NCBI GenBank assembly: GCA_965204745.1
Contig: OZ242010.1
Span: 132,007-196,006, forward strand
Direction of reading: 5' to 3'
Length of the DNA stretch: 64,000 nt
From: Candidatus Latescibacterota bacterium
GTDB taxonomy: Bacteria; Latescibacterota; UBA2968
Made by a program: the position numbers and the translations under genes. Positions 1 to 64,000 of the stretch are shown here, one piece after another. The first letter of the stretch is position 1, and each line of letters begins with the position of its first letter. The notes beneath the pieces were generated by a model. The model searched no databases and was not told where the DNA came from. It was given only the letters and a program-made list of their open reading frames with translations.

Positions 1-170
1 AAAGGATGTAGCGGGCACAGACGCCGCAAGTAGGGTAGCGACCACAGATTGGGATTGGAGGTTGAGTGAAGGATGCTACGGGTACGAAGGACACAGCGGT
101 TGTGGAGAGTGGATAGGTTTTTAATCCGCGCAATCCCTAAATCCGCGCCAATCCGCGATTCAGACAAATG
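1..170. repeat. Fragment of mosaic interspersed repeat ending in the 'aatccgcg...aatccgcgattcagaca' motif. Related copies at 24300-24355, 28625-28672 (reverse) and 51880-51930.
   Basis: Direct sequence comparison within the window. The motif 'taatccgcgcaatcc...aatccgcgattcagaca' recurs four times. Confidence 0.5.
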
Positions 171-236
171 ACGAGGAAGATTGTCCTGTCTGTGAACATT
201 GCTCCCTTTCCTGTCAGGAAGGGGCCGGGGGTAGGT

Positions 237-641
237 TTATACCTCGAATTTTGTGCCCACCTCGTCTTTGTGCTCGTTGGCGATGACGTAAAAGACCAAG
301 GCCTTGGTCGCGCTGCTGTTTCGGATGCGATGGCGCGTGCCGGCCGGTTGCATCAAGCAATCGCCGACAACGGCTTCCACGGTCTCGCCCTCGCGTTGCA
401 CTATCGCCTTGCCGGACACGATGATGAAAAATTCCCACTGATGGCTGTGTGCGTGAACAGGACACGGACGCGCGCCCGGGGGCACGCGGGTCAATTCCAC
501 GTCAAAGGGATGGGGATTGTCTTTGGTGTTGCCCAGTGCCACGGAGATGTGCTGGCGATGGCGTTCATAAGTGTTGTCCTGCCATTGCCATTGCTGATAT
601 TCCACCGGCACATCTTTGAGGTTGATTTTCCAGATCGACAT
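237..641 (-). CDS. Cupin-domain protein (134 aa)
   Basis: Translation shows a cupin_2-like core (PCPVHAHSHQWEFFIIVSGKA...GTRHRIRN). An SD-like 'aaaggaaaaaat' lies upstream of the ATG at 641. The 168-674 + ORF is its antisense. Confidence 0.65.
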   Translation of the reverse strand: MSIWKINLKDVPVEYQQWQWQDNTYERHRQHISVALGNTKDNPHPFDVELTRVPPGARPCPVHAHSHQWEFFIIVSGKAIVQREGETVEAVVGDCLMQPAGTRHRIRNSSATKALVFYVIANEHKDEVGTKFEV

Positions 642-689
642 ATTTTTTCCTTTTTGGAAAGCGGTGGGAACTGATAGCTGACCGCTTGG

Positions 690-1021
690 GGATTAGGGAC
701 TGACCACTGACCACTGACCACTGACTACTTGAGAAGGATAGCGCGGCTACCTTCTCCCCTCTTGCATCTTTGGGCGAACACGGGAGTATCGCTCCTACAT
801 CTGCGCCCTCTGCATGATCTGCGAGCCGCCTTTGGGCGGCGATGGGCGGGGACTGACCACTGACCACTGACTACTTGAGAAGGATAGCGCGGCTACCTTC
901 TCCCCTCTGTATCTTTGGACGAGCACGAGGACGTCGCCCCTACATCTGCGCCCTCTGCATGATCTGCGAACCGCCTTTGGGCGGCGATGGGCGGGGACTG
1001 ACTACTGACTACTGACCACTG
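690..1021. repeat. Tandem duplication of a ~150-bp unit (2.3 copies). Each unit starts with CTGACCA/CTGACTA heptamer runs.
   Basis: The unit 'gggactgaccactgaccactgactacttgagaaggatagcgcggctaccttctcccctc...gggcggcgatgggcg' is seen twice plus a partial third copy. The last heptamers encode the C-terminal 'VISSQ' of the downstream galE-galT gene. Confidence 0.8.
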
Positions 1022-1022
1022 A

Positions 1023-3188
1023 CTACTGACTACTGATTACTGTTGCCTTTCTCATCGCCCAGCGAATTTCCTCTGCGGTCGTATTCGGGTCCGAGGGGTT
1101 GATGAGGTTGCCGAAAATGTCTGCGCCCACCACATGTTTTCGCAGGCCGGGGCCGCGGAGGAGGGACGTGATGTGGATTTGCATGTGATAGCCGTAGTCG
1201 ATGCCATTTGTGGGGGCTTGCATCAGGGCTAAGGTGTAGTGATAGGGGGCGTTGAACAAGCGGTCTAAGCCGCGGAGGACATCGCGCACCACCATTGCGA
1301 GGTCGCGCCGTTGTGCGGCTTGCAAGTCCAACAGGCTCGGCGCGTGCGCCTTGGGGGTGATGATCACGTCGTAAGGGAACTGCGCGGCATACGGAACATA
1401 ACCCAGCGCGTGTGGGCGATCAGACACAACGCGCCGTCCGTCTTGGGATTCAATGCGGTTGGCGTCGCAAACAAAACAGCGCCCGGTTCTCTCGCGGTGG
1501 GACGCGAACCGCGCCAACTGCGGTTTCACCATCAGGTCCGGAATGTCGCCGTAGGCATAGACCTGCCCGTGCGGGTGGGGTTGCGAATTGCCCATCACCG
1601 CGCCGCGATTCTCAAAAATCAAGGGATAGGCGATCTCGGCCTTTTTCCCCAAGCGCGCGTAAATCTCTGCCCAGGCGTCGATGACGCGGACGAACTCGGC
1701 TAAGGACAAGGTGGACAATCGTTGCGCGTGATCGCGGCTATAGACCACGACTTCGCAGATGCCTCGGCAGGTGCGAGACGCATAAGGCCCCAGTTGTTCG
1801 CGGGTTTGGTAGGCGTCTAATTCCAACGCGGGAAAATCGTTCTCAAATGTCCACACGCCCTCGTAATTCGGATTCGCATCGCCGCGTGCGCGTGCGTTGC
1901 CGGGGCAGAGATAACAGTCGGGATGATAGGCGCGATCAGCAGATTCGTCCATCTCTTGCGTTTCTCCGTGCCAGGGCCTGTCTCGGCGATGGGCCGCGAT
2001 ATTGACCCACCTGTTCCAAAACGGATTGAACCGTTCCTCTTGCACGACCCGATACCCGTGCGGATGCAGGCGATGCCAGTGCCAAGCGGAGTCGATGATG
2101 TCGCGTAACGACTCTTGTGCGACCCAACCCAGTTCGCGCCGAATGCGGCTCGGATCCGCGATCAGCGTTGCCGGATCGCCCTGTCGGCGCGCACCAATCG
2201 CCGTGGGAATCGCATGCCCGGTGATGTCGCGTGCGGCTTCTACAATCTCCTTGACGCTCCAGCCATAGCCCATGCCGAGATTGTAAGTCGCGGACGGCCC
2301 GCCCAGCAACAACCCGTCCAAACTCTTGATATGGGCATCGGCTAATTCCACCACCGAGAGGTAATCGCGCACAGCCGTGCCGTCGGGCGTCGCGTAATCA
2401 TCGCCAAACAAGACGAGTTTGTCGCGTTGTCCCAACGCCACTTGCAAAATGAGGGGGATTAGATGCGTCTCGGGCGCGTGGTCTTCGCCGATCAAACGCG
2501 AGGGGTCCGCGCCCGCGGTATTGAAATACCGGAGGACGACATAAGGCGCGCCAGTGCGTTGCTCTGTGTAGTGCAACATGCGTTCCCCCATCATTTTTGT
2601 GATGCCATAGACGTTCAGGGGGATTTTCAGCATGGCGATATCTTCTTCGCACAATTTGAACGCGCTGTGTTTTTCGCACCACTTTAGCAGGGTGTCAAAA
2701 TTGACCGCCGCGGGCATCAACTGGCTGTGGTCAAAGCCCCCAGCTGCGATCCATCGTTGCGGATAATCCTCTTTCAATGGGAGGTGTTCTGCGCGGGGTT
2801 CGCCGTAAATTGCGGCGGTCGACGATTTTACGAGAGGCAACCCGCTGGCTATGTCCAGCAAGTTTTGAAATGCAACGACATTGTGATCAAAATACAGGCG
2901 CGGCGCGGTTTGGGATTCCCCGACCAAAATTTTGGCGGCAAAGTCGATGATCCCGCAAAACTCGTGGCGTTCAAAAACACAGGCCAGAGCATCGCGGTCG
3001 AGCAAACTGACATGCTCGAAACAAAATTGCTCTGGCCCATACACTTGTTCAAACAAGGTGACGACTTCCCGGTTGCCCGTCGACAAGTCGTCTAACACCA
3101 CCACGCGGCGATGATCTTCCAACAACCGCCGAACCGCATGGCTGCCAATATAACCCGCGCCCCCCGTCACCAAAACAGCATGCTCCAT
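1023..3188 (-). CDS. Bifunctional fusion: UDP-glucose 4-epimerase (GalE, N-terminal ~340 aa) fused to galactose-1-phosphate uridylyltransferase (GalT, C-terminal ~375 aa)
   Basis: The N-terminus has the NAD-binding VLVTGGAGYIGSH and a GalE fold. The C-terminus has the GalT hallmarks RFNPFWNRWVNIAAHRRDRPW, HPDCYLCPGN (Zn site) and FENRGAVMGNSQPHPHGQVYA (HxHxQ uridylyl-His motif). It is one continuous 721-aa ORF. Confidence 0.8.
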   Translation of the reverse strand: MEHAVLVTGGAGYIGSHAVRRLLEDHRRVVVLDDLSTGNREVVTLFEQVYGPEQFCFEHVSLLDRDALACVFERHEFCGIIDFAAKILVGESQTAPRLYFDHNVVAFQNLLDIASGLPLVKSSTAAIYGEPRAEHLPLKEDYPQRWIAAGGFDHSQLMPAAVNFDTLLKWCEKHSAFKLCEEDIAMLKIPLNVYGITKMMGERMLHYTEQRTGAPYVVLRYFNTAGADPSRLIGEDHAPETHLIPLILQVALGQRDKLVLFGDDYATPDGTAVRDYLSVVELADAHIKSLDGLLLGGPSATYNLGMGYGWSVKEIVEAARDITGHAIPTAIGARRQGDPATLIADPSRIRRELGWVAQESLRDIIDSAWHWHRLHPHGYRVVQEERFNPFWNRWVNIAAHRRDRPWHGETQEMDESADRAYHPDCYLCPGNARARGDANPNYEGVWTFENDFPALELDAYQTREQLGPYASRTCRGICEVVVYSRDHAQRLSTLSLAEFVRVIDAWAEIYARLGKKAEIAYPLIFENRGAVMGNSQPHPHGQVYAYGDIPDLMVKPQLARFASHRERTGRCFVCDANRIESQDGRRVVSDRPHALGYVPYAAQFPYDVIITPKAHAPSLLDLQAAQRRDLAMVVRDVLRGLDRLFNAPYHYTLALMQAPTNGIDYGYHMQIHITSLLRGPGLRKHVVGADIFGNLINPSDPNTTAEEIRWAMRKATVISSQ

Positions 3189-3231
3189 ACGTCAAACCTC
3201 TTTGTCTATTGATGCTTTTAGCCGCGCAATT

Positions 3232-4122
3232 TCATCGCGTTTCTTCAATGCGTTTGGCGATGAGCCGCTTTAATTCTGTAAAATCAGCAGGGACATATTT
3301 GGCGTTTCTGAGCAGATCCTTCGCGACCTCATTGATCTTTTCGCGTCCTTGTAGTTGCGTCCCATCTGTCGAGATGACTCGAAAATATCCGGAATTAATT
3401 ACCTGTGCGAGCACCCTTTTGCCGCTAACCCTATCCAACCAATCACCCGAGCCAAAGGCGAGTTGGTCGTTGCCATTTGTCATTTCCTCAAGACATTCCT
3501 CAAAGCGGCGTTCCACCTCTTCAGCAGAAACCGCATTCTCAACACGGATGCGATGTTGATCAAATTCGTTCGCCTGGTTCAATTTTTCCAAAGCGATTTC
3601 TTTGGAGGGAAAGTCATCGGGATTGGAAAATATTTTAATCCACTCCTCCTTTAGGTCTTCCCGGATAGAGATAATGACATGGTTCGCAACATCGAGAAAC
3701 AACCGCTTGTTGGCAAATTGTAGAATTTGTCGCGCCAGATCGTCTTGTTCGGCTTGGCAAAACCGCGACTGAATGAGATAGTTCGGATCTAAAAAATAGT
3801 TTTCGATCTCCCGTCGTCTCCAGACGAGTAGGTTGGATGTAGCAGGGTTCGGAAAATCGCGCCAGCAACGGTTTATGAACTCAATTTTGTGGTGATCGCG
3901 GTCGATCAAAAAATAATAGGTCGGATGGTGGGGGTGCAAAGCCTCCGCAACGCTTTTTACTGAATAGGCAGGGCCAAGAGGCTCTATGCGAAGGCGAGGG
4001 TCAAAAAGTTCACTGAGAACTTTGGGGTCAAAAGCATTCTGATCTTTCCCTTCGACAAAGAGAACATGTCGTGCCTGAAAGTGGACGCTTTCAGAACGGA
4101 TTCCCCTTCTAACGCCGATCAT
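3232..4122 (-). CDS. DUF4435 / OLD-type TOPRIM nuclease-like protein (AriB-like), ~296 aa
   Basis: The motifs VLFVEGKDQNAF, YYFLIDRDH and RREIENYFLDPNYL match the DUF4435/TOPRIM pattern. The start ATG at 4122 overlaps the stop of the upstream ATPase gene (ATGA overlap). The track ORF 3232-4332 has an N-terminal read-through. Confidence 0.6.
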   Translation of the reverse strand: MIGVRRGIRSESVHFQARHVLFVEGKDQNAFDPKVLSELFDPRLRIEPLGPAYSVKSVAEALHPHHPTYYFLIDRDHHKIEFINRCWRDFPNPATSNLLVWRRREIENYFLDPNYLIQSRFCQAEQDDLARQILQFANKRLFLDVANHVIISIREDLKEEWIKIFSNPDDFPSKEIALEKLNQANEFDQHRIRVENAVSAEEVERRFEECLEEMTNGNDQLAFGSGDWLDRVSGKRVLAQVINSGYFRVISTDGTQLQGREKINEVAKDLLRNAKYVPADFTELKRLIAKRIEETR

Positions 4123-5183
4123 GTGCCATCCTCCTGTTCTTCCACCAAGAGAATGCGCCGATCTTCGGCAACCGAGTCCATGATCTCTTCGGAATGGGTT
4201 GCGATGATATATTGATTTTTCGGTGCCAAGTCCACGAGATCTTTGACAAAAGTGCGGTGCCATTGGGCATTCAGGTGCAACTCTGGTTCGTCGATAAACA
4301 CGACCGACGGGTTGTTCTTCGTATGATCCCACACCAAGAACAAAGTCGAAATGATTTCCTTTTGTCCAGAACTCAGACCGTCAAACGTAAATGATTCTCC
4401 GCCGCGCTCGGGTTGCACGCGGAAATCAAAGGTGTTGTCAGGAGACGGGCGGAGTTTACCGATGGTGCCGCGTGCATAACGCGCCATCAACGCATTGAGT
4501 TGCTCTATCGTATCGTCCGGCTCTCGATCTTCCACAGATTCAAAGAGTTGTGCCTTTCCCATCATAGAACGCAAAATCCGCAACTTAAATTCACTCATCG
4601 GCCTGCGTCTCATTCTTGGCAACCGGTCTCGGTCCACCAGCATGCCGAGTTCTGGATTTCCCTCTTGAACTTTGCGATAGCTGTGGAACAAGAGAAAGGT
4701 ATTCTCGACAACTGGGTTGGGCGTAAAGCCACAGATCGCGTTTATGAAATCGTCAAGATCGCGTTCTGAAACAGACCGTTCATTTGCCACCATTTTTTTT
4801 TCAAGCGATTTACCAGATATAGTGCCGTCGCCACGCCGATCTATCCGAATTTGCACCTTGCCCAATGCCTCGCCAAAGGCGATGTCGCCGGCAATTTCCG
4901 CACATTGTGCATCCGATCTGATCAGCAAGTCGGGCACATCCACACTTGAATAATAGTCGGTCAAGTCGGTGAAAGAAAAATTCTCTTCCTCGAGCGTTGC
5001 CGCCAAAAGCAATAGCGAGCAACACTCAATAATTGCTGTCTTGCCGATCCCGTTCTCGCTACCCATCACGAGGATATCCGGATCGCCGGACATTTTAGGC
5101 GGGGGAAAGTGCAACTCGAGTTCGTCAATGCCCTTGTAATTTTGGATGGCTATTCGCCTGATCTGGATGGACATTTTTTTCAT
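4119..5183 (-). CDS. ABC-type ATPase of the AAA_15/AAA_21 (OLD/SMC-like) class, AriA-like, ~354 aa
   Basis: It has Walker A GSENGIGKT, signature LSSGQKE, Walker B VVFIDEPELHLN and H-loop IIATHSEE. A strong SD 'GAGGAGG' lies 5 nt upstream of the ATG at 5183 (MKKMSIQIRRIAIQNYKGI...). Only 13 bp separate it from the uvrB stop. Confidence 0.65.
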   Translation of the reverse strand: MKKMSIQIRRIAIQNYKGIDELELHFPPPKMSGDPDILVMGSENGIGKTAIIECCSLLLLAATLEEENFSFTDLTDYYSSVDVPDLLIRSDAQCAEIAGDIAFGEALGKVQIRIDRRGDGTISGKSLEKKMVANERSVSERDLDDFINAICGFTPNPVVENTFLLFHSYRKVQEGNPELGMLVDRDRLPRMRRRPMSEFKLRILRSMMGKAQLFESVEDREPDDTIEQLNALMARYARGTIGKLRPSPDNTFDFRVQPERGGESFTFDGLSSGQKEIISTLFLVWDHTKNNPSVVFIDEPELHLNAQWHRTFVKDLVDLAPKNQYIIATHSEEIMDSVAEDRRILLVEEQEDGT

Positions 5184-5196
5184 GATGACCTCCTCG

Positions 5197-7185
5197 TTAC
5201 GCAATCTCTGCTTTTAGCCGCGCAATTTCATCGCGGTAGTGCGCGGCTTTTTCAAACTCTAAGTTTTCGGCGGCTTCGGCCATTTGGCGCGTGAGTTCTT
5301 CGATCAGCTCCAGTTGATTGTCGCTGTCCAAATAGGCTGCGGATTCCTCGGCGACCAGGGGCAGGTCTTCGGCTTGCTCGTCGGCCACCGCTGTCGATTG
5401 GAGAATCTCCTCTCGGGTCTTGTACAGGGTCTTGGGGGTGATGCCGTGGTTGGCATTGTACGCCTCTTGCAATGCGCGGCGGCGATTGGTCTCGTCGATG
5501 GCGCGGCGCATCGAATCCGTCACCTTATCCGCGTACATGATCACCGTGCCTTCCGCATTGCGGGCCGCGCGCCCGGCCGTTTGAATCAGCGAGCGTTCGG
5601 ACCGCAAAAAGCCCTCCTTATCCGCGTCTAAAATCGCCACCAGCGACACTTCGGGCAAATCCAAGCCCTCGCGCAACAAGTTCACGCCCACGAGCACGTC
5701 AAACTCGCCCAAGCGCAAATCGCGGATGATCGCCACGCGCTCGAGCGAATCCACATCCGAGTGCATATAGCGCGCGCCGATGCCCAACTCGCGCATGTAT
5801 TCCGACAAGTCTTCGGCCATGCGCTTGGTCAGGGTCGTCACCAACACGCGATGCCCGCTCTCCACGCGCTGCCGGGCCTCTTCGATGAGATCATCGACCT
5901 GCCCGCGCACCGGGCGCACGATCATTTTGGGATCGAGCAAGCCGGTGGGCCGAATCACCTGCTCGACCACCACGCCCTCGCAGCGTTCCAACTCGTAATC
6001 CGCGGGCGTGGCCGACATGAAAACGACCTGCTTGGCCTTTTGTTCAAACTCCTCGAAATACAGGGGGCGATTGTCCAGCGCGGCGGGCAATCTGAACCCG
6101 TGCTCGATCAACACCTCTTTGCGAGACCGGTCCCCGTTCCACATGCCGCGCAACTGCGGCACTGTGACGTGGGATTCGTCCAGCACGATCAGAAAATCGT
6201 CTGAAAAATAATCCAACAACACATAAGGTGCTTCCCCGGGCGCGCGCCCGTCGATGTAGCGCGAATAATTTTCAATGCCCTGGCAGAACCCGATCTCGCG
6301 CATCATCTCGATATCGTAGCGCGTCCGCATTTCCAACCGCTGTGCCTCCAACAATTTGCCCTGGTTGTGAAACGCCTCCAATTGTTGGGTCAAATCAAAT
6401 TCGATCTTTGCTATGGCTCTCTCGATCCGATTGCCGCTGGTGACGAAGTGTTTGGCCGGATAAATGACGATGCGGTCGCGTTCTTCGATCACCTCGCCCG
6501 TTACCGGATGCACGATGCACAGCGCGTCGACCTCGTCGCCAAAAAACTCCACGCGCACCGGATGCTCGCGCTCGGGCGGATAAATTTCGACCACATCGCC
6601 GCGCACCCGAAACGCGGCCGGCGCGAGTTCTATGTCATTGCGCGCAAAGTGAATGTCCACGAGTTTTCGCAACATGGCATCGCGGTCCATCTCTGCGCCG
6701 CGATCCAACACGACGAGGTGATCCTCGTATTCCGTGGGGTTGCCAATGCCGTAAATGCACGACACACTCGCCACGATGATCACGTCTTGCCGCTCCATCA
6801 ACGCACTGGTCGCGCGCAGGCGCAAGCGGTTGATTTCATCGTTGATATCCGATTCTTTTTCAATAAATGTATCCGTCACGGGTTTGTACGCTTCCGGCTG
6901 GTAATAGTCGTAATACGAGATGAAATACTCCACGGCATTGCGCGGGAAAAAGCTGCGAAACTCCCCGTAGAGTTGCGCGGCCAGGGTCTTGTTGTGGGAA
7001 ATCACGAGCGTGGGCTTTTGAATGGCTTCGATCACTTTTGACATGGAAAACGTCTTTCCCGTGCCCGTGGCGCCCAACAAAGTCTGGTACCGCATGCCCG
7101 TGCGAATGCCCTGGGCGAGTTCTTCGATGGCCCGCGGCTGATCCCCGGCCGGCTCAAAAGGCGATACCACTTCAAATTTCGGCAT
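5197..7185 (-). CDS. uvrB: Excinuclease ABC subunit B (UvrB)
   Basis: [23 protein letters not shown]...GATGTGKTF, helicase motifs, and a C-terminal UVR domain ([19 protein letters not shown]). The start is chosen at the conserved MPKF (7185) rather than the ORF start 7242. Confidence 0.9.
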
Positions 7186-7325
7186 GGCGATGTTCCAAAG
7201 AAAGTGGGGCGTGTTTTCATCCGTCACCCAAGAATATAACATCTCGGGTTTCTGTCAAAGCAAAACCCGGCCAGTGCCCGTGGTTTTTTGGTTTTTTGCG
7301 TGCCATTTTTGATTATCATGATTTT

Positions 7326-7646
7326 ATGACCGAACAGACGCGCACAAAAATTCTGCAATCCACACCGACCGGCATTCGCAAACTCGACCACAAACGCCTG
7401 CGCGCCCAACTGCATCGCGCCGCGCCCCCAGTTGATTACGACCGATATATGCGATCCAAGGCGTGGCAAATCAAACGGCGAAAATTCCTCGCCCACTTCA
7501 ACTGCCAATGCGCCCTGTGCGGCAGCAAAGACCATCTGCACGTCCACCACTTGCACTATGAGACCCTGGGCAACGAGCGCGTGGAAGACGTCCTCGTGTG
7601 TTGCAGGCGGTGCCATTTCCTCGCGCATAAGAAAGGGGAGAGGTGA
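7326..7646 (+). CDS. Small HNH-like zinc-finger protein (~107 aa)
   Basis: CQCALCGSKDHLHVHHLHYETLGNERVEDVLVCCRRCHFLAH fits an HNH/Zn-ribbon pattern (CxxC...HH...N/E...CxxCH..H). The ATG is at 7326 and the C-terminal residues come from a heptamer array. The gene is divergent from uvrB. Confidence 0.45.
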   Translation: MTEQTRTKILQSTPTGIRKLDHKRLRAQLHRAAPPVDYDRYMRSKAWQIKRRKFLAHFNCQCALCGSKDHLHVHHLHYETLGNERVEDVLVCCRRCHFLAHKKGER

Positions 7647-7711
7647 GAGGCAAGAGGCGAGAGGCAAGAAGTGAGAGGCGAGAGGCGAGAGGCAAGAGGT
7701 GAGAGGCAAGC
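7637..7711. repeat. GA-rich heptamer tandem array (GTGAGAG / GCAAGAG / GCGAGAG), ~11 units, with a second short run at 7741-7780
   Basis: Read directly: gagaggtgagaggcaagaggcgagaggcaagaagtgagaggcgagaggcgagaggcaagaggtgagaggcaag. Confidence 0.8.
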
Positions 7712-7953
7712 GAAATGTCTGGCGCGCGTTGCCGAGCTTTATCCGGGAGAGGCGAGAGGCAAGAGGTGAGGGAAAAGACGGGGTTAACGCACGCGGCGGA
7801 GGGGGGAAGAGGAAGGGCACGCACACGGCGGGGCAGGGTGGCGGAGGGGATCGCACTTGGGCGGTTGGGTGGGGTTGCCTCACCTCTCCCGTCTTGCGTC
7901 TCACCGCAGGGGGTTGGGCGGGGTGGGAACTGACCACTAATTCCGGAGCTTCC

Positions 7954-9288
7954 ATGCCAAATATCATCATCATCACCACGCACGACACCGGGCGGCATTT
8001 GGGGTGTTATGGCGTCGAGACTGTGCATACGCCGGCCATTGACGCCATCGCCGAGGATGGATTCAAATTCACGCGCTATTTCACCACGAGCCCGGTGTGT
8101 AGCCCGAGTCGAGGGGCCATGCTCACGGGGCGGTATCCGCAGAGCAATGGCCTGATTGGCCTGACGCATTCGCATTGGAATTGGCGTTTTCATGAGGGCG
8201 AGCGGCACCTCTCGCACATCTTGCGCGACGCGGGTTATCACACGGCCCTGTTCGGCCTGCAACACGAAGCGGCCAACCTCGACGATCTGGGATTTGAGGC
8301 CGTGCATGCCAGGCGGCGTTCAACCGCGCCCGTGGTGGCCCGCACGCTGGCCGATTTTCTCCGCACAGACGCCGCACGCAAAGCCCCGTTTTACGCGCAG
8401 GTCGGCTTTTTTGAAACCCATCGCCCGCACGATTTTGGCGATGTCGAACCCGACGATAGCAAGGGCGTTTTCGTCCCGCCCTATCTCGTCGACAACGAGA
8501 TTTCTCGCAAAGCCCTCGCCTTGCAACAAGGCGCGATCCGCCGGGTGGATGACGCGGTGCGGATCATCACAGACGCGCTCGCGGAAAGCGGCTTGGAGGA
8601 CGATACCCTGCTCGTGTTCACGGTCGATCACGGCATTGAATTTCCCCGCGCCAAGTATTTTTGTTACGACTCGGGCATCGGCGTCGCCCTGCTGATGCGC
8701 TGGCCCGGTGGCGATGTTCGCGGGGGCATAACGTGCGACCACCTGCTCAGCAATGTCGATTTTTTACCCACCCTGATGGACCTCATCGGCCAACCCGTGC
8801 CCGGCAATGTCGAGGGCATCAGCTTTGCCCAAGTGTTCACAAATCCCGATGCGCCGCCGACGAGAGACGCGGTCTTTTCCCTTTTTTGTGACAGCGACAG
8901 CCGCAGCATTCGCACGGACCGCTACAAGTTCATTCGCCACTTCAGCCCGCGCCGTTTGATGGACACGCCGGTCGACATGACAATTTCGCCGGAGGCGGTA
9001 ATCTACGATTTTCTCGGTCGGTGCTTGATAGACGCACCGGGCACTGCAAAAAACCCGCCTAAACCGCGCATCCCACAGCCCGTAGCGCAACTCTACGATT
9101 TGGAAAACGACCCCAACGAGTTTGACGATGTCGCGCGCAATCCCGAATACCGGGACATCTATAACGCCTTGAGCCAACGCCTTTGGCAGTGGATGGAAGA
9201 CGTGAACGACCCCACGCTCAAAAGCCCGCTTCCCACGCCGTATTACTGGGAAGCCATGGCGGATTATCGCAACCCCCACGCGAAATAG
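7954..9288 (+). CDS. Cys-type sulfatase (arylsulfatase family), apparently without signal peptide
   Basis: MPNIIIITTHDTGRHLGCYG...TTSPVCSPSRGAMLTGRYP has the CxPxR formylglycine motif. The 7699-7953 part of the track ORF reads through repeat sequence, and the first ATG preceding the conserved N-terminus is 7954. Confidence 0.8.
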   Translation: MPNIIIITTHDTGRHLGCYGVETVHTPAIDAIAEDGFKFTRYFTTSPVCSPSRGAMLTGRYPQSNGLIGLTHSHWNWRFHEGERHLSHILRDAGYHTALFGLQHEAANLDDLGFEAVHARRRSTAPVVARTLADFLRTDAARKAPFYAQVGFFETHRPHDFGDVEPDDSKGVFVPPYLVDNEISRKALALQQGAIRRVDDAVRIITDALAESGLEDDTLLVFTVDHGIEFPRAKYFCYDSGIGVALLMRWPGGDVRGGITCDHLLSNVDFLPTLMDLIGQPVPGNVEGISFAQVFTNPDAPPTRDAVFSLFCDSDSRSIRTDRYKFIRHFSPRRLMDTPVDMTISPEAVIYDFLGRCLIDAPGTAKNPPKPRIPQPVAQLYDLENDPNEFDDVARNPEYRDIYNALSQRLWQWMEDVNDPTLKSPLPTPYYWEAMADYRNPHAK

Positions 9289-9309
9289 GGGGCGTCCTGA
9301 TCCCACTTC

Positions 9310-10530
9310 ATGAAAGGAAATATCATGTCCACGGGAAAACCCGTAACCCTCGCACTGGTCGGATGCGGCGGCATTGCTGGCGCGCATCTGCGGCGGTATG
9401 ACGAACTCCTCGCCCGCGGCGAAGACCGATTTCGCATTGTCGCCACAGTGGATAGCGATTTTGACCGTGCAACCGCGTGTGCAGATCAGATCAGCGGCAA
9501 AACCGGCTGGGCCGTGACGCCCTATGCCTCGGTGGAAGACCTGCTCAACTCGGGCACGGCCCTCGACGGCGCGGATATTTGCAGTCCGCACGGCCTCCAC
9601 CATGTCCTCGCTTGCGAACTGCTCGCGGGTGGGGTGCATATCCTCTGCGAAAAGCCCATTGGCGTGACCGTGAAAGCCACGAAACAAATCATCGCCACAG
9701 CCAAACGCCACGACAGGATCGCCGCCAATGCCGAACAGTGCCGCCGTAGCATTGGGCAACGCACCATTCACTGGGCCTTTCACAACGGCCTGCTCGGGGA
9801 TGCGCGGTTGTGGTACGCCATCCGATCCGGCTGGCAAGACCCCGCGGATCACCCGGACTGGCACTGGCGCGTGGATCGCAAACTCGGGGGTTGCGGCATG
9901 GTGATGGACAGCGGCGCGCACTGGGTAGATACGATGCGCTATTGGTTTGGGGAGATCGACAGCGTGTACGCCCGAGTCGAGCAACTCGAAGCGCGCCCGC
10001 ACAAAAAAGGCGACCGTCTGGTGGCAGACGCCCGCGAGGATTTTTGGACGAGCATTTTCAATTTTGCCAATGGCGTGATCGGCACCTGGTCGTGGACTAT
10101 CAGCGCGCCCGGCAAGGGCTTTACCCAACTCGCGCTCACCGGCACCAAGGGCAGCATTGTCGATAGCGACATTTTCCACCCGGCAGCGTCGCAAGCGCGG
10201 GGCGAGTGCCATCTGCTCGACGGAACGACCTACGGCATGTCCCAACTGCAAGCCATGTTCCTCGACACCCTCGGCCCACGCGACAAGGACCGCCTTTTTC
10301 CCTACGGCCTCACCGATGGCATGGCGATTGAATTGTGGGATTTTATCGACGCCCTCAGCACCGGGCGCGATGTTGAAATCGACGCGACAGAGGGCCTCAA
10401 GAGCAAAGCCGTGAGCGAGGCGATCTACGAATCGGGCACGAGCGGACAGGTCGTCAAAGTGGCCAACGTGATCTCCGGCAAGGTCGATGCTTACCAGCGC
10501 GATGTCGATCAAATGTGGGGATTGGATTGA
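9310..10530 (+). CDS. Gfo/Idh/MocA family oxidoreductase
   Basis: N-terminal Rossmann VTLALVGCGGIAGAHL and a C-terminal GFO_IDH_MocA-like region. It lies 22 bp after the sulfatase stop with an 'aaaggaaatatc' RBS, so it is probably co-operonic. Confidence 0.8.
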   Translation: MKGNIMSTGKPVTLALVGCGGIAGAHLRRYDELLARGEDRFRIVATVDSDFDRATACADQISGKTGWAVTPYASVEDLLNSGTALDGADICSPHGLHHVLACELLAGGVHILCEKPIGVTVKATKQIIATAKRHDRIAANAEQCRRSIGQRTIHWAFHNGLLGDARLWYAIRSGWQDPADHPDWHWRVDRKLGGCGMVMDSGAHWVDTMRYWFGEIDSVYARVEQLEARPHKKGDRLVADAREDFWTSIFNFANGVIGTWSWTISAPGKGFTQLALTGTKGSIVDSDIFHPAASQARGECHLLDGTTYGMSQLQAMFLDTLGPRDKDRLFPYGLTDGMAIELWDFIDALSTGRDVEIDATEGLKSKAVSEAIYESGTSGQVVKVANVISGKVDAYQRDVDQMWGLD

Positions 10531-10625
10531 GCGAATGATCCATGCAGGGCAAGAGGCAAGAAGCAAGAGGCAAGAGGTAAGATTGAACTGAGCGGATGAT
10601 CCGAGAAGGGACACCGAGAAAAAAC

Positions 10626-10661
10626 GGGCCGCGGTCAAAATGATCGCGGCCCTATTTTTTT
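10626..10661 (+). terminator. Rho-independent terminator after the oxidoreductase gene
   Basis: The stem gggccgcg / cgcggccc has an 11-nt loop and is followed by tattttttt. Confidence 0.7.
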
Positions 10662-10689
10662 CAAAATAACTGACGTTACGCAGTACGTC

Positions 10690-11092
10690 AACGGAGCCAG
10701 TTGACATTTACGAGCCATGCACCGGCTTGAGCGGTTTATCGAGAAAATCAAGTCCTGACGTTCCGCAGTTCAAAGAAAGCATCCCAACAAGTGCCCTCGC
10801 AAAACCCCCTCCGATCAAGCCATCACGCACAGCGCGCAAGTCCGTTTCGCAACCAACGTCCATTATGCAACCCACTTTGCAGGCTGGCGCATATCGTTCT
10901 GTTACAAAAGCGATTTGCGCTGTGCAAGCCTCTCGGCGTTTGAGAGCGGCATTTTTTGCTTACTTTTTTTTGCTGTTGAAAAAAAGTAAGTCGCCGAAGG
11001 CATCGAAGGCAACAAACGAGGCTGTAGGACCAAACACATTAAATGAGCAAGCAACACATTTGTTAATCTGTGCGTAACGTCAAAATCCATTC
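10690..11092 (+). repeat. ~400-bp interspersed element, copy A. Its inverted partner is at 55610-56078. It contains a perfect 13-bp hairpin (cttactttttttt-gctgtt-aaaaaaagtaag).
   Basis: It aligns by eye to the reverse complement of 55610-56078 with frame-breaking indels and one nested 35-bp mini-element in copy B. The overlapping + ORF 10727-11077 is therefore not coding. Confidence 0.75.
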
Positions 11093-11096
11093 GCCT

Positions 11097-11186
11097 TTCA
11101 TCCGTGTTCATCCGTGTTCATCCGTGTTCATCCGTGTTCATCCGTGTTCATCCGTGTTCATCCGTGTTCATCCGTGTTCATCCGTG
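11097..11186. repeat. Perfect 10-mer tandem repeat (ttcatccgtg) x9
   Basis: Read directly. It overlaps the 3' end of the VOC gene, whose stop lies in the first unit. Confidence 0.9.
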
Positions 11187-11589
11187 GTTGCTTTTCGCCT
11201 CTCTCATGCTTGGCGAGTTCGATGAGGTTGCCATCGGGATCGTGGACGAAAACATAGCGCGTGCCATCGTGGGGGCGCACGCCCGGGCCTGATGCGACGC
11301 GCACGCGCGCTTGGTCGAGCGAGGTGATCACGCGGTCAAAATTGGCGACTTCAAAGGCGATGTGCCTGCGCGAGGGGCGGGGGTGTTCTTCGGCGACGAT
11401 CAGGTGAAGTTCGAGATCGCCGCAACGATACCACGCGCCTGCAAAATCGTAATCTGGCCGAGGGATGGGTTGCAGGCCCAAGAACTTTTCGTAAAACGCA
11501 GAAGCGCGTTCCAGATCGCCCGTCACCAATGTGATGTGGCTGACGTGTTCAATGCCTAGGCCAGTGGGCGCAGTCGGGCGGTTGGACAC
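11158..11589 (-). CDS. VOC/glyoxalase-family protein
   Basis: HVSHITLVTGDLERASAFYEKFLGL...HIAFEV...VFVHDPDGNLIEL is the glyoxalase/bleomycin-resistance fold pattern. Confidence 0.7.
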   Translation of the reverse strand: MSNRPTAPTGLGIEHVSHITLVTGDLERASAFYEKFLGLQPIPRPDYDFAGAWYRCGDLELHLIVAEEHPRPSRRHIAFEVANFDRVITSLDQARVRVASGPGVRPHDGTRYVFVHDPDGNLIELAKHERGEKQPRMNTDEHG

Positions 11590-11593
11590 CGGA

Positions 11594-12475
11594 TCAATTC
11601 TCCGTCAGAAGGGTTCTGATTTTCCGCATGCGTGCGGGATGCTTGAGGGCAGAGAGGGCTTTGTCGCGGATTTGGCGCACGCGCTCTTTGGTCAGGTTGA
11701 GGATGTTGCCGATTTGTTCGAGCGTCATGGTCTCGCCGCTGTTGATGCCAAAATACAGGCGCAAGACCCGGGCATCGCGCGGGGCCAACGTGTCGAGGGC
11801 CGTGTGGATTTCCTCGGCCATGGAATTTTCCATCAACACCTCTTCGGGCGTTTCCTGATTTTGGTCTGCCAACAGTTCCAGCATGTTGGTGTCCGGGCTG
11901 TCGTCGATGGGCTTGTCATAAGAAATGTGCCACCGAGACGCATTGAGCAGGTCTTGCACTTGACCGGGCTGCATGTCGGCGCGGGCCGCAATTTCATCGA
12001 CTTGCGGTTCTCTGCCCAACATCTGTTTGAGGTCCGCAGAGATGCGCTCCAATTTGCTCAGGTGTTTGATCTTGTTCACCGGCAAGCGCACCATGCGGGC
12101 TTTTTCTGCCAATGCGGACAAGATGCTCTGCCGAATCCACCACACGGCATAAGTGGTGAACTTGACGCCCACGGTTTCGTCGTAGCGAGTCGCCGCGCGC
12201 ACGAGCCCCATGTTGCCTTCGGCGATGAGGTCTTCCAAGGGCAGGCCGCGCCCCTGATACTCTTTGGCAATGGTGATGACGAATCGCAAATTGGATTCGA
12301 TCATTTTGTTCAGGCTTTGGCGGTCTCCGTTGCGGATGCGCTTGGCCAGGGCGACTTCTTCTTGTGGCGAGAGCAATTCGTTGCACGCGATGTCTTTGAG
12401 ATAGAGCTCAAATGCAGAACCCGTGCTACCATTTGTTCTGGGTGCGGTGTTGTAACTCATGAGTGCAGCAGGCAT
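11594..12475 (-). CDS. RNA polymerase sigma-70 family factor (RpoD/RpoS-like, regions 1.2-4)
   Basis: LYLKDIACNELLSPQEEVALAKRI, region 2 IESNLRFVITIAKEY...GNMGLVRAATRYD...FTTYAVWWIRQSI, and region 4 MTLEQIGNILNLTKERVRQIRDKAL. The start is placed at MPAAL/MSYN (12475/12460). A long AT-rich leader follows at 12590-12860. Confidence 0.85.
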   Translation of the reverse strand: MPAALMSYNTAPRTNGSTGSAFELYLKDIACNELLSPQEEVALAKRIRNGDRQSLNKMIESNLRFVITIAKEYQGRGLPLEDLIAEGNMGLVRAATRYDETVGVKFTTYAVWWIRQSILSALAEKARMVRLPVNKIKHLSKLERISADLKQMLGREPQVDEIAARADMQPGQVQDLLNASRWHISYDKPIDDSPDTNMLELLADQNQETPEEVLMENSMAEEIHTALDTLAPRDARVLRLYFGINSGETMTLEQIGNILNLTKERVRQIRDKALSALKHPARMRKIRTLLTEN

Positions 12476-12864
12476 ATATTTCCCCCGTGACTTGGAAAAC
12501 GACTCTCGGTCGCGTGTCTCGTCAACGGCACGCAAAAAAATGCGGATGCGATGACGCAATCCGACTTCGGTCGTTGCCAAAATAAACGCCCCTCGGTCAT
12601 GGGGAAACCAAGGCGTGGTTGTGTGACAACATTGGGATAAGGGGAGTGTTGCTTTGGGGAGTGATTTGGAGGAAGGAATCGATCACGAGCCGCAGGGGAG
12701 CGGTGTTTTCGACCAAACCAAAATGCGTGGGGCAAGTATTGAGGAAATACTTGGGCGCACAAGATAGGGGATTAAACTTTGAAACGCAACAATAATTTTC
12801 CCATTTTTTGCAAAAAATTGTCTGCATGTCAAAAAAAAACAACAAAAAGCACGAGTGCAAACGC

Positions 12865-15759
12865 TCAAGACTGCCCGTAATCCTGAACGAAAATCAAAAA
12901 ATCGCCAAAACCAATCTGTCCATCACCATCCAAATCGTATCGCACATCGTAGTTTGCATGCCCGGCCGCGTACCCGTAATGCGATGCGAACAAGAGGAAA
13001 TCCTGAAACCCCACGCTGCCATTGCCATCAAAATCGGTCCGCAACCCGGCCTGGCGCGCAAAGGTTAAGACCAGCGGCTCGGCAAACACCTCGAATTGTC
13101 CCGCCCGCCGGATGCGCGCCTGTCGCAACCGGATTTGACCCGCATCGGAGGCGCGAAAGCGGATGGTGCCGAGCCGTGCGGAGGGCTGCGCGATTTTTCC
13201 GCCGAATGACGCGGCCATCACTTCAACCGCCGAAGCATCGTTGGCCGGGTGATAAGGCCCTGGCGAGTGTCCATTGGGAATCCCCTCTCCAATGTCAAAT
13301 CCCTCGTAAGCCAACGCGGGCGCGTCAAAATCGAACAAGGCGCGAAAGCCGATGGCGTCTTTGACCTGCTGCCCGTGAATTTGCACGGCGATCACGCCAT
13401 CGGCGGGCAGGACATGCACGCCGTTATTTTTTTCTCCCTCTGTTGCGAGCGACAGCGCGAACCGCGTGCTTTGCGGCCGGTACCCGGTTCCGGAAACGCG
13501 AATGCCGACCGAAGGCGTTTGCGGGTCATTGCTGGATAGGGTCGCGCTGCCTTGCAGGTCGCCCGGTCTGCTGGGTTCAAAACGCAGGGTAAAAAAGCCG
13601 TTTCGCTTGGCGGGAATCGTCAATTGTTTCGGGATGGCCCCCACTTGATCATCGCTGGTGATAATGTCGGTAATGGACAGGGCCGCGTCTCCAAAATTCG
13701 TGACCGTGACGATCATCGACTTTGACGTACCGATCTCAACGCGCCCAAAATCGCGTGGGGACGTATCGACCGAGAGTTGCGGTGCCGGAGCGACGGGTTG
13801 TTGAACGCCTCGTGCGCGCAACCGCACGGTGGCCCGATCCGGCAAATTGCTCAAAATGGTCATTGCGCCGGATTTATCGCCCAGGCTTTGCGGCGAAAAA
13901 GTGACGAAAATTTGCCCGCTGCGCCCCGGTGGCACCGTGAGGGACGATTGCGAGAGGCCATAGTCTCGAGAGGGCAACAGGATGGTCGTTATGACCAAGG
14001 ACGCCTGACCGGGATTGACAATCCCCAGTTCGAGGGTTTGGGATTGCCCCAACAAGACCGCGCCAAAATCGAGTTCCGTGCGCGAAAGGTTCATGATGGG
14101 CGTGCCGATCAAAAGTGGAGACAACTCCAATCGCCCGGCGCCATAGACATTATCGGGGCCAGGAGTGCCCATATCCACCACAGATCGCATCAGCGCGTCC
14201 TTCAACCTCCGCGCATTGTAATGCACGGGGTTGGAAGATTTTAGGAGGGCCGCGGCCCCAGCGACATGGGGCGTTGCCGCGGATGTGCCGTAATAGCCCG
14301 AAGGGCCGTAGCTTCGCGTGAGAACCCCCGCAGGCGCGACCAAGTCGGGTTTGATTCGCCCATCAAACGTCGGGCCTTGAGAACTATACGATTCAATCGG
14401 CCCCGTCGCATAGTTGCGATGCCCCAACGCGCCCACAGTCAGCGCGCCACGCGCATCCCCCGGCGAAGTCAATGACCCCGCAATGGATATAGGCCCGTCG
14501 AGATCATGGGATGGGCTGATCAATTTGAAAAGGGTCACTTTGGCGTCCCTTGCCCGCCAAACCGCCAAGCCGTAAGTTCCCGGTTCCCGAATGGTATAAA
14601 CGAGCCACTCTAAGGGCGGCGAGTAAGATTGTTTGGTATCTGCACGCTCGACAACATCAGCACTGCCATCCGTCGCGATTTTTACGAGCAACAGATCGTA
14701 GTCGTGAGACGTGCGCGGCCATTCATTCCAGGTCAAGACTGCTTTTACTTCGTCTCCTACTTGCACATTTTTGAGGTTGACGATTTCATCGCCTCCATCA
14801 AAGTTGTGATACCCGTTGGCATCCGGGTCGCTTAACTGTGCCGAGATTTTTCTTTGCGCCTCATTCCCCGCTGCGTTCACCCACAAAACATTGTTCTGAA
14901 ACGCATCATCGGCAATTTCACACGCAATACCCGTTCCATCGCCAAACCCTCTCGCAAAATCCCATCCCAACGATACGGTGACAATATCGAGCCCCTCCTG
15001 AATTGCCGCGTCCTTGGCGTTTTCCAAACTGACCATATCATCCACCTTGTACAGATGAATTTCGGCATCCGGGGCAATGTCGTGAACGATTTCAGCGCAG
15101 GCCGATCCATGCACCATGGCATCTTCGGAAAGACTGCCGCGTTCAAAAATCCCTTCGCCCGTAAAATCCCGAGAAAACACCGCGGGCAATTCTCCTCGGT
15201 TTTGCAAGGATGGCACGTTGACAAAACCGATGTCAATGACCCCGACTTTTATGCCGCGCCCGGTAAAACCACTGCGCGAATAAACCGGTGCTTTGATGCG
15301 CTCTACACCCTCGCTGACGAGGAGTGGGCGCGGCTTGATGGGCAGTCGCACAAACTGCACACCCGCCACATGGGTCAACTTTTCGAGTGCGGATATGGGC
15401 GCGGACACTTTGACCAAATGCCGAGATTGGGCGACAATGCTGACGCCCAAATTGGATAACGCGCCAAAATCAATCCTTTCTGAAAGTTGCCCATCTCGCG
15501 GCTCCAATACGACTGTGATATTTTCGCCATCGCTATCTGCCGCGCCGTATTGTTTTGCCGTCGCCTTGGCCAGTGCGCGTTTTTGTGCCACCCAGTTCTT
15601 TTGAATCCGCGCCAGCACCCCTTCCAACTTCGGGGGATGATCGACCTTTTCGTACTCAAGTTGAGTCGCCTGCACGGAAGCGGTTAAACTCAGCGCAACA
15701 GCGTGCAAAAACAGGACGAGCACAGAGAGAACCCCGCGCCGAGAGGAACGAACCATCAC
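12865..15759 (-). CDS. Secreted S8 subtilisin-like serine peptidase. It has tandem ASH/Ig-like domains, a cohesin-like beta-sandwich and a C-terminal type-I dockerin.
   Basis: Signal peptide MMVRSSRRGVLSVLVLFLHAVALSLTASVQA. The catalytic triad context is VGVIDIG (D), HGSACAEIV (H) and GTSAATPHVAGAAALL (S). The C-terminus DFDGNGSVGFQDFLLFASHYG...YDLDGDGQIGFGDFLIFVQDYG is a duplicated Ca-loop dockerin. Confidence 0.85.
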   Translation of the reverse strand: MMVRSSRRGVLSVLVLFLHAVALSLTASVQATQLEYEKVDHPPKLEGVLARIQKNWVAQKRALAKATAKQYGAADSDGENITVVLEPRDGQLSERIDFGALSNLGVSIVAQSRHLVKVSAPISALEKLTHVAGVQFVRLPIKPRPLLVSEGVERIKAPVYSRSGFTGRGIKVGVIDIGFVNVPSLQNRGELPAVFSRDFTGEGIFERGSLSEDAMVHGSACAEIVHDIAPDAEIHLYKVDDMVSLENAKDAAIQEGLDIVTVSLGWDFARGFGDGTGIACEIADDAFQNNVLWVNAAGNEAQRKISAQLSDPDANGYHNFDGGDEIVNLKNVQVGDEVKAVLTWNEWPRTSHDYDLLLVKIATDGSADVVERADTKQSYSPPLEWLVYTIREPGTYGLAVWRARDAKVTLFKLISPSHDLDGPISIAGSLTSPGDARGALTVGALGHRNYATGPIESYSSQGPTFDGRIKPDLVAPAGVLTRSYGPSGYYGTSAATPHVAGAAALLKSSNPVHYNARRLKDALMRSVVDMGTPGPDNVYGAGRLELSPLLIGTPIMNLSRTELDFGAVLLGQSQTLELGIVNPGQASLVITTILLPSRDYGLSQSSLTVPPGRSGQIFVTFSPQSLGDKSGAMTILSNLPDRATVRLRARGVQQPVAPAPQLSVDTSPRDFGRVEIGTSKSMIVTVTNFGDAALSITDIITSDDQVGAIPKQLTIPAKRNGFFTLRFEPSRPGDLQGSATLSSNDPQTPSVGIRVSGTGYRPQSTRFALSLATEGEKNNGVHVLPADGVIAVQIHGQQVKDAIGFRALFDFDAPALAYEGFDIGEGIPNGHSPGPYHPANDASAVEVMAASFGGKIAQPSARLGTIRFRASDAGQIRLRQARIRRAGQFEVFAEPLVLTFARQAGLRTDFDGNGSVGFQDFLLFASHYGYAAGHANYDVRYDLDGDGQIGFGDFLIFVQDYGQS

Positions 15760-16890
15760 TCACTGTCCTTTGCCAAAATTTTCCGAAAAAATGAGGAAAT
15801 CATCGCCATCCACATCGCCATCATCGTCCAAATCACCCCTTAAGGAGGTGGTCGAACCGGCGTTGGATTGGGCAGAGTTGCTCGACCAAGTCGTGATACC
15901 CTGCGGGGACAGCGTGCGGACAATGCCATTGCCATCTAACGTGGCTGTCATGTCGGCAAGCAACCTTTCCCGGTTGTCCTGGATGCCGATATAGCCATTT
16001 TCGTTCGCGCCAACGATCCAAGCACCGAGGGTGCCATAGCGATTGCTCACTCTGATCAATCCATTATCGTTTGTATTTGATCCTGCTGTAATGAGTTCTG
16101 TGCCCGTTTCGGACTTGAGTCTCAATACACCTCGCCCCTCGCCACTCCATCCCAAATAAGCAATTTGCTGGTCGTTGTTATTGTATAGATCCACATTGCC
16201 TGCGGTCTCATCTGCATACATGGACGCCAACCTTTTTCCCGATGCGTTCCTCAGACTCAACAGTCCATTGCCCCGAGTACTTGCCCCAAGATACGCCAAA
16301 TTTTCACTTTCATTGTTGATGTGTATCGCGGGGGTTTCATCCGCGCCCAGACTAATCAAATGCACGCCATTTTTGTTTTTTACGTTGATCAATCCATCGC
16401 CTGACTCAACATCTGATCCCAAAGCAATGAGATTATTTTCTTCTGTTGTATTGATCAACACATGTCCATTGCCATTTGAAGCACTCGATCCAATATAAAC
16501 CAGTTGCCTGCCTTCCGCAGAATTGACAAAAATAAGGCCCCCGCCCACGGTACTAGGCCACAATTCAACGACTGCTTGCCCGGTGCTGTTCACAATCTGC
16601 AATCCGCTCGTGCGAATCGGCCCCTGCGTTTGCGCCGTTGCTTTTCCCGATCTCTGTGCGGCTGGATGCCTTGTAGCGGGCCTGTCTTCGGTTGGCGCGT
16701 TGGGGATTTCAAAATCGGCTTTGGGCTTTGGAATAGGCGCGAGGAATGAGCCGATCCGCAATGGCGAAATGCCCTCTGTTGAGGCAACCGAGATCATTGC
16801 CAGCAACAGAAAACACAACAAGATGTTGAAATTGCGGTAGCGCGCAACGCGCGTTTCCAATTTGCCCAAACGCTCTTCAACTGAATTCAT
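15760..16890 (-). CDS. Membrane-anchored or secreted beta-repeat protein (~20-aa G-rich repeats, NHL/beta-propeller-like) ending in a single dockerin-like Ca-loop
   Basis: N-terminal hydrophobic segment ILLCFLLLAMISVAST. About 12 repeats of the type GNGxLxLxNxxGxxLxxLGADET. C-terminal DLDDDGDVDGDDFLIFSENFG. The start is at MNSVEERLG (16890). The stop abuts the subtilase start with no spacer. Confidence 0.6.
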   Translation of the reverse strand: MNSVEERLGKLETRVARYRNFNILLCFLLLAMISVASTEGISPLRIGSFLAPIPKPKADFEIPNAPTEDRPATRHPAAQRSGKATAQTQGPIRTSGLQIVNSTGQAVVELWPSTVGGGLIFVNSAEGRQLVYIGSSASNGNGHVLINTTEENNLIALGSDVESGDGLINVKNKNGVHLISLGADETPAIHINNESENLAYLGASTRGNGLLSLRNASGKRLASMYADETAGNVDLYNNNDQQIAYLGWSGEGRGVLRLKSETGTELITAGSNTNDNGLIRVSNRYGTLGAWIVGANENGYIGIQDNRERLLADMTATLDGNGIVRTLSPQGITTWSSNSAQSNAGSTTSLRGDLDDDGDVDGDDFLIFSENFGKGQ

Positions 16891-17001
16891 AATGCTTTCT
16901 CCTGTGTTGAGGTGGTGAACATCGAACAAACGCATAGCGGGTCGGTACTCGGGCGAGTACCGACCCGCTCTCATTGGGATTCCATACAGATCGGCTCTGG
17001 A

Positions 17002-17511
17002 TTATTTGAAATACAAACCCGCAAGCCCCAACAACATCACGATAAAAATGCCGACAAGCCATTGCCGCGTCGCTCGCAATTCCCGGAACTGATTGTCCAT
17101 ATCCCGTTTCAAGTCATCAAATCGCTTATCGACATCTCGTTTCAAGTCGTTAAACCGGTTGTTCATATCATCGAACCGGTTGTTCATGCTCTCTTTCAAA
17201 TCCTCGAACCGCTTATCGACACTTTCAAACCTGCTGTTCATCTCCTGTTTCAGGTCACCGAACCGCTTGTCCATGTCGCGTTTCAGGTCATCGAACCGGT
17301 TGTCCATGTCGCGTTTCAAGTCATCGAACCGGTTGTTCATATCCTCAAACCGGTTGTTTGAACTCTCTTTCAAATCCTCAAACCGCTTGTCCATTTGGTC
17401 GAGAAAACCGCCCAAATAGCCCTGCTGTTTCTGCGTTTCGCTTTGAAAAAACTTTGCCCAATTTTCAAACCCATTTGACGATTTCCGTTCTTTTGGGGTG
17501 CTCATGGTCAT
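17002..17511 (-). CDS. Tail-anchored hendecad-repeat protein (12 x 11-aa DxRFDDLKRDM units plus a C-terminal TM helix)
   Basis: The SD 'AAAGGAG' precedes ATGACCATG at 17511. The repeat NRFDDLKRDMD/KRFEDLKESMN is encoded by a 33-bp tandem array (17090-17400). The C-terminal WLVGIFIVMLLGLAGLYFK is a TM segment. Confidence 0.55.
   Translation of the reverse strand: MTMSTPKERKSSNGFENWAKFFQSETQKQQGYLGGFLDQMDKRFEDLKESSNNRFEDMNNRFDDLKRDMDNRFDDLKRDMDKRFGDLKQEMNSRFESVDKRFEDLKESMNNRFDDMNNRFNDLKRDVDKRFDDLKRDMDNQFRELRATRQWLVGIFIVMLLGLAGLYFK
17090..17400. repeat. 33-bp in-frame tandem repeat (about 9-10 units) encoding the hendecad repeats
   Basis: Read directly; e.g. 'catatcccgtttcaagtcatcaaatcgcttatcga' is reiterated. 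Confidence 0.7.
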
Positions 17512-17787
17512 CTCCTTTCGCAAAGCCAACACAACTGTCCATAACATAATAGCCAATTTTGGTTTTTTTTCAAGGAGAAATATCGTGCTATCGGCAATCA
17601 GTACAGATAGAGCGAAAAAAGGCACTGGATTCCGACCCCTGCTTTATGCTTTTGTCAGAATGACGGTGGGCGAGTGTTTTACGTACTGAATAACACCATT
17701 GCCTCACGTCTTGTATCTTTGGGCGAGCACGGGGGCGTTGCCCCGTTCCGTCTATTCGCTTGACTTCAATGCGGTCAAACAATAGGT

Positions 17788-19581
17788 TTGAACCGCAAAA
17801 TAATGCCCCTCAAATCCCATCGCGTTATGACCTTTATCAAACAAATCTACGACCTGCTCGAGGGCCGCCGCCTTTTTATGGCCTGTTCGATTGCCTGCGG
17901 ATTGATCTTTGCAGCGGCCAATTTGATTCCGCCATTGCTCATCCGCAAACTCATCCAGTGGCTCACCGAGGCGCAACCCGTTGGGGACCTCGTGTGGATC
18001 AGCATCCTGCTCTTTGGGGTTTATGTGTTGCGCGGCGTCTCGCGGTATGGGTATGGCTTTTTTTCCCACGTCACGGCGTACCGCGTGATGCACGCCTTGA
18101 TGACGCGGGTGTACGCGCATCTGCAAAATTTGTCCCACAGCTTTTTTAATCGGCAACGCACCGGCAATTTGATGGCGCGGTCTATCAATGACATCGAAGC
18201 CATTGAGGATTTTATCGCGCACGGCATCCCGGAAACCGCACTCGCTACGGTCATTCCCATCTCCATGATCACCGTGCTCTTTTACCTCAATCCGGAACTC
18301 GCGCTCATCGCCATTTTGCCCATACCGCTCGCGGCGTTTCTCGTGTACCGCTACGTGTCCAAAGTGCGTGCGATGTGGCAGGCGGTGCGCGAGCGGCTTT
18401 CCGAACTCGCGGCATTGGTGCAAGACAATTTGTCGGGCATTGCGGTGATCAAATCCTTTGCCCGAGAGCGCGAATGCGCGCGGCATGTGGCCGACCGCAG
18501 CGCGAAATTTCACGACCGCTTGATCGAGGCCAACACGATCTCGCTCTTGCCGGCCGGAATTATCGAAGCCACAGGTGGATTGGGCATTGTGTGCGTGATA
18601 TGGAGCGGGGGCAACATGGCCCTCGACGACCGCATTTCGGTGGCGGATTTGTTCGTGTTCATCGTTTATATGGCGCATATCTACCAGCCGTTTTTGCAGT
18701 TGGCGTCTTTTAATGACGTGCTTCAAAAAGCCGCTGTGAGCACCAACCGGGTTTTTCAACTGCTCGCTGTGCGCCCGGAAATTACGGACGCGCCGCACGT
18801 TGTCGCGCCCAAGGCTATCGCTTGGGATGTTCACCTCGACGGACTCACCTTTGGCTACGACCCCGCAGTACCCGTGTTGCACGACATCGACATTTACATC
18901 GGCGAAGGGGAAATCCTCGCGTTGGTCGGCCCCACGGGCGCGGGCAAATCCACGGTTGCCAATCTCTTGCCCCGGTTTTACGACCCACAGCGCGGCGCGG
19001 TTCGCATCGGCGGGCATGACCTGCGCGACATGCCCATCGCGTTTGTGCGCGAAAACATCGCTTCGGTCTTGCAAGACGTGTTTCTGTTTCACGGCACGGT
19101 CTATGAAAATCTGATCTTTGGCCGCCCGGATGCGTCCGAGCGTGCGGTGCGAGAAGCCGCCAATGCCGCCAATGCCCATGCGTTTATCCGCGACTTGCCT
19201 CGTGGCTACGACACGGTGATCGGGGAACGCGGCGTACGCCTGTCTGGCGGTCAAAAACAGCGGCTCTCCATTGCCCGCGCCCTCCTCAAGGACGCGCCCA
19301 TCCTCATCTTGGACGAAGCCACATCCTCTGTCGATGTCGAAACCGAGGCCCTGATTCAAGAAGCCCTTTCCCGGCTCACGCAAAACCGCACCACCCTCGT
19401 CATTGCCCATCGTCTTTCCACCGTGCGCCGCGCCCACGCCATTGTGGTGCTCGACGAAGGCCGCATAGTCGAAACCGGGAACCACGATACCCTCATCGCC
19501 CGCGAGGGACTCTACGCGCGCATGGTTCGGGCACAAGACCTCACGCGAGACGGGGATTTCCTTCCGCATGTTGCGGATTGA
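17788..19581 (+). CDS. ABC exporter, fused permease plus ATP-binding domains (MsbA/type-I exporter-like)
   Basis: Six-TM N-terminal half. The NBD has GPTGAGKST (Walker A), LSGGQKQRLSIARAL (signature) and ILILDEATSSVD (Walker B). There is no C39 peptidase domain. Confidence 0.85.
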   Translation: MNRKIMPLKSHRVMTFIKQIYDLLEGRRLFMACSIACGLIFAAANLIPPLLIRKLIQWLTEAQPVGDLVWISILLFGVYVLRGVSRYGYGFFSHVTAYRVMHALMTRVYAHLQNLSHSFFNRQRTGNLMARSINDIEAIEDFIAHGIPETALATVIPISMITVLFYLNPELALIAILPIPLAAFLVYRYVSKVRAMWQAVRERLSELAALVQDNLSGIAVIKSFARERECARHVADRSAKFHDRLIEANTISLLPAGIIEATGGLGIVCVIWSGGNMALDDRISVADLFVFIVYMAHIYQPFLQLASFNDVLQKAAVSTNRVFQLLAVRPEITDAPHVVAPKAIAWDVHLDGLTFGYDPAVPVLHDIDIYIGEGEILALVGPTGAGKSTVANLLPRFYDPQRGAVRIGGHDLRDMPIAFVRENIASVLQDVFLFHGTVYENLIFGRPDASERAVREAANAANAHAFIRDLPRGYDTVIGERGVRLSGGQKQRLSIARALLKDAPILILDEATSSVDVETEALIQEALSRLTQNRTTLVIAHRLSTVRRAHAIVVLDEGRIVETGNHDTLIAREGLYARMVRAQDLTRDGDFLPHVAD

Positions 19582-19676
19582 GGGGTCAGTCCCCGCACCG
19601 TGCCTAAGCGAGACGTGAGATGAGATTTTAGCCACGAGCGGGGTACAACTGGCGATAACCCGTTCAAAAACGAGCA

Positions 19677-19996
19677 GTGTGTAGGTCTTCTCCCGTCTTG
19701 CCTCTCACCTCTCACCTTTTTAGGCGATGCCTCCGTGCCTCGCCCAAAGATACAAGAGGATTTGGGGCCGGTGGGCCTCTCCCTCTCCCCTCTGCCCTCT
19801 TGCGTCTCACTTGCGGGCGGCGGACGGGCGGGTGGGCCTCTCCCCTCTGCCCTCTTACGTCTCACTTGCAGGAGGTGGACGGGCGGGTGGGTGGGCCTCT
19901 CCCTCTCCCCTCTGCCCTCTTACGTCTCACTTTCGGGAGGCGGACAGGCGGGGCGGACTGACAACTGACAACTGACAACTGACAACTGACAACTGA
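19677..19996. repeat. Composite repeat: ~60-bp tandem unit x3 (ggcctctcccctctgccctcttgcgtctcacttgcgggcggcggacgggcgggtg), then (GACAACT) x6 heptamers directly abutting IS left end
   Basis: Read directly. The + ORFs 19677/19727/19735 are its three reading frames. Confidence 0.8.
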
Positions 19997-20986
19997 CAAT
20001 GCGAATTAAGAGTTGAATCCATCGCGTACTTGTCTTTTTTTGAGGGCTCAATCATTTCACCCTTAAAGGAAGGAGCACGCGATGGATTGGCAAGATAAAC
20101 TCATTCACTTGTATGTCTATATTTGTCAGCAGTATGACCAAAAGCATCTGTGGTTTTATACGGAACGCATGAGTAATAACGACACGCCGACCTTCACAGA
20201 TGAAGAAGTGCTGACGATCTATTTGTTTGGGATCATGCAACAACACACGCAGATCAAGGCGATTTATACCTATACCAAGGATCATTTGTTCGACTGGTTT
20301 CCCAATCTGCCCACTTATGCAGGCTATATCCAGCGGTTGAACCGCTTGTGTGTGGTCTTCGCCCCATTGATTGAACAAATCCAAAAGGATAGTCCCGCAA
20401 CCGATGTCTCTGAACACACCTACTTGGTGGATTCCATGCCGATTGTCATGGCACAATCGGCACGTAGCGGAAAGGCATGTGTGGCTGAAGAACAACGGGC
20501 CAACAAAGGCCGCTGCGCTTCCAAAAAGATGTGGTATTACGGCACCAAACTGCACATGGTCGCACAAGACCGCGAGAATGGCCTCCCGAAAGCAGAGTAC
20601 TTCGGCTTGACAGGCGCAGCAGAGCATGACCTGACTGCTTTGCGACACGTCTTACCCGTTTTGCGTGATGGACACCTCTACGGCGATAAACTCTACGCCG
20701 ATCAGCCCTTAAAAGACACGCTTAGCAAACAGCAGAACCTGATCTTCGAGACGCCGGTGAAGCGAAAAAAGGGGCAAGAAAGCCTGACCGAGGCCGAAAA
20801 AGACTTTTCTCGGGCGGTTTCGAGCATGCGACAGCCTATAGAGGCCTTGTTCAGTTGGATTGAACGAAAGACGAACATCTCGATGGCGTCTCGGGTACGA
20901 TCCTATGAGGGCTTACTCGTTCATGTCTTTGGGCGATTGACCGCGGCTTGCTTCTTACTCGCTTTCTACTCTTAATTCGCATTGTT
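19995..20986 (+). mobile_element. IS982-family insertion sequence (~990 bp) with 18-bp terminal inverted repeats acaatgcgaattaagagt
   Basis: IRL at 19995-20013 and IRR at 20968-20986 are perfect reverse complements. The element has a single DDE transposase ORF. No clean target duplication is visible. Confidence 0.8.
20082..20975 (+). CDS. IS982-family DDE transposase (297 aa)
   Basis: It has the size and organisation of IS982 transposases. The conserved D...D...E spacing is implied by VDSMPI...LHMV...YADQP. The gene ends inside IRR. Confidence 0.75.
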   Translation: MDWQDKLIHLYVYICQQYDQKHLWFYTERMSNNDTPTFTDEEVLTIYLFGIMQQHTQIKAIYTYTKDHLFDWFPNLPTYAGYIQRLNRLCVVFAPLIEQIQKDSPATDVSEHTYLVDSMPIVMAQSARSGKACVAEEQRANKGRCASKKMWYYGTKLHMVAQDRENGLPKAEYFGLTGAAEHDLTALRHVLPVLRDGHLYGDKLYADQPLKDTLSKQQNLIFETPVKRKKGQESLTEAEKDFSRAVSSMRQPIEALFSWIERKTNISMASRVRSYEGLLVHVFGRLTAACFLLAFYS

Positions 20987-23921
20987 GACTACTTGCTATG
21001 CTCAACGTGACGATGAACTCAAGGGACGAGGAACCGCTCCCCTCGGTCACACTCGGAGAATCAATACTCAGCGTCGGCGGGTCATCATCATCGGTTAGCG
21101 TCAAATTCGCGTTGACCAAACTGCCCACGCCTTGATCGTTGCTTGCCACACCGGACACGGTCACGGCGCGATTAACCTCGTATTGACCGTTGTCCACCGC
21201 CGTGATCGCTACCGTGTCCGACGCGTTCGTCGTGTCCCCAGCCGCGATGGCAATCGTCGAATCCTGACCCACCGTGTAGGCACCGGTCACCGGGCGCACC
21301 GTGATCGTGGTCGCCTCACTCGACGGACGCGAGAGCGTCGCGCTCACCGTCGAAACACCGCCAGCCTCCGAGATGGACGAGGGCGACAGCATCAGCGTCA
21401 CATCCGGCGCGGCGTCATCGTCTGTGATCGTCAGGGCCCCGGAAGCCATCGATGCCACATCGTCGCCTGCCACCGTGCCAGACACGCCTAAGCGCTTGTC
21501 CGGTGCATCGGTCGTGTTGTTCACCGCCGTGATGACCACCGTGTCCGACGCGTTCGTCGTGTCCCCAGCCGCAATGGTGATCGTCGAATCCTGATCCACC
21601 GTGTAAGCACCGGTCACCGGCCGCACCGTGATTGTTGTCGCATCCCTCGATAGATGCGACAGCTTCGCGCTCACCGTCGCAACACCACCAGCCTCAGAAA
21701 TCGACGTGGGCGACAGTGCCAATGTCACCGTCGGTTTATCCAGCGCGATGCCATTTGGCGTAGTCAATCCTGTGGTGATGAGGTCTTCGACATTCGAGCC
21801 ATCGAGGTCGGCACGCAGAATCTTATCCGTGCTCCAGTCCGTCCAGTACATCTTTCCGCCCCCCACATCCAGCGCGATGTCAATTGGCGAACTCAATCCT
21901 GTGGTGATGAGGTCTTCGACATTGGAGCCATCGAGGTCGGCACGCTGAATCTTACCCGGGCTCTCTTCCGTCCAGTACATCTTGCCGCGTCCCACATCCA
22001 GCGCGATGCCAACTGGCGTATTCAATCCTGTGGTGATGAGGTCTTCGACATTCGAGCCATCGAGGTCGGCACGCTGAATCTTATCCGTGCCATAGTCCGT
22101 CCAGTACATCTTTCCGCCCCCCACATCCAGCGCGATGCCATATGGTTCTCTCAATCCTGTGGTGATGAGGTCTTCGACATTGGAGCCATCGAGGTCGGCA
22201 CGCTGAATCTTATCCGTGCCAGTGTCCATCCAGTACATCTTTCCGCCCCCCACATCCAGCGCGATGCCAGATGGATTCCTCAATCCTGATGCGCTGGTGA
22301 TGAGGTCTTCGACATTGGAGCCATCGAGGTCGGCACGCTGAATCTTACGTGCGTCATAGTCCGTCCAGTACATCTTGCCGCGGCCCACATCCAGCGCGAT
22401 GCCAACTGGCGTATTCAATCCTGTGGTGATGAGGTCTTCGACATTGGAGCCATCAATGTTGACACGCTGAATCTTATCCGTGCCATAGTCCGTCCAGTAC
22501 ATCTTGGGCGCGTCATCGTCTTCCAGCGTCAAAGCCGCACCGGTCACACGGCCCACGCCTTGATCGTTGCGTGCCACACCGGACACGGTCACGGCGCGAG
22601 TAACCTCGTATTGACCGTTGTCCACCGCCGTGATCGCTACCGTGTCCGACGCGTTCGTCGTGTCCCCAGCCGCGATGGTGATCGTCGAATCCGACCCCAC
22701 CGTGTAGGCATTGGCCACGGGGCGCACCGTGATCGTGGTCGCCTCACTCGACGGACGCGAGAGCACCGCGCTCACCGTCGAGACACCGCCAGCCTCCGAG
22801 ATGGACGAGGGCGACAGCATCAGCGTCACGGTAGGCGAGGCGTCATCGTCCTCCAGCGTCAATGCCGCACCGAGCACACTGACCGTGTCATCGCTTGCCA
22901 CACCGAACACGGTCACACGCTTACTCGGCGCATCGGTCGTGTTGTTCACCGCCGTGATGACCACCGTGTCCGACGCGTTCGTCGTGTCCCCAGCCGCAAT
23001 GGTGATCGTCGAATCCGACCCCACCGTGTAAGCACCGGTCACCGGGCGCACCGTGATTGTTGTCGCCGCCGCCAACCGATGCGACAGCTTCGCGCTCACC
23101 GTCGCAACACCACCAGCCTCAGAAATCGACGTGGGCGACAGTGCCAATGTCACCGTCGGTTTATCCAGCGCGATGCCAAATGGCGTAGTCAATCCTGTGG
23201 TGATGAGGTCTTCGACATTGGAGCCATCGAGGTCGGCACGCTGAATCTTATCCGTGAGCTGGTCCACCCAGTACATCTTTCCGCCCCCCACATCCAGTGC
23301 GATGCCCTGTGGCCTCCTCAATCCTGATGCTCTGGTGATGAGGTCTTCGACATTGGAGCCATCGAGGTCGGCACGCTGAATCTTACCCGGGCTCTCTTCC
23401 GTCCAGTACATCTTTCCGCCCCCCACATCCAGCGCGATGCCAACTGGAAAACTCAATCCTGTGGTGATGAGGTCTTCGACATTGGAGCCATCGAGGTCGG
23501 CACGCTGAATCTTAAACGTGTTGCTGTCTGTCCAGTACATCTTTCCGCCCCCCACATCCAGCGCGATGTGTGGCGTAATCAATCCTCTGATGAGGTCTTC
23601 GACATTGGAGCCATCGAGGTCGGCACGCCGAATACGACCTCCGAGAAGGTCCGTCCAGTACATCTTTCCGCCCCCCACATCCAGCGCGAGGCCCCGTGGA
23701 TTCGTCAATCCTGTGGTGATGAGGTCTTCGACATTGGAGCCATCCAAGTTGGCACGCTGAATCTTATCCGTGCCATAGTCCGTCCAGTACATCTTGAGCG
23801 TGTCGCCCCCGCTGCTCACCAGTGGTGTCGTCTGCGCTGTCGCGGGGGCGATCAGCAAGGGCATGACCAACACGGCGATCCATGTTGGAAGGGACAGAAA
23901 ACGGGGATAATGGGATGTCAT
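20955..23921 (-). CDS. Secreted YWTD (LDL-receptor class B) beta-propeller plus Calx-beta protein, C-terminally truncated or replaced by the IS982 insertion
   Basis: Signal peptide MTSHYPRFLSLPTWIAVLVMPLLIAPATAQ. There are 2 x 6 YWTD blades (KMYWTDYGTDKIQRADLDGSNVEDLITTGL...) and about 7 Calx-beta-like units (ISEAGGVSTVSA...ITAVDN). The last 10 codons (QCELRVESE*) are IS terminal sequence. Confidence 0.75.
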   Translation of the reverse strand: MTSHYPRFLSLPTWIAVLVMPLLIAPATAQTTPLVSSGGDTLKMYWTDYGTDKIQRANLDGSNVEDLITTGLTNPRGLALDVGGGKMYWTDLLGGRIRRADLDGSNVEDLIRGLITPHIALDVGGGKMYWTDSNTFKIQRADLDGSNVEDLITTGLSFPVGIALDVGGGKMYWTEESPGKIQRADLDGSNVEDLITRASGLRRPQGIALDVGGGKMYWVDQLTDKIQRADLDGSNVEDLITTGLTTPFGIALDKPTVTLALSPTSISEAGGVATVSAKLSHRLAAATTITVRPVTGAYTVGSDSTITIAAGDTTNASDTVVITAVNNTTDAPSKRVTVFGVASDDTVSVLGAALTLEDDDASPTVTLMLSPSSISEAGGVSTVSAVLSRPSSEATTITVRPVANAYTVGSDSTITIAAGDTTNASDTVAITAVDNGQYEVTRAVTVSGVARNDQGVGRVTGAALTLEDDDAPKMYWTDYGTDKIQRVNIDGSNVEDLITTGLNTPVGIALDVGRGKMYWTDYDARKIQRADLDGSNVEDLITSASGLRNPSGIALDVGGGKMYWMDTGTDKIQRADLDGSNVEDLITTGLREPYGIALDVGGGKMYWTDYGTDKIQRADLDGSNVEDLITTGLNTPVGIALDVGRGKMYWTEESPGKIQRADLDGSNVEDLITTGLSSPIDIALDVGGGKMYWTDWSTDKILRADLDGSNVEDLITTGLTTPNGIALDKPTVTLALSPTSISEAGGVATVSAKLSHLSRDATTITVRPVTGAYTVDQDSTITIAAGDTTNASDTVVITAVNNTTDAPDKRLGVSGTVAGDDVASMASGALTITDDDAAPDVTLMLSPSSISEAGGVSTVSATLSRPSSEATTITVRPVTGAYTVGQDSTIAIAAGDTTNASDTVAITAVDNGQYEVNRAVTVSGVASNDQGVGSLVNANLTLTDDDDPPTLSIDSPSVTEGSGSSSLEFIVTLSIASSQQCELRVESE

Positions 23922-23949
23922 TTTATTTTTCTCTCGGGGAAGGGAATCG

Positions 23950-24360
23950 CGTTATTATTTGGCAAGTGGTAAAATAACGATGGGGTCGATGGTCAGTCAA
24001 GCAATAAGGACAGGCACAGGGGCCTGTCCCTACGGATGATGAGGCGGGGGATGCGAGGGGGACCTACCCCCTGGCCCCCTTCCTGCGAGGAAGGGGGAAT
24101 GGCGAGAGGTTGTGCGAGGGATTGTGTGTAAGGGTTTTTGGATTTGCATGGCGTGATCCATTCGCCCAAAGCCATCAAAACAGCCAGGGATGCAAACCTT
24201 TAAGAAAGCCATGCGCTCCCCCTTTCCTCGTAGGCACAGGCGTAACCTACAATGAGCGAAGCGAATAACGGGGGCCGGGGGGATAGGTCCTGCGGTTGGG
24301 CGGTGTGGGGTAATCCGCGCAATCCCCTAATCCGTTTAATCCGCGATTCAGACACGGCCG
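23950..24360. repeat. Mosaic REP/MITE-like intergenic repeat block R1 (hairpins ggacaggcacaggggcctgtcc and gtaggcacaggcgtaacctac). It is homologous to 51560-51930.
   Basis: By-eye alignment with 51470-51960, 25440-25560 and 58860-59175. Small ORFs across it (24030-24212) recur with the repeat and so are not genes. Confidence 0.7.
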
Positions 24361-24396
24361 GGTGGCGCGGTTGGGTCGTGGGTAATCAAAATCGCG

Positions 24397-25374
24397 TCAC
24401 GCCTCCGCATCCAATGCGCGCTGAAATTCACCCAGATCCGCGACTTGCACTGCCGAGCGATGCAACTGCTTGAGGCGTTGCAAATCTTCGATGGTCCGAA
24501 GGCGACCTGCGACCTGATCGGCCACGGCAGGATCAAAGCGAATCTCCAGCACGTCGAGAATCGCGTCCATGGTATGTTCCCTACCCCCTCGCTCGATACC
24601 CTGCTCAATGCCCTGCTCGATGCCCTGCTCGATGCCCTGCTCGATGCCCTGCTCAATGCCCTGCTCAATAAACTGTTCCTTGAAGTGCTCCTTGAGGTAT
24701 TGGGCAAACGATGATTCACGCATAATCGCGTCCATAAAACCCTCCTGAGAAAGAATTCGGTTGATGGTGGTCGGCTCATAAGCCAAACCACTCATGACCG
24801 CCAAGCCACCCAAAAAGTCGATCTTGCTTGAATGATCCAAGGGCATCACATCGGTCTTGCGGATACACTGACGCAACCATGCCTCTGAATCCACCCCCAC
24901 AGGAGGTCTCATCAACGGCGCGAAGGGAAGCAAGCCCGCCTGACCCCCTTCAAGAATGCTTTGCCCATCCATCTCACTCAGCCGAATCACCTTGTATTCC
25001 ACATAGATGAAATGGCCGGGAAGTTCTTGCGTGTAGCATCCTGGATCGTGCCGCCCGGCATTGCGCCGCAAGTAGATCACACAGGAATAGACCGGCAGGC
25101 CATACTGCGCGATAATGTAACCCATGTAATTGATCATGCGGCGATTCATCGGGGTGCCCGTGCTGTCGGCGGTTTGAAATTCCGTGTGAACCAAGGCCTC
25201 CTGACCGCCAATCCGCACGCGAATCAGATTATCGCTCCGGCGCATTTCAACGGTGGGTTGTTCGGTTTCGAGCAGACCGTCAACTTCCACGTCAACTCGT
25301 CCGAGAATGAATTGGACGAGGTCGTCTGGATAGTTTTGAATCAGGTGTTTGGAAATTGTATCGTACTCGGCCAT
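24397..25374 (-). CDS. Rpn/YhgA-like PD-(D/E)XK recombination-promoting nuclease (transposase_31 family) with C-terminal DUF4351-like tail and an internal (IEQG)n repeat
   Basis: N-terminal MAEYDTISKHLIQNYPDDLVQF...IRVRIGGQEALVHTEFQ (PD-(D/E)XK core). C-terminal ILDVLEIRFDPAVADQVAGRLRTIEDLQRLKQLHRSA. A paralogous copy is at 53698-54630. Confidence 0.75.
   Translation of the reverse strand: MAEYDTISKHLIQNYPDDLVQFILGRVDVEVDGLLETEQPTVEMRRSDNLIRVRIGGQEALVHTEFQTADSTGTPMNRRMINYMGYIIAQYGLPVYSCVIYLRRNAGRHDPGCYTQELPGHFIYVEYKVIRLSEMDGQSILEGGQAGLLPFAPLMRPPVGVDSEAWLRQCIRKTDVMPLDHSSKIDFLGGLAVMSGLAYEPTTINRILSQEGFMDAIMRESSFAQYLKEHFKEQFIEQGIEQGIEQGIEQGIEQGIEQGIERGGREHTMDAILDVLEIRFDPAVADQVAGRLRTIEDLQRLKQLHRSAVQVADLGEFQRALDAEA
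24590..24672. repeat. In-frame 12-bp coding microsatellite (ctgctcgatgcc / ctgctcaatgcc) x~7, encoding (IEQG)n in Rpn copy 1. Copy 2 has only about 3.5 units (53890-53935).
   Basis: Read directly in both paralogs. Confidence 0.85.
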
Positions 25375-25439
25375 GTGAATCCTCCGAAATAAAATCATAC
25401 CCATTCGATTTCAAAGCGAAAAAAAATAAAGAATCACGC

Positions 25440-25700
25440 TATTGTTTGTCAAGCGGTAAAATGACGATGGGATCGGTGGTCAGTCAAGCGAGAAGGACAG
25501 GCAAAGGGGCCTGTCCCTACGGATGATGAGGCGGGGGATGCGGAGGACACAGCGGAGTGGAACGATGAAGCGGCGGTAGGGTGGTGGGTGGATCTCGCCT
25601 CTTACTTCTTGCCTCTTACTTGGGGATAGGGCTTGCGGTTGGGCGGATGGGCGAGCACGGAGGCATCGCCCAAAAAGGTGAGAGGTGAGAGGCAAGACGG
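25440..25700. repeat. Mosaic repeat block (hairpin ggacaggcaaaggggcctgtcc, 'ggacacagcggagtgg aacgatgaagcgg' module, GA-heptamers)
   Basis: It shares modules with 23960-24060 and 51800-51870. Confidence 0.6.
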
Positions 25701-25783
25701 GAGAAGACCTACACTCACTGCTCGCCTTTGGACTGGCTACCGCCAGTTGTATCCCGCTCGTGGTGAAACGCCTATCTTCCCAC

Positions 25784-26785
25784 TTACAGCTTCTCCTCCA
25801 GCAATTGATCGATGAGGTCCGCGGTGGTGATGCCTTCGGCTTCGGCGTTGAAACTCGTGACCAAGCGGTGGCGCAACACGGGTTTGGCGACGAAGGATAC
25901 GTCTTCAATTGAAGGGGCAAAGCGACCGCTGAGCACGGCACGCGCTTTGGCGCCTAGGATCAGACACTGTGACGCGCGCGGCCCTGCGCCCCAGCGGAGC
26001 ATGGGTGCGATAGAGGTGTTTGCGTCCCTGTGGGTTTGTGGTCGGGTTTTGCGGACGAGGCGCACCGCGTGCTCTACGATGTGATCTGCGACCGGCACTT
26101 TGCGGATGAGGTGCTGGAGGTTGCGAATCTGATCCGCATCGAGCACCGGGTTGATGGCGTGGGTTTGCGCGCCTGTGGTGGCTTTGACAATGGCGCGTTC
26201 CTCTTCTTCGGTGGGATAGTCGATCCACAAGTTAAAAATGAACCGGTCGAGTTGGGCTTCGGGCAGGGGATACGTGCCTTCTTGTTCAATGGGATTTTGC
26301 GTTGCCAAGACAAAGAACGGTTCTTCGAGGCGAAAGGTCCCGCCCCCGGCCGTGACTTCGTGTTCTTGCATGGCCTGCAACAAAGCGGCTTGCGTTTTGG
26401 GCGGGGTGCGATTGATCTCGTCTGCCAAGATGATGTTGGCAAACAACGGGCCTTTGACAAAGCGAAATGTTTTGTGGCCCGTGGCGTGATCTTCTTCGAG
26501 GACTTCGGTGCCCGTGATGTCGGACGGCATCAGGTCGGGGGTGAACTGGATGCGGCTAAACGACAAGTCCAGGGCGCGGGCAAGGGTGCTGATGAGCAGG
26601 GTCTTTGCCAACCCCGGCACGCCGACGAGCAAGCAATGCCCCCCGCAGAGCAGGGCGATGAGGAGTTGATCGACGATGTCCCGCTGTCCGATGATCACTT
26701 TGCCAATTTCAGCGGTGATCTGGTCGCAGGCGGTTTTCAGGTGTTCAACGGTTTGGAGATCGTTATCAGGTGTTGCGTCTAACAT
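25784..26785 (-). CDS. MoxR-family AAA+ ATPase
   Basis: [32 protein letters not shown] (Walker A), [12 protein letters not shown] (Walker B), and the typical MoxR C-terminal region. Confidence 0.85.
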
Positions 26786-26897
26786 GGCGTGTCCTCAAGT
26801 GCGTGTCCATCCTCGCTTCCACCCCGCCGTGTGCGTTATCCCGGCCCATATTCCCCGACCTCTTGCCTCTCACGTCTTGCCTTTCACGTCTTGCCTC

Positions 26898-28082
26898 TCA
26901 CGTCTTCTGCTTCTCCTTTTTCGCAGCGGGGAAGAGGATGTTGTTGAGGATGAGGCGGTAGCCCGGGGAATTTTTGTGCAGGGCGAGTTGCGTGGGGGGG
27001 TCGTTGACGAAGTGTTGGTAGTCCTCTGGGTCGTGGCCCGCGTAAAATGTGAACGTGCCCCGGCCGATGTTGCCGTGGATGTATTTGACGTGGTTCGTGC
27101 CGGGGATGTCGCCCATGATGGTCACGGATTTTTTGATGCGGTCTTTGCGGAACGCCGTTGTTTGTCCCAAAAACCCGGGTACGATGGGCGTGTGGTTTTG
27201 CGTGAGCATCGTGGGCACGGGATCGTATTTGGCGGAAAATTCAAACAGGGAAAAAGCGTGCAGGTCCGCATCTTTGATCTGGCTCATTTCCGTGGGCGAC
27301 AGGTCGATGTCCGCGTGTTCGTATTCCATCGGGTCCAGCACCAGATTGAAGTTTTCAAAGGCCACTGTGCGCGAAAAGTCGAGTTTTTGTTGCGACATGG
27401 GATCCGCGGGGTCCCCGTCATAAACGCCATCGACAATATCGACCCCGCGGGCCGCGAGGGCAATGTCAAAGGTATCGGTTGCCGAGCACATGGCAAAGAT
27501 AAATCCGCCCTGCGTCATGTAGTTGTGAATGGCCCGTGCAACCGCGCCCTTGAGTTGCGAAACTTTGGCAAAGCCCAATTTGTGCGCGAGGGCCTCAAAC
27601 TCGGCCTGTTGCCGCCGATACCAGAGTTGGCGGCCGTGGCTGCGATAGAATTTGCCGTATTGCCCGGTGAAGTCTTCGTGGTGCAGGTGCAGCCAGTCGT
27701 AGTCCTCGAGTTGACCCGATAGCACTTCCTCGTCCCACAACGTGGTGTAGGGGATTTCCGCGTACGTGAGGGCCAAGGTCACGGCGTCGTCCCACGGCTG
27801 TTTGTGCGGCGGGGTATAGACCGCGATGCGCGGTGCTTTTTCGAGGTGCATGCGGTTCATGTTGGCGGATTCGATGTCCGCGTAGATGCGCGTGGCCTGC
27901 GCTGCGGAGATGGCCTGAAAAGATACGGCGCGGATTCGGGCTTCGCGCACAATGGTCTCGTGGAAGTCCATGAGAAAAGCCCCGCCCCGATAATTGAGCA
28001 ACCATTCCACGGGATGGCCCTCTTGCAAGGCCCAAAACGCAATGCCGTAGGCTTTGAGGTGATCGGTTTGCGTCACATCCAT
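26898..28082 (-). CDS. Hypothetical protein (~394 aa) upstream of moxR. The start is uncertain and the fold is unrecognised.
   Basis: The continuous ORF has normal composition from MDVTQTDHLKAYGIAFWALQEG... The upstream 170 codons of the track ORF are translated GA-heptamer and REP repeats and are not credible coding sequence. Confidence 0.45.
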   Translation of the reverse strand: MDVTQTDHLKAYGIAFWALQEGHPVEWLLNYRGGAFLMDFHETIVREARIRAVSFQAISAAQATRIYADIESANMNRMHLEKAPRIAVYTPPHKQPWDDAVTLALTYAEIPYTTLWDEEVLSGQLEDYDWLHLHHEDFTGQYGKFYRSHGRQLWYRRQQAEFEALAHKLGFAKVSQLKGAVARAIHNYMTQGGFIFAMCSATDTFDIALAARGVDIVDGVYDGDPADPMSQQKLDFSRTVAFENFNLVLDPMEYEHADIDLSPTEMSQIKDADLHAFSLFEFSAKYDPVPTMLTQNHTPIVPGFLGQTTAFRKDRIKKSVTIMGDIPGTNHVKYIHGNIGRGTFTFYAGHDPEDYQHFVNDPPTQLALHKNSPGYRLILNNILFPAAKKEKQKT

Positions 28083-28136
28083 CGGGATGAGCACCTTGCC
28101 GACATTGACCTGCCCCCCACCAATCGCCGCCGTGCA

Positions 28137-28500
28137 AACAGAGGATAGGGTCAAGATGAGGAAGAGGGAAGAGGCAAGAGGTGAGAGGGAAGAGGCAAGA
28201 GGTGAGAGGGAAGAGGAGAGACGGGAGAGGGAAGAGGCAAGTTTAGCCACGAGCGGGGTACAACTGGGCGACAGCCAGTTCAAAGGCACAAAAGGCACAA
28301 AAGCCACAAGCGGGGTACAACTGGGCGACAGCCAGTTCAAAGGCGAGCAGGGTGGGTAGGGGCGATGCCCTCGCGCTCGACCAAAGATACGAGAGGGAAG
28401 ACGGGAGTTTAGCCACAACAGGCACAAAAGGCACAAGAGGCGAGCAGGGTGGGTAGGGGCGATGCCCCCGTGCTCGCCCAAAGATACGAGATGGGAAAGG
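28137..28500. repeat. GA-heptamer array followed by two tandem copies of a small hairpin element (gagcggggtacaactgggcgacagccagttcaaagg) and 'cgcccaaagatacgaga' modules
   Basis: Read directly. The same mini-element is at 19628-19665 and nested in 55860-55900. Confidence 0.75.
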
Positions 28501-28619
28501 CGAGACATCCGCCCACCGTCACTCCGGCGAAAGCCAGAATCCAGTGATTTTTTGATTTTTCGCCGTGTCCGTCCGTCTTTGTGGGTGGTTATCTGTGATT
28601 GCATTCTTGGGCCTCCGTG

Positions 28620-28800
28620 TCATTATGGATCGCGGATTTTCGCGGATTAGGGGATTGCGCGGATTACCTCCCCCAACCCCTCTTGCTTCTCACGTCTTGC
28701 TTCTCACGTCTTGCCTCTCACGTCTTGCTTCTCACGTCTTGCCTCTCACGTCTTGCTTCTCACGTCTTGCTTCTCACGTCTTGCTTCTCACGCCTTTTGA
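28620..28800. repeat. aatccgcg-motif module (reverse orientation) followed by a 14-mer tandem array (cttgcttctcacgt / cttgcctctcacgt) x~8.5
   Basis: Read directly. This is the reverse complement of the GTGAGAG/GCAAGAG heptamer family. Confidence 0.8.
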
Positions 28801-30518
28801 TTCGCATCTTCGCGCGTGAGTTCGCGGGGGGCGACCATCAGGGTTTTTTCATTGCGGATTGTGACCAAACCCGGGCGCGCGCCTCGGGGCTTTTGCACAT
28901 AGCGCACTTCCGTGTGGTTGACCGGCACGCTCTTGGCCCCGCGCGCTTTGCTCCAGTACGCGGCGAGTGCGGCGGCTTCTTTCAGGGTCTTGCGAGAGGG
29001 GCGGTCCGCTCTGCCATCGCGCTTGAGGATGACGTGCGAGCCCGGGCATCCGTGAACGTGCAGGAAAATGTCGTCTCGTGCCGAGCGTTTGGTCAACCGG
29101 TCGTTTTCCGCATTGTTCCGCCCCACGAGCACGCGCCAGCCATCTCGCGTGCGATACCGCCTGGGGTGAATGTCCCCAGGCTGGCGTTTGGACTGGGCGG
29201 GCGGTCTCTTTTTTGGTTTTCTGATTAGGCGGGCGTCTTCCAATTCCCGGCGCAGGGAGTCGAGTTCATCTTCGGATTGCACGGCATTGAACCGGTCGAG
29301 GTAATGCTGGATTTTGTCCTTCTCCTGTCGGGCGATCTCGAGGCGTTTGCCGAGGATGGGCGCGCCTGTTCGCGCTTTTCGCGCCCGTTTGAGATAGTCG
29401 CTGGCATTTTCTGAGGGCGTGCGCCGCGGGTTGAGGGGAATGACCATCTCTGCGCTAGCCGGGTCGAACAAGTCGGGCAGGGTGATGGCTTCGACATAGA
29501 GGGGGATTTGCGCGAGGTGGCACATCAGCAAGTTGCCCATTCTTTCGTACTGATCCGCGCGGCCCGCGTCGGTTATGTCCTCGCGGATGCGGGTGATTTT
29601 GCGCTCTGTGGTGGTCAGGCGGTTTTGCAGGTCTTTTGCCAAATTCTTCTGCTGCCCTTGACGCGCTTCTGCCTGCACTTCTCTCGCAGCGACATCCGCG
29701 ATGGCTCGGCTCAAGGTTGAATACGTCTGCTCGGCCTGCGTGTGTTGAAGGGACAGGGCGCATACCGCGTCCCGATTGTCCATGTCGCGCACGCGCATGC
29801 CCCCGGCGCAAAAGGGCGGCGTTTTGAAAAAGGTGCTAATGGTTTGGGCAAACGCGCCGAGGTCGTCGGGCAAGAGCGGCTGTTTGTCCATCAGTCCGGC
29901 GAGATGGAGCACTTCGCAAGCCGATACCGGGTCGATCCCTGCGATGCGTTGTACCAGCGCGTTGGCGCGGGCGTCTTCGGGGCAATCGGTCAAAAAGGTG
30001 AGGGATTGCGCGGTCAGGGTTTCGGGCGGGCGGCGGTCGAGCGCGGGCGGCGGCTGATAGGTCGTCCCCGGGTAGATGGCCCGCACGCGATTTTGGCGCG
30101 CGCGCGTGGATCGCAATGCCCCGAGGATTTTGTTCGTCTCGGCGTGAACGAGAATGACATTGGCATATCGCCCGATCAATTCCACGACAATGCGGCAATC
30201 CATGGCCGTGCCAATGCGGTCGCGTTTGCGCGCGATGAGATGCACAACGCGCTCGTGGGCAACATGTTCAATGCCGATAATTCCCCCACCGCGCAAATAC
30301 CGATCCGCCCAGGGCAGTTGCACGCGCCGCGCAGGCGGTTGGGCAAATACCACGCAACTCCTGTTCGGATGCGCGGACAACAAGAGATGCCCGGCATCGC
30401 CCAAGTTCAAATACAGATCGCGCTGATCCACCAAAAAGACATCGCGTATCAAACGATAGTCAATTTGCGGTCGCAACTCATCGCACAACCTGCGAAGTGT
30501 GAGGGGGCTGAGGGTCAT
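28788..30518 (-). CDS. NFACT-family protein (FbpA/RqcH-like ribosome quality-control factor)
   Basis: N-terminal NFACT-N (MTLSPLTLRRLCDELRPQIDYRLIRDVFLVDQRDLYL...) and C-terminal NFACT-R/DUF814 (RYRTRDGWRVLVGRNNAENDRLT...HVHGCPGSHVIL). The ATG at 30518 lies 36 bp downstream of the giant gene stop. Confidence 0.75.
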   Translation of the reverse strand: MTLSPLTLRRLCDELRPQIDYRLIRDVFLVDQRDLYLNLGDAGHLLLSAHPNRSCVVFAQPPARRVQLPWADRYLRGGGIIGIEHVAHERVVHLIARKRDRIGTAMDCRIVVELIGRYANVILVHAETNKILGALRSTRARQNRVRAIYPGTTYQPPPALDRRPPETLTAQSLTFLTDCPEDARANALVQRIAGIDPVSACEVLHLAGLMDKQPLLPDDLGAFAQTISTFFKTPPFCAGGMRVRDMDNRDAVCALSLQHTQAEQTYSTLSRAIADVAAREVQAEARQGQQKNLAKDLQNRLTTTERKITRIREDITDAGRADQYERMGNLLMCHLAQIPLYVEAITLPDLFDPASAEMVIPLNPRRTPSENASDYLKRARKARTGAPILGKRLEIARQEKDKIQHYLDRFNAVQSEDELDSLRRELEDARLIRKPKKRPPAQSKRQPGDIHPRRYRTRDGWRVLVGRNNAENDRLTKRSARDDIFLHVHGCPGSHVILKRDGRADRPSRKTLKEAAALAAYWSKARGAKSVPVNHTEVRYVQKPRGARPGLVTIRNEKTLMVAPRELTREDANQKA

Positions 30519-30553
30519 AAGCGGTAAGACGGGAGAGGTAAGAAGTGAGAGGG

Positions 30554-33500
30554 CTAGGGGGGTAGGTCCCAATTCCCTATCGCAGTTGTTTCGCCTGTCG
30601 AGCCATAGATGGCGGCGAAGATGCGGAAATCGTCATAGTCAATTTGCCCATCGCCATTGAGATCGTACAGGGCGTCATATCGCTTTTGACCGAGCCGCGA
30701 TTCGTACTTGACCACAAAGTTCGAGAAGTCGGCGAAATTCACAACCCCATCGCCATTGAAGTCGGGCGAGGGGAGTGAGACCTCGAGCGTGAAGGGCAGC
30801 GAGGCCGTATCGCCATCGGCTTCCAACGCGCTCAAGGTGTAGGTCGCCTGGGCCTTAGCCTCGGTCGGCAGACCGGAAAGGGTGCGCGTGGTCGGGTCAA
30901 ACGATAGGCCCTCTGGGAGGAATGGCAAGAGGATATAGACCAACATCCCATCGTCATTGCTCGCTTGCGGGAGCGTTAGGGACGCGATCTCCTGATTGAC
31001 GAGATAGCTCTGTGGATCGATAGTCGTATCGCCAAAGGTCGGCATCCAATTCTGGACTTCAAGGGTGAACAGGAGATGCACTTCATCGCCATTGCCGTCT
31101 GTTGCGGTCAGCGTGTAGGTCGTCTCGTCCATGGCCTTGATCGGTGTGCCAGACGCGATGCGCGTCTCGGCGTCAAAGGTCAAGCCCTCGGGCAGATCGG
31201 GGAGTAGCGCGTAGGTCAGCGGTTTATCGCCACCGGTTGCCGGCGGTAGGGTCAAGGGATCGATCTTTTGATATTGCACATAGCCCTGTGCGGCGACGGT
31301 CGTCTCGCCGAAGGTCGGTATCGGATCGGTCATTACAGAGAGGATGAACATCAAGGTCGCCTCGTCGCCATTTCTGTCTGTTGCGGTCAGCGTATAGGTC
31401 GTGTCGGCTATCGCCTCGAGCGGCGTGCCAGACAGCACCCGCGTCTTTTTATCGAAACTCAAGCCCTCGGGCAGATCCGGGGTCAGCGCGTAGGTCAGTG
31501 GTTTATCGCCACCGGTCGCTTGTGGGAGCGTCAGGGACTCGATCTCTTGCTTTCGCATATAGGCTTGGGCGGCCACACTCGCATCGCCAAAAGAGGGTAT
31601 CGGGTTCGCGATGACGGTGAGGAAGAAACTCAGGCCGGCCTCATCGCCATCTTCTTCTGTGGCGGTTAGGGTGTAGATCGCTTTTTTTATTGCCTTAAGT
31701 GGTGTGCCAGACACAGTGAGCGTCTCCGCGTCAAAGGTCAAGCCCTCGGGCAGATCCGGCAGGCTGTACGTTAATGTTCTCATCGTCTCATCGCCATATA
31801 GCACCGCGGCGGGCAGGGTCAGCGGTTTAATGGCCCTGTGTTGATAGTAGCTTTGCGGATCAACGGCATCGGTGAAGGTCAGTTCCGTATCCGGTTCTGG
31901 TTCTGGCTCGGGTTCTGGCTCTGGCTCGGGTTCTGGTTCTGGCTCGGGTTCTGGAGTAGCGGGCCTCTCGGGGGGATCGTCTTCCTCAATGGTTAGGGTC
32001 ACGGGAGACGCTAGCGACGCCAGATTGCCACCCGTCACCGTTGCAGACACGGTCACGCGCTTGTCAGGCTCATTGAACGAGTTGTCCACGGCTGTGATCG
32101 TCACGGTGCCCGTGCTCGTCGTTTGCCCCGCCGCGACGGTCAGCGTGGTCGTGGTCGATAGCGTGAAGTCATCCACAGACGATTCAGCCTCAGTTGAGAC
32201 AGTGATCGTCGTCGCTTCGGTTGCGGGCCGATCTAGCGTCGCCGTTACTGTCGAAACTCCGCCATTCTCCGTAATCGCCACCGGAGACAAAACCAACGTC
32301 ACCTGCGGCACGTCGTCATCGGTAATCGTCAGCGTCGCAGAAGTGACCGATCCCGCGCCCTGGCTGTTGGATGGCGTGCCCGTCACGGTTACCGTCTTGC
32401 TCCCCGAAGCGATATTGTTGTTCACTGTCGTGATCGTCACGATGCCCGTGCTCGTCGTTTGCCCGGCCGCGACGGTCAGCGTGGTCGCCGTGCTCAGAGT
32501 GTAGTCGGATGATGTAGGCACGGAAACCGCGATCGTCGTCGCCTCGCTCGACGGGTGAGACAGCGTCGCTGTCACTGTCGAAACCCCGCCGTTCTCCGAA
32601 ATCGACGCAGGCGACACAACCATCGTCACGGCCGGCGCAACATCGTCGTCCGTCAGCGTCAAAGAGCCCCCGGTCACACTGCCCGCGCCTTGGTCGTTGC
32701 GCGCCACACCGGTCACGACCACGTTGCGTGGAGGCGCGTCTCGGTTGTTGTCCACGGACGTGATGATCACCGTGTCCGCAGTGTTCGCAGTTTGCCCGGC
32801 CGCGATGGCAATCGTCGAATCCGTCGCCCCCACCGTGTAAGCACCAGGCACCGAGCGCACCGTGATCGTCGTGATCGCGCTCGACTTGTGAGACAGCGTC
32901 GCCGTGATCGTCGAGACCGCGCCGTTCTCTGAAATCGACGAAGGATCCGGCGTCAACATCACCGTCGGTGGATCGTCGTCATCTGTGATCGTCAGGGGCT
33001 CGGAAGACGATAGCGACGCCAGATTGCCAGCCGCCACCGTTGCAGACACGGTCACGCGCTTGTTCGGCGCATCGGTCGTATCGTTCACCGCCGTGATCGT
33101 CACGGTACCGGTGCTCGTCGTCACACTCGCCGCGATAGTCAGCGTGGTCGTGGCCGATAACGTGAAGTCACCCGCAACCGCAGGCGACACAGCCAGTGCT
33201 GAAACCGTGATCGTCGTCGCCGCGGTCGCAGTGCGATCCAGCGTCGCTGTGATCGTGGAAACCCCGCCATTCTCCGAAATCGACGACGGAGACAAAACCA
33301 ACATCACCTGCGCCACGTCGTCATCGGTAATCGTCAGCGTCGCAGGAGTGACCGACGACCCTACGCCCACGCTGTTGGATGGCGTGCCCGTCACGGTCAC
33401 CGTCTTGCTCCCCGAAGCGATATTGTTGTTCACCGTCGTGATCGTCACGGTGCCCGTGCTCGTCGTTTGCCCGGCCGAGACGGTCAGCGTGGTCGCCGTG

Positions 33501-36500
33501 CTCAATGTGTAGTCGGATGACGTAGGCACGGAAACCGTAATCGTCGTCGCCGCGCTCGATGGGCGATTCAGCGTCGCCGTCACAGTTGAAACCTCAATGT
33601 TCTCCGAAATTGACGACGGAGACACTGCCATCGTCACGTCCGGCGCGGCCTCATCCTCTGTGATCGTCAAAGTCGCGGCGGTCACATTGCCCGCGCCTTG
33701 GGCGTTGCCCGCCACACCGGACACGGTCACACGCTTGTCACGCGCATGGGTCGTGTTGTTCACGGCCGTGATCGTCACACTGCCCGTGCTCGTCGTCTCG
33801 CCCGCCGCGACGGTCAGCGTCTTCGTGGTCGATAGCGTGAAATCGCCCGCAACCGCAGGCGACACAGCCTCTGCTGATACCGTGATCGTCGTCGCCGCGC
33901 TTGACTTGTGAGACAGCGTCGCCGTGATCGTGGAAACGCCGCTCGCCTCTGAAATCGACGCGGGCGACAGCGATAGTGCCACCGTCGGCGCGGCATCATC
34001 GTCGGTGATCGTCAGGGTCACATCAGACGGGGCAGACGCCAGATTGCCAGCCGCCACCGTTGCAGACACGGTCACGCGCTTATTCGGCGCATCGGTCGTA
34101 TCGTTCACCGAGGTGATCGTCACGGTGCCCGTGCTCGTCGTCACACTCGCCGCGATAGTCAGCGTGGTCGTGGCCGATAGCGTGAAATCGCCCGCAACCG
34201 CAGGCGACACAGCCTCCGCTGAAACCGTGATCGTCGTCGCCGTGGTCGCGGGGCGATTTAGCGTCGCCGTTACGGTCGAAACCTTAGCATTTTCAGAAAT
34301 CGACGCAGGAGACAAAACCAACGTCACCTGTGCCACGTCGTCATCGGTAATCGTCAGCGTCGCATCCGTGACCGATCCCGTGCCCACGCTGTTGGATGGC
34401 GTGCCCGTCACGGTCACCATCCTGTCCCCCGAAGCGTTGTTGTTGTCCACCGTCGTGATGACCACCATGTCCGACGCGTTCGCCGTTTGCCCGGCCGCGA
34501 TGACAATCGTCGAATCCGTCGCCCCCACCGTGTAAGCACCAGGCACCGAGCGCACGGTGATCGTCGTCGCCGCGCTCGATGGGCGATTCAGCGTCGCCGT
34601 CACGGTTGAAACCTCGCCAGTCTCCGCAATCGACGTCGGGGACACTGCTATCGTCACGGCCGGCGCGGCCTCATCCTCTGTGATCGTCAACGCCGTGCCG
34701 GTCACACTACTGCCCACGCCTTGGTCATTACGTGGCACAACGGACACGGTCACACTGTTGTCCGGCGCATGGGTCGTGTTGTCCACTGCTGTGATGAGCA
34801 CCGTATCAGACGTGTTCGCCGTTTGCCCGGCCGCGATGACAATCGTCGAATCCGTAGCACCCACCGTGTAAGTACCAGGCACCGAGCGCACGGTGATCGT
34901 CGTCGCTTCGCTCGACTTGTGAGACAAGGTCGCCGTGATCGTGGAAACGCCGCTCGCCTCTGAAATTGACGCGGGCGATAGCGACAGGGCCACCGTCGGC
35001 GCGTCATCATCGTCGGTGATCGTCAGGGTCACGTCAGACGGGGCCGACGCCAGATTGCCAACCGCCACCGTTGCAGACACGGTTACGCGCTTGTTCGGCG
35101 CATCGGTCGTATCGTTCACCGAGGTGATCGTCACGGTACCGGTGCTCGTCGTCACACTCGCCGCGATAGTCAGCGTGGTCGTGGCCGATAGCGTGAAGTC
35201 ACCCGCAACCGCAGGCGATACAGCCTCCGCTGAAACCGTGATCGTCGTCGCATCGGTCGCGGGGCGATCCAGCGTCGCTGTGATCGTGGAAACCCCGCCA
35301 TTCTCCGAAATCGACGTCGGAGACAAAACCAACGTCACCTGCGCCACGTCGTCATCGGTAATCGTCAGCGTCGCATCCGTGACCGATCCCGTGCCCACGC
35401 TGTTGGATGGCGTGCCCGTCACGCTCACCATCCTGTCCCCCGAAGCGTTGTTGTTGTCCACCGTCGTGATGATCACCGTGTCCGATGTGTTCGCCGTTTG
35501 CCCGGCCGCGATGACAATCGTCGAATCCGTAGCCCCCACCGTGTAAGCACCAGGCACCGAGCGCACGGTGATCGTCGTCGCCGCGCTCGATGGGCGATTC
35601 AGCGTCGCCGTCACGGTTGAAACCGCGACGTTCTCCGAAATTGACGACGGTGACACCGCCATCGTCACGTCCGGCGGGGCCTCATCCTCTGTGATCGTCA
35701 AAGTCGCGTCGGGCACATTGCCCACGCCTTGGGCATTGCCCGCCACACCGGATACGGTCACGCGCTTGTTCGGCGCATGGGTCGTGTTGTTCACCGCCGT
35801 GATCGTCACACTGCCCGTGCTCGTCGTCTCGCCTGCCGCGAAGGTCAGTGTCTTCGTGGTCGATAGCGTGAAATCGCCCGCAACCGCAGGCGATACAGCC
35901 TCCGCTGATACCGTGATCGTCGTCGCCGCGCTCGATTCGTGAGACAAGGTCGCCGTGATCGTGGAAATGCCGCTCGCCTCTGAAATCGACGCGGGCGACA
36001 GCGACAGCGCCACCGTCGGCGCGGCATCATCGTCTGTGATCATCAGGGTCACATCAGACGGGGCCGACGCCATATTGCCACCCGCCGCCGTTCCGGACAC
36101 GGTTACGCGCTTGTCCGGCGCATCGGTCGTATCATTCACCGATGTGATCGTCACGGTACCCGTGCTCGCCGTCGCATTCGCCGCAATCGTCAGCGTGGTC
36201 GCGGCCGATAGCGTGAAGTCACCCGCAACCGCAGGCGATACAGCCTCCGCTGAAACCGTGATCGTCGTCGCCGTGGTCGCGGGGCGATTTAGCGTCGCCG
36301 TTACGGTCGAAACCTCGGCATTTTCAGAAATCGACGTCGGAGACAAAACCAACGTCGCCTGTGCCACGTCGTCATCGGTAATCGTCAGCGTCGCATCAGT
36401 GACCGACGACCCTACGCCCACGCTGTTAGTTGGCGTGCCCGTCACGGTTACCGTCTTGTCCCCCGAAGCGATGTTGTTGTTCACCGTCGTGATCGTCACG

Positions 36501-39500
36501 CTGCCGGTGCTCGTCGTTTGCCCGGCCGCGACGGTCAGCGTCTTCGCCGTGCTCAGCATGTAATCGCCTACAACCGCAGGTGACACAGGCGTTACCGAAA
36601 CCGTGATCGTCGTCGCCGCGCTCGATGGGCGATTCAGCGTCGCCGTCACGGTTGAAACTGCGACGTTCTCCGAAATTGACGTAGGTGCCACCGCCATCGT
36701 TACGTCCGGCGCGGCCTCATCCTCTGAGATCGTCAAAGTCGCGTCGGGCACATTGCCCACGCCTTGGGCATTGCCCGCCGCACCGGATACGGTCACGCGC
36801 TTGTTCGGCGCATGGGTCGTGTTGTTCACCGCCGTGATCGTCACACTGCCCGTGCTCGTCGTCTCGCCTGCCGCGAAGGTCAGTGTCTTCGTGTTCGATA
36901 GCGTGAAATCGCCCGCAACCGCAGGCGATACAGCCTCCGCTGATACCGTGATCGTCGTCGCTTCGCTCGACTTGTGAGACAAGGTCGCCGTGATCGTGGA
37001 AATGCCGCTCGCCTCCGAAATCGACGCGGGCGACAGCGATAGTGCCACCGTCGGCGCGGCCTCATCGTCGGTGATCGTCAGCGTCACATCAGACGGGGCA
37101 GACGCCAGATTGCCAGCCGCCACCGTTCCGGACACGGTCACGCGCTTGTTGGGCGCATCGGTCGTATCATTCACCGATGTGATCGTCACGCTACCCGTGC
37201 TCGTCGTCACACTCGCCGCGATAGTCAGCGTGGTCGTGGCCGATAGCGTGAAGTCACCCGCAACCGCAGGCGATACAGCCTCCGCTGAAACCGTGATCGT
37301 CGTCGCCGTGGTCGCGGGGCGATTTAGCGTCGCCGTTACGGTCGAAACCTTGGCATTTTCAGAAATCGACGCAGGAGACAAAACCAACGTCACCTTTGCC
37401 ACGTCGTCATCGGTAATCGTCAGCGTCGCAGCCGTGACCGATCCCGTGCCCACGCTGTTGGATGGCGTGCCCGTCACGGTCGCCATCCTGTCCCCCGAAG
37501 CGATGTTGTTGTCCGCCGTCGTGATGACCACCGTGTCCGATGTGTTCGCCGTTTGCCCGGCCGCGATGACAATCGTCGAATCCATCCCCACCGTGTAAGC
37601 ACCGGTCACGGGCCGCACGGTGATCGTCGTCGCCGCGCTTGATGGGCGATTCAGCGTCGCTGTCACGGTTGAAACCGCGCCATTCTCAGAAATTGACGTA
37701 GGCACCACTGCCATCGTCACGTCCGGCGGGTCCTCATCCTCTGTGATCGTCAACGCCGTGCCGGTCACACTACTGCCCACGCCTTGGTCGTTGCTCACCT
37801 CAACGGGCACGGTCACACTGTTGTTCGGCGCATGGGTCGTGTTGTCCACTGCTGTGATGAGCACCGTGTCCGTCGCGTTCGCCGTTTGCCCGGCCGCGAT
37901 GACAATCGTCGAATCCGTCGCCCCCACCGTGTAAGCACCAGGCACCGAGCGCACGGTGATCGTCGTGATCTCGCTCGACTTGTGAGACAAGGTCGCCGTG
38001 ATCGTGGAAACGCCGCTCGCCTCTGAAATCGACGCGGGCGATAGCGTCAGTGCCACCGTCGGCGCGGCCTCATCGTCGGTGATCGTCAGCGTCACGTCAG
38101 ACGGGGCCGACGCCAGATTGCCAGCCGCCACCGTTCCGGACACGGTCACGCGCTTGTTCGGCGCATCGGTCGTATCATTCACCGATGTGATCGTCACGGT
38201 ACCGGTGCTCGCCGTCGCATTCGCCGCAATCGTCAGCGTCTTCGTGGTCGATAGCATGAAATCGCCCGCAACCGCAGGCGACACAGCCTCCGCTGAAACC
38301 GTGATCGTCGTCGCATCGGTCGCGGGGCGATTTAGTGTCGCCGTTACGGTCGAAACCTTGGCATTTTCAGAAATCGACGCCGGAGACAAAACCAACGTCA
38401 CCTGCGCCATGTCGTCATCGGTAATCGTCAGCGTCGCAGCCGTGACCGATCCCGTGCCCACGCTGTTGGATGGCGTGCCCGTCACGGTCACCATCCTGGC
38501 CCCCGAAGCGATGGCGTTGTCCACCGTCGTGATGAGCACCGTATCCGTCGCGTTCGCCGTTTGCCCGGCCGCGATGACAATCGTCGAATCCGTCGCACCC
38601 ACCGTGTAAGCACCAGGCACCGAGCGCACGGTGATCGTCGTCGCCGCGCTCGATGGGCGAGACAGCGTCGCCGTCACGGTTGAAACCGCGACGGTCTCCG
38701 AAATTGACGTAGGTGACACTGCTATCGTCACGTCCGGCGGGTCCTCATCTTCTGTGATCGTCAACGCCGTGCCGGTCACACTACTGCCCACGCCTTGGTC
38801 GTTACGTGGCACAACGGACACGGTCACACTGTTGTTAGGCGCATGAATCATGTTGTCCACTGCTGTGATGAGCACCGTGTCCGTCGCGTTCGCCGTTTGT
38901 CCGGCCGCGATGACAATCGTCGAATCCGTCGCCCCCACCGTGTAAGCCCCGGCCACCGGGCGCACGGTGATCGTCGTCGCTTCGCTCGATTCGTGAGACA
39001 GGGTCGCCGTGATCGTGGAAATGCCGCTCGCCTCCGAAATCGACGCGGGCGACAGCGACAGTGCCACCGTCGGCGCGGCATCATCGTCTGTAATCGTCAG
39101 GGTCACGTCAGACGGGGCAGACGCCATATTGCCACCCGTCGCCGTTCCGGACACGGTTACGCGCTTGTCCGGCGCATCGGTCGTATTGTTCACCGATGTG
39201 ATCGTCACGATGCCCGTGCTCGTCGTCTCACTCGCCGCAATCGTCAGCGTCTTCGCGGCCGATAGCGTGAAATCGCCCGCAACCGCAGGCGATACAGCCT
39301 CCGCTGATACCGTGATCGTCGTCGCCTCGGTCGCGGGGCGATTTAGTGTCGCCGTTACGGTCGAAACCTTGGCATTTTCAGAAATCGACGTCGGAGACAA
39401 AACCAACGTCACCTGTGCCACGTCGTCATCGGTAATCGTCAGCGTCGCAGCCGTGACCGACGACCCTACGCCCACGCTGTTAGCTGGCGTGCCCGTCACG

Positions 39501-42500
39501 GTTACCGTCTTGTCCCCCGAAGCGATGTTGTTGTTCACCGTCGTGATCGTCACGGTGCCGGTGCTCGTCGTCTCGCCCGCCGCTATCGTCAGCGTCTTCG
39601 CCGTGCTCAGCGTGTAATCGCCTACAACCGCAGGTAATACAGGCGTTACTGAAACCGTGATCGTCGTCGCCGCGCTTGATGGGCGATTCAGCGTCGCCGT
39701 CACGGTTGAAACTGCGACGTTCTCCGAAATCGACGTAGGCGCCACCGCCATCGTTACCTCCGGCGCGGCCTCATCCTCTGTGATCGTCAAAGTCGCGTCG
39801 GGCACATTGCCCACGCCTTGGGCATTGCCCGCCGCACCGGATACGGTCACGCGCTTGTTCGGCGCATGGGTCGTGTTGTTCACGGCCGTGATCGTCACAC
39901 TGCCCGTGCTCGTCGTCTCGCCTGCCGCGAAGGTCAGTGTCTTCATGGTCGATAGCGTGAAATCGCCCGCAACCGCAGGCGATACAGCCTCCGCTGATAC
40001 CGTGATCGTCGTCGCTTCGCTCGACTTGTGAGACAAGGTCGCCGTGATCGTGGAAACGCCGCTCGCCTCTGAAATTGACGCGGGCGACAGCGACAGCGCC
40101 ACCGTCGGCGCGGCCTCATCGTCGGTGATCGTCAGCGTCACATCAGACGGGGCAGACGCCAGATTGCCAGCCGCCACCGTTGCAGACACGGTCACGCGCT
40201 TGTCCGGCGCATCGGTCGTATCGTTCACCGATGTGATCGTCACGCTGCCCGTGCTCGCCGTCGCATTCGCCGCAATCGTCAGCGTGGTCGCGGCCGATAG
40301 CGTGAAATCACCCGCAACCGCAGGCGATACAGCCTCCGCTGAAACCGTGATCGTCGTCGCCGTGGTCGCGGGGCGATTTAGTGTCGCCGTTATGGTCGAA
40401 ACCTTGGCATTTTCAGAAATCGACGTCGGAGACAAAACCAACGTCACCTGCGCCATGTCGTCATCGGTAATCGTCAGCGTCGCAGCCGTGACCGATCCCG
40501 TGCCCACGCTGTTGGATGGCGTGCCCGTCACGGTCACCATCCTGGCCCCCGAAGCGATGTTGTTGTCCACCGTCGTGATGACCACCATGTCCGATGTGTT
40601 CGCCGTTTGCTCGGCTGCGATGACAATCGTCGAATCCGTCGCCCCCACCGTGTAAGCACCAGGCACCGAGCGCACGGTGATCGTCGTCGCCGCGCTCGAT
40701 GGGCGATTCAGCGTCGCCGTCACGGTTGAAACCGCGCCAGTCTCCGCAATCGACGTAGGTGACACCGCCATCGTCACGTCCGGCGGGTCCTCATCCTCTG
40801 TGATCGTCAACGCCGTGCCGGTCACACTACTGCCCACGCCTTGGTCGTTGCTCACCTCAACGGGCACGGTCACACTGTTGTTCGGCGCATGAATCATGTT
40901 GTCCACTGCTGTGATGAGCACCGTATCCGTCGCGTTCGCCGTTTGCCCGGCCGCGATGACAATCGTCGAATCCGTCGCACCCACCGTGTAAGCACCAGGC
41001 ACCGAGCGCACGGTGATCGTCGTCGCCGCGCTCGATTCGTGAGACAGGGTCGCCGTGATCGTGGAAACGCCGCTCGCCTCTGAAATTGACGCGGGCGACA
41101 GCGACAGTGCCACCGTCGGCGCGGCCTCATCGTCGGTGATCGTTAGGGTCACGGCAGACGGGGCAGACGCCATATTGCCACCCGTCGCTGTTCCAGACAC
41201 GGTTACGCGCTTGTCCGGTGCATCGGTCGTATCGTTCACCGATGTGATCGTCACGGTACCGGTGCTCGTCGTCACACTCGCCGCGATAGTCAGCGTGGTC
41301 GCGGTCGATAGCGTGAAATTGCCCGCAACCGCAGGCGATACAGCCTCCGCTGATACCGTGATCGTCGTCGCCTCGGTCGCGGGGCGATCTAGCGTCGCCG
41401 TTACGGTCGAAACCTCGGCATTTTCAGAAATCGACGCAGGAGACAAAATCAACATCACCTGCGCCACGTCGTCATCGGCAATCGTCAGCGTCGCAGGAGT
41501 GACCGACGACCCTACGCCCACGCTGTTAGTTGGCGTGCCCGTCACGGTTACCGTCTTGTCCCCCGAAGCGATGTTGTTGTTCACCGTCGTGATCGTCACG
41601 CTGCCCGTGCTCGTCGTCTCGCCCGCCGCGACGGTCAGCGTCTTGTCCGTGCTCAGCGTGTAATCGCCTACAACCGCAGGTAACACAGGCGTTACTGAAA
41701 CCGTGATCGTCGTCGCCGCGCTCGATGGGCGAGACAGCGTCGCCGTCACGGTCGAAACCGCGCCAGTCTCCGCAATTGACGTAGGCTCCACTGCTATCGT
41801 CACGTCCGGCGCGGCCTCATCCTCTGTGATCGTCAACGCCGTGCCGGTCACAATACTGCCCACGCCTTGGTCGTTATGTGGCACAACGGGCACGGTCACA
41901 CTGTTGTTCGGCGCATGGGTCGTGTTGTCCACCGCTGTGATGATCACCGTGTCCGTCGCGTTCGCCGTTTGCCCGGCCGCGATGACAATCGTCGAATCCG
42001 TCGCCCCCACCGTGTAAGCACCAGGCACCGAGCGCACGGTGATCGTCGTCGCTTCGCTCGACTTGTGAGACAAGGTCGCCGTGATCGTGGAAACGCCGCT
42101 CGCCTCTGAAATCGACGCGGGCGATAGGGTCAGTGCCACCGTCGGCGCGGCATCATCGTCGGTGATCGTCAGGGTCACATCATCCGGGGCCGACGCCAGA
42201 TTGCCAGCCGCCACCGTTCCGGACACGGTCACGCGCTTGTCCGGTGCATCGGTCGTATCGTTCACCGATGTGATCGTCACGGTGCCCGTGCTCGTCGTCA
42301 CACTCGCCGCGATAGTCAGCGTGGTCGTGGCCGATAGCGTGAAATCGCCCGCAACCGCAGGTGATACAGCCTCCGCTGAAACCGTGATCGTCGTCGCCGT
42401 GGTCGCGGGGCGATTTAGTGTCGCCGTTACGGTCGAAACCTTGGCATTTTCAGAAATCGACGTCGGAGACAAAATCAACGTCACCTGCGCCACGTCGTCA

Positions 42501-45500
42501 TCGGCTATCGTTAGCGTCGCAGCAGTGACCGATCCCGTGCCCACGCTGTTAGTTGGCGTGCCCGTCACGGTTACCGTCTTGTCCCCCGAAGCGACGCTGT
42601 TGTCCACCGTCGTGATTGTCACGGTGCCCGTGCTCGTCGTCTCGCCCGCCGCTATCGTCAGCGTCTTCGCCGTGCTCAGCGTGTAATCGCCTCCAACCGC
42701 AGGTGACACAGGCGTTACTGAAACCGTGATCGTCGTCGCCGCGCTCGATGGGCGAGACAGCGTCGCCGTCACGGTTGAAACCTCGCCAGTCTCCGCAATC
42801 GACGTCGGGGACACCGCTATCGTTACGGCCGACGCGGCCTCATCCTCTGTGATCGTCAACGCCGTGCCGGTCACACTACTGCCCACGCCTTGGTCGTTAC
42901 GTGGCACAACGGACACGGTCACACTGTTGTTAGGCGCATGAATCATGTTGTCCACTGCTGTGATGATCACTGTATCCGGCGCGTTCGCCGTTTGCCCGGC
43001 CGCGATGACAATCATCGAATCCGTCGCCCCCACCGTGTAAGCACCAGGCACCGAGCGCACGGTGATCGTCGTCGCTTCGCTCGACTTGTGAGATAGGGTC
43101 GCCGTGATCGTGGAAACGCCGCTCGCCTCTGAAATCGACGCGGGCGATAGCAACAGTGCCACCGTCGGCGCGGCCTCATCGTCGGTGATCGTCAGGGTCA
43201 CATCAGATGGGGCCGACGCCATATTGCCACCCGTCGCTGTTCCAGACACGGTCACTTCCTTGTCCGGTGCATCGGTCGTATCGTTCACCGAGGTGATCGT
43301 CACGGTACCCGTGCTCGTCGTCACACTTGCCGCGATAGTCAGCGTGGTCGTGGCCGATAGCGTGAAATCGCCCGCAACCGCAGGCGATACCGCCTCCGCT
43401 GATACCGTGATCGTCGTCGCCTCGGTCGCGGGGCGATTTAGTCTCGCCGTTACGGTCGAAACCTCGGCATTTTCAGAAATCGACGTCGGAGACAAAACCA
43501 ATGTCACCTGCGCCACGTCGTCATCGGCTATCGTTAGCGTAGCAGCCGTGACCGACGACCCTACGCCCACGCTGTTGGATGGCGTGCCCGTCACGGTTAC
43601 CGTCTTGTCCCCCGAAGCGACGCTGTTGTTCACTGTTGTGATCGTCACGGTGCCGGTGCTCGTCGTCTCGCCCGCCGCGACGGTCAGCGTCTTCGCCGTG
43701 CTCAGCGTGTAATCGCCTACAACCGCAGGTAATACAGGCGTTACTGAAACCGTGATCGTCGTCGCCGCGCTCGATGGGCGATTCAGCGTCGCCGTCACGG
43801 TTGAAACCGCGATGTTCTCCGAAATCGACGTAGGTGACACTGCTATCGTCACCTCCGGCGCGGCCTCATCCTCTGTGATCGTCAAAGTCGCGGCGGTCAC
43901 ACTGCCCACGCCTTGGGCGTTGCGTGGCACAACATTCACGGTCACATCGTTGTCCGGCGCATGGGTCGTGTTGTTCACCGCTGTGATGAGCACCGTATCA
44001 GACGTGTTCGCCGTTTGTCCGGCCGCGATGACAATCGTCGAATCTGTCCCCACCGTGTAAGCCCCGGCCACCGGGCGCACGGTGATCGTCGTCGCTTCGC
44101 TCGACTCGTGAGATAGGGTCGCCGTGATCGTGGAAACGCCGCTCGCCTCTGAAATCGACGCGGGCGATAGCGACAGTGCCACCGTCGGCGGATCGTCGTC
44201 GTCTGTAATCATCAGGGTCACGGCAGACGGGGCAGACGCCAGATTGCCAACCGCCACCGTTGCAGATACGGTCACGCGCTTGTCCGGCGCATCGGTCGTA
44301 TTGTTCACCGATGTGATCGTCACAAGACCCGTGCTCGCCGTCGCATTCGCCGCGACGGTCAGCGTCTTCGCGGTCGATAGCGTGAAATCGCCCGCAACCG
44401 CAGGTGATTCCGCCGTAGCTGAAACCGTGATCGTCGTCGCCTTGGTCGTGGGGCGATCCAGTGTCGCTGTGATCGTGGAAACCCCGCCATCCTCTGAAAT
44501 CGACGCAGGAGACAAAACCAACATCACCTGCGCCACATCGTCATCGGCTATCGTCAGCGTCGCAAGAGCGACCGTTCTCGTGCTCGCGCTGTTGTCCACC
44601 GCGCTGAACACGGTCACCCTCTTGTCCCCCGAAGCGGTGTTGTTGTCCACGGCCGTGATGACCACCGTGTCCGACGCGTTTGCCGTTTGCCCGGACGCGA
44701 TGATGATCGTCGAATCCATCCCCACCGTGTAAGCCTCGGCCACCGGGCGCACGGTGATCGTCGTCGTCGCGTCCAACGACTGTGTCAGCCTCGCCGTCAC
44801 GGTCGAAACGCCGCCGTTTTCCGAGATCGTCGAGGGCGTAAGTGTCAACATCACTATTTCTGGTTGCAGATCAAATTGCACAGTGGTGTCCATGCCGTCA
44901 TACTTCAAGACCGGATACTGATTCACCGTGCCAAAGTGCCACGGATCGTCGTCGCCGGGTTGTCCGTCGATGTCGATGTTCCAATTTTCGTAGATGCCGG
45001 TGTATCCTGTAACGGATACGAGTTCGGCGGTGGTCTTGCTGGTGACGCCGCTGGTGTCGGGGTCAGGGCTGTGGACGGCGCCGATGGCACGGCTCAGTCC
45101 GCTGGTTTCGGTGTCATAGTAGCTGTTGGATATGTCGTTGGTGTTTTGGTTTAAGCCTCCGATAAATCCGCCAGAGCCGTGCCATCGGCGCCAGTTACCG
45201 GCGCGGACGCGGTCAGTGGAGCTGACAGGGCCGATGGCGTAAGAGTTTATTATAACACTGTTAAAAATTCTGCCCACTAGACCGCCGACATACCTACTGC
45301 CGCTGACAGATGCCGTAGAGTAGCTCGTGGAGATCTTTCCGCGGATATCGGTCCGGCCTACTAATCCACCGATAGTGTAACCCCCACGGGGAGAGGGATC
45401 GGGCCACCGCCACTCAATGGGATTGAAACCGGCGACCCTGCCGGTGGTGTAGCAAGCGACAATGGTGCCGTGATTTTGTCCGGCCAGAATACCTACATGA

Positions 45501-48500
45501 GAAATTCCCGTGATATTGGCGTTGGTTATGCCCAGGGTTTCGACGCGGGAGAAGGCGCCAAGTTTGAAGAACAGGCCGAGGAAATTGGGGTTGGTGCCGC
45601 TACCGTAGATGGTGCGGTTGATGAACAGGTTGTTTATGGTGTGACCGTTGCCCTTGAAGTAGCCTGTGTAGCTGTTGCTGGTTCTGCAACAGGCGATGGG
45701 TAGCCAGCCGGAGCCGCCGTCCCAGTATTTGCCGCTGTGGTCGGTGGCATCTACATCGCCATCGCCATTGCTGTCGAAATCGAGGCTTGCGGTGAGTTCG
45801 TAGCCGACGCAGCGCCCGGACGGGCACCCCATGCGCTCCGCGGCAGCGGTGAAACGGTTGGGGAATGCAGCGTTGTAAGCGTTGTAGTTCATGGTATCAG
45901 CAGGGGCTACGAAACCATCGCCGTTGAGGTCATAGCGTATGGCGTTGAGTTGGTCGAGGTTGGCTACATCGATGTAACCGTCGTTATCCTCGTCGTAGTC
46001 GATCACATTCTCTGTGATCATCAGGGTCACGGTAGACCGGGCCACTGCTCCATTGCCACCCGCCACCGTTGCAGACACGGTCACGCGCTTGTCCGACGCC
46101 TGGATCATATTGTTCGCCGCTGTGATCGTCACAAGGCCCGTGCTCGTCGTCACACTCGCCGCGATAGTCAGCGTGGTCGCGGCCGATAGCGTGAAATCGC
46201 CCGAAACCGCAGGCGGTACCGCCGTAGCTGAAACCGTGATCGTCGTCGCCTCGGTCGCAGGGCGATCCAGCGTTGCCGTGATCGTGGAAACCCCGCCAGC
46301 CTCCGAAATCGACGACGGAGATAAAACCAACGTCGCATGCGGCCGGTCGTCATCGGTAATCGTCAGCGTCGCAGCCGTGACCGTTCCCGTGCCCGCGCTG
46401 TTGTCCACCGCGCTCAACACGGTCACCGTCTTGTCCCCCGCCGTTATGGCGTTGTCCACCGTCGTGATGACCACCGTGTCCGACGCGTTCGCCGTTTGCC
46501 CGGCCGCAATGATGATCGTCGAATCCATCCCCACCGCGTAAGCACCGGTCACGGGCCGCACGGTGATCGTCGTCACCGCGCTCGATGGGCGAGACAGGGT
46601 CGCCGTCACGGTCGAAACCTCGCCAGTCTCCGCAATCGACGTCGGGGACACCTCCATCGTCACGTCCGGCGGGTCCTCATCCTCTGTGAACGTCAACTCC
46701 GCGGTGACCACGTTTATGCCGTGCCAGTTAGTCACCTGAACCCACACGCCACGGCTGTTGTCCGGCGCATGAATCATGTTGTCCACTGCTGTGATGATCA
46801 CTGTATCCGTGGTCGCCGTTTGCCCGGCCGCGATGGTAATCGTCGAATTCGTCGCCCCAACCGTGTACACGCCAGGCACCGGGCGCACTGTGATCGACGT
46901 CGGCGCAACCGAACTACCCGATAGCGTCGCCGTGACCGTGGCAACACCGCCGTTCTCCGAAATCGACGACGGGTTCACCGCCATCGTCACTGTCGGCGTG
47001 GACTCATCGTCGGCAATCGTCAGGATCGCGTGCGACGTCGTTATATCGTTTGCCCCTGAAACCGTTGCCGCCACGGTCACGCGCTTCCACGGCGCATCGA
47101 TGGCGTTGTCCACCGCTGTGATCGTCACGGTGCCCGTGCTCGTCGTCGCATTTGCCGCTATCGTTAGCGTCTTCGCGGTCGAGAGCGTAAAATCGCCCGC
47201 AACCGCAGGTGCCACCGCTGTCGCCGAGACCGTGACCACCACTGCGGATGTCAGTGGTTTCGTCAATGCTGCCGTCACAGTCGTCTGATTGGCTGTACCA
47301 CTCTCGTCGATCTGTCGTGGCGTAAGTATCAATGTCACGAGTCGTGGTTGCAGATTAAATTGCAAGTCGGTGTCCATGTCGGCATACTTCAAGACCGGAT
47401 ACTGACTCGCCGTGCCAAAGTGCCACGGATCGTCGTTGCCCCCTTGCCCGTCGATGTCGATGTTCCAGTTTGAGTAGATGCCGGTGTAGCCGGTAATGGA
47501 TCGGAGTTCGTGGGTGGTCTTGCCGACGCCGAGCGCGCTGGTGCCTTTCCCACTGCTGTGCATGTCCCAATAGCTGAAGTTTGCGATGTTCGTAGTCGCT
47601 CGTACCCCGCCGCAGGCGAACGTTGCACCACTGTAAGTATAACAGGTGCTTTCGTCATTCGCATTCCCTACTAACCCGCCGGCCCAGCTGGCTTCGACGC
47701 TGGGGTACTCCTCTGCACCACCGACGCCGACGCCGACGGCGGGGAGGACCGCGCCCTGATCACGCTCACTTCTTATTATCCTGCCGAAAGCGTTGCCTCC
47801 GGTGACTATGCCGTTGGCGTAAGAGCTTGATATATGGGTGTTCTGCCACGCAGTGCCTACCAGACCACCGACGTCTCTGACTTCGCTGACATTTGCCATG
47901 GAGTAGCTCGCGTGGATAGTTCCCTGGAAGGAAAAACCGACTAATCCACCGATACTGTGGCTGTTGACCCCCCACGGGGTGAAGTGCGGGGTTGGGGTGC
48001 CTACTGGAGCGAAATCTTGGCCAGAGACCGTGCCGTGTGTGTAGCAGGCGACAATGGTACCTTTGAAAAGTATTCCGGCCAGAATACCTAGGTAAGAACC
48101 TCCTGTGACATTGGCGTTGATTATGCCCAGGGATTCGACGCGGGAGCCGATTCCAAGGCTATAGAACAACCCGAGTTTAGAGACAGAAAAGCCAACAGTG
48201 CTGGTTCTCTTTATGAACAGGTTTTTTATGGTGTGGCCGTTGCCCTTGAAGTAGCCTAAGTAGCCCGATTGGTGCCCTTGGTCCCCCCCGGGCACCCAGT
48301 AGCGGTAGTCGTACCTGTCTCCATAGAAGGCCCCAGAGGTTCCGGCGATTGGTCTCCAGCCGCGGCCGTTGTCCCAGTATTTGCCTCCGTGGTCGTCGGC
48401 ATCTACATCGCTATCGCCATCGCTGTCGAAGTTGAGGTCGTTCAGCAGTTCGTAGCCGACGCATCCAGAAGTGGGGCAGCCCATGGGTCCAACAGAAGAG

Positions 48501-51370
48501 GTGGGAGTGACGATGCGGTCGGGGAATGCGGCGTTGTAGGGCCGGGTGTAGGTCAGGGTATCGACAGTGGGCCATATCCCTGGAGTGGGAAATATCTCTG
48601 GCCTCGGGAGGTCCACGACGCCATCGGCGTTTATGTCACTGCGAATGGCAGAGAGCTGATCGAGGTTGGTTATATCGATGTAACCGTCGTTATCCAGGTC
48701 GTAGTCAACAAAGCCGTCGTTGTCTATAATCGTCAAAGAGCCGGTCACGTTGCCCACGCCTTGGTCGTTGCTCACCCCAACAACCACGGACACTACGATA
48801 TCCGCGGTATTGACTGCGTTGTCCACGGCCGTGAGGATCACCGTGTCCGACGCGTTCGTCGTGTCCCCGGCCGCGATGGTGATCGTCGAATCCGCCCCCA
48901 CCGTGTAAGTATCCGCCACCGGGCGCACGGTGATCGTCGTGATCGCGCTCGATAGATGCGACAGGGTCGCCGTGACCGTGGAAACGCCGAGCGCCTCCGA
49001 AATCGTCGAGGGCGACATCGACAAGGTTATGTCCGGCGCGGCCTCATCGTCGGTGATCGTCAGCATCAGGGTAGCCGGGATCGTCGCCCCATTGTCGCTC
49101 TGCACAATTGTGGGCACGGTCACTCTGTTGTCCGGCGCATCGGTTATATTGTCCACGGCCGTGAGGATCACCGTGTCCGACGCGTTCGCGGTTTGTCCTG
49201 CCGCGATGGTGATCGTCGAATCCGTCCCCACGGTATAAGCCCCCGCCACCGGGCGCACCGTGATCGTCGTCGCCAGGGTCGATGCGCGAGACAGGGCCGC
49301 CGTGATCGTGGCAACACCGCCGTTCTCCGAAATCGTTGACGGGTTCGCCGCCAGCGTCACTGTCGGCGCGGCCTCATCGTCGGTGATCGTCAATGTCGCG
49401 TTCAATACCGACAATGTGTCGCTCGAAGCTGACCCCGAGACGGTCACGCGCCTGTGCCGCGCATCGGCGGTCGCGTTGTTCACCGCTGTGATCGTCACAA
49501 GTCCCGTGCTCGTCGTCGCATTCGCCGCGACAGTCAGCGTCTTCGCGGCCGATAGCGTGAAATCGCCCGCAACCGTAGGCGATACCCCTGTCGCAGCCAC
49601 CGTGATCGTCACTGCGTTGTTCACCGCTCTCGGCAATGTTGCCGTTACAGTCGTCCGATTGGTCGCACCGCTCTCGTCGATCGTCGAAGGCGCGAGTGTC
49701 AACCTCGCCACCGCAATCTGGGCGGCAAATTGCGCGGTGGTGTCCATGCCTGCATACTTCAAGACCGGATACTGATACGCCGTGCCAAAGGTCCACGGAT
49801 CATCGTCGCCGAGTTGCCCGTCGATGTCGATGTTCCAGTTTTCGTAGATGCCGGTGTATGTCGTAACGGATACGAGATCGCTGGTGATATAGCCGGTGCC
49901 GACAGCACTGGTGTCTTGTCCACTGGTCAAAGTGTCCCAATAATTGTCGCGTGTGCTGGTGTTTCTCTTCAGCCCTACTAACCCGCCGACGCGGGAGGTT
50001 CCGGTGACCCGGCCGGTGGCGTAAGAGTTTATTACCCTACCTGGAGGATACCCTGTGGATGGCGAGTAAACAGCTCCGCCCAGCAAACCGCCGACACCGA
50101 TGTGACCGCTGACAGATGCAGTGGAGTAGCTCGTAGAGATAATTCCTAAGGATTCGCCGACTAATCCACCTGCATAATGTGAGTAGCGAGAATTTAAGGC
50201 CCTGACCGTGCCTGTGGTGTAGCAGGCGACAATTTCGCCAGCAGTGTAAGCGGCCAGAATGCCTGCACCACCTAAGGTTGTGATATTGGCGTTGGTTATG
50301 CCCAGGGTTTCGACGCGGGATCCGGGGCCAAGCTGGTAAAACAGACCTGCATACGCGCTGCCATCCCGATAGAGACGGAGGTCGCTGAATAGGTTGTTTA
50401 TGGTGTGACTGTTGCCCTTGAAGTTGCCTGTGAGGCTGTAGGGTAGCCAGCCAGCGCCGTTGTTCCAGTATTTGCCGCTGTGGTCGTTGGCATCTACATC
50501 GCCATCGCCGTCGCTGTCGAAGTCGAGGCTTGCGGTGAGTTCGTAGCCGACGCATCCGGAAGTGGGGCAGCCCATGAGTCCAACGGAAGCGTTAGCAGTG
50601 GCGATGCGGTTGGGGAATGCGGCGTTGTAGGCGGCACCCTCCCGCAGATTTGTCGCGACGGAGATGGAATCGAGCCATCCCTGAGTAAAAGGGCGACTTC
50701 CCGCAGCGCGCCATGCCGCGATGCTGACCGCTAAGGCAAGGGAATCGGCGACCGAATGGGCTCTATCCCGGGCGCCATCGGTGTCCATGTCATAGCGAAT
50801 GGCATTGAGCTGATCGAGGTTGGCTACATCGATGTAACCGTCGTTATCGAAGTCGTAGTCAACCTCATCGTCGGTGATCGTCAGGGTCACGGCAGACGGG
50901 GCCAATGCCCCATTGCCACCCGCCGCCGTTGCAGACACGGTCACGCGCTTGCTCGGCACCTGGGTCCTATCGTCCACCGCCGTGATCGTCACGATCCCCG
51001 TGCTCGTCGTCGCATTCGCCGCTATCGTCAGCGTGGTCGCGGCCGATAGCGTGAAATCGCCCGCAACCGCAGGCGATACAGCCGTAGCTGAAACCGTGAT
51101 CGTCGTCGCCTCGGTCGCAGTGCGATCCAGCGTTGCCGTGATCGTGGAAACCCCGCCGTTCTCCGAAATCGACGACGGAGACAAAACCAACGTCACCTGG
51201 GCGTTTTGGGCAAAAGCCGACCCCGATGCCATCAGCAAAACCAGCACGATATAGAACCACACCCCAAGAAGGGGATGGCCGCCATGAACCCCGGTTTTCG
51301 CGGGAGGACAAGCGGTGGGAACCGAGGGCCTAAATGGGTTCAAACAGCGTCTGAAAATTTCGGCAATCAT
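30554..51370 (-). CDS. Giant secreted multi-domain protein (6,938 aa). N-terminal: 3 GLUG-motif modules interleaved with Calx-beta. Middle: ~45 Calx-beta-like domains in ABC triplet super-repeats. C-terminal: (PE)13 linker, 4 He_PIG/cadherin-like domains, and a type-I dockerin.
   Basis: Single uninterrupted ORF. The hydrophobic leader is WFYIVLVLLMASGSAFAQ. Calx-beta consensus: ISENGGVSTITATL...TITVSA.AVSPAVAGDFTLS...TLTIAA..TTSTG.VTITAVDN. GLUG: GGLVGE/GGLLGG. C-terminal DFNGDGVVNFADFSNFVVKY...YDLNGDGQIDYDDFRIFAAIYG. The exact start codon is uncertain because there is no SD at 51370. Confidence 0.85.
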   Translation of the reverse strand: MIAEIFRRCLNPFRPSVPTACPPAKTGVHGGHPLLGVWFYIVLVLLMASGSAFAQNAQVTLVLSPSSISENGGVSTITATLDRTATEATTITVSATAVSPAVAGDFTLSAATTLTIAANATTSTGIVTITAVDDRTQVPSKRVTVSATAAGGNGALAPSAVTLTITDDEVDYDFDNDGYIDVANLDQLNAIRYDMDTDGARDRAHSVADSLALAVSIAAWRAAGSRPFTQGWLDSISVATNLREGAAYNAAFPNRIATANASVGLMGCPTSGCVGYELTASLDFDSDGDGDVDANDHSGKYWNNGAGWLPYSLTGNFKGNSHTINNLFSDLRLYRDGSAYAGLFYQLGPGSRVETLGITNANITTLGGAGILAAYTAGEIVACYTTGTVRALNSRYSHYAGGLVGESLGIISTSYSTASVSGHIGVGGLLGGAVYSPSTGYPPGRVINSYATGRVTGTSRVGGLVGLKRNTSTRDNYWDTLTSGQDTSAVGTGYITSDLVSVTTYTGIYENWNIDIDGQLGDDDPWTFGTAYQYPVLKYAGMDTTAQFAAQIAVARLTLAPSTIDESGATNRTTVTATLPRAVNNAVTITVAATGVSPTVAGDFTLSAAKTLTVAANATTSTGLVTITAVNNATADARHRRVTVSGSASSDTLSVLNATLTITDDEAAPTVTLAANPSTISENGGVATITAALSRASTLATTITVRPVAGAYTVGTDSTITIAAGQTANASDTVILTAVDNITDAPDNRVTVPTIVQSDNGATIPATLMLTITDDEAAPDITLSMSPSTISEALGVSTVTATLSHLSSAITTITVRPVADTYTVGADSTITIAAGDTTNASDTVILTAVDNAVNTADIVVSVVVGVSNDQGVGNVTGSLTIIDNDGFVDYDLDNDGYIDITNLDQLSAIRSDINADGVVDLPRPEIFPTPGIWPTVDTLTYTRPYNAAFPDRIVTPTSSVGPMGCPTSGCVGYELLNDLNFDSDGDSDVDADDHGGKYWDNGRGWRPIAGTSGAFYGDRYDYRYWVPGGDQGHQSGYLGYFKGNGHTIKNLFIKRTSTVGFSVSKLGLFYSLGIGSRVESLGIINANVTGGSYLGILAGILFKGTIVACYTHGTVSGQDFAPVGTPTPHFTPWGVNSHSIGGLVGFSFQGTIHASYSMANVSEVRDVGGLVGTAWQNTHISSSYANGIVTGGNAFGRIIRSERDQGAVLPAVGVGVGGAEEYPSVEASWAGGLVGNANDESTCYTYSGATFACGGVRATTNIANFSYWDMHSSGKGTSALGVGKTTHELRSITGYTGIYSNWNIDIDGQGGNDDPWHFGTASQYPVLKYADMDTDLQFNLQPRLVTLILTPRQIDESGTANQTTVTAALTKPLTSAVVVTVSATAVAPAVAGDFTLSTAKTLTIAANATTSTGTVTITAVDNAIDAPWKRVTVAATVSGANDITTSHAILTIADDESTPTVTMAVNPSSISENGGVATVTATLSGSSVAPTSITVRPVPGVYTVGATNSTITIAAGQTATTDTVIITAVDNMIHAPDNSRGVWVQVTNWHGINVVTAELTFTEDEDPPDVTMEVSPTSIAETGEVSTVTATLSRPSSAVTTITVRPVTGAYAVGMDSTIIIAAGQTANASDTVVITTVDNAITAGDKTVTVLSAVDNSAGTGTVTAATLTITDDDRPHATLVLSPSSISEAGGVSTITATLDRPATEATTITVSATAVPPAVSGDFTLSAATTLTIAASVTTSTGLVTITAANNMIQASDKRVTVSATVAGGNGAVARSTVTLMITENVIDYDEDNDGYIDVANLDQLNAIRYDLNGDGFVAPADTMNYNAYNAAFPNRFTAAAERMGCPSGRCVGYELTASLDFDSNGDGDVDATDHSGKYWDGGSGWLPIACCRTSNSYTGYFKGNGHTINNLFINRTIYGSGTNPNFLGLFFKLGAFSRVETLGITNANITGISHVGILAGQNHGTIVACYTTGRVAGFNPIEWRWPDPSPRGGYTIGGLVGRTDIRGKISTSYSTASVSGSRYVGGLVGRIFNSVIINSYAIGPVSSTDRVRAGNWRRWHGSGGFIGGLNQNTNDISNSYYDTETSGLSRAIGAVHSPDPDTSGVTSKTTAELVSVTGYTGIYENWNIDIDGQPGDDDPWHFGTVNQYPVLKYDGMDTTVQFDLQPEIVMLTLTPSTISENGGVSTVTARLTQSLDATTTITVRPVAEAYTVGMDSTIIIASGQTANASDTVVITAVDNNTASGDKRVTVFSAVDNSASTRTVALATLTIADDDVAQVMLVLSPASISEDGGVSTITATLDRPTTKATTITVSATAESPAVAGDFTLSTAKTLTVAANATASTGLVTITSVNNTTDAPDKRVTVSATVAVGNLASAPSAVTLMITDDDDPPTVALSLSPASISEASGVSTITATLSHESSEATTITVRPVAGAYTVGTDSTIVIAAGQTANTSDTVLITAVNNTTHAPDNDVTVNVVPRNAQGVGSVTAATLTITEDEAAPEVTIAVSPTSISENIAVSTVTATLNRPSSAATTITVSVTPVLPAVVGDYTLSTAKTLTVAAGETTSTGTVTITTVNNSVASGDKTVTVTGTPSNSVGVGSSVTAATLTIADDDVAQVTLVLSPTSISENAEVSTVTARLNRPATEATTITVSAEAVSPAVAGDFTLSATTTLTIAASVTTSTGTVTITSVNDTTDAPDKEVTVSGTATGGNMASAPSDVTLTITDDEAAPTVALLLSPASISEASGVSTITATLSHKSSEATTITVRSVPGAYTVGATDSMIVIAAGQTANAPDTVIITAVDNMIHAPNNSVTVSVVPRNDQGVGSSVTGTALTITEDEAASAVTIAVSPTSIAETGEVSTVTATLSRPSSAATTITVSVTPVSPAVGGDYTLSTAKTLTIAAGETTSTGTVTITTVDNSVASGDKTVTVTGTPTNSVGTGSVTAATLTIADDDVAQVTLILSPTSISENAKVSTVTATLNRPATTATTITVSAEAVSPAVAGDFTLSATTTLTIAASVTTSTGTVTITSVNDTTDAPDKRVTVSGTVAAGNLASAPDDVTLTITDDDAAPTVALTLSPASISEASGVSTITATLSHKSSEATTITVRSVPGAYTVGATDSTIVIAAGQTANATDTVIITAVDNTTHAPNNSVTVPVVPHNDQGVGSIVTGTALTITEDEAAPDVTIAVEPTSIAETGAVSTVTATLSRPSSAATTITVSVTPVLPAVVGDYTLSTDKTLTVAAGETTSTGSVTITTVNNNIASGDKTVTVTGTPTNSVGVGSSVTPATLTIADDDVAQVMLILSPASISENAEVSTVTATLDRPATEATTITVSAEAVSPAVAGNFTLSTATTLTIAASVTTSTGTVTITSVNDTTDAPDKRVTVSGTATGGNMASAPSAVTLTITDDEAAPTVALSLSPASISEASGVSTITATLSHESSAATTITVRSVPGAYTVGATDSTIVIAAGQTANATDTVLITAVDNMIHAPNNSVTVPVEVSNDQGVGSSVTGTALTITEDEDPPDVTMAVSPTSIAETGAVSTVTATLNRPSSAATTITVRSVPGAYTVGATDSTIVIAAEQTANTSDMVVITTVDNNIASGARMVTVTGTPSNSVGTGSVTAATLTITDDDMAQVTLVLSPTSISENAKVSTITATLNRPATTATTITVSAEAVSPAVAGDFTLSAATTLTIAANATASTGSVTITSVNDTTDAPDKRVTVSATVAAGNLASAPSDVTLTITDDEAAPTVALSLSPASISEASGVSTITATLSHKSSEATTITVSAEAVSPAVAGDFTLSTMKTLTFAAGETTSTGSVTITAVNNTTHAPNKRVTVSGAAGNAQGVGNVPDATLTITEDEAAPEVTMAVAPTSISENVAVSTVTATLNRPSSAATTITVSVTPVLPAVVGDYTLSTAKTLTIAAGETTSTGTVTITTVNNNIASGDKTVTVTGTPANSVGVGSSVTAATLTITDDDVAQVTLVLSPTSISENAKVSTVTATLNRPATEATTITVSAEAVSPAVAGDFTLSAAKTLTIAASETTSTGIVTITSVNNTTDAPDKRVTVSGTATGGNMASAPSDVTLTITDDDAAPTVALSLSPASISEASGISTITATLSHESSEATTITVRPVAGAYTVGATDSTIVIAAGQTANATDTVLITAVDNMIHAPNNSVTVSVVPRNDQGVGSSVTGTALTITEDEDPPDVTIAVSPTSISETVAVSTVTATLSRPSSAATTITVRSVPGAYTVGATDSTIVIAAGQTANATDTVLITTVDNAIASGARMVTVTGTPSNSVGTGSVTAATLTITDDDMAQVTLVLSPASISENAKVSTVTATLNRPATDATTITVSAEAVSPAVAGDFMLSTTKTLTIAANATASTGTVTITSVNDTTDAPNKRVTVSGTVAAGNLASAPSDVTLTITDDEAAPTVALTLSPASISEASGVSTITATLSHKSSEITTITVRSVPGAYTVGATDSTIVIAAGQTANATDTVLITAVDNTTHAPNNSVTVPVEVSNDQGVGSSVTGTALTITEDEDPPDVTMAVVPTSISENGAVSTVTATLNRPSSAATTITVRPVTGAYTVGMDSTIVIAAGQTANTSDTVVITTADNNIASGDRMATVTGTPSNSVGTGSVTAATLTITDDDVAKVTLVLSPASISENAKVSTVTATLNRPATTATTITVSAEAVSPAVAGDFTLSATTTLTIAASVTTSTGSVTITSVNDTTDAPNKRVTVSGTVAAGNLASAPSDVTLTITDDEAAPTVALSLSPASISEASGISTITATLSHKSSEATTITVSAEAVSPAVAGDFTLSNTKTLTFAAGETTSTGSVTITAVNNTTHAPNKRVTVSGAAGNAQGVGNVPDATLTISEDEAAPDVTMAVAPTSISENVAVSTVTATLNRPSSAATTITVSVTPVSPAVVGDYMLSTAKTLTVAAGQTTSTGSVTITTVNNNIASGDKTVTVTGTPTNSVGVGSSVTDATLTITDDDVAQATLVLSPTSISENAEVSTVTATLNRPATTATTITVSAEAVSPAVAGDFTLSAATTLTIAANATASTGTVTITSVNDTTDAPDKRVTVSGTAAGGNMASAPSDVTLMITDDDAAPTVALSLSPASISEASGISTITATLSHESSAATTITVSAEAVSPAVAGDFTLSTTKTLTFAAGETTSTGSVTITAVNNTTHAPNKRVTVSGVAGNAQGVGNVPDATLTITEDEAPPDVTMAVSPSSISENVAVSTVTATLNRPSSAATTITVRSVPGAYTVGATDSTIVIAAGQTANTSDTVIITTVDNNNASGDRMVSVTGTPSNSVGTGSVTDATLTITDDDVAQVTLVLSPTSISENGGVSTITATLDRPATDATTITVSAEAVSPAVAGDFTLSATTTLTIAASVTTSTGTVTITSVNDTTDAPNKRVTVSATVAVGNLASAPSDVTLTITDDDDAPTVALSLSPASISEASGVSTITATLSHKSSEATTITVRSVPGTYTVGATDSTIVIAAGQTANTSDTVLITAVDNTTHAPDNSVTVSVVPRNDQGVGSSVTGTALTITEDEAAPAVTIAVSPTSIAETGEVSTVTATLNRPSSAATTITVRSVPGAYTVGATDSTIVIAAGQTANASDMVVITTVDNNNASGDRMVTVTGTPSNSVGTGSVTDATLTITDDDVAQVTLVLSPASISENAKVSTVTATLNRPATTATTITVSAEAVSPAVAGDFTLSATTTLTIAASVTTSTGTVTITSVNDTTDAPNKRVTVSATVAAGNLASAPSDVTLTITDDDAAPTVALSLSPASISEASGVSTITATLSHKSSAATTITVSAEAVSPAVAGDFTLSTTKTLTVAAGETTSTGSVTITAVNNTTHARDKRVTVSGVAGNAQGAGNVTAATLTITEDEAAPDVTMAVSPSSISENIEVSTVTATLNRPSSAATTITVSVPTSSDYTLSTATTLTVSAGQTTSTGTVTITTVNNNIASGSKTVTVTGTPSNSVGVGSSVTPATLTITDDDVAQVMLVLSPSSISENGGVSTITATLDRTATAATTITVSALAVSPAVAGDFTLSATTTLTIAASVTTSTGTVTITAVNDTTDAPNKRVTVSATVAAGNLASLSSSEPLTITDDDDPPTVMLTPDPSSISENGAVSTITATLSHKSSAITTITVRSVPGAYTVGATDSTIAIAAGQTANTADTVIITSVDNNRDAPPRNVVVTGVARNDQGAGSVTGGSLTLTDDDVAPAVTMVVSPASISENGGVSTVTATLSHPSSEATTIAVSVPTSSDYTLSTATTLTVAAGQTTSTGIVTITTVNNNIASGSKTVTVTGTPSNSQGAGSVTSATLTITDDDVPQVTLVLSPVAITENGGVSTVTATLDRPATEATTITVSTEAESSVDDFTLSTTTTLTVAAGQTTSTGTVTITAVDNSFNEPDKRVTVSATVTGGNLASLASPVTLTIEEDDPPERPATPEPEPEPEPEPEPEPEPEPEPDTELTFTDAVDPQSYYQHRAIKPLTLPAAVLYGDETMRTLTYSLPDLPEGLTFDAETLTVSGTPLKAIKKAIYTLTATEEDGDEAGLSFFLTVIANPIPSFGDASVAAQAYMRKQEIESLTLPQATGGDKPLTYALTPDLPEGLSFDKKTRVLSGTPLEAIADTTYTLTATDRNGDEATLMFILSVMTDPIPTFGETTVAAQGYVQYQKIDPLTLPPATGGDKPLTYALLPDLPEGLTFDAETRIASGTPIKAMDETTYTLTATDGNGDEVHLLFTLEVQNWMPTFGDTTIDPQSYLVNQEIASLTLPQASNDDGMLVYILLPFLPEGLSFDPTTRTLSGLPTEAKAQATYTLSALEADGDTASLPFTLEVSLPSPDFNGDGVVNFADFSNFVVKYESRLGQKRYDALYDLNGDGQIDYDDFRIFAAIYGSTGETTAIGNWDLPP
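31888..31953. repeat. 6-bp tandem repeat (ggttct/ggctcg) encoding the (PE)13 linker
   Basis: Read directly. The + strand reading gives the GSGS... ORF 31872-32504. Confidence 0.8.
32900..44700. repeat. About 11.5 near-identical (~93-97%) tandem super-repeats of ~1,026 bp (three Calx-beta domains each) inside the giant gene
   Basis: The + strand antisense ORFs recur with a 1,011-1,035 bp period (33924, 34935, 35955, 36990, 37998, 39009, 40044, 41055, 42081, 43104, 44124). Their products are >90% identical. Confidence 0.85.
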
Positions 51371-51469
51371 TCTGAAGTCTCGAAAAATACAACGAGTTGC
51401 ACGGGCAGGGCTTTTGCCTGCGTGCGCGAAATAAAGATGGTGGAGGACAAAATAAGACTTTACGCCATT

Positions 51470-51960
51470 TCGTCAAAGCGTAAAGTGACGAGGGGATCGT
51501 CAAGGCAAGGGGGAATGGGACCTACCCCCTGGCCCCGTTACTCGCTACGCTTCGTTGTAGGCTACGCCTGTGCCTAAAAGGAAGGGGGAATGGCGATGGG
51601 TCTTCCGAGGGGAATGGCGAGAGGGGTTGCGAGGGATTGTGCGAGAGGGGTTTGGTTTTTCATGGCGTGATTCATTCGCTCAAAGCCATCAAAACAGCTA
51701 GGGAGACAAACCTTCAAGAAAGCCATACGCGCCCCCTTTCCTCGTAGACACAGGCGTAGCCTACAATGAGCGAAGCGAATAACGGGGGTCGGGGGGATAG
51801 GGCTATGGCGACAGGGCATGCGAAGGACACAGCGGAGTGGGAACGATGAAGCGGTGGTAGGGCGGTGTGGGGTAATCCGCGCAATCCGCGTAATCCGTTT
51901 AATCCGCGATTCAGACACGGTGGGGTGGAAAGGGCACGCACACGGCGGAGTTGCTCGCTG
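51470..51960. repeat. Mosaic repeat block R2. It is homologous to R1 at 23950-24360, and its first 90 bp are the reverse complement of 59090-59170.
   Basis: By-eye alignment. The repeated pseudo-ORF 'MAFLKVC(I/L)P(G/S)CFDGF' is seen in both. Confidence 0.7.
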
Positions 51961-51978
51961 ATCGCTCATCATGATAGC

Positions 51979-52007
51979 TTGACAGTTTGGCGTCATACTG
52001 GTATTGT
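51979..52007 (+). promoter_or_regulatory. Sigma-70-like promoter TTGACA-17-TATTGT upstream of the clpX-like gene
   Basis: ttgacagtttggcgtcatactggtattgt lies ~120 bp upstream of the start at 52129. Confidence 0.45.
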
Positions 52008-52128
52008 TTAGAGACTTACTCCCGCCCCCCTAATATCTCCGCTCCCCGCGTCGGAGAGCGACCGAGAGAGGGGTAGCTTTCTTACGTCTCACGTCTTACG
52101 CCTTTCATCTCACCACATTGGAGCTTTT

Positions 52129-53664
52129 ATGTCGAAAAAACAACCTTTCTCGCCGACGGATTTGCAAAAAGACCTCAAGGATTTCCTCGAGCAAAAATAC
52201 GGCAGTCAGGTGGTCGTGCAACAGGGAGAACCCGCCGGGATGAAGGAGGACCCGCCCGTGGAAGAGCCCGCAGAGGAGACCATTGATTTTGACCTCAAAC
52301 CCGAAGAACTGGAGGCGTATTTAGACGAGTATGTGGTCGAGCAGGGCGCGGCAAAAGAAGTGTTGGCAACCAAGATCTGCACGCATTACAACCGCATGAA
52401 ACTCGACCGCGAAGACCCGGAGTTTTCGCGCAAAAACGTGGGGCAGATCAAAAACAACATCCTCCTGATCGGGCCTACGGGTGTGGGCAAAACGTATTTG
52501 ATCAAGTTGATCGCGCAGCGCATTGGCGTGCCCTTTGTCAAGGGCGATGCGACCAAATTCAGCGAGACGGGATACGTGGGCGGCGATGTCGAAGACCTCA
52601 TTCGGGAACTGGTGCGCGAGGCCGATGGCAGCATTGCAAAGGCGCAATACGGGATTGTGTACATCGACGAAATCGACAAAATCGCGTCGTCCTCAAATCT
52701 GACCGGCCCGGATGTGTCGCGCACCGGCGTTCAGCGCAACTTGCTCAAGTTGATGGAAGAGACCGATGTCGATCTCAAAGCACCGCACGACCTCACGTCG
52801 CAGATGGAATCGATGATGCAATTTCAGCGCAGTGGCAAAGTGGAGCGGCAAAAAATCAACACGCGCAACATTTTGTTTATCGTCAGCGGCGCGTTCAGCG
52901 ATCTTGAGGACATCGTGCGAAAGCGGCTCAATTTGGGCAAGGTCGGGTTTCAATTTGAGCGCGAGATCGCCCAGGCACAGGAACGGGATCGGACCGCGCT
53001 TTTGCAAGAGGTCAAAACAGAAGACCTCATCGAATACGGGTTTGAGTCTGAATTTGTGGGCCGGTTGCCGGTCACGGCGATTTTGACATCCTTGAGCGTT
53101 GACGATCTCTACGCGATTTTGAAAAGCCCGACGAGTTCGGTGATCGTGGGCAAAAAACGCGATTTCAAAGCCTACGGCATCGATCTGAAATTTGACGACG
53201 ACGCGTTGCAGTTGCTGGCTGAACAAGCCGCGCTAGAACAAACCGGCGCGCGCAGTCTGGTCAGCGTTTGCGAACGCGCCTTGCTCAAATTTGAAAAATC
53301 CCTGCCCTCAACGGATATCGACGCCTTCCGCGTGACGAAAAGTGTGATCGAATCCCCCGAGCACGCACTTCGGCAATTGTTGGTCTTGCGGGACACGGGC
53401 GCGTTTGTCGACCGGTTTCGAGACGCTTACGGCATCGCGCTCACGTTCGACGATGCGGCCCTGCGAGAACTCGCGCAAAAAGCAAAGAGCGAACATCGCC
53501 CGGTTCACGAGATCTGCCAAGATATGTTCGACGACTACGGACACGGGCTGAAGTTGCTCGGACACGCGACATTTGAAATCCCCGCCGAAGCCACGCGCCG
53601 CCCCAAAGATTTTCTCAACAGTCTGGTCAAAGCATTTTACCAAGCGGATAGGGCAGAAAAATAA
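52129..53664 (+). CDS. ClpX-like AAA+ unfoldase lacking the N-terminal zinc-binding domain (acidic N-terminal extension instead)
   Basis: LIGPTGVGKTYLIKLIAQRIGVPFVKGDATKFSETGYVGGDVEDLI (Walker A plus GYVG pore loop), GIVYIDEIDKI (Walker B), VGF loop (LNLGKVGFQF) and sensor-2 GARSL. There is no C4 zinc finger at the N-terminus. Confidence 0.75.
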   Translation: MSKKQPFSPTDLQKDLKDFLEQKYGSQVVVQQGEPAGMKEDPPVEEPAEETIDFDLKPEELEAYLDEYVVEQGAAKEVLATKICTHYNRMKLDREDPEFSRKNVGQIKNNILLIGPTGVGKTYLIKLIAQRIGVPFVKGDATKFSETGYVGGDVEDLIRELVREADGSIAKAQYGIVYIDEIDKIASSSNLTGPDVSRTGVQRNLLKLMEETDVDLKAPHDLTSQMESMMQFQRSGKVERQKINTRNILFIVSGAFSDLEDIVRKRLNLGKVGFQFEREIAQAQERDRTALLQEVKTEDLIEYGFESEFVGRLPVTAILTSLSVDDLYAILKSPTSSVIVGKKRDFKAYGIDLKFDDDALQLLAEQAALEQTGARSLVSVCERALLKFEKSLPSTDIDAFRVTKSVIESPEHALRQLLVLRDTGAFVDRFRDAYGIALTFDDAALRELAQKAKSEHRPVHEICQDMFDDYGHGLKLLGHATFEIPAEATRRPKDFLNSLVKAFYQADRAEK

Positions 53665-53697
53665 CCCCGCCCCGCTTCCCTTCATCGGAAAATCGCG

Positions 53698-54630
53698 TCA
53701 CGCCTCCGCGTCCAATTCGCGCTGAAATTCACCCAGATCCGAGACTTGCACTGCCGAGCGATGCAACTGCTTGAGGCGTTGCAAATCTTCGATAGCTCGA
53801 ATGCAACCTGCGACCTGATCGGCCCCGGCAGGATCAAAGCGAATCTCCAGCACGTCGAGAATCGCGTCCATGGTATGTTCCCTACCCCCTCGCTCAATGC
53901 CCTGCTCAATGCCCTGCTCAATGCCCTGCTCAATAAACTGTTCCTTGAAGTGTTCCTTGAGGTATTGGGCAAACGATGATTCACGCATAATCGCGTCCAT
54001 AAAACCCTCCTGAGAAATGATACGCTTGATGGTGTTCGACTCATAAGCCAAGCCACTCATGACCGCCAAGCCACCCAAAAAGTTGATCTTGCTTGAATGA
54101 TCCAAGGGCATCGCATCGGTCTTGCGGATACACTGACGCAACCATGCCTCTGAATCCACCCCCACAGGAGGTTTCATCAACGGCGCGAAAGGAAGCAAGC
54201 CCGCCTGACCCCCTTCAAGAATGCTTTGCCCATCCACCTCACTCAGCCGAATCACCTTGTATTCCACAAAGATGAAATGGCCGGGAAGTTCTTGCGTGTA
54301 GCATCCTGGATCGTGCCGCCCGGCATTGCGCCGCAAGTAGATCACACAGGAATAGACCGGCAGGCCATACTGCGCGATAATGTAACCCATGTAATTGATC
54401 ATGCGGCGATTCATCGGGGTGCCCGTGCTGTCGGTGGTTTGAAATTCCGTGTGAACCAAGGCCTCCTGACCGTCAAGGCGCACGCGAATCAGATTATCGC
54501 TTCGACGCAGGTGGGTTGTTCGGTTTCGAGCAGACCGTCAACTTCCACATCAACTCGTCCGAGGATGAATTGGACGAGGTCGGCTGGATAGTTTTGAATC
54601 AGGTTTGGAAATTGTATCGTACTCGGCCAT
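53698..54630 (-). pseudogene. Rpn/YhgA-like PD-(D/E)XK gene, copy 2, disrupted by at least two frameshifting deletions near the 5' end
   Basis: ~90% nt identity to 24397-25374. A ~7-nt deletion at ~54505 and a 2-nt deletion at ~54606 relative to copy 1 split the N-terminus (MAEYDTISK) into ORF 54550-54756, out of frame with the body ORF 53698-54483. Confidence 0.65.
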
Positions 54631-54703
54631 GTGAATTCTCCTAAATAAAGTCACTTCAGGGCATCTGAAGTAACGGGTCAATGCCACTGGTTGGACGAAT
54701 AAA

Positions 54704-55606
54704 TCACTTCCCCAAGACCGCGTTGACGACGCCATGGTTTTCTTTGAGCAATGCACGGGCCGTTTCTATGGAGACGGCCCGTTTTGTCATGACGAGGGCG
54801 GTTTTGAGGTCGCCCTGTGCGAGGGCGAGGGCGCGGCGACTTTCTTCTGGCGTTAAGTCCGCGACGAGGCCCAAAATGCGTTGGGCGCGGTCCGCGAGTT
54901 TGTCGCAGGTGGGTGCGAGATCGACCATCAGGTTTTCATAGACCTTGCCCATGCGGATCATCGCGGTCGTGGTGATCATGTTGAGGACGAGTTTGGTCGC
55001 TGTGCCCGCTTTCATGCGCGTGGATCCGGCGATGACTTCCGGGCCGACGACCGGGGCGATAACGACATTTGCACACACCTCTCGATTGGGATTGCAAGTG
55101 AAAAACACGGTCTTCGCGCCGATGCGATAGGCGTAGTCGAGCGCGCCGAGCACAAAGGGCGTAACCCCACTCGCGGCAATGCCCATCACGACATCATCAG
55201 CGGAACAGGCGCGGGCTTCAAGGGCGGCTCGTCCGGCTTCGGGCTGGTCTTCCGCGCCTTCTTGGGATCGGGTCAACGCGGGTGTGCCGCCTGCGATGAT
55301 GCCGTGTACCAGGTCGGGTTGTACCCCATAAGTCGGCGGGCATTCAGCCGCGTCGAGCACGCCGAGGCGCCCGCTTGTGCCCGCGCCCACGTAAAAGAGC
55401 CGCCCGCCCTTTTGAAATGCTTTGACCACGAGATCCACGGCTTTGGCTATGTCGCCTATCGCGCCTTCAACCGCATGGGCGACTTTTTGGTCTTCGGCAT
55501 TGATGATCCGAAGTGCATCCGCAGTCGAACACCGGTCGATGTAGGTGCTGTTGGGATTGCGCTGCTCCGTGAGCAACCCCGCCCATTTTGAGATTGGATT
55601 ATTCAT
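54704..55606 (-). CDS. murQ: N-acetylmuramic acid 6-phosphate etherase (MurQ), SIS domain
   Basis: LLTEQRNPNSTYID...GGRLFYVGAGTSGRLGVLDAAECPPTYGV and the C-terminal MurQ signature ...ALV.TK. An alternative TTG start is at 55615. Confidence 0.85.
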   Translation of the reverse strand: MNNPISKWAGLLTEQRNPNSTYIDRCSTADALRIINAEDQKVAHAVEGAIGDIAKAVDLVVKAFQKGGRLFYVGAGTSGRLGVLDAAECPPTYGVQPDLVHGIIAGGTPALTRSQEGAEDQPEAGRAALEARACSADDVVMGIAASGVTPFVLGALDYAYRIGAKTVFFTCNPNREVCANVVIAPVVGPEVIAGSTRMKAGTATKLVLNMITTTAMIRMGKVYENLMVDLAPTCDKLADRAQRILGLVADLTPEESRRALALAQGDLKTALVMTKRAVSIETARALLKENHGVVNAVLGK

Positions 55607-55609
55607 GAA

Positions 55610-56078
55610 ATGCAACCACAGATAAACGCGGAGAGAAAGTTGAAGTATCCACTTTTTTTATCCATCAGAAGGAATCACAATTTTGGCGATTGTGAGCCAA
55701 TAACCAATGTGTTGCTTGCTCATTTAAGGCGTTTGGTCCTACAGCCTCGTTGGTTGCCTCCGATGCCTTCGGCGACCTACTTTTTTTCAACAGCAAAAAA
55801 AGTAGGCGAGCGGGGTACAACTGCCCCAGCAGTTCAAAAATGCCGCTCTCAAACGCCGAGGGGCTTGCACAGCGCAAAGCGCTTTTGTAACAGAACGATA
55901 TGCGCCAGCCTGCAAAGTGGGTTGCATAATGGACGTTGGTTGCCAATGGACTTGCGCGCTGTGCGTGATGGCTTGATCGGAGGAGTTTTGCGAGGGCACT
56001 TGTTGGGATGCCTTCTTTGAACTGCGGAACGTCAGGGCTTGATTTTCTCGATAAACCGCTCAAGCCCTACGGGTGATG
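55610..56078 (-). repeat. ~430-bp interspersed element, copy B (inverted relative to copy A at 10690-11092), carrying a nested 35-bp mini-element insertion
   Basis: The reverse complement aligns to copy A. The insertion 'gaactgctggggcagttgtaccccgctcgcc' interrupts the 13-bp hairpin region. Confidence 0.75.
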
Positions 56079-56094
56079 GGCACGCCCTGCTTTT

Positions 56095-58830
56095 TCATTT
56101 TTCTCCATTCATGCGCCGAAGGGTTTGGCGCAGGGCGTCGATGCTGTGTCCGTAGTCGGAGAACGCGCCTGCGCGCAAGTGTTTTTGGGCCGTTTCAAAT
56201 TGGCGATAGGCTTGGCGGGCGAGGGCCTCGAGGTCTTCGGGCAACTGTGCATCGGACGGTGGGGCGTCTGAGTTGGCGAAAACCCGGTCGAGCGCGTCGT
56301 CGAGGTCTTCGCCCATTGCCAAGCGATCCCCGTGAATCGCGAGCACGCGCTTGAGTTCGGGCATGCCGTGTTGGGACGCGCGCAAATAGAGCGGTTCGAC
56401 GTAGATGAACGAATTGCGGATGGGAATGACCAGCAAATTGCCGCGGATCACATCCGAGCCGCGCTGGTCCCAAAGGGTGATCTCGCGGGAAATATCCGTG
56501 TCTTGGTTGATGCGTTGTTCGATGAGCATCGGCCCGTAGATGAGTTTTTCCTTGGGCAATTTATAGACCACGAGTTGACCGTAATTCTCCCCGTCGCAGC
56601 GCGCGAAAATCCAGCCGATCATGTTGGGCTTGTTCGACGGCGTGGCCGGCAACATGAGGATGTATTCCTCGCGCTCCTCACCGGGCAAGCGCGCCATCAC
56701 GTAATACGGGCGCATGCGAATGGGGCGGTCCATCGTGCCGTAGTATTCCGTGGGGATTTCCCAAACGTCTTCGCGGTTGTAGAACACGATAGGCGTGGTC
56801 ATGTGATACGTGTTGTAGAGCGACGCCTGAATGTCGAACAGGTCGAGGGGATAGCGCAGGTGGGCGCGCAGGGACGGACGGATTTCATCCGCGGATTTGA
56901 ACAGGTCCGGGAAAATCGCCATGTACGTCTCGAGCAACGGGTCGGTCGGATCCCAGGCGTAAAAGGTGACGCTACCATGGTACGCGTCCAACACCACTTT
57001 GACCGAATTGCGGATGTAATTCATCTCCCGCACGTAAGGCCGGCCATAAGGCATGGAATAGGGGAACATGTTGGAGACCGTATAGGCGTCCTGAATCCAC
57101 ACCAAGCGTTGGTCGACTAAGGCGAGATAGGGGTCGCTGTCAAAGTGGAGAAACGGGGCGATTTTGTCAAAGCGGCGCGGCGCGGTTTCGCCAAAGCGCG
57201 TGCCGATGTGCCGGTCGAAGATGATGCGGCTCTGCGCCGTAATCGCGTCGGTAAAGAGGATGAAGGGATCCGCAAAGCGCAGGGCAAAGCCGAGGCGCGT
57301 CAAAAACCCGCCCATGGGCACGCCGCCGCGCCCTTTGTACGTGGTGTAAATATTTTCGTCGCCTTTGGGATAGTCGAACTCCGGGGTGTTGGTCTGCACG
57401 ATGACGTAGTCGCGCATGTCCTCCCCGTAGTAGAGTTCCGGGCGGGCGACGACGAGGCCGGGCGACGTGGCGGGCGGGATGTCCTTGAGCAGAAACCCGG
57501 GCAGGCCCTCGGCCGCGATCTCATTGGCCGGGCTCATCACCAGCCCGTACCCGTGCGTGTACACGAGGTGGCGATTGACCCACGTATCCCCGGGCAAATC
57601 GCGCGGGTTTCGGGCGAGTTCGCGTGCGGCCAGCATGACCTGCCGATACGCCCCGTCAATGCGATACCGGTCCACATCCACACTGCGGAATTTGTAGTAG
57701 GAGCGGATCTCCTGAATCTGCGAGTACGTGTCCATCAAGGGCCGGCGATCCCACAGGGGAATGCTTTGGATGGTGGCCTGATTGGTTTCGATATCGCTCG
57801 CCGTGAGGTCCGATTCCCCGGGAAAGGGCACTTCCTCGATTTTGTCCAGCGCGTACGCCGTGCGCGTGTAGTCGATGGCGTGTCGGATATACGGGGCTTC
57901 GCGGTCAAATTCATTGGCTCGCACGACCACGAGTTCAAACGCCATGGGGACGAACCAACTCAGAACGACGAGCGCGCCGAGGTAGGCCGCCGCGCCAAAC
58001 CCGGGGATTTTCCAAGTGCGGACGCGCGCGTTGTAGGCGAGCGACAAGGCGAGTGCGACAAGGCCGACGAGCATGGCGCGATAGGCCAGTATTTGAATGT
58101 TGAGGTCCGTATAGCCCGCGCCGAAAAAGGCTTCTTTGCGAGAGGAATAGAGCAGTTCGTATTCCTTCAGCCAATAGCCCCACGCGAGCAACAAGGCGAT
58201 TCCCGCAGCGAGAATCGAGACATGGGCGCGCACATGCGGGATCGTGATCCAGCGTTTGTCGTCATACCGAATCGCGCGGTCTCGGTGATAGGATACCACA
58301 GTGGCAATGCCCGTGACGATCAAGGCGGCGATGAGCCAGCCCTGCAAAAAATTGTACAGGGGCAGGCGGAACGCGTAAAACGCGATGTCCCGCCCAAAGA
58401 TGGGATCCGCCAAGCCAAAGCTGGAGGGATGCGCGTATTTGAGGACGACGATCCAGGACGAGGTGCCCGCAACGCCCATAAAAAAGGACAACAGCGCGAT
58501 AATGCCGATCCACGCATATTGTTGCCTGCGGGCGTGATCCGGAGGCATGGCAACATCGCCATCGATGACGACCTGTAGCGCCATGATGCGCGTGGGCTGT
58601 CCGTAATACCGCGCTGCAAAAATACTCACGCCGCAGATCAGGGCAAACGCGCTGCCAAATGCGAACAAGACGAGGGTCTTGGTGCGGATGATCGTGACAA
58701 AGGTATCGCGGAACCCGAGTTCTGAAAACCAGAGGTAATCGGTTGAAACCACCGCGACCAGCCTGAGCACGACAAAAACAGCGAGCACGGCAAAACAAGA
58801 GATGAGGAGGATGAAGGCGCGTTTTGACAT
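56095..58830 (-). CDS. UPF0182-family large membrane protein (911 aa)
   Basis: N-terminal multi-TM region (MSKRAFILLISCFAVLAVFVVLRL...), then a large soluble region of the length and pattern typical of UPF0182. Confidence 0.7.
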   Translation of the reverse strand: MSKRAFILLISCFAVLAVFVVLRLVAVVSTDYLWFSELGFRDTFVTIIRTKTLVLFAFGSAFALICGVSIFAARYYGQPTRIMALQVVIDGDVAMPPDHARRQQYAWIGIIALLSFFMGVAGTSSWIVVLKYAHPSSFGLADPIFGRDIAFYAFRLPLYNFLQGWLIAALIVTGIATVVSYHRDRAIRYDDKRWITIPHVRAHVSILAAGIALLLAWGYWLKEYELLYSSRKEAFFGAGYTDLNIQILAYRAMLVGLVALALSLAYNARVRTWKIPGFGAAAYLGALVVLSWFVPMAFELVVVRANEFDREAPYIRHAIDYTRTAYALDKIEEVPFPGESDLTASDIETNQATIQSIPLWDRRPLMDTYSQIQEIRSYYKFRSVDVDRYRIDGAYRQVMLAARELARNPRDLPGDTWVNRHLVYTHGYGLVMSPANEIAAEGLPGFLLKDIPPATSPGLVVARPELYYGEDMRDYVIVQTNTPEFDYPKGDENIYTTYKGRGGVPMGGFLTRLGFALRFADPFILFTDAITAQSRIIFDRHIGTRFGETAPRRFDKIAPFLHFDSDPYLALVDQRLVWIQDAYTVSNMFPYSMPYGRPYVREMNYIRNSVKVVLDAYHGSVTFYAWDPTDPLLETYMAIFPDLFKSADEIRPSLRAHLRYPLDLFDIQASLYNTYHMTTPIVFYNREDVWEIPTEYYGTMDRPIRMRPYYVMARLPGEEREEYILMLPATPSNKPNMIGWIFARCDGENYGQLVVYKLPKEKLIYGPMLIEQRINQDTDISREITLWDQRGSDVIRGNLLVIPIRNSFIYVEPLYLRASQHGMPELKRVLAIHGDRLAMGEDLDDALDRVFANSDAPPSDAQLPEDLEALARQAYRQFETAQKHLRAGAFSDYGHSIDALRQTLRRMNGEK

Positions 58831-58859
58831 GGGGATTTCCAGAGAAAAGCAACCACAGA

Positions 58860-59175
58860 TGAACTTTGCGCGAGGGGACCTATCCCCCGGCCCCTTTCCT
58901 AAAAGGAAAGGAGAGTAAAATTCCTTTGATGGCTTCTAGCTACGGTTGCTCTGATGGCGTGGCGCGAGGGGACCTATCCCCCGGCCCCTTTCCTACGAGG
59001 AAAGGGGAGTAAAGTGCCTTTGATGGCTTATCAATGGCTACTCTGGTGGCGTTGCGCGAGGGCATAAAGCGATTAAAAAACCGCTCGCCATTCCCCCCTT
59101 CCTCACAGGCACAGGCGTAGCCTACAACGAAGCGTAGCGAGTAACGGGGCCAGGGGGGTAGGTCCCGATAGGAAG
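58860..59175. repeat. Two tandem ~75-bp REP-like units (gcgcgaggggacctatcccccggcccctttcct...gaggaaagg) plus the 'gtaggctacgcctgtgcc' hairpin module
   Basis: Read directly. Related to 51520-51600 in opposite orientation. Confidence 0.7.
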
Positions 59176-59370
59176 TAGGTCTAAAGTACAAGAAACAAAT
59201 GGGTTGAACAACATTTTTGTCTGCGCGACTTCCGCAGCGACGTACGCATGTTGCTCGTTGCCCAATTTTTTCTTGCCGTGTGTAATGATACCGCCTAAAT
59301 TGATGCGTTGTTCGTCGGGTAGTTGAGAGATCGCATCGCTTGTACGCAAAAAATGAAGTGAGACGAGAAC

Positions 59371-60735
59371 ATGGACACCATCCAACCATTGCAGACGCCG
59401 CGCACCAAACCGCCTGTGGCGCATAAGGACCTCGCGCATCGCGCATTGCGCCGAGACGAATTTTGGCGGCGCGTGCCCGGGTTTAAGCACATCGATGCGC
59501 GCACCTTTCACTCGCATGAGTTTCAGGCGCGGCATTCGATCACCAATGTGGGCAAGTTGCAGGCGGCTATTGGCGAACTCGCGTCTGACGCTTTTTACCG
59601 AGAGGTCGCGGCGGGCTTGCAACACGCGCCGATGAGCGTGCGAATTTCGCCGTACATCTTGAGCTTGATCAACTGGGACGATCCGTATGGCGATCCGCTT
59701 CGCAAACAGTTTTTGTCTCTGCGCGGCGAGCAACGCCCCGATCACCCGGAATTGCTCCTCGATTCGCTCAATGAATTGGGAGACGCGCCCGTCGCGGGCT
59801 TGACGCATCGCTATCCGGATCGCGTGTTATTTCTCGTGTTGGACACCTGCCCGGTGTATTGCCGGTTTTGCACGCGAAGCTATGCGGTGGGGTTGGATAC
59901 AGAGGATGTCGAAAAGGTGAAGTTGCGGGTCAATCGGGCGCGGTGGGACGACGCGATAGGGTATATTCAATCGCGCATCGAGGTCGAAGATGTGGTGGTC
60001 AGCGGGGGTGACGTGTATCAACTCAAAGCCGATCAGTTGGCGGAATTGGGCAACCGCCTGTTGGATATCGACCACATTCGCCGGTTTCGGTTTGCCACAA
60101 AAGGCCCGGCCGTGATGCCGCAAAAACTCGTCACCGATGACGCCTGGGTCGATGCCCTAACCCGCGTGGTGGATCGCGGGCGCGCCATGCACAAAGACGT
60201 GGTTTTGCACACGCATTTCAATCACCCCGCGGAAATCACGGGCATCACGCAAGATGGGCTCAATCGGTTGCTGTCGCGCGGGATCACGATCCGCAACCAA
60301 GCCGTGTTGCAACGCGGCGTGAATGACGACACAGAGACCATGACGCTCTTGGTCAAGCGGCTGAGTTATCTCAACGTGCAACCCTATTACGTGTTTTTTC
60401 ACGATCTCGTAAGCGGGGTCGAGGATTTACGCACCACCCTCGGCGATGGCCTCGCCCTTGAAAAAGCCATCCGCGGCGTCACGTCCGGGTTTAACATGCC
60501 CACGTTCATCGTAGATACCCTAGGCGGCGGCGGGAAGCGAGACGCGCATTCCTACGAGTATTACAACCGGGAAACCGGGATCGCCGTTTATATCAGTCCC
60601 GTAGTCAAGCCCGACGCATTCTTTTTGTATTTTGATCCGCTTTGGCGATTGAGCGCAGACGTGCAAGCGCGATGGCAGGATGAGGCGGAGCGAGAGAAGA
60701 TGAAGGCAGAAGCGATAAAAGCGGCGGGAAGGTGA
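59371..60735 (+). CDS. KamA-family radical SAM aminomutase (lysine 2,3-aminomutase-like)
   Basis: GLTHRYPDRVLFLVLDTCPVYCRFCTRS (CxxxCxxC cluster motif of the KamA family). Its length of 454 aa fits full-length KamA rather than EpmB. Confidence 0.8.
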   Translation: MDTIQPLQTPRTKPPVAHKDLAHRALRRDEFWRRVPGFKHIDARTFHSHEFQARHSITNVGKLQAAIGELASDAFYREVAAGLQHAPMSVRISPYILSLINWDDPYGDPLRKQFLSLRGEQRPDHPELLLDSLNELGDAPVAGLTHRYPDRVLFLVLDTCPVYCRFCTRSYAVGLDTEDVEKVKLRVNRARWDDAIGYIQSRIEVEDVVVSGGDVYQLKADQLAELGNRLLDIDHIRRFRFATKGPAVMPQKLVTDDAWVDALTRVVDRGRAMHKDVVLHTHFNHPAEITGITQDGLNRLLSRGITIRNQAVLQRGVNDDTETMTLLVKRLSYLNVQPYYVFFHDLVSGVEDLRTTLGDGLALEKAIRGVTSGFNMPTFIVDTLGGGGKRDAHSYEYYNRETGIAVYISPVVKPDAFFLYFDPLWRLSADVQARWQDEAEREKMKAEAIKAAGR

Positions 60736-60858
60736 GAGGCAAAAGGCGTGAGAGGTAAGAGGTAAGACGTAAGACGTAAGACGTAAGACGTAAGACGTAA
60801 GACGTAAGACGTAAGACGTAAGACGTAAGACGTAAGACGTAAGACGTAAGACGTGAGA
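60727..60858. repeat. Heptamer tandem array: (GTAAGAC) x~13 preceded by GTGAGAG/GTAAGAG variants
   Basis: Read directly: gtaagacgtaagacgtaagacg... Confidence 0.9.
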
Positions 60859-60923
60859 CGGTCACCGCGCTGTCTCTCTCGAGTTGTCAGTTGTCAGTCC
60901 GCCCTCAACACAGGAGAAATGTC

Positions 60924-61508
60924 ATGGAAATCACCGTTACAGATGTCGCGCAAACGGAAATTGCCCGCTTGATGCACGAGCAAGAGCAGGTGATTACGGG
61001 CGTGCGGATCGCCGCCGAGGCCACATCGCCCTTGCAGGCCAATTACCGCCTCGCCTTTGTCGCCGAAGGGCAGGATACGGACCGCGACACCGCGGTTCCA
61101 TTCGATGGGTTCAACATTTACATCGACGAAGACAGCGTGCCTTATGCCCAAGACATCACGCTCGATTTTGTCGATGGCCTGATGGGGCGCGGCTTCAAAA
61201 TTGACAACCCGCACAAAGTGCCGCCGCACCTCAAGGGTAGCGTGGCTGAAAAAATCCAACTGGTCATCGACGAAAAAATCAACCCGAGCATCGCCGCACA
61301 TGGCGGGCATGTGGCATTGGTCGATGTGAAGGAAGACACGGCCTTTCTGCAATTTGGCGGCGGATGCCAGGGTTGCGGGATGGTCGACGTCACCCTCAAA
61401 CAAGGCGTGGAAGTCATGATCAAAGAAGCCGTGCCCGAAATCGCGAGCGTCCGCGACATCACGGACCACGCCGAAGGCACAAACCCGTATTACCAGACGA
61501 CGCAATAA
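60924..61508 (+). CDS. nfuA: Fe-S cluster biogenesis protein NfuA-like (HesB/IscA-like N-domain plus Nfu C-domain)
   Basis: The start is at MEITVTDVAQTEIARLM. The Nfu motif is FLQFGGGCQGCGMVDVTLKQGVE. Confidence 0.8.
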   Translation: MEITVTDVAQTEIARLMHEQEQVITGVRIAAEATSPLQANYRLAFVAEGQDTDRDTAVPFDGFNIYIDEDSVPYAQDITLDFVDGLMGRGFKIDNPHKVPPHLKGSVAEKIQLVIDEKINPSIAAHGGHVALVDVKEDTAFLQFGGGCQGCGMVDVTLKQGVEVMIKEAVPEIASVRDITDHAEGTNPYYQTTQ

Positions 61509-61535
61509 CAGCCGAATGATTGCCCCTACGCACAA

Positions 61536-61575
61536 GCACCCGATTCTCGCCTGCGGAATCGGGTGCTCTGTTATT
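61536..61575 (+). terminator. Rho-independent terminator after nfuA
   Basis: Perfect 11-bp stem gcacccgattc / gaatcgggtgc with a 9-nt loop, followed by tctgttatt. Confidence 0.75.
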
Positions 61576-61651
61576 AGACCCCGTCTTAATTTTCCTCCAT
61601 TATATTTTTTCGCAGTTGTGTATATTTTGGGTTGGGATAGGAGAATAGGGC

Positions 61652-62026
61652 ATGAAAGTCACGAATTACTTCGTCACCGTGCTACTCGAAAAACACCCTG
61701 AGACCCTGCGAAATTTACGGGCGATTATCGATGCCGTAGATAGTGGAAAAATGGAAGGTTACGAAGTGGAATCTTCGGGGCGCATTCGCCGATGGGTGTA
61801 TATTCCCGATGCAAAAAAATATTTTCGACTCGTCTTTCTGCCCGATCAAAAAACCGTCTTGAATGCCTTTCCAGATGCCGATACAAAAGGAGTAAATGAT
61901 GAAAAAACCATTTATGTATTTCCCCGACTCGGACACGTTGGAAATCACGTTGGCCCATGGCCCGGTATCCAAAACCGAAAACGCAGGCATCGATGGGGAA
62001 CACGACAATATCCTCTTTTCTTATGA
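61652..62026 (+). CDS. Small hypothetical protein. Its 3' end is uncertain because it overlaps the next gene by ~130 nt, which may reflect a frameshift.
   Basis: The ORF begins MKVTNYFVTVLLEKHPETLRNL with a plausible 80-aa body. The tail after ...FPDADTK is low-complexity read-through. Confidence 0.3.
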   Translation: MKVTNYFVTVLLEKHPETLRNLRAIIDAVDSGKMEGYEVESSGRIRRWVYIPDAKKYFRLVFLPDQKTVLNAFPDADTKGVNDEKTIYVFPRLGHVGNHVGPWPGIQNRKRRHRWGTRQYPLFL

Positions 62027-62354
62027 CGATCAGGGTCGGATCGTATCCATTACAATTGACGCGGCGACTCAGGCTGTGAATTTGTCGGACATCACCCGGA
62101 ATAAAGAGAACGCGATTGCGGGACAGGCTTCAGAAATTTTCACGGTATCGAGTCTGGCAAAATTGTGGAATATCTCCCCGCGCACCATTCAAAAAACCGT
62201 CCGATCCATGTTGGAAGCGGGCATCGCGGTTGGCGTCCAAAACAGTGGGCATATTGTGTTGACAGAAGCAGACGCCCACAAAATTGACCAATGGCGAAAA
62301 AAACATCCTCGTGACCGTCCAAAACGGTCGCACGCGTCGGAAGAAAAAAAATAA
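61896..62354 (+). CDS. DUF2283-like N-domain fused to a C-terminal helix-turn-helix DNA-binding domain
   Basis: The SD 'aaaggag' lies 4 nt before ATGATG. MKKPFMYFPDSDTLEITLAHGP resembles DUF2283. The C-terminal FTVSSLAKLWNISPRTIQKTVRSMLEAG is HTH-like. Confidence 0.5.
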   Translation: MMKKPFMYFPDSDTLEITLAHGPVSKTENAGIDGEHDNILFSYDDQGRIVSITIDAATQAVNLSDITRNKENAIAGQASEIFTVSSLAKLWNISPRTIQKTVRSMLEAGIAVGVQNSGHIVLTEADAHKIDQWRKKHPRDRPKRSHASEEKK

Positions 62355-62375
62355 AAGGATGAGATATTCCCCGCT

Positions 62376-63371
62376 TTGGATTGCACCCCTCCCATGTCCC
62401 ACATCATCGTTGAAAATCTGACCAAAACCTTTCACATCGCCCAGCGGCAACCCGGGGTTTGGGGGGCGTTGCGCGGGGTCGTGCGGCGCACGTATCGCCA
62501 GATCGCGGCCTTGGACGGGATCTCGTTTGCGATAGCGCCCGGGGAACTCGTGGGGTATATCGGGCCGAATGGCGCGGGGAAATCCACCACGGTCAAAGTC
62601 TTGTCCGGCATTCTCGTGCCGGATGCGGGGCGGTGTGAAATCCTCGGGCGCGTTCCGTGGAAAGAGCGCGTCGCGCATGTGGCGCAAATCGGCGTGGTCT
62701 TTGGGCAGCGCACGCAACTGTGGTGGGATTTGCCGGTCATGGAATCCTTTGACTTGTTGCGCGACATCTACCGAGTTGACCCGCGCCACTACGGGCAAAC
62801 CCGCGATGAATTGATCGCCCTGCTCGCCCTCGAAGACCTCCTCGACATCCCGGTGCGCCAACTCAGTTTGGGGCAACGCACGCGCTGCGACCTGGCCGCG
62901 GCCCTCATCCATCGCCCGGCCATCCTGTTTTTGGACGAACCCACAATTGGCTTGGACGCAGTCGCCAAACTCGCGGTGCGCGACTTTGTCAAACGCCTCA
63001 ACCGGGAACGCGACATCACGGTCATCCTCACCACGCACGACATGGACGACATCGAAGCCCTTTGCACGCGGGTCATGGTCATCGCACAGGGGCATATCTT
63101 GTCCGATGGCGCGTTGGAAGACCTCCGCGACCGGGTCACAAAAGAGCGGCGCCTCATCGTCGATCTCGAAGGCGCGGGGGACATCGCGGACCCGGACGCT
63201 CGCGTGGTCTTGCGAGACGGGCAGCGCGTGCATCTCGCGTTTGACCCGGACCGCATCGCCACCGCGGCATTGATCGCCCGCATCACAGCGCGGCATCCGG
63301 TGCGCGATCTCTTTGTCGAAAACACACCTATCGAAGAAATCATCTCGCGCCTCTACGCCGAGAACCAATAG
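62376..63371 (+). CDS. ABC transporter ATP-binding protein (ABC-2 type)
   Basis: GYIGPNGAGKSTT (Walker A), LSLGQRTRCDLAAAL (signature), ILFLDEPTIGLD (Walker B). Confidence 0.85.
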   Translation: MDCTPPMSHIIVENLTKTFHIAQRQPGVWGALRGVVRRTYRQIAALDGISFAIAPGELVGYIGPNGAGKSTTVKVLSGILVPDAGRCEILGRVPWKERVAHVAQIGVVFGQRTQLWWDLPVMESFDLLRDIYRVDPRHYGQTRDELIALLALEDLLDIPVRQLSLGQRTRCDLAAALIHRPAILFLDEPTIGLDAVAKLAVRDFVKRLNRERDITVILTTHDMDDIEALCTRVMVIAQGHILSDGALEDLRDRVTKERRLIVDLEGAGDIADPDARVVLRDGQRVHLAFDPDRIATAALIARITARHPVRDLFVENTPIEEIISRLYAENQ

Positions 63372-63394
63372 CCACAAAGCCGAAGAGAAACCGC

Positions 63395-64000
63395 ATGAAT
63401 CCCTCCAATTTGCCCGTTGTCAAAGCGTACGCAGCGGTTTGTTCGGCCAGGTTCCGCGCGCTCTTGCAATACCGCGCTGCGGCAGTTGCCGGGTTTGGCA
63501 CGCAACTCTTTTGGGGCCTCATCCGCATCATGATCTTCGAGGCGTTTTTCCGATCCGCCACCGCGGCCCAGCCCATGACCTATCCGGAAGTCGCGACCTA
63601 TATTTGGCTCAGTCAGGCATTTTTGGTGATCCTCCCTTTTACGCCCGATCCGGACATCCGCGGCATGGTGCGGTCGGGCAATGTGGTCTATGAACTCCTG
63701 CGCCCGGCCAATTTGTATTTCTTCTGGTACAGCCGCGCCATCGCGCAACGCACCGCGCCCGGGGTGTTTCGCGCCCTCCCTTTGGTCATCACCGCGCTCG
63801 TCTTTTTTGAGCTGGATCTGCCGCCCGATTTTTTAGGCGCGGGGGCATGGTTCATCTCGATGATCTTCGCGATCCTCATCAGCGCGGCCCTCACCAATCT
63901 TTTGAACATTTCCATCTTGTGGACCCTATCGGGCGAGGGCATCAGCGTCCTCGTCGCGGCCTCGGCGGGGTTGTTGAGCGGGCTCGTCATTCCCTTGGCG
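63395..64000 (+). CDS. ABC-2 family transporter permease. It is partial because it runs off the window end.
   Basis: Manual translation from the ATG at 63395 gives MNPSNLPVVKAYAAVCSARFRALLQYRAAAVAGFGTQLFWGLIRIMIFEAFF... with no stop before 64000 and several hydrophobic helices. It is not in the supplied ORF track because it lacks a stop. Confidence 0.65.
   Translation, partial: MNPSNLPVVKAYAAVCSARFRALLQYRAAAVAGFGTQLFWGLIRIMIFEAFFRSATAAQPMTYPEVATYIWLSQAFLVILPFTPDPDIRGMVRSGNVVYELLRPANLYFFWYSRAIAQRTAPGVFRALPLVITALVFFELDLPPDFLGAGAWFISMIFAILISAALTNLLNISILWTLSGEGISVLVAASAGLLSGLVIPLA

Follow-up and report, generated by a model that had tools for sequence, protein, structure and literature searches.

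The window, that is, the whole stretch of 64,000 nt of DNA that was analysed, carries directly behind uvrB a two-gene module that belongs to the PARIS family by HMM searches, by the published detection rule and by protein fold. We consider it probable that the pair is an anti-phage system, retained as the remnant of a defence island at a uvrB hotspot, expressed by read-through and operating by a PARIS-like mechanism.

The gene pair behind uvrB

All genes of the locus lie on the reverse strand. The uvrB gene (5197-7185, 662 aa), which codes for a housekeeping excinuclease subunit, encodes the complete set of UvrB Pfam domains. Its product shares 89-100% identity with 120 UvrB proteins from Gemmatimonadota, each of which ends in ...RDEIARLK[A/S]E[V/I]A before the stop. 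The uvrB stop codon TAA is followed by a 13-nt spacer, cgaGGAGGtcatc (5184-5196), which was read directly, holds a Shine-Dalgarno sequence and leads to the ATG (at 5183) of a gene encoding an AriA-like/PtuA-like ABC ATPase (4119-5183, 354 aa). The Walker A motif GSENGIGKT, the signature LSSGQ, the Walker B motif VVFIDEPELHLN and the H-loop ATHSEE can be read from its sequence, as can VLFVEGKD, FLIDRDH and EIENYFL from that of the second gene, which encodes an AriB-like DUF4435/Toprim nuclease (3232-4122, 296 aa). The two genes overlap by 4 nt, the sequence ATGA in ggcacATGAtcggc containing both the stop of the ATPase gene and the start of the DUF4435 gene. A galE-galT fusion gene (1023-3188, 721 aa; Pfam Epimerase and GalP_UDP_transf) lies downstream. 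The first-pass annotation had described both genes, these motifs, the ATGA overlap and the 13-nt gap to uvrB, and every one of these features was found in the sequence. It had also called the module translationally coupled to uvrB, which goes too far given the ATPase gene's own Shine-Dalgarno sequence and the 13-nt gap.

The G+C content of the module is 47-50%, against 55-62% in the flanks. Both ORFs are uninterrupted in the window and in two related loci, L093 and L092. The same arrangement was recovered from two independent samples, L093 (ENA) and L094 (Logan), and is therefore not an artefact.

Assignment to the PARIS family

Pfam scores exceeded the gathering cut-offs for AAA_15 (56.6 bits) and AAA_21 (51.4 bits) in the ATPase and for DUF4435 (33.1 bits) in its partner. 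Among the PADLOC models, the ATPase matched the AriAB fusion model (1e-21) and AriA (2e-18), and the partner matched AriAB (6e-14) and AriB (1e-9), the sole families that it matched. The published rule for PARIS detection calls for an adjacent AAA_15 of at least 32 bits or AAA_21 of at least 27 bits, together with DUF4435 of at least 27 bits (Rousset et al. 2022, PMC9122126); the pair, with the above scores and its 4-nt gene overlap, satisfies it. The DUF4435 protein has the AriB Toprim fold, with AriB as its top fold match, and in all of the roughly 80 loci with sufficient flanking sequence the DUF4435 gene directly follows the ATPase gene. The PARIS-like AriA/AriB assignment, originally proposed from motifs and now checked with the Pfam and PADLOC models, is thus borne out by the HMM scans, the published rule and the fold.

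The acidic residues expected of a Toprim catalytic site, whose absence would have spoken against the proposal, are present: E24, D74, D76, E105 and E107 are invariant in an alignment of 35 homologues of the nuclease, and D27 is nearly so. The metal-binding acidic residues of the AriB Toprim site are E26, D30, D88, E90 and E122 (PMC11464382), a pattern that the nuclease fits by motif order and spacing rather than by residue-level structural alignment. When the PDB was searched with the DUF4435 protein by phmmer and by profile, the solved AriB was not matched, so that its kinship with AriB is visible solely through the Pfam and PADLOC HMMs and the fold. E. coli AriA matched the ATPase with an E value of 1e-4, over the C-terminus only; the pair thus has very little sequence similarity to the two solved E. 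coli proteins.

A defence hotspot downstream of uvrB

The same uvrB-ATPase junction is found in L001, L089 and L093, and the junction of L092 differs at 3 bases, one in the uvrB stop codon and two in the spacer. What follows uvrB varies among the close Gemmatimonadota relatives: PARIS and then a methyltransferase in L092; PARIS and then a methyltransferase plus an endonuclease in L001, L089 and L177; a methyltransferase, an endonuclease and then PARIS in L091, L175 and L176; a methyltransferase only in L178; and an empty site in L090. The restriction-modification pair of these relatives is of type II, consisting of an N6_N4 methyltransferase and an MjaI-like endonuclease. In L092 and L093, too, the cassettes are followed by the galE-galT fusion gene, which in this sub-lineage forms the downstream boundary of the hotspot, with uvrB as the upstream anchor.

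Outside the Gemmatimonadota, the closest homologues occupy a different setting. In about 29 of 31 metagenome loci with at least 57% identity, the pair lies between pglXI and brxHII of type-3 BREX. In a scan of genome contigs, the pair was absent, among the matches listed, from control UvrB loci, all of which had at most 62% identity. The link to uvrB is real but restricted to one Gemmatimonadota lineage; an insertion hotspot specific to that lineage accounts best for the adjacency, better than any functional connection with nucleotide excision repair. The module is probably what this species retains of that lineage's defence island, which was small and subject to shuffling.

Flanking direct repeats

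A perfect 27-nt direct repeat, which the first-pass annotation overlooked, brackets the module; the chance expectation is 0 matches even when up to 3 mismatches are allowed. Copy 1, CGCGATGAAATTGCGCGGCTAAAAGCA (5209-5235, reverse strand), lies inside the uvrB 3' end and encodes RDEIARLKA of the UVR domain. Copy 2 (3213-3239, reverse strand) spans the end of the DUF4435 gene, whose last codons and stop are formed by the first 8 nt of the copy, CGCGATGA; it is perfect in L093 and L094 as well. The possibility that copy 2 is the displaced original end of uvrB (...LKASIDKEV and stop) was rejected, as AEVA, AEIA or SEVA forms the end of all 120 of the closest UvrB proteins, in agreement with the present gene. 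Behind the L001 and L092 cassettes, sequences that looked like degraded remains of the uvrB 3' end were likewise discarded; the resemblance was seen by eye, and the alignment scores fell within the shuffled and reversed null. Flanking repeats were also rejected as a universal feature of the cassette, since the null was exceeded only in the window together with L093, in the L091 group and in L134.

No tRNA gene was found in the window, no recombinase was detected, and no non-coding end motif was conserved across the loci; the neighbours of the module in the window are housekeeping genes. The locus does not have the make-up of an integrase-borne island or an integron cassette, and only the 27-nt repeat resembles an att pair.

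Divergence, selection and decay

Between the window and L091, dS is 1.01 for uvrB, 0.91 for the ATPase gene and 1.04 for the DUF4435 gene, and these equal values indicate long co-inheritance and co-divergence of uvrB and the module. Recent horizontal acquisition, hinted at by the low G+C content, is thereby rejected for the lineage as a whole. Two further features had escaped the first-pass annotation. Between conspecific strains the divergence of the module exceeds that of its flanks about 5-10 times; the ATPase dS is 4 times that of uvrB, which may reflect either import of an allele by recombination or rapid evolution in place. In a sister species the nuclease gene has been broken repeatedly, in at least three independent ways (IS element, frameshift, truncation), which argues that selection for keeping the system is not strong everywhere.

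Transcription and putative mechanism

The 13-nt gap has neither room nor signal for a terminator, and a consensus scan of the 3' end of uvrB revealed nothing resembling a promoter; co-transcription of the module with uvrB, as originally suggested, is therefore plausible. A promoter-like site, TTGACA-16-TATTCT (7231-7258, reverse strand; 10/12 matches in the consensus scan), lies upstream of uvrB, and its -35 hexamer is enclosed by a palindrome with 7-bp arms, CGGGTTT-N11-AAACCCG (7245-7269; palindrome scan). Among the relatives, the conspecific L093 alone shares this site. As no promoter-like site of the module's own was seen, transcription would most likely proceed by read-through from the uvrB promoter, and translation would start from the module's own Shine-Dalgarno sequences.

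By analogy with E. coli PARIS (PMC11464382, PMC9122126), the ATPase would form an oligomer that keeps the nuclease inactive. AriA itself has helical insertions and assembles into a hexamer in which AriB is sequestered. A protein of the phage, as a rule a DNA mimic that counters restriction, would bind the ATPase and release the nuclease, which may then cut host tRNA or another nucleic acid, so that translation stops and the infection is aborted. That members of this subfamily are physically linked to restriction-modification and BREX systems fits such an "anti-anti-restriction" role.

Alternative explanations

A first alternative follows from the first-pass annotation, which suggested DNA-damage-inducible control: the module would be a toxin system placed deliberately under SOS control through co-transcription with a LexA-regulated uvrB. 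The E. coli uvrB gene is LexA-regulated, and the 13-nt, terminator-free junction is kept in several relatives; however, none of nine known LexA-box types, which may not include the motif of this phylum, matched within 1 mismatch at 7150-7480, and a literature search yielded no LexA motif for the Gemmatimonadota. The region upstream of uvrB is unalignable among relatives with 90-94% identical UvrB, which share no conserved upstream motif, and the site behind uvrB is empty in L090. In the 90% clade, moreover, the restriction-modification methyltransferase is packed 7 nt behind uvrB; such an enzyme would be expected to need steady rather than stress-only expression, which argues for constitutive read-through. 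Nothing in the sequence points to control of the module by DNA damage, and we regard the SOS reading as very improbable. In a second alternative, the pair is a promoter-less cassette that still moves actively, integrating at the 3' end of a gene that is expressed, with duplication of that end. Consistent with this are the 27-nt repeat of the uvrB 3' end around the pair, with little between its copies beyond a Shine-Dalgarno sequence and the two ORFs; a repeat of about 51 nt of the MjaI endonuclease 3' end that brackets the pair in L091, L175 and L176, its copies co-varying within each genome; and L178, where the cassette is absent and that repeat is present as a single copy. Against it, of 49 loci tested, about 40 had no flanking repeat above the null, the repeat in L134 is part of a second cargo segment and not of PARIS, and a recombinase, a tRNA gene and a conserved end motif are all lacking; a dS equal to that of uvrB speaks for vertical residence, and one-sided homologous recombination, microhomology deletion or gene conversion would also yield such repeats. 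Active mobility is accordingly a long shot, and there is only a slight chance that the cassette relocates within or between defence islands while duplicating 27-50 nt of its target (uvrB here, the MjaI-like endonuclease in sister lineages). Were it true, defence genes could spread by integrase-free "operon-hitchhiking", with the repeats kept identical by ongoing recombination.

As for function, the pair could be an accessory or guard of a restriction system, either type-3 BREX or the type II pair, that is left here as a partner-less, decaying orphan with little or no function. The position of nearly all of the closest non-Gemmatimonadota homologues within BREX, the methyltransferase and MjaI-like endonuclease adjoining the pair in relatives, the repeated inactivation of the nuclease gene in the sister species and a dN/dS of 0.64 for the DUF4435 gene against the conspecific L093 all favour this reading, but neither ORF is disrupted in the window, L093 or L092, and dN/dS at longer distances is 0.16-0.28, indicating purifying selection; on balance we find it unlikely. 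A Septu/PtuAB-like or OLD/Gabija-like system, in which an ATPase-controlled nuclease degrades DNA rather than tRNA, is quite improbable, because the partner is not the HNH protein PtuB, the ATPase and Toprim are separate proteins without a GajB/UvrD-type helicase, and the partner matched no PADLOC families but AriAB and AriB and has AriB as its top fold match. An anti-phage pair of the PARIS family thus remains the reading that we prefer.

Significance

As a defence system the pair is routine, PARIS being present in about 5% of genomes (PMC9122126); standard tools would call it, and its value lies in its context. A defence hotspot directly downstream of uvrB is documented here in a poorly studied phylum. 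The PARIS subfamily concerned keeps company with restriction systems, namely type-3 BREX and a type II restriction-modification pair, as the anti-anti-restriction model would lead one to expect. An intact pair, a hyper-diverged pair and pairs broken by IS element, frameshift or truncation form a natural series for the cost and turnover of abortive-infection effectors, and the flanking repeats hint at how promoter-less cassettes get shuffled.

Comparison with known systems

The OLD family (P2 Old, class 2 OLD, GajA) likewise combines an ABC ATPase with a Toprim nuclease. There, however, both are in one polypeptide, with an adjacent UvrD-like helicase in class 2 OLD and Gabija, whereas two ORFs are present here and the sole helicase-like neighbour is a genuine UvrB, which is likewise conserved in relatives without the module. 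For the ATPase head domain, the best structural and HMM matches are the PtuA proteins of Septu and retron type I-A. PtuB of Septu is an HNH protein, whereas the partner here is Toprim/DUF4435 and gave no HNH match in Pfam or PADLOC; no reverse transcriptase and no ncRNA occur at the module (Rfam scan empty).

In Salmonella D23580, PARIS has already been documented inside a type 1 BREX island, where it was inactive under the conditions tested (PMC11341690); membership in the PARIS family is thus no guarantee of function. The closest homologues of the present pair (Akkermansia and many metagenome loci) are similarly nested in or beside BREX or restriction-modification systems, although their BREX is of type 3 (pglXI/brxHII), and, unlike the Salmonella locus, the window has no BREX or restriction-modification gene left.

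PARIS of E. coli B185 (structures 8UX9 and 8V46) resides on a P4 satellite, whereas the present module is chromosomal, behind uvrB and not on a satellite or prophage, and its DUF4435 protein had no homologue in phage or plasmid collections. The DUF4435 protein and AriB share only about 14% identity in a structural alignment, and the ATPase, at 354 aa, is 110 aa shorter than AriA (464 aa) and structurally nearer to PtuA. The two systems are alike in being two-gene cassettes in which the gene for a DUF4435/Toprim protein follows that for an ABC ATPase, and they have in common the Pfam detection rule, the closest nuclease fold (AriB), the acidic Toprim pattern and the link to restriction systems.

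Organization and family assignment of the module

On the minus strand of the window, uvrB (5197-7185; 662 aa, stop codon TAA) is followed after 13 nt (cgaGGAGGtcatc) by an ATPase ORF (4119-5183; 354 aa), the stop codon of which shares the sequence ATGA with the start codon of a DUF4435 ORF (3232-4122; 296 aa). The motifs GSENGIGKT, LSSGQ, FIDEPELHLN and ATHSEE were present in the first ORF and VLFVEGKD, FLIDRDH and EIENYFL in the second; the gene order, gap, overlap and motifs of the first-pass annotation were thus all confirmed by reading the sequence. L093 (UvrB 99.85% identical) and L094, public assemblies obtained independently from this species, have the same arrangement, and the layout is therefore not an assembly artefact. 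The G+C content of the module is 47-50%, against 55-62% in its flanks. Downstream lies a single 721-aa ORF (1023-3188, minus strand) in which a UDP-glucose 4-epimerase (GalE-type) domain is fused to galactose-1-phosphate uridylyltransferase (GalT) domains, a fusion conserved in L093 and in the related locus L092. Elsewhere on this strand lies a giant ORF of 6,938 aa (30554-51370), probably encoding a huge surface adhesin, in which a 345-nt (115-aa) unit is repeated in tandem about 32 times (33045-43891) and which also has He_PIG Ig-like domains and, at the C-terminus, a dockerin/EF-hand region.

The two genes had been proposed to form a PARIS-like pair, with AriA-like ATPase and AriB-like DUF4435/Toprim components. 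The ATPase matched AAA_15 (56.6 bits) and AAA_21 (51.4 bits) in Pfam and PtuA (3e-22), the AriAB fusion (1e-21) and AriA (2e-18) in PADLOC, while its partner matched DUF4435 (33.1 bits) in Pfam and AriAB (6e-14) and AriB (1e-9), with no other family, in PADLOC. All Pfam scores exceed those by which the founding paper recognized PARIS, namely adjacent AAA_15 (at least 32 bits) or AAA_21 (at least 27 bits) and DUF4435 (at least 27 bits) (PMC9122126). In sequence, the pair bears very little resemblance to the solved E. coli proteins: AriA matched the window ATPase over the C-terminus only (E 1e-4), and AriB was not matched from the DUF4435 protein by phmmer or a 36-sequence profile. This gap was filled by fold comparison. 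Among 35 homologues of the DUF4435 protein, E24, D74, D76, E105 and E107 were invariant and D27 nearly so, which agree in order and spacing with the AriB metal-binding residues E26, D30, D88, E90 and E122 (PMC11464382). The HMM searches and residue alignment thus gave neither an unrelated ABC family nor missing catalytic residues; together with the fold, they provide good support for assigning the pair to the PARIS family, as a divergent member with a compact, PtuA-like ATPase.

A variable hotspot downstream of uvrB

The closest UvrB proteins (89-100% identity) came from metagenome-assembled and complete genomes of Gemmatimonadota. In the window and L093 (UvrB 100% and 99.85%) the ATPase and DUF4435 genes are followed by galE-galT, and in L092 (94%) by an N6_N4 methyltransferase, galE-galT and galK. 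Four sister-species contigs (L001, L002, L089 and L177; 94%) carry the ATPase, a broken DUF4435 gene, the methyltransferase and an MjaI-like endonuclease. In L091, L175 and L176 (about 90%) the methyltransferase begins 7 nt after the uvrB stop and is followed by the endonuclease, ATPase, DUF4435 gene and nadC; L178 (90%) has only the methyltransferase before nadC, and L090 (93%) has no methyltransferase, endonuclease, ATPase or DUF4435 gene. Since its contents differ among close relatives, the slot directly behind uvrB is a variable defence hotspot of this lineage, where a type II restriction-modification pair and a PARIS-like pair occur in both possible orders and have in places been lost. 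The PARIS-like pair was absent from 80 of 80 uvrB loci of other phyla among the matches listed, and uvrB was upstream of it in none of 80 metagenome loci encoding it; the link to uvrB is lineage-specific.

Age, divergence and flanking repeats

The dS values of uvrB, the ATPase gene and the DUF4435 gene were 1.01, 0.91 and 1.04 between the window and L091, and 0.25, 0.42 and 0.37 between the window and L092, where galE-galT gave 0.34. These values indicate that the module is old in this lineage. Its lower protein identity (about 70%, versus 90% for uvrB) reflects weaker constraint (dN/dS 0.18 versus 0.06) rather than recent transfer. Comparison of the window with the conspecific L093 showed 5-10 times more divergence in the module than in its flanks (DNA differences of up to 6.7% in 3400-5101, versus about 0.7% for uvrB and 1.5% for galE-galT), with an ATPase dS four times that of uvrB (0.135 versus 0.034) and a DUF4435 dN/dS of 0.64; the divergent block stops within the module. 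Such a pattern is suggestive of an imported allele or of fast evolution. In the sister species, within one metagenome sample, at least three independent kinds of lesion inactivate the nuclease gene: IS elements inserted at one shared site but differing in content (L089, 10070-13153; L177, 10070-12226), a 1-nt frameshift (L001, 7059-7948) and a 3' truncation (L002, 7059-7790). The ATPase gene is intact in all four contigs, which is what a costly effector would be expected to produce.

The module lies between two identical, directly repeated 27-nt copies of uvrB 3'-end sequence (5209-5235 and 3213-3239; 1,996 nt start to start), the second of which provides the final codons and stop of the DUF4435 gene. 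Each copy has the species-specific codons CGG CTA (AGA TTA in L001, L089, L091 and L092; CGA TTA in L090), which are shared by L175; this is indicative of gene conversion or of a recent event. On either side of the same cassette in the 90% clade stands an imperfect repeat, about 51 nt long and consisting of the 3' end of the MjaI-like endonuclease (L091, 12269-12320 and 14290-14340; also L175 and L176), the two copies of which co-vary within each genome. L178, which lacks the endonuclease and the PARIS pair, has a single copy (10075-10125) between the orphan methyltransferase and nadC. In a systematic test, the window and 90%-clade loci scored 27 to 30 (null mean 8, 99th percentile 14), and no flanking repeat was found in about 40 other loci. 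L134 was rejected as a third cassette case: its repeat belongs to a second cargo segment (4732-6789), inserted in the brxHII 5' end directly after the PARIS-like pair and missing from the close relative L120. This segment carries a C-terminal pglXI fragment, identical in 27 of 35 aa to the end of the resident gene, and HATPase_c, DUF4325 (STAS-like) and PIN-domain proteins. A dedicated mobility mechanism behind the repeats is unlikely, and we read them as footprints of one-sided homologous recombination and illegitimate joining, with later conversion, within a recombining island.

Expression and proposed mechanism

The first-pass annotation had also placed the module in one transcript with uvrB and hence under DNA-damage-inducible control. 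Co-transcription is plausible, as neither a terminator-like nor a promoter-like site separates the uvrB body from the ATPase ORF; the sole good promoter-like site on the minus strand is upstream of uvrB (7231-7258). A palindrome with 7-bp arms, CGGGTTT-N11-AAACCCG (7245-7269), encloses the -35 hexamer of this site and is present only in the window's species. SOS control is unsupported: none of nine known LexA-box types matched within one mismatch in 7150-7480, no LexA motif defined for Gemmatimonadota was found in the literature, and the uvrB upstream region is alignable only within the species. The methyltransferase 7 nt behind uvrB in the 90% clade would need steady expression, so constitutive read-through from the uvrB promoter is probable.

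By analogy with PARIS, the module, probably expressed by such read-through, would hold the Toprim nuclease sequestered by the ATPase until a phage trigger releases it, and the freed nuclease would cleave nucleic acid, probably tRNA, and arrest translation. The pair is a true PARIS-family module, though an ordinary one, in a lineage-specific hotspot, of modest significance, mainly for island dynamics.

Relatives and comparison with known systems

Members of the ATPase and DUF4435 families number in the hundreds each (57-92% identity) and are spread across phyla, with Akkermansia, Desulfobotulus, Spirochaeta and Gammaproteobacteria among them. Wherever a locus has enough flanking sequence, the DUF4435 gene directly follows the ATPase gene. 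The DUF4435 protein had no match in phage or plasmid collections. The closest homologues outside Gemmatimonadota (57-71% identity; L003-L008, L095-L122 and others) are almost always in a type-3 BREX operon, and more distant relatives are mostly in other contexts. In Akkermansia muciniphila, where the ATPase was found on 775 contigs, the order is brxC, N6_N4-type pglX, ATPase, DUF4435, SNF2 helicase and pglZ; in about 29 of about 31 metagenome loci (DUF4435 at least 57% identical to that of the window) a pglXI-like methyltransferase precedes the pair, and the brxHII helicase gene and then pglZ follow it. A PARIS system within a BREX island has been described before, in Salmonella (PMC11341690), and the consistent association of the pair with restriction systems agrees with the function published for PARIS, the sensing of anti-restriction proteins (PMC9122126, PMC11464382).

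Follow-up and report, generated by a model that had tools for sequence, protein, structure and literature searches.

A probable MITE-like, non-coding repeat family behind an inverted repeat pair in Candidatus Latescibacterota

Introduction

Two closely similar segments lie in opposite orientation about 45 kb apart in a stretch of 64,000 nt of Candidatus Latescibacterota DNA (hereafter the window, meaning the whole stretch analysed). A preliminary description left three readings for the pair: a MITE, a structured non-coding RNA gene, or the two boundaries of a 45-kb segment able to invert or insert. Which of these the pair represents is the question addressed here. The two segments, copies A and B, probably belong to a lineage-restricted, non-autonomous, non-coding MITE-like family (~350-525 bp) found in a narrow clade of Candidatus Latescibacterota.

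Results

Both copies were recovered in opposite orientation by repeat search, blastn, and alignment, in agreement with the preliminary description, whose limits were slightly wide. Strong A/B homology covers ~10722-11067 and 56071-55700, and weaker likeness, for copy A also to other copies, extends to ~11107 and 55662. The aligned blocks share ~94-97% identity, and blastn of A against B gave 89% over 368 nt, gaps included. Arm pairs in the repeat search were 10724-10808/55982-56066 (96%), 10802-10846/55945-55989 (93%), 10846-10956/55836-55946 (97%), and 10965-11086/55680-55801 (87%). A third copy was found in the 64-kb window neither by repeat search nor by nhmmer. Feature coordinates are provided in Table 1.

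The frame-breaking differences reported between A and B are real and consist of two 1-nt indels, a 27-nt block, and an altered T-run length. Every long open reading frame is disrupted by 1-nt indels, and the frames called across the copies are, as had been proposed, not proteins; gene callers can disregard them. A concatenated multi-frame translation of the element had no match among 5.8 billion proteins, which ruled out a conserved small protein. The element is thus small and non-coding, with copies of 350-525 bp, broken frames, and no protein homologue. A DGR template/variable repeat pair was also entertained, as 7 of ~13 A/B substitutions show A in copy A, and was dropped because the remaining substitutions are not at A, copy B lies outside coding sequence, and no reverse transcriptase turned up.

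Table 1. Positions of the element copies, their internal parts, and associated motifs in the window
Feature	Position	Strand	Remarks
Whole spacer differing from strain L037	10660..11201	.	Upstream motif block, copy A, 10-nt tandem array, and end motif
Motif TGACGTTACGCA	10671..10682	+	Direct repeat at 10756-10767 (TGACGTTCCGCA), inverted at 11071-11082
Copy A	10722..11086	+	Homology to copies B and D starts near 10722
5' part of conserved core	10778..10826	+	Four spaced GCCATC-like motifs (alignments read directly)
Central core between inverted 9-mers	10827..10925	+	GCACAGCGC at 10827-10835, GCGCTGTGC at 10917-10925
Weak terminator-like hairpin, GCC.CTC / GAG.GGC, then six-T run	10928..10957	+	Terminator scan match at 10930-10946 plus T-run
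Long A/T hairpin, CTTACTTTTTTTT / GCTGTT / GAAAAAAAGTAAG	10959..10990	+	
Copy A 3' end motif CTGTGCGTAACGTCAAAAT	11068-11086		
Tandem array (TTCATCCGTG) x 9	11097..11186	+	Adjoins copy A; unit number differs between strains
Copy B	55680..56071	-	Weaker likeness extends to ~55662
REP-like hairpin unit nested in copy B	55808..55836	-	27-29 nt, between T-run and A/T hairpin
Element end sequences			ACTCTGTAAATYAAAT... or TATACCAAATTGA (end types of the family; TATACCAAATTGA belongs to the L034-type copies of relatives)

The conserved core of ~230 nt runs from the GCCATC motifs, which are more distinct in the copies of relatives than in copy A, through GCACAGCGC...GCGCTGTGC, the hairpin with its T-run, and the A/T hairpin to GGACCAAAC. 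Conservation is higher here than at the element ends, an uncommon pattern for a MITE: long blocks are invariant or nearly so in the 12 copies compared, which come from three species. The inverted 9-mers are shared unchanged by all aligned copies but one (11 of 12; B_L038 has GCACAGCGT) and by the six sequences used for RNAalifold; as they hardly vary, they say little either way about pairing. Variation in the terminator-like hairpin (-8.6 kcal/mol, z = -1.0) falls in the loop and an internal mismatch, except in A_L044, where the 3' arm is GAGAGTGCCC. The A/T hairpin described for copy A does exist (-10.2 kcal/mol, z = -3.9), although not as a perfect 13-bp stem: 12 of its pairs are Watson-Crick and one is G-U. 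In L012a and L013, a double change in this hairpin retains the pairing, and in L044 a different perfect hairpin takes its place.

The mini-element nested in copy B is REP-like, as first described, but measures 27-29 nt, not 35, and separates the T-run from the left hairpin arm. It occurs outside B as well, nested in copy D (L043), L040, L034a, and L034b, and the window has four further copies of the unit, where chance alone would give 0.33. Only this nested unit fits the REP/BIME pattern of 20-40-nt imperfect palindromes in many intergenic copies; the main element departs from it in size and palindromy.

Two more full copies were found by nhmmer in the same species (C at L046 13622-13978 and D at L043 2518-2920) and five in relatives (L012a, L012b, and L040 in OZ251458.1; L034a and L034b in OY282377.1), while fragments covering different parts of the element stand alone in L013, L039, and L043. 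The loci are labelled Latescibacterota, like the source of the window. Nine distinct full copies and three fragments were thus found in ~210 kb of non-redundant sequence (the three genomes with full copies plus L013). They occupy differing intergenic sites, not orthologous to one another, in this species and the three nearest relatives sampled, and presence or absence differs between strains and between species. Only four copies lie between co-directional genes, three co-oriented with them and one anti-oriented. No copy was found in ~450 kb from ~20 more distant relatives. Two unbiased 21-kb samples from carrier genomes likewise had none, from which the copy number may be in the tens, not the hundreds. 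The short-read contigs L047, L049, and L051 terminate within the element, as expected for a multi-copy repeat, and the family accounts for the breaks at element sites in short-read assemblies of these genomes.

Wider searches gave no further members. An exact 22-mer scan of GTDB representative genomes, among which this species is not included, gave 0 matches, as did a gapped core pattern against viral contigs, and blastn of the element against plasmids found no match. Ten matches in a 20-mer scan of JGI metagenomes were all unrelated coding sequence with only 20-24 nt in common, and one 57-nt A/T-rich blastn match in phages was judged to be chance.

At site A, copy A lies between convergent genes for a GFO/IDH/MocA oxidoreductase and a glyoxalase. 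Strain L037 is 98.95% identical to the window over 19.8 kb, yet lacks copy A: L037 1-961 aligned with window 9705-10659 and L037 1121-20894 with window 11202-30997, and 160 nt of unrelated repeat modules replace the 542-nt spacer of the window. Orthologues of copy A are present in strains L044, L045, and L046 and absent from L043 as well as L037. The TGACGTTACGCA motif pair has a TIR-like layout around A (12 nt), with the left arm outside the region shared by A and B.

Copy B sits in the interval from the UPF0182 stop codon (56095) to the murQ start codon (55606). This distance is 488 nt in the window versus 0-30 nt in ~20 relatives, so that B appears to split an ancestrally abutting UPF0182-murQ pair, placing a hairpin-bearing element in a conserved two-gene junction. 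Copy B is also present in L001, L038, and L051; the closest relatives carry other inserts at this site, and an exact look-up of the murQ product for further strains returned no record.

Terminal inverted repeats (TIRs) and target-site duplications (TSDs) were found in copies of relatives. The L012-type TIR (ATTCTGTAAATTAAATAATTAC / ACTCTGTAAATCAAATGATACC) measures ~20 bp in L012a and L040, and the L034-type TIR (TATACCAAATTGA / TCAAATTGGTAT) measures 12-13 bp in L034a and L034b. A TSD of ~10 bp (GAGATGAATT) flanks L034a and is single-copy at the orthologous empty site in L040; conversely, a 7-bp TSD (AGTCAAT) flanks the L040 copy and is single-copy at the orthologous empty site in L034. No TSD was visible at L034b or at C. 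At copies A and B themselves, no clean TIR or TSD could be demonstrated, the TIR match of B being weak; the site A spacer is wholly replaced, not simply filled, in L037, and the closest relatives carry other inserts at site B. The ends differ between subfamilies, as do the TSD lengths (7 versus ~10 bp); this could reflect more than one mobilising enzyme or some other mechanism. A search of 842 kb of sequence revealed no autonomous element whose ends match. The IS in the window (19996-20985) was considered as a mobilising partner and rejected, its TIR (ACAATGCGAATTAAGAGTTGAA) being unrelated to the element ends.

Discussion

At the level of the family, the MITE reading is supported: the element is non-coding, dispersed, and insertion-polymorphic, and copies in relatives have TIRs and TSDs. 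Copies A and B appear to have arrived separately at unrelated intergenic sites, and their inverted orientation is incidental.

The idea that the pair bounds a 45-kb accessory block able to invert or insert has in its favour the opposite orientation of the copies and the accessory content between them (proteases, a giant repeat protein, and an IS), and inverted repeats of ~350 nt could in principle permit inversion by homologous recombination. Gene order contradicts this. L037 is collinear with the window over 11202-30997 though without A; L034, L013, and L014 retain the order UPF0182-murQ-ClpX-like-NFACT without B; and ERZ25068394, a 5.28-Mb genome from this species, has ~0.56 Mb between A and B, with their relative orientation unchanged. 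In addition, a strain-specific junction within the interval maps to the IS (19996-20985) and not to the element, and no recombinase was seen beside A or B. Neither boundary thus depends on the other or on the intervening content, which does not fit an invertible segment or a composite transposon. This reading is extremely improbable, and the 45-kb interval as an island bounded by the pair is a false lead that can be removed. A mosaic of short BIME-like intergenic modules, spread by homologous recombination or gene conversion instead of transposition of a unit, would fit the exchange of the whole site A spacer for a 160-nt module set in L037, the different 5' and 3' modules of the subfamilies, the ~95 nt inserted between the 5' module and the core of copy D, the lone fragments, and the richness of the same spacers in other short repeat families. 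We consider it quite unlikely, since two insertions in relatives have sharp ends, TIRs, and flanking direct duplications whose sequence stands only once where the orthologous site is empty, which is the signature of transposition and not of conversion.

The ~230-nt core could also be a duplicated or transported gene for a small RNA or cis-regulatory RNA, with the terminator-like hairpin as its 3' end and its conservation owed to a function of the RNA. Its long near-invariant blocks with diverging ends, the hairpin and T-run, the A/T pairing that survives a double change, and the better folding of L012a and L012b than shuffles (sense z = -3.5 and -3.2) are consistent with this. However, winA (-0.7) and L034b (+0.3) did not fold as well on the sense strand, and winB gave -4.65 on the antisense strand, so the z-scores are inconsistent and the sense strand is no better. 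Of the 54 pairs that RNAalifold predicted in six sequences, five show a double change in one sequence or more, among few independent copies; the covariation term was +1.03, and most stems never vary. Rfam had no match in the window at gathering score, and only chance-level matches at E < 10 for A, B, and L040. The terminator hairpin is weak, and no sigma-70-like promoter was found inside A or B. The hairpin turnover in L044 resembles templated inverted copying, which would mimic covariation without selection. The structured RNA gene that had been put forward thus found no positive support and is unlikely.

The MITE-like family remains the preferred reading, and the following course of events would fit it. 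A transposase encoded elsewhere in the genome would recognise the terminal repeats and insert the element by a staggered cut. The inserted core would then supply the weak terminator-like hairpin with its T-run and the long A/T hairpin, and at site B these hairpins would tend to uncouple murQ from UPF0182 transcription. There is a small chance that the core is functional cargo, such as a mobile terminator or insulator, a protein-binding module, or a small RNA, carried by at least three sets of ends; if so, selection would hold it near-constant across three species while operons such as UPF0182-murQ are rewired. A search of the full-text literature found no paper linking Latescibacteria with MITEs or describing such a family. 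It is a new MITE-like family and the first such repeat family to be described for this uncultivated phylum.

Several known systems can be compared with the element. The omega-RNA/HEARO segments of IS200/IS605 elements, useful as a lead only, are likewise non-coding, a few hundred nucleotides long, and tied to mobility. The Latescibacterota element has no Rfam match and no adjacent tnpB or iscB gene. To our knowledge, IS200/IS605 elements make neither TIRs nor TSDs, whereas copies of this family in relatives have both. As in regions with proteobacterial BIMEs and REP/REPIN sequences, short repeat modules form mosaics in the spacers of this genome, and the unit nested in B, present 5 times in 64 kb, shares with REP/REPIN the form of a short, imperfect palindrome; the main element has about tenfold the length of a REP and is itself no palindrome. 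Correia/CREE (Neisseria), ERIC/IRU (enterobacteria), and RUP (Streptococcus pneumoniae) are bacterial MITEs of ~100-160 bp, and the TSD of Correia and RUP is TA. The Latescibacterota element is larger (350-525 bp), has TSDs of 7 and ~10 bp and not TA, has ends that vary by subfamily with the interior best conserved, and shows no sequence similarity to these MITEs, none being expected. It is otherwise like them in being short, non-coding, intergenic, dispersed, and strain-polymorphic with no transposase of its own, in having TIRs and TSDs, here in the copies of relatives, and in containing internal hairpins that could act on transcripts.

Relatives and distribution

The 911-aa UPF0182 protein beside copy B retrieved 25 loci, all of them labelled as Candidatus Latescibacterota or uncultured Latescibacteria MAGs. 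Same-species strains were obtained by exact-protein look-ups (L001, L037, L038, L043-L050, and L051), and samples of the genomes of the two closest relatives were added by look-up (L039-L042). The retrieved loci were searched for the element with a profile (nhmmer, --max). Orthologues of copy A were found in L044, L045, and L046 and orthologues of copy B in L001, L038, and L051; the other copies are listed in the table. In ~20 relatives with a UPF0182 identity of 86% or less (~450 kb in total), nhmmer found no copy. By this distribution across strains and relatives, the family is confined to a narrow clade and occupies non-orthologous sites. Nine distinct full copies were found in ~210 kb of non-redundant sequence of element-bearing genomes. 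Known copies had steered this sampling, and the two 21-kb samples from such genomes that were free of that bias held none; it can only be said that copies per genome number tens to low hundreds. Three short-read contigs break off inside the element, which fits a multi-copy repeat.

The inverted pair and its anatomy

Both regions were read and aligned, and the inverted pair of the preliminary description is present, with A on the forward and B on the reverse strand. A repeat search of the window gave four collinear A/B arm pairs (85 nt at 96% identity, 45 nt at 93%, 111 nt at 97%, and 122 nt at 87%), and blastn gave 89% over 368 nt, gaps counted; neither the repeat search nor the profile search found a third copy within the 64-kb window. 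The frame-breaking indels that had been claimed were seen: two 1-nt indels, a 27-nt block, and an altered T-run length set the copies apart, because of which the ORFs across them (116 and 132 aa) are alike only at their ends. The A/T hairpin claimed for copy A is real. The core, ~230 nt, was defined from twelve aligned copies, and the 5' and 3' modules beyond it vary between subfamilies. The interior is better conserved than the ends, a feature of specialist interest.

The supposed 35-bp mini-element in copy B is indeed REP-like, with a length of 27-29 nt. It belongs to a separate REP-like family (consensus CTCGCCTTTGAACTGGCTGTCGCCAGTTGTACCCCGCTCG) of which the window has four further copies, where chance would give 0.33. 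Nested units also occur in D, L040, L034a, and L034b and are closer to each other than to free copies, so the nested block is an old subfamily marker and not a recent hit on B. Repeats of this ~45-nt hairpin family were also seen in L012, L025, L034, and L037 and often adjoin short tandem repeats of the CCTTTTGTG or CTTGCCTCTCAC type.

Coordinates of the element, its parts, and nearby features (a and b, separate copies in one locus)
Feature	Locus	Position (strand)	Remarks
Copy A	Window	10722-11086 (+)	
Copy B	Window	55680-56071 (-)	
Copy C	L046	13622-13978	New same-species site between GFO-like gene and PPK2; nhmmer
Copy D	L043	2518-2920	New same-species site upstream of HSP20; nhmmer
L012a, L012b, L040	OZ251458.1		Three copies in a close relative; nhmmer
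L034a, L034b	OY282377.1		Two copies in a close relative; nhmmer
Element fragments	L013, L039, L043		nhmmer
Core part 1			GCCATC-like motifs
Core part 2			GCACAGCGCGCAAG, nearly invariant
Core part 3			TTGCAACCCAC..GCAGGC
Core part 4			CAAAAGCG.TTTGCGCTGTG; its GCGCTGTGC is the inverted complement of GCACAGCGC
Core part 5, weak hairpin and T-run	Window	10928-10957	-8.6 kcal/mol, z = -1.0
Core part 6, A/T hairpin	Window	10959-10990	-10.2 kcal/mol, z = -3.9
Core part 7			GTCGCCGAAGGCATC..AGGCAAC...CCAAAC
Orthologue of A	L044	11560-11640	5' part of copy A replaced
REP-like CTCGCCTTTGAACTGGCTGTCGCCAGTTGTACCCCGCTCG	Window	19638-19651 (-), 25744-25757 (+), 28253-28266 (-), 28310-28323 (-)	
IS	Window	19996-20985	990 bp, 22-bp TIRs, DDE_Tnp_1 transposase
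Giant ORF	Window	30554-51370	6938 aa; built of ~345-nt repeat units
~1-kb direct repeat	Window	24388-25397, 53689-54653	95% identical; carries 335-aa ORF, cut to 261 aa in second copy (frameshift near start)
Segment missing from L034	Window	53856-54704	
10-nt tandem array (TTCATCCGTG)	Window	11097-11186	9 units; 5-6 in L044-L046
Motif ATCYGTGGTTGCWTTTC	Window	55607-55623 (-), 58844-58860 (-), 11180-11196 (+)	
AAA ATPase and DUF4435 gene pair	Window	3232-5204	Fits AriA/AriB (PARIS) defence models
~92-nt tandem repeats	Window	58868-59062	Upstream of UPF0182

Neighbouring features

The same-species loci L044-L048 run on past 19887 into FtsX/HSDR_N genes instead, and the two halves of the window lie ~0.55 Mb apart in the genome ERZ25068394. 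The giant ORF has 7972 aa in L038 and is missing between the ClpX-like and NFACT genes in L034, L040, L013, and L014; in L034 and L040, this spacer holds an element copy in its place. The 335-aa ORF belongs to a family with >2000 homologues that matches nothing in Pfam or NCBIfam; Latescibacterota or Gemmatimonadota MAGs carry several paralogues each. Read-through of the TTCATCCGTG array lengthens the glyoxalase ORF by 13 codons relative to L037 and L043. Motif ATCYGTGGTTGCWTTTC directly adjoins the murQ start codon on its 5' side, stands ~14 nt ahead of that of UPF0182, and also precedes murQ in L034 and L013; it may be a common 5' leader or promoter-proximal motif. The AriA/AriB-like pair is missing from L045, where uvrB abuts a galE/galT fusion gene. 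In L012, the spacer matching the ~92-nt repeats holds an element copy instead of them.

Insertion sites and ends

The strain locus L037 is 98.95% identical to the window over 11202-30997 and 96.7% over 9705-10659, and 10660-11201 is replaced there by 160 nt of unrelated repeat modules, so that L037 is without copy A, which is also missing from L043. The distance from the UPF0182 stop to the murQ start is 0-30 nt in ~20 relatives versus 488 nt here, with B in between. Motif TGACGTTACGCA occurs three times at A, in direct orientation at 10671 and 10756 and in inverted orientation at 11082; the left arm, at 10671, falls outside the region that A has in common with B and D. The ends of the window copies are less clear than those of the relatives' copies, and no flanking duplication is readable at A (compared with L037) or at B (compared with relatives).

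L034 and L040 have copies in the orthologous spacer upstream of the NFACT gene, but the two copies differ in insertion point and are oppositely oriented, so that each locus supplies the empty site of the other. The ends of the L034a copy are TATACCAAATTGA...TCAAATTGGTAT, with GAGATGAATT on each side, single in L040 as GCGGTGAATTTACAG; those of the L040 copy are ATTCTGTAAATT...AATTTACAGAGT, with AGTCAAT on each side, single in L034 as GGTTGAT. Imperfect terminal inverted repeats of ~20 bp are common to L012a and L040, and the 12-13-bp terminal repeats of L034a and L034b are the counterpart of the inner stretch of those of the L012 type. Presence or absence between strains and species, terminal repeats, and flanking duplications are, as we interpret them, the marks of transposition.

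Interpretation

The claim that the ORFs across the copies are not proteins was borne out: joined sense and antisense translations from A and B found no homologue among 5.8 billion protein clusters, which take in proteins from relatives' genomes that carry element copies. That the element carries an RNA gene is unlikely. The structured ncRNA that had been proposed matched no Rfam family, either at the gathering score over the whole window or at E < 10 for A, B, and one relative's copy, where matches were at chance level only. Whole copies folded unremarkably, with z values of -0.7 (A) and -2.6 (B), and core z values for nine copies ran from +0.3 to -3.5 in sense and from +0.5 to -4.65 in antisense. 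RNAalifold on six copies predicted 54 pairs and returned +1.03 as the covariation term, most stems being invariant; the A/T hairpin has one double change keeping pairing, common to L012a and L013. In its place L044 carries another perfect hairpin (CTTTTTTGCTT/AAGCAAAAAAG) that was apparently copied, inverted, from the T-run beside it, and the change was not counted for an RNA because a templated change mimics covariation.

Nor did the proposed 45-kb segment bounded by the pair hold up. The interval is not a unit, because its parts occur without A or B (in L037, the left part lacks A; in L034, L013, and L014, the right part, UPF0182-murQ-ClpX-like-NFACT, has neither B nor the giant gene) and lie apart in the 5.28-Mb genome ERZ25068394, with the A-bearing segment at ~0.47 Mb and the B-bearing segment at ~5.18 Mb. 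Within the interval, the strain-specific junction falls at the IS. It is highly improbable that A and B are the boundaries of an invertible block, and quite unlikely that the copies are spacer mosaics spread by recombination. The MITE reading stands at the level of the family, with terminal repeats and flanking duplications in copies of relatives and with presence or absence between strains.

The element is probably a MITE-like non-autonomous element that a putative transposase encoded elsewhere would move in trans, A and B being independent insertions that would have arrived separately. At B, we infer that the hairpin, although weak, and T-run in the operon sense would favour termination of UPF0182 transcripts ahead of murQ. 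On the best reading, the element family is a new family within a known class, that of MITE-like elements.

Follow-up and report, generated by a model that had tools for sequence, protein, structure and literature searches.

A Latescibacterota gene pair encoding a subtilase with cohesin and dockerin modules and a stalk protein with a putative half dockerin

Cohesins and dockerins form a protein "plug and socket" that is familiar from cellulosomes. Related modules are also found in other settings. ANME archaea have a large non-cellulolytic repertoire of dockerins and cohesins, among them scaffoldin-like proteins that combine a dockerin with as many as 5 cohesins, and these proteins have been proposed to function in extracellular and cell-cell assemblies (PMC9012536). 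Natural single-repeat dockerins are functional, with two bound per cohesin in the CohScaE-RfDoc2 complex of R. flavefaciens (J Biol Chem 2025, PMC12270676). For Latescibacteria, cellulosome-affiliated enzymes have been reported, according to the passage of PMC7081726 that cites Farag 2017. Here, we describe two adjoining genes in a 64,000-nucleotide stretch of DNA (the window) from a Candidatus Latescibacterota bacterium. Positions are counted from the first letter of the window, and all of the features described lie on the minus strand.

The downstream gene (12865..15759; ORF call and Pfam; start at GTG 15759 or ATG 15756) encodes a protein of 964 aa with, in order, a signal peptide, an S8 subtilase domain, two HYDIN/ASH Ig domains, a 140-aa beta module and a two-loop dockerin. 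The N-terminus (aa 1-31, ...SVQA/TQ; 15667..15759) reads as a Sec-type signal peptide, indicating that the protease is likely secreted. The catalytic domain (aa ~166-545; 14125..15264) matched Pfam PF00082 with 98 bits (E 6.8e-28) and has an insert of ~125 aa. The Asp-His-Ser triad and the oxyanion Asn expected of an S8 peptidase are all present in conserved motifs (D176 in VGVID, H217 in HGS, N299 in AAGNE and S493 in GTSAATPHVAG), and the Asp, Asn and Ser motifs line up with those of savinase in an alignment. The subtilase is predicted from these residues to be catalytically intact. Two Ig-like domains (aa 554-649, 13813..14100; aa 662-757, 13489..13776) follow, and were identified as HYDIN/ASH/DUF1573 by Pfam and as choice_anch_D (choice-of-anchor D) by NCBIfam.

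The beta module (aa 763-903; 13051..13473) includes the segment VQIHGQQVKDAIGF, which begins at aa 792. AF2 modeled this region with an overall pLDDT of 81.9 and nine strands over model residues 10-145 (pLDDT mostly 86-93), giving the nine-stranded, flattened beta jelly-roll of ~140 aa that characterizes cohesins. When the model was compared to the PDB with Foldseek, the best 15 matches were all cohesins, as were most of the first 34 (E 1.7e-7 to 3e-5; target-normalised TM 0.66-0.74 for the cohesin matches), and the non-cellulosomal cohesins 2vo8, 2jh2 and 2xdh were among the best 15. Pfam Cohesin (PF00963) was not matched directly, either by the isolated 143-aa segment (E<=10) or by the whole S8 protein (E<=1). 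A profile built from the module (A3) found 589 relatives, with E values down to 6.6e-256 and 96 at E<=1e-30, and 26 of the 80 relatives that were scanned matched Pfam Cohesin (best E 8.6e-43). The two kinds of match fall on the same part of the protein: in the relative P0137, PF00963 scored 75.8 bits, above cutoff, over the residues that were matched by the profile, and in P0139 its match (aa 40-132) overlaps the profile match (aa 22-163). Against the PDB, this cohesin-only profile gave only weak, in-register matches to the cohesins 5nrm and 4uyp (E 0.4-0.6). Because the fold matches cohesins and the profile relatives match Pfam Cohesin, we conclude that the module is a real but very divergent cohesin, as judged by its modeled fold and by transitive homology to Pfam Cohesin.

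After a linker of ~7 residues, the protein ends in a two-repeat dockerin (aa 905-963; 12871..13047). The Ca loops are DFDGNGSVGFQD (aa 909), followed by FLLFASHYG, and DLDGDGQIGFGD (aa 942), followed by FLIFVQDYG, and AF2 predicted a helix after each loop (model residues 162-169 and 195-204). This is the organization of a dockerin, with two ~22-residue repeats that each have a 12-residue Ca2+ loop (D1, D/N3, D/N5, D12) and a helix. The region scored 17.1 bits (E 0.0066) against Pfam Dockerin_1 (PF00404), below the cutoff of 22.9, and 28.1 against EF-hand_1, above that model's own cutoff. With a profile of the region, solved dockerins were at the top of the PDB matches (2y3n_B, E 9e-9; 4u3s_B, E 3e-8), and calmodulins reached only ~1e-4, three to four orders of magnitude worse. 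An earlier reading of this DNA, the sequence-only reading, had described an S8 peptidase with two ASH/Ig-like domains, a ~140-aa beta-rich segment resembling a cohesin and a duplicated-loop dockerin at the C-terminus. The agreement between Pfam and NCBIfam, the Foldseek matches together with the Pfam matches of relatives, and the paired loops and helices with their top-ranking solved dockerins bear out each part of this description. Neither of the two findings that had been named as speaking against it was obtained: the segment is not just an Ig/ASH domain, and the genome does not lack a cohesin-like partner.

The upstream gene (15760..16890) encodes a 376-aa protein that appears to be a membrane-anchored stalk. 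Its ATG start at 16890 has an AGGAGA Shine-Dalgarno sequence and is the same in about 120 homologues; the family comprises 126 homologues of ~376 aa with 54-95% identity. No Pfam or NCBIfam domain was identified in this protein. A helix predicted by AF2 at aa 3-38 (16777..16884) combines a charged EERLxxLExRVxRYRNF motif with a hydrophobic TM/signal-anchor stretch, and its columns are nearly invariant (alignment A2). It is followed by a Pro-rich disordered linker (aa 39-96; 16603..16776; pLDDT <50 for aa 39-85) and by the stalk, which has 22 beta strands in hairpin repeats (aa 97-336; 15883..16602; AF2 pLDDT 80-90). The best structural matches of the stalk in Foldseek were engineered OspA single-layer beta sheets and Rhs repeat shells. 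The protein ends in a single-repeat (half) dockerin, GDLDDDGDVDGDDFLIFSENFGKGQ (aa 352-376, Ca loop D353-D364; 15763..15837). The family dockerin HMM aligned to this tail over repeat 1 only (HMM positions 2-26; E 7e-5), and a regex search of the tail found no second Ca loop. The tail is therefore what is expected of a single-repeat dockerin: one loop and one helix, homologous to a dockerin repeat and located at the C-terminus. No stretch of the protein family is more invariant than this tail (43 aligned homologues), which was modeled with pLDDT <50 as a flexible segment beyond the confidently modeled stalk. We count this invariance and the disordered position past the stalk as evidence that the tail is the functional tip of the protein.

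The TGA of the upstream gene directly abuts the GTG ATG of the S8 gene, leaving a gap of 0 nt (GTG start) or 3 nt (ATG start). The stalk and S8 genes occur together in the related loci L001-L005, L009 and L012. In the window, L001, L002, L009 and L012 they adjoin with 0-7 nt between them, and six-frame ORF coordinates place them next to each other in L004 and L005 as well; in L003 the S8 gene is downstream of the stalk gene but its frame is broken. Every full-length related locus that was examined keeps the pair, and the flanking genes vary between loci. Because the pair recurs in these loci, its occurrence is more than chance. The two genes form a conserved, probably translationally coupled Latescibacterota cassette.

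The modules of the protease belong to a larger family. Of 149 family representatives, 117 have a dockerin directly after the cohesin, with a median gap of ~9 residues, and this Coh-Doc tag is carried by LRR, WD40, cadherin and fn3 proteins. Eighty family members were scanned. Their frequent partner families were WD40, LRR, cadherin, fn3 and Big_9, 20 of the 80 matched Dockerin_1 at E<=1e-3, and GH and CBM families were absent from the 25 families that they matched most often. A scan of the window genes likewise found no GH or CBM. The dockerin-bearing glycoside hydrolases on a CBM scaffoldin that define a cellulosome were thus not seen in these 80 members and window genes, where the cargo was S8, LRR, WD40, cadherin, fn3 and Big_9. 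Some relatives are scaffoldin-like, with 3 to 7 cohesins in tandem; P0137, for example, combines a signal peptide with 7 cohesins and 1 dockerin. Other proteins are cohesin-only or, like P0014, dockerin-only. These architectures require binding in trans. On one 1.59-Mb contig, the S8 cassette occurs together with the gene for a protein that combines CARDB and LRR with 3 cohesins and a dockerin. These architectures support the view that the Coh-Doc relatives constitute a non-cellulosomal docking system. The tag family appears to be restricted to Latescibacterota, a lineage-wide distribution here meaning a few named MAGs.

When all six frames of the 64-kb window were scanned with HMMs, exactly three dockerin-type sites and exactly one cohesin-type module were detected. 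The third dockerin (30596..30769) is at the C-terminus of a dockerin-only, 6938-aa repeat protein (ORF 30554..51370) encoded outside the conserved cassette. It has two loops and scored 22.5 bits against Dockerin_1 (cutoff 22.9) and E 9e-16 against the family dockerin HMM. The gene is 13.6 kb from the cassette, and an ABC transporter, a transposase, a MoxR ATPase and an NFACT gene are in between; the giant protein is possibly a client of the same docking network. Several proposals of the sequence-only reading can be judged from these results. The zero spacing of the two genes, the single dockerin-like Ca loop at the end of the upstream beta-repeat protein and the non-cellulosomal nature of the docking system all held up. 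The proposed 40-kb docking locus was not supported: three dockerins are present, but conservation extends only to the two-gene cassette.

The tail and the S8-type cohesin are each a distinct subtype. In the 115 tails that were parsed from 120 homologues, D-G-D occupies positions 9-11; position 10 is hydrophobic in 190 of 199 (95%) Coh-Doc family dockerin repeats, unlike in the tail. The net charge of the S8-type cohesin is ~0, compared to a family median of -6, and only 6 of 175 modules are at or above 0. Because both partners are atypical in these ways, they may form a private pair. The charge argument is weak, because most of the acidic residues in the tail are Ca ligands.

We favor, with some confidence, a model in which the protease is tethered to the stalk protein by a private pair of half dockerin and cohesin, and uses its own dockerin to join a lineage-wide, non-cellulosomal network. 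The TM helix, the flexible linker and the ~240-aa beta-hairpin stalk would hold the single-repeat dockerin at the tip as a flexible tail. The half dockerin would fold with Ca2+ and then bind the atypical cohesin of the protease, perhaps with one or two tails per cohesin as in the group-2 dockerins of R. flavefaciens, and this contact would tether the protease at the cell envelope. The family-typical dockerin of the protease would stay free to bind a family-typical cohesin on a scaffoldin-like protein or another Coh-Doc tag. The result would be a cellulosome-like anchoring/adaptor system with a protease and adhesion proteins as cargo in place of glycoside hydrolases, and with reversed polarity, the anchor bearing the dockerin and the enzyme the cohesin. 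The lineage is probably diderm, and with an N-terminal TM anchor the complex could be at the inner membrane or in the periplasm rather than on the surface. A broader and more tentative idea, which we consider possible but would not bet on, is that in these probably sponge-associated Latescibacterota the Coh-Doc didomain is a universal self-assembly tag in an envelope-bound network, with the cassette as a private, reversed-polarity pair. Such a network would connect poly-cohesin scaffolds with proteases and with 'eukaryote-like' LRR, WD40, cadherin and fn3 proteins. On this broader idea, the tail would be the first half dockerin outside Ruminococcus to be functional, and the docking system would serve host interaction or protein processing, not polysaccharide breakdown.

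Other explanations make different use of the same observations. The Coh-Doc didomain could be self-contained, by folding back in cis or by head-to-tail swapping, and serve as a Ca2+-stabilised structural or polymerising tag, with the upstream half dockerin not bound to the S8 cohesin. The cohesin and dockerin of one Archaeoglobus fulgidus polypeptide are reported to bind each other, and the direct succession of the two modules in most representatives, like the short linker in the S8 protein, fits this explanation. The S8 cohesin, being so close to its own dockerin, could be occupied in cis, a possibility that speaks against tethering. We nevertheless consider a purely self-contained didomain rather unlikely. 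Proteins with 3-7 cohesins and one dockerin, or with only one of the two modules, require binding in trans, and the invariant tail encoded by an always-adjoining gene and the joint atypicality of tail and S8-type cohesin would be left unexplained. The upstream protein might instead be tied to the protease as a membrane-bound inhibitor, maturation factor, regulator or substrate, its tail being a Ca2+-binding, EF-hand-like cap. Such roles are compatible with a protein in which no Pfam or NCBIfam domain identifies a function, and with a tail that was modeled at low confidence, has a motif that also fits generic EF-hand loops and reached only E 7e-5 with the dockerin HMM at window scale. They seem improbable to us, given that the tail (DxDxDGxhxxxDFLxFxxxFG) shares its repeat type with the S8 and family dockerins, including Asp and not Glu at loop position 12, that it is a flexible tail at the tip of a stalk encoded beside a cohesin gene, and that functional single-repeat dockerins are documented.

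Two further explanations would do away with a non-cellulosomal docking system. If the beta segment were a third Ig/ASH spacer and the C-terminus a generic EF-hand pair, then the lack of a direct Pfam Cohesin match, the Dockerin_1 score below cutoff and the EF-hand_1 score above it would be expected. That the top Foldseek matches were cohesins and not Ig domains, that close homologues match Pfam Cohesin with E values down to 8.6e-43, that solved dockerins outscored calmodulins so clearly and that tandem multi-cohesin architectures exist largely refutes this explanation, to which we give very little credence. It is barely conceivable that the cassette is part of a classical polysaccharide-degrading cellulosome: the cellulosome-affiliated enzymes reported for Latescibacteria (Farag 2017, in the passage citing it in PMC7081726) and the scaffoldin-like multi-cohesin proteins would be in line with one, but the enzyme of the cassette is a protease, and GH and CBM families were missing both from the top 25 families of the 80 Coh-Doc proteins and from the window genes scanned.

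The tethering model can be compared to several known systems. Non-cellulosomal cohesins and dockerins (Peer et al. 2009, as far as cited in PMC9012536) are likewise single modules on proteins other than glycoside hydrolases, sometimes with both on one polypeptide, and it was in the solved examples from C. perfringens (2vo8, 2jh2, 2w1n) and A. fulgidus (2xdh) that the S8 module had its best Foldseek matches. In contrast to those modules, the S8 cohesin is too divergent for Pfam and is fused to a dockerin, over ~7-9 residues, as a recurrent didomain tag. The Coh-Doc family also has 3-7 tandem cohesins, which that survey did not find in archaea, according to the account in PMC9012536. Like the group-2 dockerins of R. 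flavefaciens (PMC12270676), the upstream tail has one Ca2+ loop and one helix and is C-terminal. The group-2 dockerins have a Gly-Arg pair at positions 10/11, whereas the tail has D-G-D at recognition positions 9-11. The tail also comes from another phylum, probably without detectable orthology, and is carried by a TM-anchored stalk, so that the anchor has the dockerin and the enzyme has the cohesin.

Cellulosomes have adaptor and anchoring scaffoldins, such as ScaB/ScaE in R. flavefaciens and ScaA/ScaB in A. cellulolyticus. As in these, the presence of both modules in a single polypeptide would allow hierarchical assembly, and a dedicated envelope-bound protein is proposed to hold the complex on the cell. 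The Latescibacterota system differs in its cargo, which consists of a subtilase and adhesin-like repeat proteins, in its anchor, which is a TM helix and not SLH or sortase, and in its reversed anchor-enzyme polarity. The expansions in ANME archaea are similar in being a large non-cellulolytic repertoire that includes scaffoldin-like proteins with multiple cohesins and a dockerin. The Latescibacterota system is bacterial, and it is distinguished by the fusion of cohesin and dockerin into a Coh-Doc didomain and by a conserved cassette in which the protease is paired with a half-dockerin protein.

Two genes on the minus strand of the window make up the cassette analyzed here: a stalk gene (15760..16890) and, downstream of it, a gene for a 964-residue S8 subtilase (12865..15759). 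The two ORFs abut, the TGA stop codon of the upstream ORF directly adjoining the GTG ATG of the subtilase gene. The true start codon of this ORF, the ATG at 16890, is preceded by an AGGAGA Shine-Dalgarno sequence and agrees with the start of the homologues. A scan of 12500-17700 for promoters and terminators was uninformative (8 terminator-like sites versus 7.2 expected). A perfect 16+16-nt palindrome, GAGCGGGTCGGTACTCG-CC-CGAGTACCGACCCGCT, is present at 16936-16970 (minus strand), between a coiled-coil gene and the cassette and within a spurious 5' extension of a 404-aa ORF; possible identities are a terminator and a REP-like element. The subtilase has a Peptidase_S8 domain (Pfam, 98 bits) with intact catalytic motifs (D176, H217, N299 and S493), and alignment to savinase matches the Asp, Asn and Ser motifs. 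Its N-terminus reads as a putative Sec signal peptide (...SVQA/TQ). Pfam places two HYDIN/ASH/DUF1573 Ig stretches at residues 554-649 and about 662-757, and NCBIfam detects choice_anch_D in the same protein.

When all six frames of the window were scanned with HMMs, exactly one cohesin-type module, at residues 763-903 of the subtilase, and exactly three dockerin-type sites were detected. The isolated beta segment had no Pfam match at E<=10. For structure prediction, we aligned the C-terminal 208 residues of the subtilase with 12 homologues. The resulting model (mean pLDDT 81.9) has nine strands followed by two helices, and in a Foldseek comparison with the PDB the best 15 matches were all cohesins, as were most of the first 34. 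These included non-cellulosomal cohesins from C. perfringens (2vo8, E 1.7e-7; 2jh2) and A. fulgidus (2xdh), and target-normalised TM scores were 0.56-0.74. A cohesin-only profile matched solved cohesins weakly (E 0.4-0.6), in the right register (F-x-V-x-YD-x-x-x-L-x-Y over alfeyDatslayegfd). An exhaustive profile search of 1.84 billion representatives recovered 589 proteins at E<=1e-3, of which 96 reached E<=1e-30, compared to 16 matches in an earlier word-index search with the fused cohesin-dockerin (Coh-Doc) module. Relatives match Pfam Cohesin above its gathering score on residues that are also matched by the cohesin-only profile; in one (P0139), Pfam Cohesin covers residues 40-132 and our profile 22-163, and another (P0137) scores 75.8 bits against Pfam Cohesin. 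Cohesin was the commonest family among 80 scanned members, matching 26 of them (best E 8.6e-43). Because of its fold and this transitive homology, we conclude that the segment is a divergent cohesin, as the sequence-only reading had suspected. The possibility that it is just another Ig/ASH spacer, in a genome lacking any cohesin-like partner, is largely refuted by the cohesin matches in Foldseek and by Pfam Cohesin in the relatives.

The three dockerin-type sites are at residues 905-963 of the subtilase, at the C-terminus of a giant 6938-aa protein (30554..51370, minus strand), and at the stalk protein's C-terminal end, the last being only a half site. The subtilase dockerin is built of two repeats, DFDGNGSVGFQD-FLLFASHYG and DLDGDGQIGFGD-FLIFVQDYG, which show the loop-helix pattern of dockerins and carry Asp at position 12 of the loop. 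The subtilase C-terminus scores 17.1 bits on Pfam Dockerin_1, under the cutoff of 22.9, and exceeds the cutoff for EF-hand_1. In a comparison of the family profile with solved structures, dockerins were at the top (2y3n_B, E 9e-9; 4u3s_B, E 3e-8), three to four orders of magnitude ahead of calmodulins. A GC-type dockerin was considered and rejected (NCBIfam E 0.49). For the C-terminus of the giant protein, Dockerin_1 gives 22.5 bits and the family dockerin HMM E 9e-16. The scan and the ORF coordinates bear out the initial description of ORFs, modules and Ca loops throughout, and we have little doubt that the domain calls are solid.

The stalk protein has 126 homologues of about 376 aa, with 54-95% identity, and no Pfam domain was identified. 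The most invariant stretch in 43 aligned homologues is the C-terminal GD-x-D-x-DGD-x-DGDDFL-x-FSENFGK. An AF2 model (overall pLDDT 71) predicts a helix at residues 3-38, comprising a conserved charged segment and a transmembrane stretch, then a disordered linker (39-85), 22 beta strands arranged in hairpins (97-336, pLDDT 80-90), and a disordered tail with the dockerin motif (339-376). Foldseek matches the repeats to engineered OspA single-layer beta sheets and to Rhs repeat shells, which corresponds to an elongated beta meander. Based on these modeled parts and matches, the protein appears to consist of an anchor, a linker, a stalk, and a flexible tip with one dockerin repeat. The tail motif aligns to repeat 1 only of the family dockerin HMM, and no second Ca loop is present in the stalk protein. 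In one related locus (L005, 2021-6575), additional tandem stalk paralogues (426-aa and 82-aa ORFs) precede the copy adjacent to the subtilase gene, and each terminates in a half dockerin.

The pairing of the two genes is conserved. They are adjacent and 0-7 nt apart in the window and in four related loci (L001, L002, L009 and L012), and adjacent also in L004 and L005. In L003, the subtilase gene is downstream of the stalk gene but its frame is broken. In L013, the gene ahead of the subtilase gene encodes only 215 aa, compared to about 376, and a Transposase_mut gene is just upstream of the cassette. The flanks vary among loci, for example between the window and L002, L009 and L012. A DUF6785/DUF6784 (PF20581/PF20580) gene follows the subtilase gene in L002 (14668-16575), L009 (9986-12001), L012 (6975-8882) and L013 (4802-6709); in its place, the window and L001 have genes for sigma-70 and for a glyoxalase. 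On the other side, the gene immediately upstream of the cassette in the window (17002-17625, minus strand) encodes a 207-aa protein with short coiled-coil repeats (KRFEDLKESMNNRFDDMNNRFNDLKRDVDKRFDDLKRDMD...) and a C-terminal hydrophobic helix, for which Pfam gives only sub-threshold coiled-coil matches; L001 and L002 lack it at this position.

The proposal of a dedicated 40-kb docking locus that includes the giant protein is not supported, as only the two-gene cassette is conserved. The genes that separate it from the giant gene encode the coiled-coil protein, a YWTD propeller, an ABC transporter, an NFACT protein, a MoxR ATPase and a DDE transposase. The transposase (DDE_Tnp_1_3) is encoded at 20082-20975 (plus strand). 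The propeller gene (20955-23921, minus strand) encodes 988 aa that include 10 LDL-receptor class B (YWTD) repeats, a eukaryote-like propeller in which the six-frame scan found no dockerin; a relative recovered in the word-index search (P0014) has an N-terminal dockerin followed by YWTD repeats. In the giant ORF, a 345-bp (115-aa) unit is repeated about 32 times at 33045-43891, and near the C-terminus the ORF encodes four He_PIG Ig domains, a (PE)n linker and the two-loop dockerin; its N-terminal 1000 residues have no Pfam match. Rather than marking a dedicated island, the three dockerin-type sites in 40 kb are probably a consequence of how densely this lineage encodes such proteins.

The fused Coh-Doc tag is widespread in the family. 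Of 149 representatives, 117 have a dockerin directly behind the cohesin (median linker about 9 residues), and in 93 the first cohesin begins before residue 60, such that the didomain is usually just behind the signal peptide; the S8 and WD40 proteins differ in having it at the C-terminus. Partner domains include LRR, WD40, cadherin, fn3, Big_9 and CARDB. All of these are repeats of adhesin-like or eukaryote-like type, and none is a glycoside hydrolase. A classical cellulosome was rejected, glycoside hydrolases and CBMs being absent from the 25 commonest families of the 80 scanned members and from the window genes scanned. Other members have two to seven tandem cohesins. The scaffoldin-like P0137 (L008, 8001-11303), whose neighbours are LRR proteins and WD40 proteins of very large size, has a signal peptide, seven tandem cohesins, one dockerin and a Gly-rich tail. 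A 1.59-Mb contig, ERZ21830300:ctg717363l, bears both a subtilase cassette (L012) and P0140 (in L011), which has a signal peptide, three cohesins, a dockerin, CARDB and LRR; the L001 contig also encodes a stand-alone Coh-Doc protein, P0012. Thus, cassette-bearing genomes have further cohesins. That some proteins have several cohesins, some a cohesin alone and some a dockerin alone is an argument for binding in trans, and we consider a docking network likely.

Within such a network, the cassette may encode a private pair. Canonical dockerin recognition positions are 10 and 11 of the loop (PMC12270676). All 115 tails parsed from 120 stalk homologues have D-G-D at positions 9-11. In the Coh-Doc family, position 10 is hydrophobic in 190 of 199 dockerin repeats and Gly in only one. 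The net charge of S8-type cohesins is -2 to +2, compared to a family median of -6, and only 6 of 175 cohesin modules have a charge of 0 or more. The cassette thus pairs an atypical cohesin with an atypical half dockerin in neighbouring genes, and these sequence features are suggestive, but only suggestive, of a dedicated specificity. The subtilase's own dockerin is family-typical at positions 9-11 (G-F-Q and G-F-G) and looks able to join generic cohesins. We propose that the stalk protein, anchored by its transmembrane stretch, would present the half dockerin, which with Ca2+ would bind the subtilase cohesin and tether the secreted protease. The subtilase dockerin would then link to a generic cohesin on a scaffoldin-like protein or another Coh-Doc tag, and the protease would enter a network that also bears adhesin-like proteins such as the giant dockerin protein.

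This specific tether is plausible, and we hold it tentatively, at somewhat short of even chances. One alternative is that the subtilase cohesin is occupied in cis by its own dockerin, which is possible because the linker between them is only about 7 residues. The complex may also be periplasmic rather than on the surface, since relatives carry RND efflux genes, which suggests that the envelope is diderm.

A search for stalk relatives with the pattern DGD[IV]DGDD gave at least three full-length loci with organism names; among the matches listed, these are on MAG chromosomes labelled Latescibacteria or Latescibacterota (OY282377.1, OZ220733.1) and on a MAG labelled Gemmatimonadota RHO2_bin_5. 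The related protein P0004 is from a Candidatus Latescibacteria MAG. Sulfatases are plentiful in the neighbourhoods of related loci. Latescibacteria are mentioned in sponge genome notes, and we infer that the lifestyle may be sponge-associated. The Coh-Doc tag recurs on proteases and on eukaryote-like repeat proteins, the latter being thought to mediate symbiont-host contact.

To our knowledge, cohesin-dockerin biology beyond cellulosomes is almost unexplored. Cohesin-dockerin pairs are among the strongest protein-protein interactions and are common building blocks in synthetic biology. The cohesins described here form a subfamily that standard domain models missed in the subtilase, and the compact, conserved two-gene cassette offers a testable candidate pair, a half dockerin and an atypical cohesin, with a new specificity. 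If the pair binds, it would provide a 25-residue orthogonal docking peptide and would extend functional single-repeat dockerins, a very recent discovery, to another phylum.

Knowledge of cohesins and dockerins outside cellulosomes dates back to Peer et al. 2009 (as cited in PMC9012536), and such modules have been discussed for ANME archaea (PMC9012536). Latescibacteria are said to have cellulosome-affiliated enzymes (Farag 2017, as quoted in PMC7081726), and Youssef 2015 makes no mention of cohesin or dockerin. In the literature searched, we found no paper joining dockerins with Latescibacterota or, relevantly, with sponge symbionts, and none on the fused Coh-Doc tag, cohesin-bearing subtilases of this lineage, or half dockerins outside Ruminococcus. 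Truncated halves of other dockerins can keep full affinity, and the group-2 dockerins of R. flavefaciens, functional modules with a single Ca2+ loop of which two bind to each cohesin, provide a natural single-repeat precedent for the half dockerin of the stalk protein (PMC12270676).

Follow-up and report, generated by a model that had tools for sequence, protein, structure and literature searches.

An IS982-family insertion sequence as the probable breakpoint of a deletion in a YWTD-propeller/Calx-beta-like gene

Insertion sequences (IS) are a classical source of adjacent deletions and of recombination between their copies, as is the case for IS1, IS10 and IS903. Members of the IS982 family measure 845-1282 bp and combine a ~290-aa transposase with inverted repeats (IRs) of 11-32 bp and direct repeats of 2-10 bp (PMC7335449). 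Their IR consensus is AC(N)6T(N)5TT, where 57/69 catalogued members start with AC and 12/69 do not; the respective review names no target-site preference (PMC7335449). The family is considered 'atypical DDE', i.e., it lacks the conserved K/R 6-7 residues after the E. Insertion into REP sequences is known from IS1397/ISKpn1, IS621, ISPpu9/10 and ISRm22, and reports of it cover the IS3, IS110, IS4, IS256 and IS5 families but not IS982 (Tobes & Pareja 2006, PMC1525189).

Here, we analysed a 64-kb stretch of DNA (in the following, the window) from an uncultured, probably sponge-associated bacterium, in which an insertion sequence of 984 bp occupies positions 19999-20982 (+ strand). Its true ends (ATGCG...CGCAT) were fixed by comparison with 14 other copies from related assemblies, which are 97.2-99.4% identical and all 984-985 bp long. 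A first inverted-repeat call gave arms of 22 nt at 19996-20017 and 20964-20985 with 95% complementarity; the 'AC' at 19996-19997 belongs to the flanking heptamers and is thus outside the element. The comparison of copies yields IRs of 19 nt with 18/19 matching positions, the first 15 being perfect, i.e., ATGCGAATTAAGAGTTGAA on the left (19999-20017, + strand) and its counterpart on the right (20964-20982, - strand). The element has a G+C content of 48.7% vs. about 58-60% in its flanks. Within the 64-kb window, an 18-mer of the IR does not occur again and there are no other IS fragments.

The open reading frame (ORF) of the transposase encodes 297 aa (20082-20975, + strand), and its stop lies within the right IR, as is usual for the family. 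Against the NCBIfam model NF033520 ('IS982 family transposase') it scores 149.3 bits (cutoff 130, E 1.4e-43, profile positions 1-241/243), while IS5-family models reach just 38-47 bits vs. cutoffs of 110-140. It also matches PF13612 and PF01609. Three residues (D117, D202 and E254) are invariant in an alignment of 14 transposase sequences down to 48% identity and presumably form the catalytic DDE triad. There is no K/R at +6/+7 after E254, where I and E are found; R262/K263 follow at +8/+9. This, too, corresponds to the family, as do the overall length of about 1 kb, the single DDE transposase of the ~290-aa type, the IR length of ~19 nt and the direct repeat of 5 bp. As the HMM score exceeds the curated cutoff and the lengths of element, IRs and target duplication are all within the limits known for the family (PMC7335449), the IS982 assignment made in the preliminary description is borne out at the sequence level. 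In contrast to most members, the IR tip is AT instead of AC: positions A1, T9, T15 and T16 match the consensus in register, while position 2 is T and not C in 15/15 copies.

To its left, the element directly abuts a perfect (GACAACT)6 heptamer array (19957-19998, + strand; with period 7, 6.1 copies and 100% matches up to 19999), as had been described. The array ends in TGACA, i.e., the canonical 5-bp target of the element. It is preceded by a G+C-rich tandem repeat (19781-19952) downstream of an ABC-transporter gene that ends at 19581. Previously given as three copies of 60 bp, this repeat is present but has a period of 55-65 bp, 2.9 copies and 80% matches; a 5.28-Mb relative carries 2 copies. 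The left flank is colinear with this relative (L022) exactly to 19999, from where another 16 heptamer units follow in the relative. That is, its unbroken (GACAACT)22 array at the same site represents an empty site. The genes that follow the array in the relative (MacB/FtsX and others) are unrelated, and synteny on this side is missing over at least 10 kb. The top hits include no close YWTD orthologue of this genome.

To its right, the element adjoins ...AGTAGTCAACA, which lies within a Calx-beta domain of a convergently oriented gene; the remaining ORF of this gene has 988 aa and spans 20955-23921 (- strand). The ORF starts with a signal-peptide-like hydrophobic stretch, MTSHYPRFLSLPTWIAVLVMPLLIAPATAQ (23796-23921, - strand), from which we infer a signal peptide. 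It is followed by a first YWTD propeller (23160-23795), Calx-beta-like cassettes 1 and 2 (22507-23159), a second YWTD (LDL-receptor class B) propeller with six 129-bp blades (21738-22506), cassettes 3 and 4 of ~110 aa each (21075-21737) and the start (~30 residues) of a Calx-beta domain of the canonical type, PPTLSIDSPSVTEGSGSSSLEFIVTLSIASSQQ (20983-21074), all on the - strand. The propellers show a 129-bp periodicity with 4.9 and 5.9 copies, and the ORF matches PF00058 (Ldl_recept_b; 340 bits in 10 stretches). A signal peptide and repeated modules of one propeller plus two cassettes are also found in eukaryote-like YWTD/Calx-beta/dockerin surface proteins of sponge-associated bacteria. Unlike these, the window copy is truncated and its first propeller is five-bladed; it has five blades in the window and in assembly L001, and six in assembly L003.

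The four internal cassettes had been labelled Calx-beta. They score below any Pfam Calx-beta model (PF03160 gives no match even at E <= 1, and the best Pfam match is LapA PF20579 with 18.6 bits vs. a cutoff of 27), while profile-profile comparison relates them to canonical Calx-beta domains with 91.6% probability (E 8e-7, 99 columns). We thus regard them as remote homologues that are properly termed 'Calx-beta-like'. The terminal stump of 33 residues is too short to score alone, and is 85-88% identical at the nucleotide level to the starts of the PF03160 domains of L002 (155 bits in 4 stretches). The homology of the cassettes to those of a giant gene is confirmed. A proposed cassette exchange between both loci is not supported, given a nucleotide identity of 72-75% (at most 81% over >=150 nt) vs. 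87% for the gene's own internal duplication.

Native gene sequence reaches 20983, and the alignment to L002 extends through ...AGTAGTCAACA. The remainder of the ORF (20955-20982, - strand) is IS-derived: it provides the third base of a Gln codon, CELRVESE and the TAA stop, which, like the transposase stop on the other strand, lies in the right IR. The ORF therefore does end within the IR as reported, but with 8 full IS-derived codons plus stop instead of ten, since the break is 3 nt further on (...SIASSQ-Q(ca|a)-CELRVESE*). Beyond this point, L002 and a second homologue, L127, still encode ...SSQQVTVGYEDAGTGTATSGDDY..., more PF03160 Calx-beta domains and two dockerin-like repeats, in total another 0.3-0.9 k residues. 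The native C-terminus of the gene is hence missing, as had been suggested, and a native end at the same residue is ruled out. As to the suspected dockerin, the 988-aa ORF has no dockerin type I module and the homologue tails do carry two repeats (DVDGDG...F.DI..IIRY), but these are dockerin-like only, with 20.5 bits vs. the PF00404 cutoff of 22.9. The closest homologues (85-91% nucleotide identity) reside in a different gene neighbourhood, and no intact allele at the same locus was found. Public genome and metagenome collections contain nothing closer than 57% amino acid identity; related cassettes with 50-57% identity are present in sponge-associated MAGs of many phyla.

We find no target duplication at the window copy: TGACA on the left and TGTTG on the right match in 2/5 positions. 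Both flanks thus do not stem from one insertion event, such that the 'replaced' 3' end of the preliminary description means a deletion or a rearrangement. The proposed insertion into the heptamer array is genuine with regard to the left junction, given the empty site in the relative, but does not account for both sides. On the side of the gene, the target is CAACA/TGTTG, which differs from the commonest pentamer. We read the window copy as a hybrid junction that marks an IS-mediated deletion or rearrangement and not a simple insertion.

With a probability of about 0.72, the secreted YWTD-propeller/Calx-beta-like gene lost its 3' part in an IS-mediated deletion, and the element sits at the breakpoint. 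The IS would originally have resided in the heptamer array downstream of the ABC-transporter gene, from which one canonical junction was kept. Recombination would have taken place between two copies in direct orientation, of which one was in the array and the other in the gene; alternatively, a single copy would have transposed intramolecularly into the neighbouring gene. By either route, the DNA in between would be lost, i.e., the remaining heptamer units, the intergenic spacer and some 0.3-0.9 k codons for Calx-beta domains and the dockerin-like C-terminal module. The remaining ORF enters the right IR by 8 codons and stops. Similar to deletions by IS1, IS10 and IS903, a single IS is found at a novel joint without target duplication, with one flank from the old site and the other new. 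Unlike for these elements, the deletion is deduced here from flanks and relatives, for which a one-step route (intramolecular transposition) and a two-step route (two insertions plus homologous recombination) look the same. A precedent from the same IS family is locus L016, where a nested insertion was resolved by recombination between direct copies. At best, the remaining ORF would encode a secreted protein without C-terminal anchoring module; otherwise, it would be a pseudogene.

The same hybrid junction without target duplication would also result from an inversion or translocation, i.e., homologous recombination between distant or inverted IS copies that joins the ABC-transporter/heptamer flank to the truncated gene, while the 3' part of the gene persists elsewhere in the genome beside the partner copy. 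Partners are available, as at least one further full-length variant and one fragment of the transposase (P0254, P0158) are present in the 5.48-Mb source genome. The loss of synteny to the 5.28-Mb genome right of the array and the strain variability of segment 19999-25727 would also agree with such an event. However, a reciprocal junction was seen neither in the 127 loci fetched nor in the window, and the missing 3' part is absent from the whole 64 kb. Furthermore, a local deletion takes fewer events, and its geometry exists in L127, where a heptamer array with an IS remnant lies just 400 bp past the gene's stop. We thus consider an inversion or translocation unlikely.

Near-identical multi-copy repeats of 1 kb are well known to break assemblies, and contigs built from short reads of the same population indeed stop at repeats, such that two collapsed IS copies might have joined unrelated flanks. 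Against such a chimera, the junction is identical base for base in three independent assemblies (window, L001 and L003). L001, a 6.6x contig of a second long-read assembly from another sample, shows zero differences to the window between 19413 and 22092. L003 is a 19.5-kb single-read contig (1x) that covers the ABC gene, the IS, the YWTD gene and a MoxR gene, i.e., it spans both flanks by several kb. An assembly artefact is therefore very improbable. A simple insertion at or near the natural gene end, with an ORF end that resembles the IS terminus incidentally, would fit an ORF that is open for 988 codons and an insertion fixed in three assemblies. It is refuted by the missing target duplication (present in 12/14 sister copies) and by a break ~30 residues into a Calx-beta domain of ~115 residues that is complete in the homologues. 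Moreover, in the relative the left flank belongs to the intergenic part of the ABC-transporter locus, and with the IS spliced out the ORF crosses the heptamers in an unrelated frame.

If the locus is read as an IS-mediated deletion, the event is ordinary genome decay, and its significance is mainly for annotation and genome dynamics, with no new kind of biology. For annotation, the 988-aa ORF is to be treated as a truncated gene whose last residues are IS-encoded and that lacks the Calx-beta array and the dockerin-like module of its homologues. With regard to genome dynamics, large repetitive surface-protein genes are struck repeatedly by IS elements (window; L002 vs. L127), which bears on strain-to-strain variation of symbiont surface repertoires.

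Beyond the window, one and the same sample can contain identical IS copies at different loci, and 66, 54 and 11 transposase protein variants, respectively, belong to three neighbouring 90% clusters. Given this and the 97.2-99.4% identity of its copies, the element is multi-copy and recently active. No member was found among the GTDB species representatives with the patterns that were searched. Perfect 5-bp target duplications flank 12/14 other copies (TGTCA/TGACA 10 times; TGTTA, CAGTA and TGGTA once each), and a 13th copy, L016, has a duplication as well if the 130-bp partial copy nested in it is included. That is, usual insertions duplicate 5 bp of a near-palindromic TGWCA-type pentamer, a preference not named for the IS982 family in the review. 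We thus describe a previously uncatalogued, recently active IS982-family element, for which the exact ends, the length of the duplication (5 bp) and the target (TGWCA) are defined.

The TGWCA-type pentamer repeats every 7 bp in the intergenic (GACAACT)n arrays of the genome, and such arrays adjoin the IS at 9/12 other loci, a recurrence that also sets the element apart from the family as reviewed. As in REP-targeting IS, copies gather in a dispersed, intergenic and genome-specific repeat that provides a safe landing site and allows for pile-ups. In contrast to them, the target is a tandem heptamer array and not a palindromic REP hairpin. Active homing to dispersed heptanucleotide tandem arrays, i.e., (AGTTGTC)n then GTCCGCCC, as safe havens is a tentative idea that we consider rather doubtful. 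If true, the element would be the first repeat-targeting member of the IS982 family and the first IS with a tandem microsatellite-like target instead of a REP hairpin; genes next to the arrays, e.g., the truncated surface-protein gene, would then suffer repeated deletions that start from them. However, within the window, arrays hold 8/98 TGWCA pentamers overall and 6/12 of the intergenic ones. A null model of pentamer preference plus selection against genic insertions expects ~50% of the surviving insertions in arrays compared to the observed 9/12 loci (P about 0.07) and can largely explain the enrichment. A related IS (72%-identical transposase, same IRs) shows duplications of 5-7 bp and sites outside heptamer arrays. 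In this probably sponge-associated lineage, copies pile up in intergenic arrays, and local rearrangements are seen in association with them (window, L016, possibly L020); at L004, three IS copies share one array.

The truncation at this locus is an ordinary event, i.e., an active IS982-family member lies at the breakpoint where an IS-mediated rearrangement has cut short a repetitive surface-protein gene. From left to right, the segment between 19.6 and 24.0 kb holds an ABC-transporter gene (3' end at 19581), a G+C-rich tandem repeat (19781-19952), a mismatch-free (GACAACT)6 array (19957-19998/9), an element of ~1 kb that is bounded by inverted repeats and contains a transposase ORF of 297 aa (20082-20975, + strand), and the truncated gene, an ORF of 988 codons (20955-23921, - strand). 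As the preliminary description had it, the left IS end adjoins the heptamer array. Its "60-bp x3" tandem repeat is present as well, but with a period of 55-65 bp and 2.9 copies. The proposed family assignment is borne out by NCBIfam: the transposase matches NF033520 ("IS982 family transposase") with 149.3 bits (curated cutoff 130) over 241/243 profile positions, while IS5-family models score far under their cutoffs. Pfam matches are DDE_Tnp_1_3 and DDE_Tnp_1. In an alignment of 14 homologues with identities down to 48%, residues D117, D202 and E254 are invariant, and no K/R follows the glutamate at +6/+7, a pattern known as "atypical DDE" in the IS982 family.

To define the IS ends, we compared 14 further copies from the 5.28-Mb related genome and other assemblies (loci L004-L007, L015-L021, L126). 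They are 984-985 bp long, fall into two subtypes and are 97.2-99.4% identical to the window copy. Based on their flanks, the IS reads ATGCGAATTAAGAGT...ACTCTTAATTCGCAT, i.e., window positions 19999-20982; the "AC" tip of the earlier boundaries belongs to the heptamer sequence. Apart from its AT tip, the inverted repeat aligns without offset to the IS982 consensus AC(N)6T(N)5TT (PMC7335449). A perfect 5-bp target duplication is found in 12 of the 14 further copies, and that of locus L020 matches at 4/5 positions. Duplicated pentamers are TGTCA/TGACA (10x) as well as TGTTA, CAGTA and TGGTA (once each). An alternative 3-bp model (ends AATGCG...CGCATT) was discarded, since the copy at L007 fits the 5-bp model only; the window copy shows no duplication under either model. 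Identical copies occur at different loci within one sample and thus transposition is recent. Clustered at 90%, the transposase shares its own cluster with 66 variants in total, and the neighbouring clusters hold 54 and 11. A search of the GTDB species genomes with the transposase sequence gave no relative. The IS is a new, active IS982-family member.

In the truncated ORF, LDL-receptor class B (YWTD) repeats are matched 10 times (340 bits). The ORF encodes, in order, a signal-peptide-like N-terminus, a five-blade propeller (129-bp blades), two ~110-aa cassettes, a six-blade propeller, two more cassettes, and the first ~30 residues of a further domain. A YWTD propeller with five blades would be unusual. 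For the first propeller (23160-23795), five blades are encoded in the window and in L001, a contig from another sample, and six in the single-read contig L003 (P0001). Slippage at the 129-bp repeat may have made the blade number polymorphic, or the difference may stem from an error in the read.

That the native C-terminus is gone, as had been proposed, is supported by the homologous gene L002, which runs past the break. Its peptide continues with ...EGSGSSSLEFIVMLSVASSQQVTVGYEDAGTGTATSGDDYTAITAGTLTF... and forms a canonical Calx-beta domain (PF03160; 155 bits across four domains), behind which lie additional domains and two dockerin-like repeats (DVDGDG...IIRY; PF00404 score 20.5 bits, cutoff 22.9). 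By best sequence match to L002, the truncated gene would lack ~1 kb of coding sequence. L127, which is allelic to L002 but free of the latter's own IS, carries ~2.7 kb of coding sequence beyond the corresponding position. A tblastn search of the window with the homologue's C-terminal 699 aa found just cassette-level matches in the giant gene, that is, the tail is absent. In genome and metagenome collections, the gene's last 262 residues matched remote relatives alone, none above 57% identity. When anchored on the MoxR gene, the search for an intact allele gave short sponge-metagenome contigs, either arranged as in the window (L010) or with an unrelated large gene behind MoxR (L008). Anchoring on the ABC-transporter gene gave an empty heptamer site (L022, in the 5.28-Mb relative) with no YWTD gene and a 90%-identical, non-syntenic locus (L023). 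Of the gene's closest homologue, a single sample contains a pair of alleles with 94.8% identity (L002:3577-4384 vs. L127:9248-9254). One is interrupted within a Calx-beta domain by another IS (DUF4096, IS4/5 type), the other is uninterrupted. Large repetitive surface-protein genes are repeatedly struck by IS elements.

The two flanks of the window copy are of different origin. The left flank ends ...GACAACTGACA and the right flank begins TGTTGACTACTTGC. Since TGTCA reads TGACA on the opposite strand, the left junction is at the canonical position in the heptamer. TGACA and TGTTG, in turn, have just 2/5 positions in common, and the window IS is therefore without target duplication. From 8428 to exactly 19999, the left flank is colinear with the 5.28-Mb relative's ABC-transporter locus (ERZ25068394 contig_1, around 466-488 kb; 96.8-98.8% identity), in which 16 additional heptamer units (22 in total) and then a MacB/FtsX gene follow. 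This uninterrupted 22-unit array shows the site of the left junction in its empty state. The right flank consists of native coding sequence as far as 20983, where the L002 alignment extends through ...GCAAGTAGTCAACA (GCCAGTAGTCAGCA in L002).

We read the junction as an IS-mediated deletion of the gene's 3' part, with a probability of about 0.7. Here, one IS copy would have inserted in the heptamer array, and the gene-side joint would have formed at a second target. This could proceed by homologous recombination between two directly oriented IS copies or by intramolecular transposition of a single copy; either route would leave one IS and delete the intervening DNA. Recombination between adjacent direct copies of this IS does occur, as shown by L016:1288-2401, where the first 130 bp of the IS directly precede a full copy and one TGACA duplication bounds both. 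That is, a copy entered the TGTCA at positions 126-130 of a resident IS, the remainder of which was then lost by recombination. The geometry at L127 would permit a short local deletion: the full-length homologue ends 400 bp before an 85-bp IS982 right-end remnant, which adjoins (AGTTGTC)2.5 + GTCCGCCCCGCC (L127:12470-12580).

An inversion or translocation by recombination with a distant or inverted IS copy would be in line with the 5.28-Mb relative being non-syntenic for at least 10 kb right of the array and with segment 19999-25727 being strain-variable; we consider it clearly less probable than the deletion. All other explanations are very improbable, even jointly. A simple insertion is rejected, given that the gene's missing tail is absent from the 64-kb window and that no IS fragment besides the element itself was found therein, and an assembly artefact is rejected as the same junction is found in assemblies from two other samples (L001, 6.6x coverage, identical to the window over 19413-22092; L003, the single-read contig, which reaches from the ABC gene across the IS and the truncated gene to the MoxR gene).

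With regard to target choice, 9/12 loci of IS copies adjoin (AGTTGTC)n or (AGTAGTC)n arrays. L004:1422-4390 (ERZ25068394 contig_1, ~4.97 Mb) even holds three complete copies in tandem within one array (subtypes B-A-B', with spacers of 12 bp and exactly the 5-bp TGTCA duplication), which implies repeated independent insertions. Such arrays are a genome-wide intergenic feature. They make up 0.12% of the window and contain 8 of its 98 TGWCA pentamers. The overwhelming array preference suggested by this naive count is overstated once intergenic pentamers alone are counted, 6/12 of which lie inside arrays. If only intergenic insertions survive, 9/12 is thus unremarkable (binomial P ~0.07). A related IS from another sample (72%-identical transposase, same inverted repeats) shows 5-7-bp duplications (TAGACA, TTTCA, TGGTACA) outside arrays. 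These data support a preference for a near-palindromic pentamer, which the arrays happen to offer in tandem; active recognition of, or true homing to, heptamer arrays is possible but less probable. REP-targeting elements are reported for the IS3, IS110, IS4, IS256 and IS5 families (PMC1525189), and the IS982 review makes no mention of target-site preference (PMC7335449).

Further perfect or near-perfect heptamer/14-mer arrays are intergenic at 699-1042, 7634-7710, 10548-10582, 26861-26906, 28160-28241, 28681-28796 and 60743-60895. Motifs include ACTGACC, ACTGACT, AGGCGAG, GGCAAGA, TCTTGCCTCTCACG and (AAGACGT)17. Arrays of the GACAACT type are regularly trailed by GTCCGCCC(CGCC), and the AGTTGTCAGTTGTCAGTCCGCCC motif is found again at 60882. 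The system is reminiscent of cyanobacterial STRR heptamers.

The giant ORF (30554-51370, - strand; 6938 aa) comprises ~32 tandem 345-bp Calx-beta-like units and He_PIG domains, with a borderline dockerin/EF-hand at its C-terminus (22.7 bits vs. cutoff 22.9). The cassettes of the truncated gene are indeed homologous to these units (72-75% identity; best value 81% over at least 150 nt). The suggested cassette exchange between the two genes is not supported by this comparison: the gene's own two halves are 87% identical, and no sign of recent exchange is visible. Isolated cassettes have no Calx-beta match in Pfam, and a PDB sequence search found no solved relative. In profile-profile comparison, they align over their full length with the homologue's canonical Calx-beta domains (91.6% probability, E 8e-7). 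The label "Calx-beta-like" is thus defensible for the cassettes, with only the last, truncated domain being canonical. Relatives of the ~110-aa cassette (50-57% aa identity) are also encoded by complete MAGs from many phyla (L024-L095), among them Arenicellales, Nitrospirales, Alphaproteobacteria, Binatia and Vicinamibacterales; many of these MAGs apparently come from the same host-associated sequencing projects. This distribution could reflect horizontal spread of the module.

A 60-nt inverted repeat (19679-19738/25655-25714, 98% complementary; ~115 nt at ~90% when extended to ~19632-19746/25648-25763) has its arms right behind the 3' ends of the ABC-transporter and MoxR genes and no further copies in the window. 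It may act as a terminator or recombination site. It flanks a 5.9-kb strain-variable segment with the IS, the truncated gene and an adjoining 335-aa ORF (24397-25404, - strand). Within the latter, a 12-bp repeat codes for (IEQG)n, and a paralogue of ~95% identity lies 29 kb off (53698-54483, - strand); neither ORF matches a Pfam or NCBIfam family. In another population (L008:2941-6786), the gene behind MoxR codes for >1282 aa and has no relation to the YWTD gene, and the region downstream of MoxR is therefore a strain-variable hot spot. The ABC transporter shares 74% identity with a protein from a Latescibacterota MAG, and the contigs stem from sponge metagenome projects. Judged by these source names and the sample names, the host is probably an uncultured, sponge-associated bacterium.
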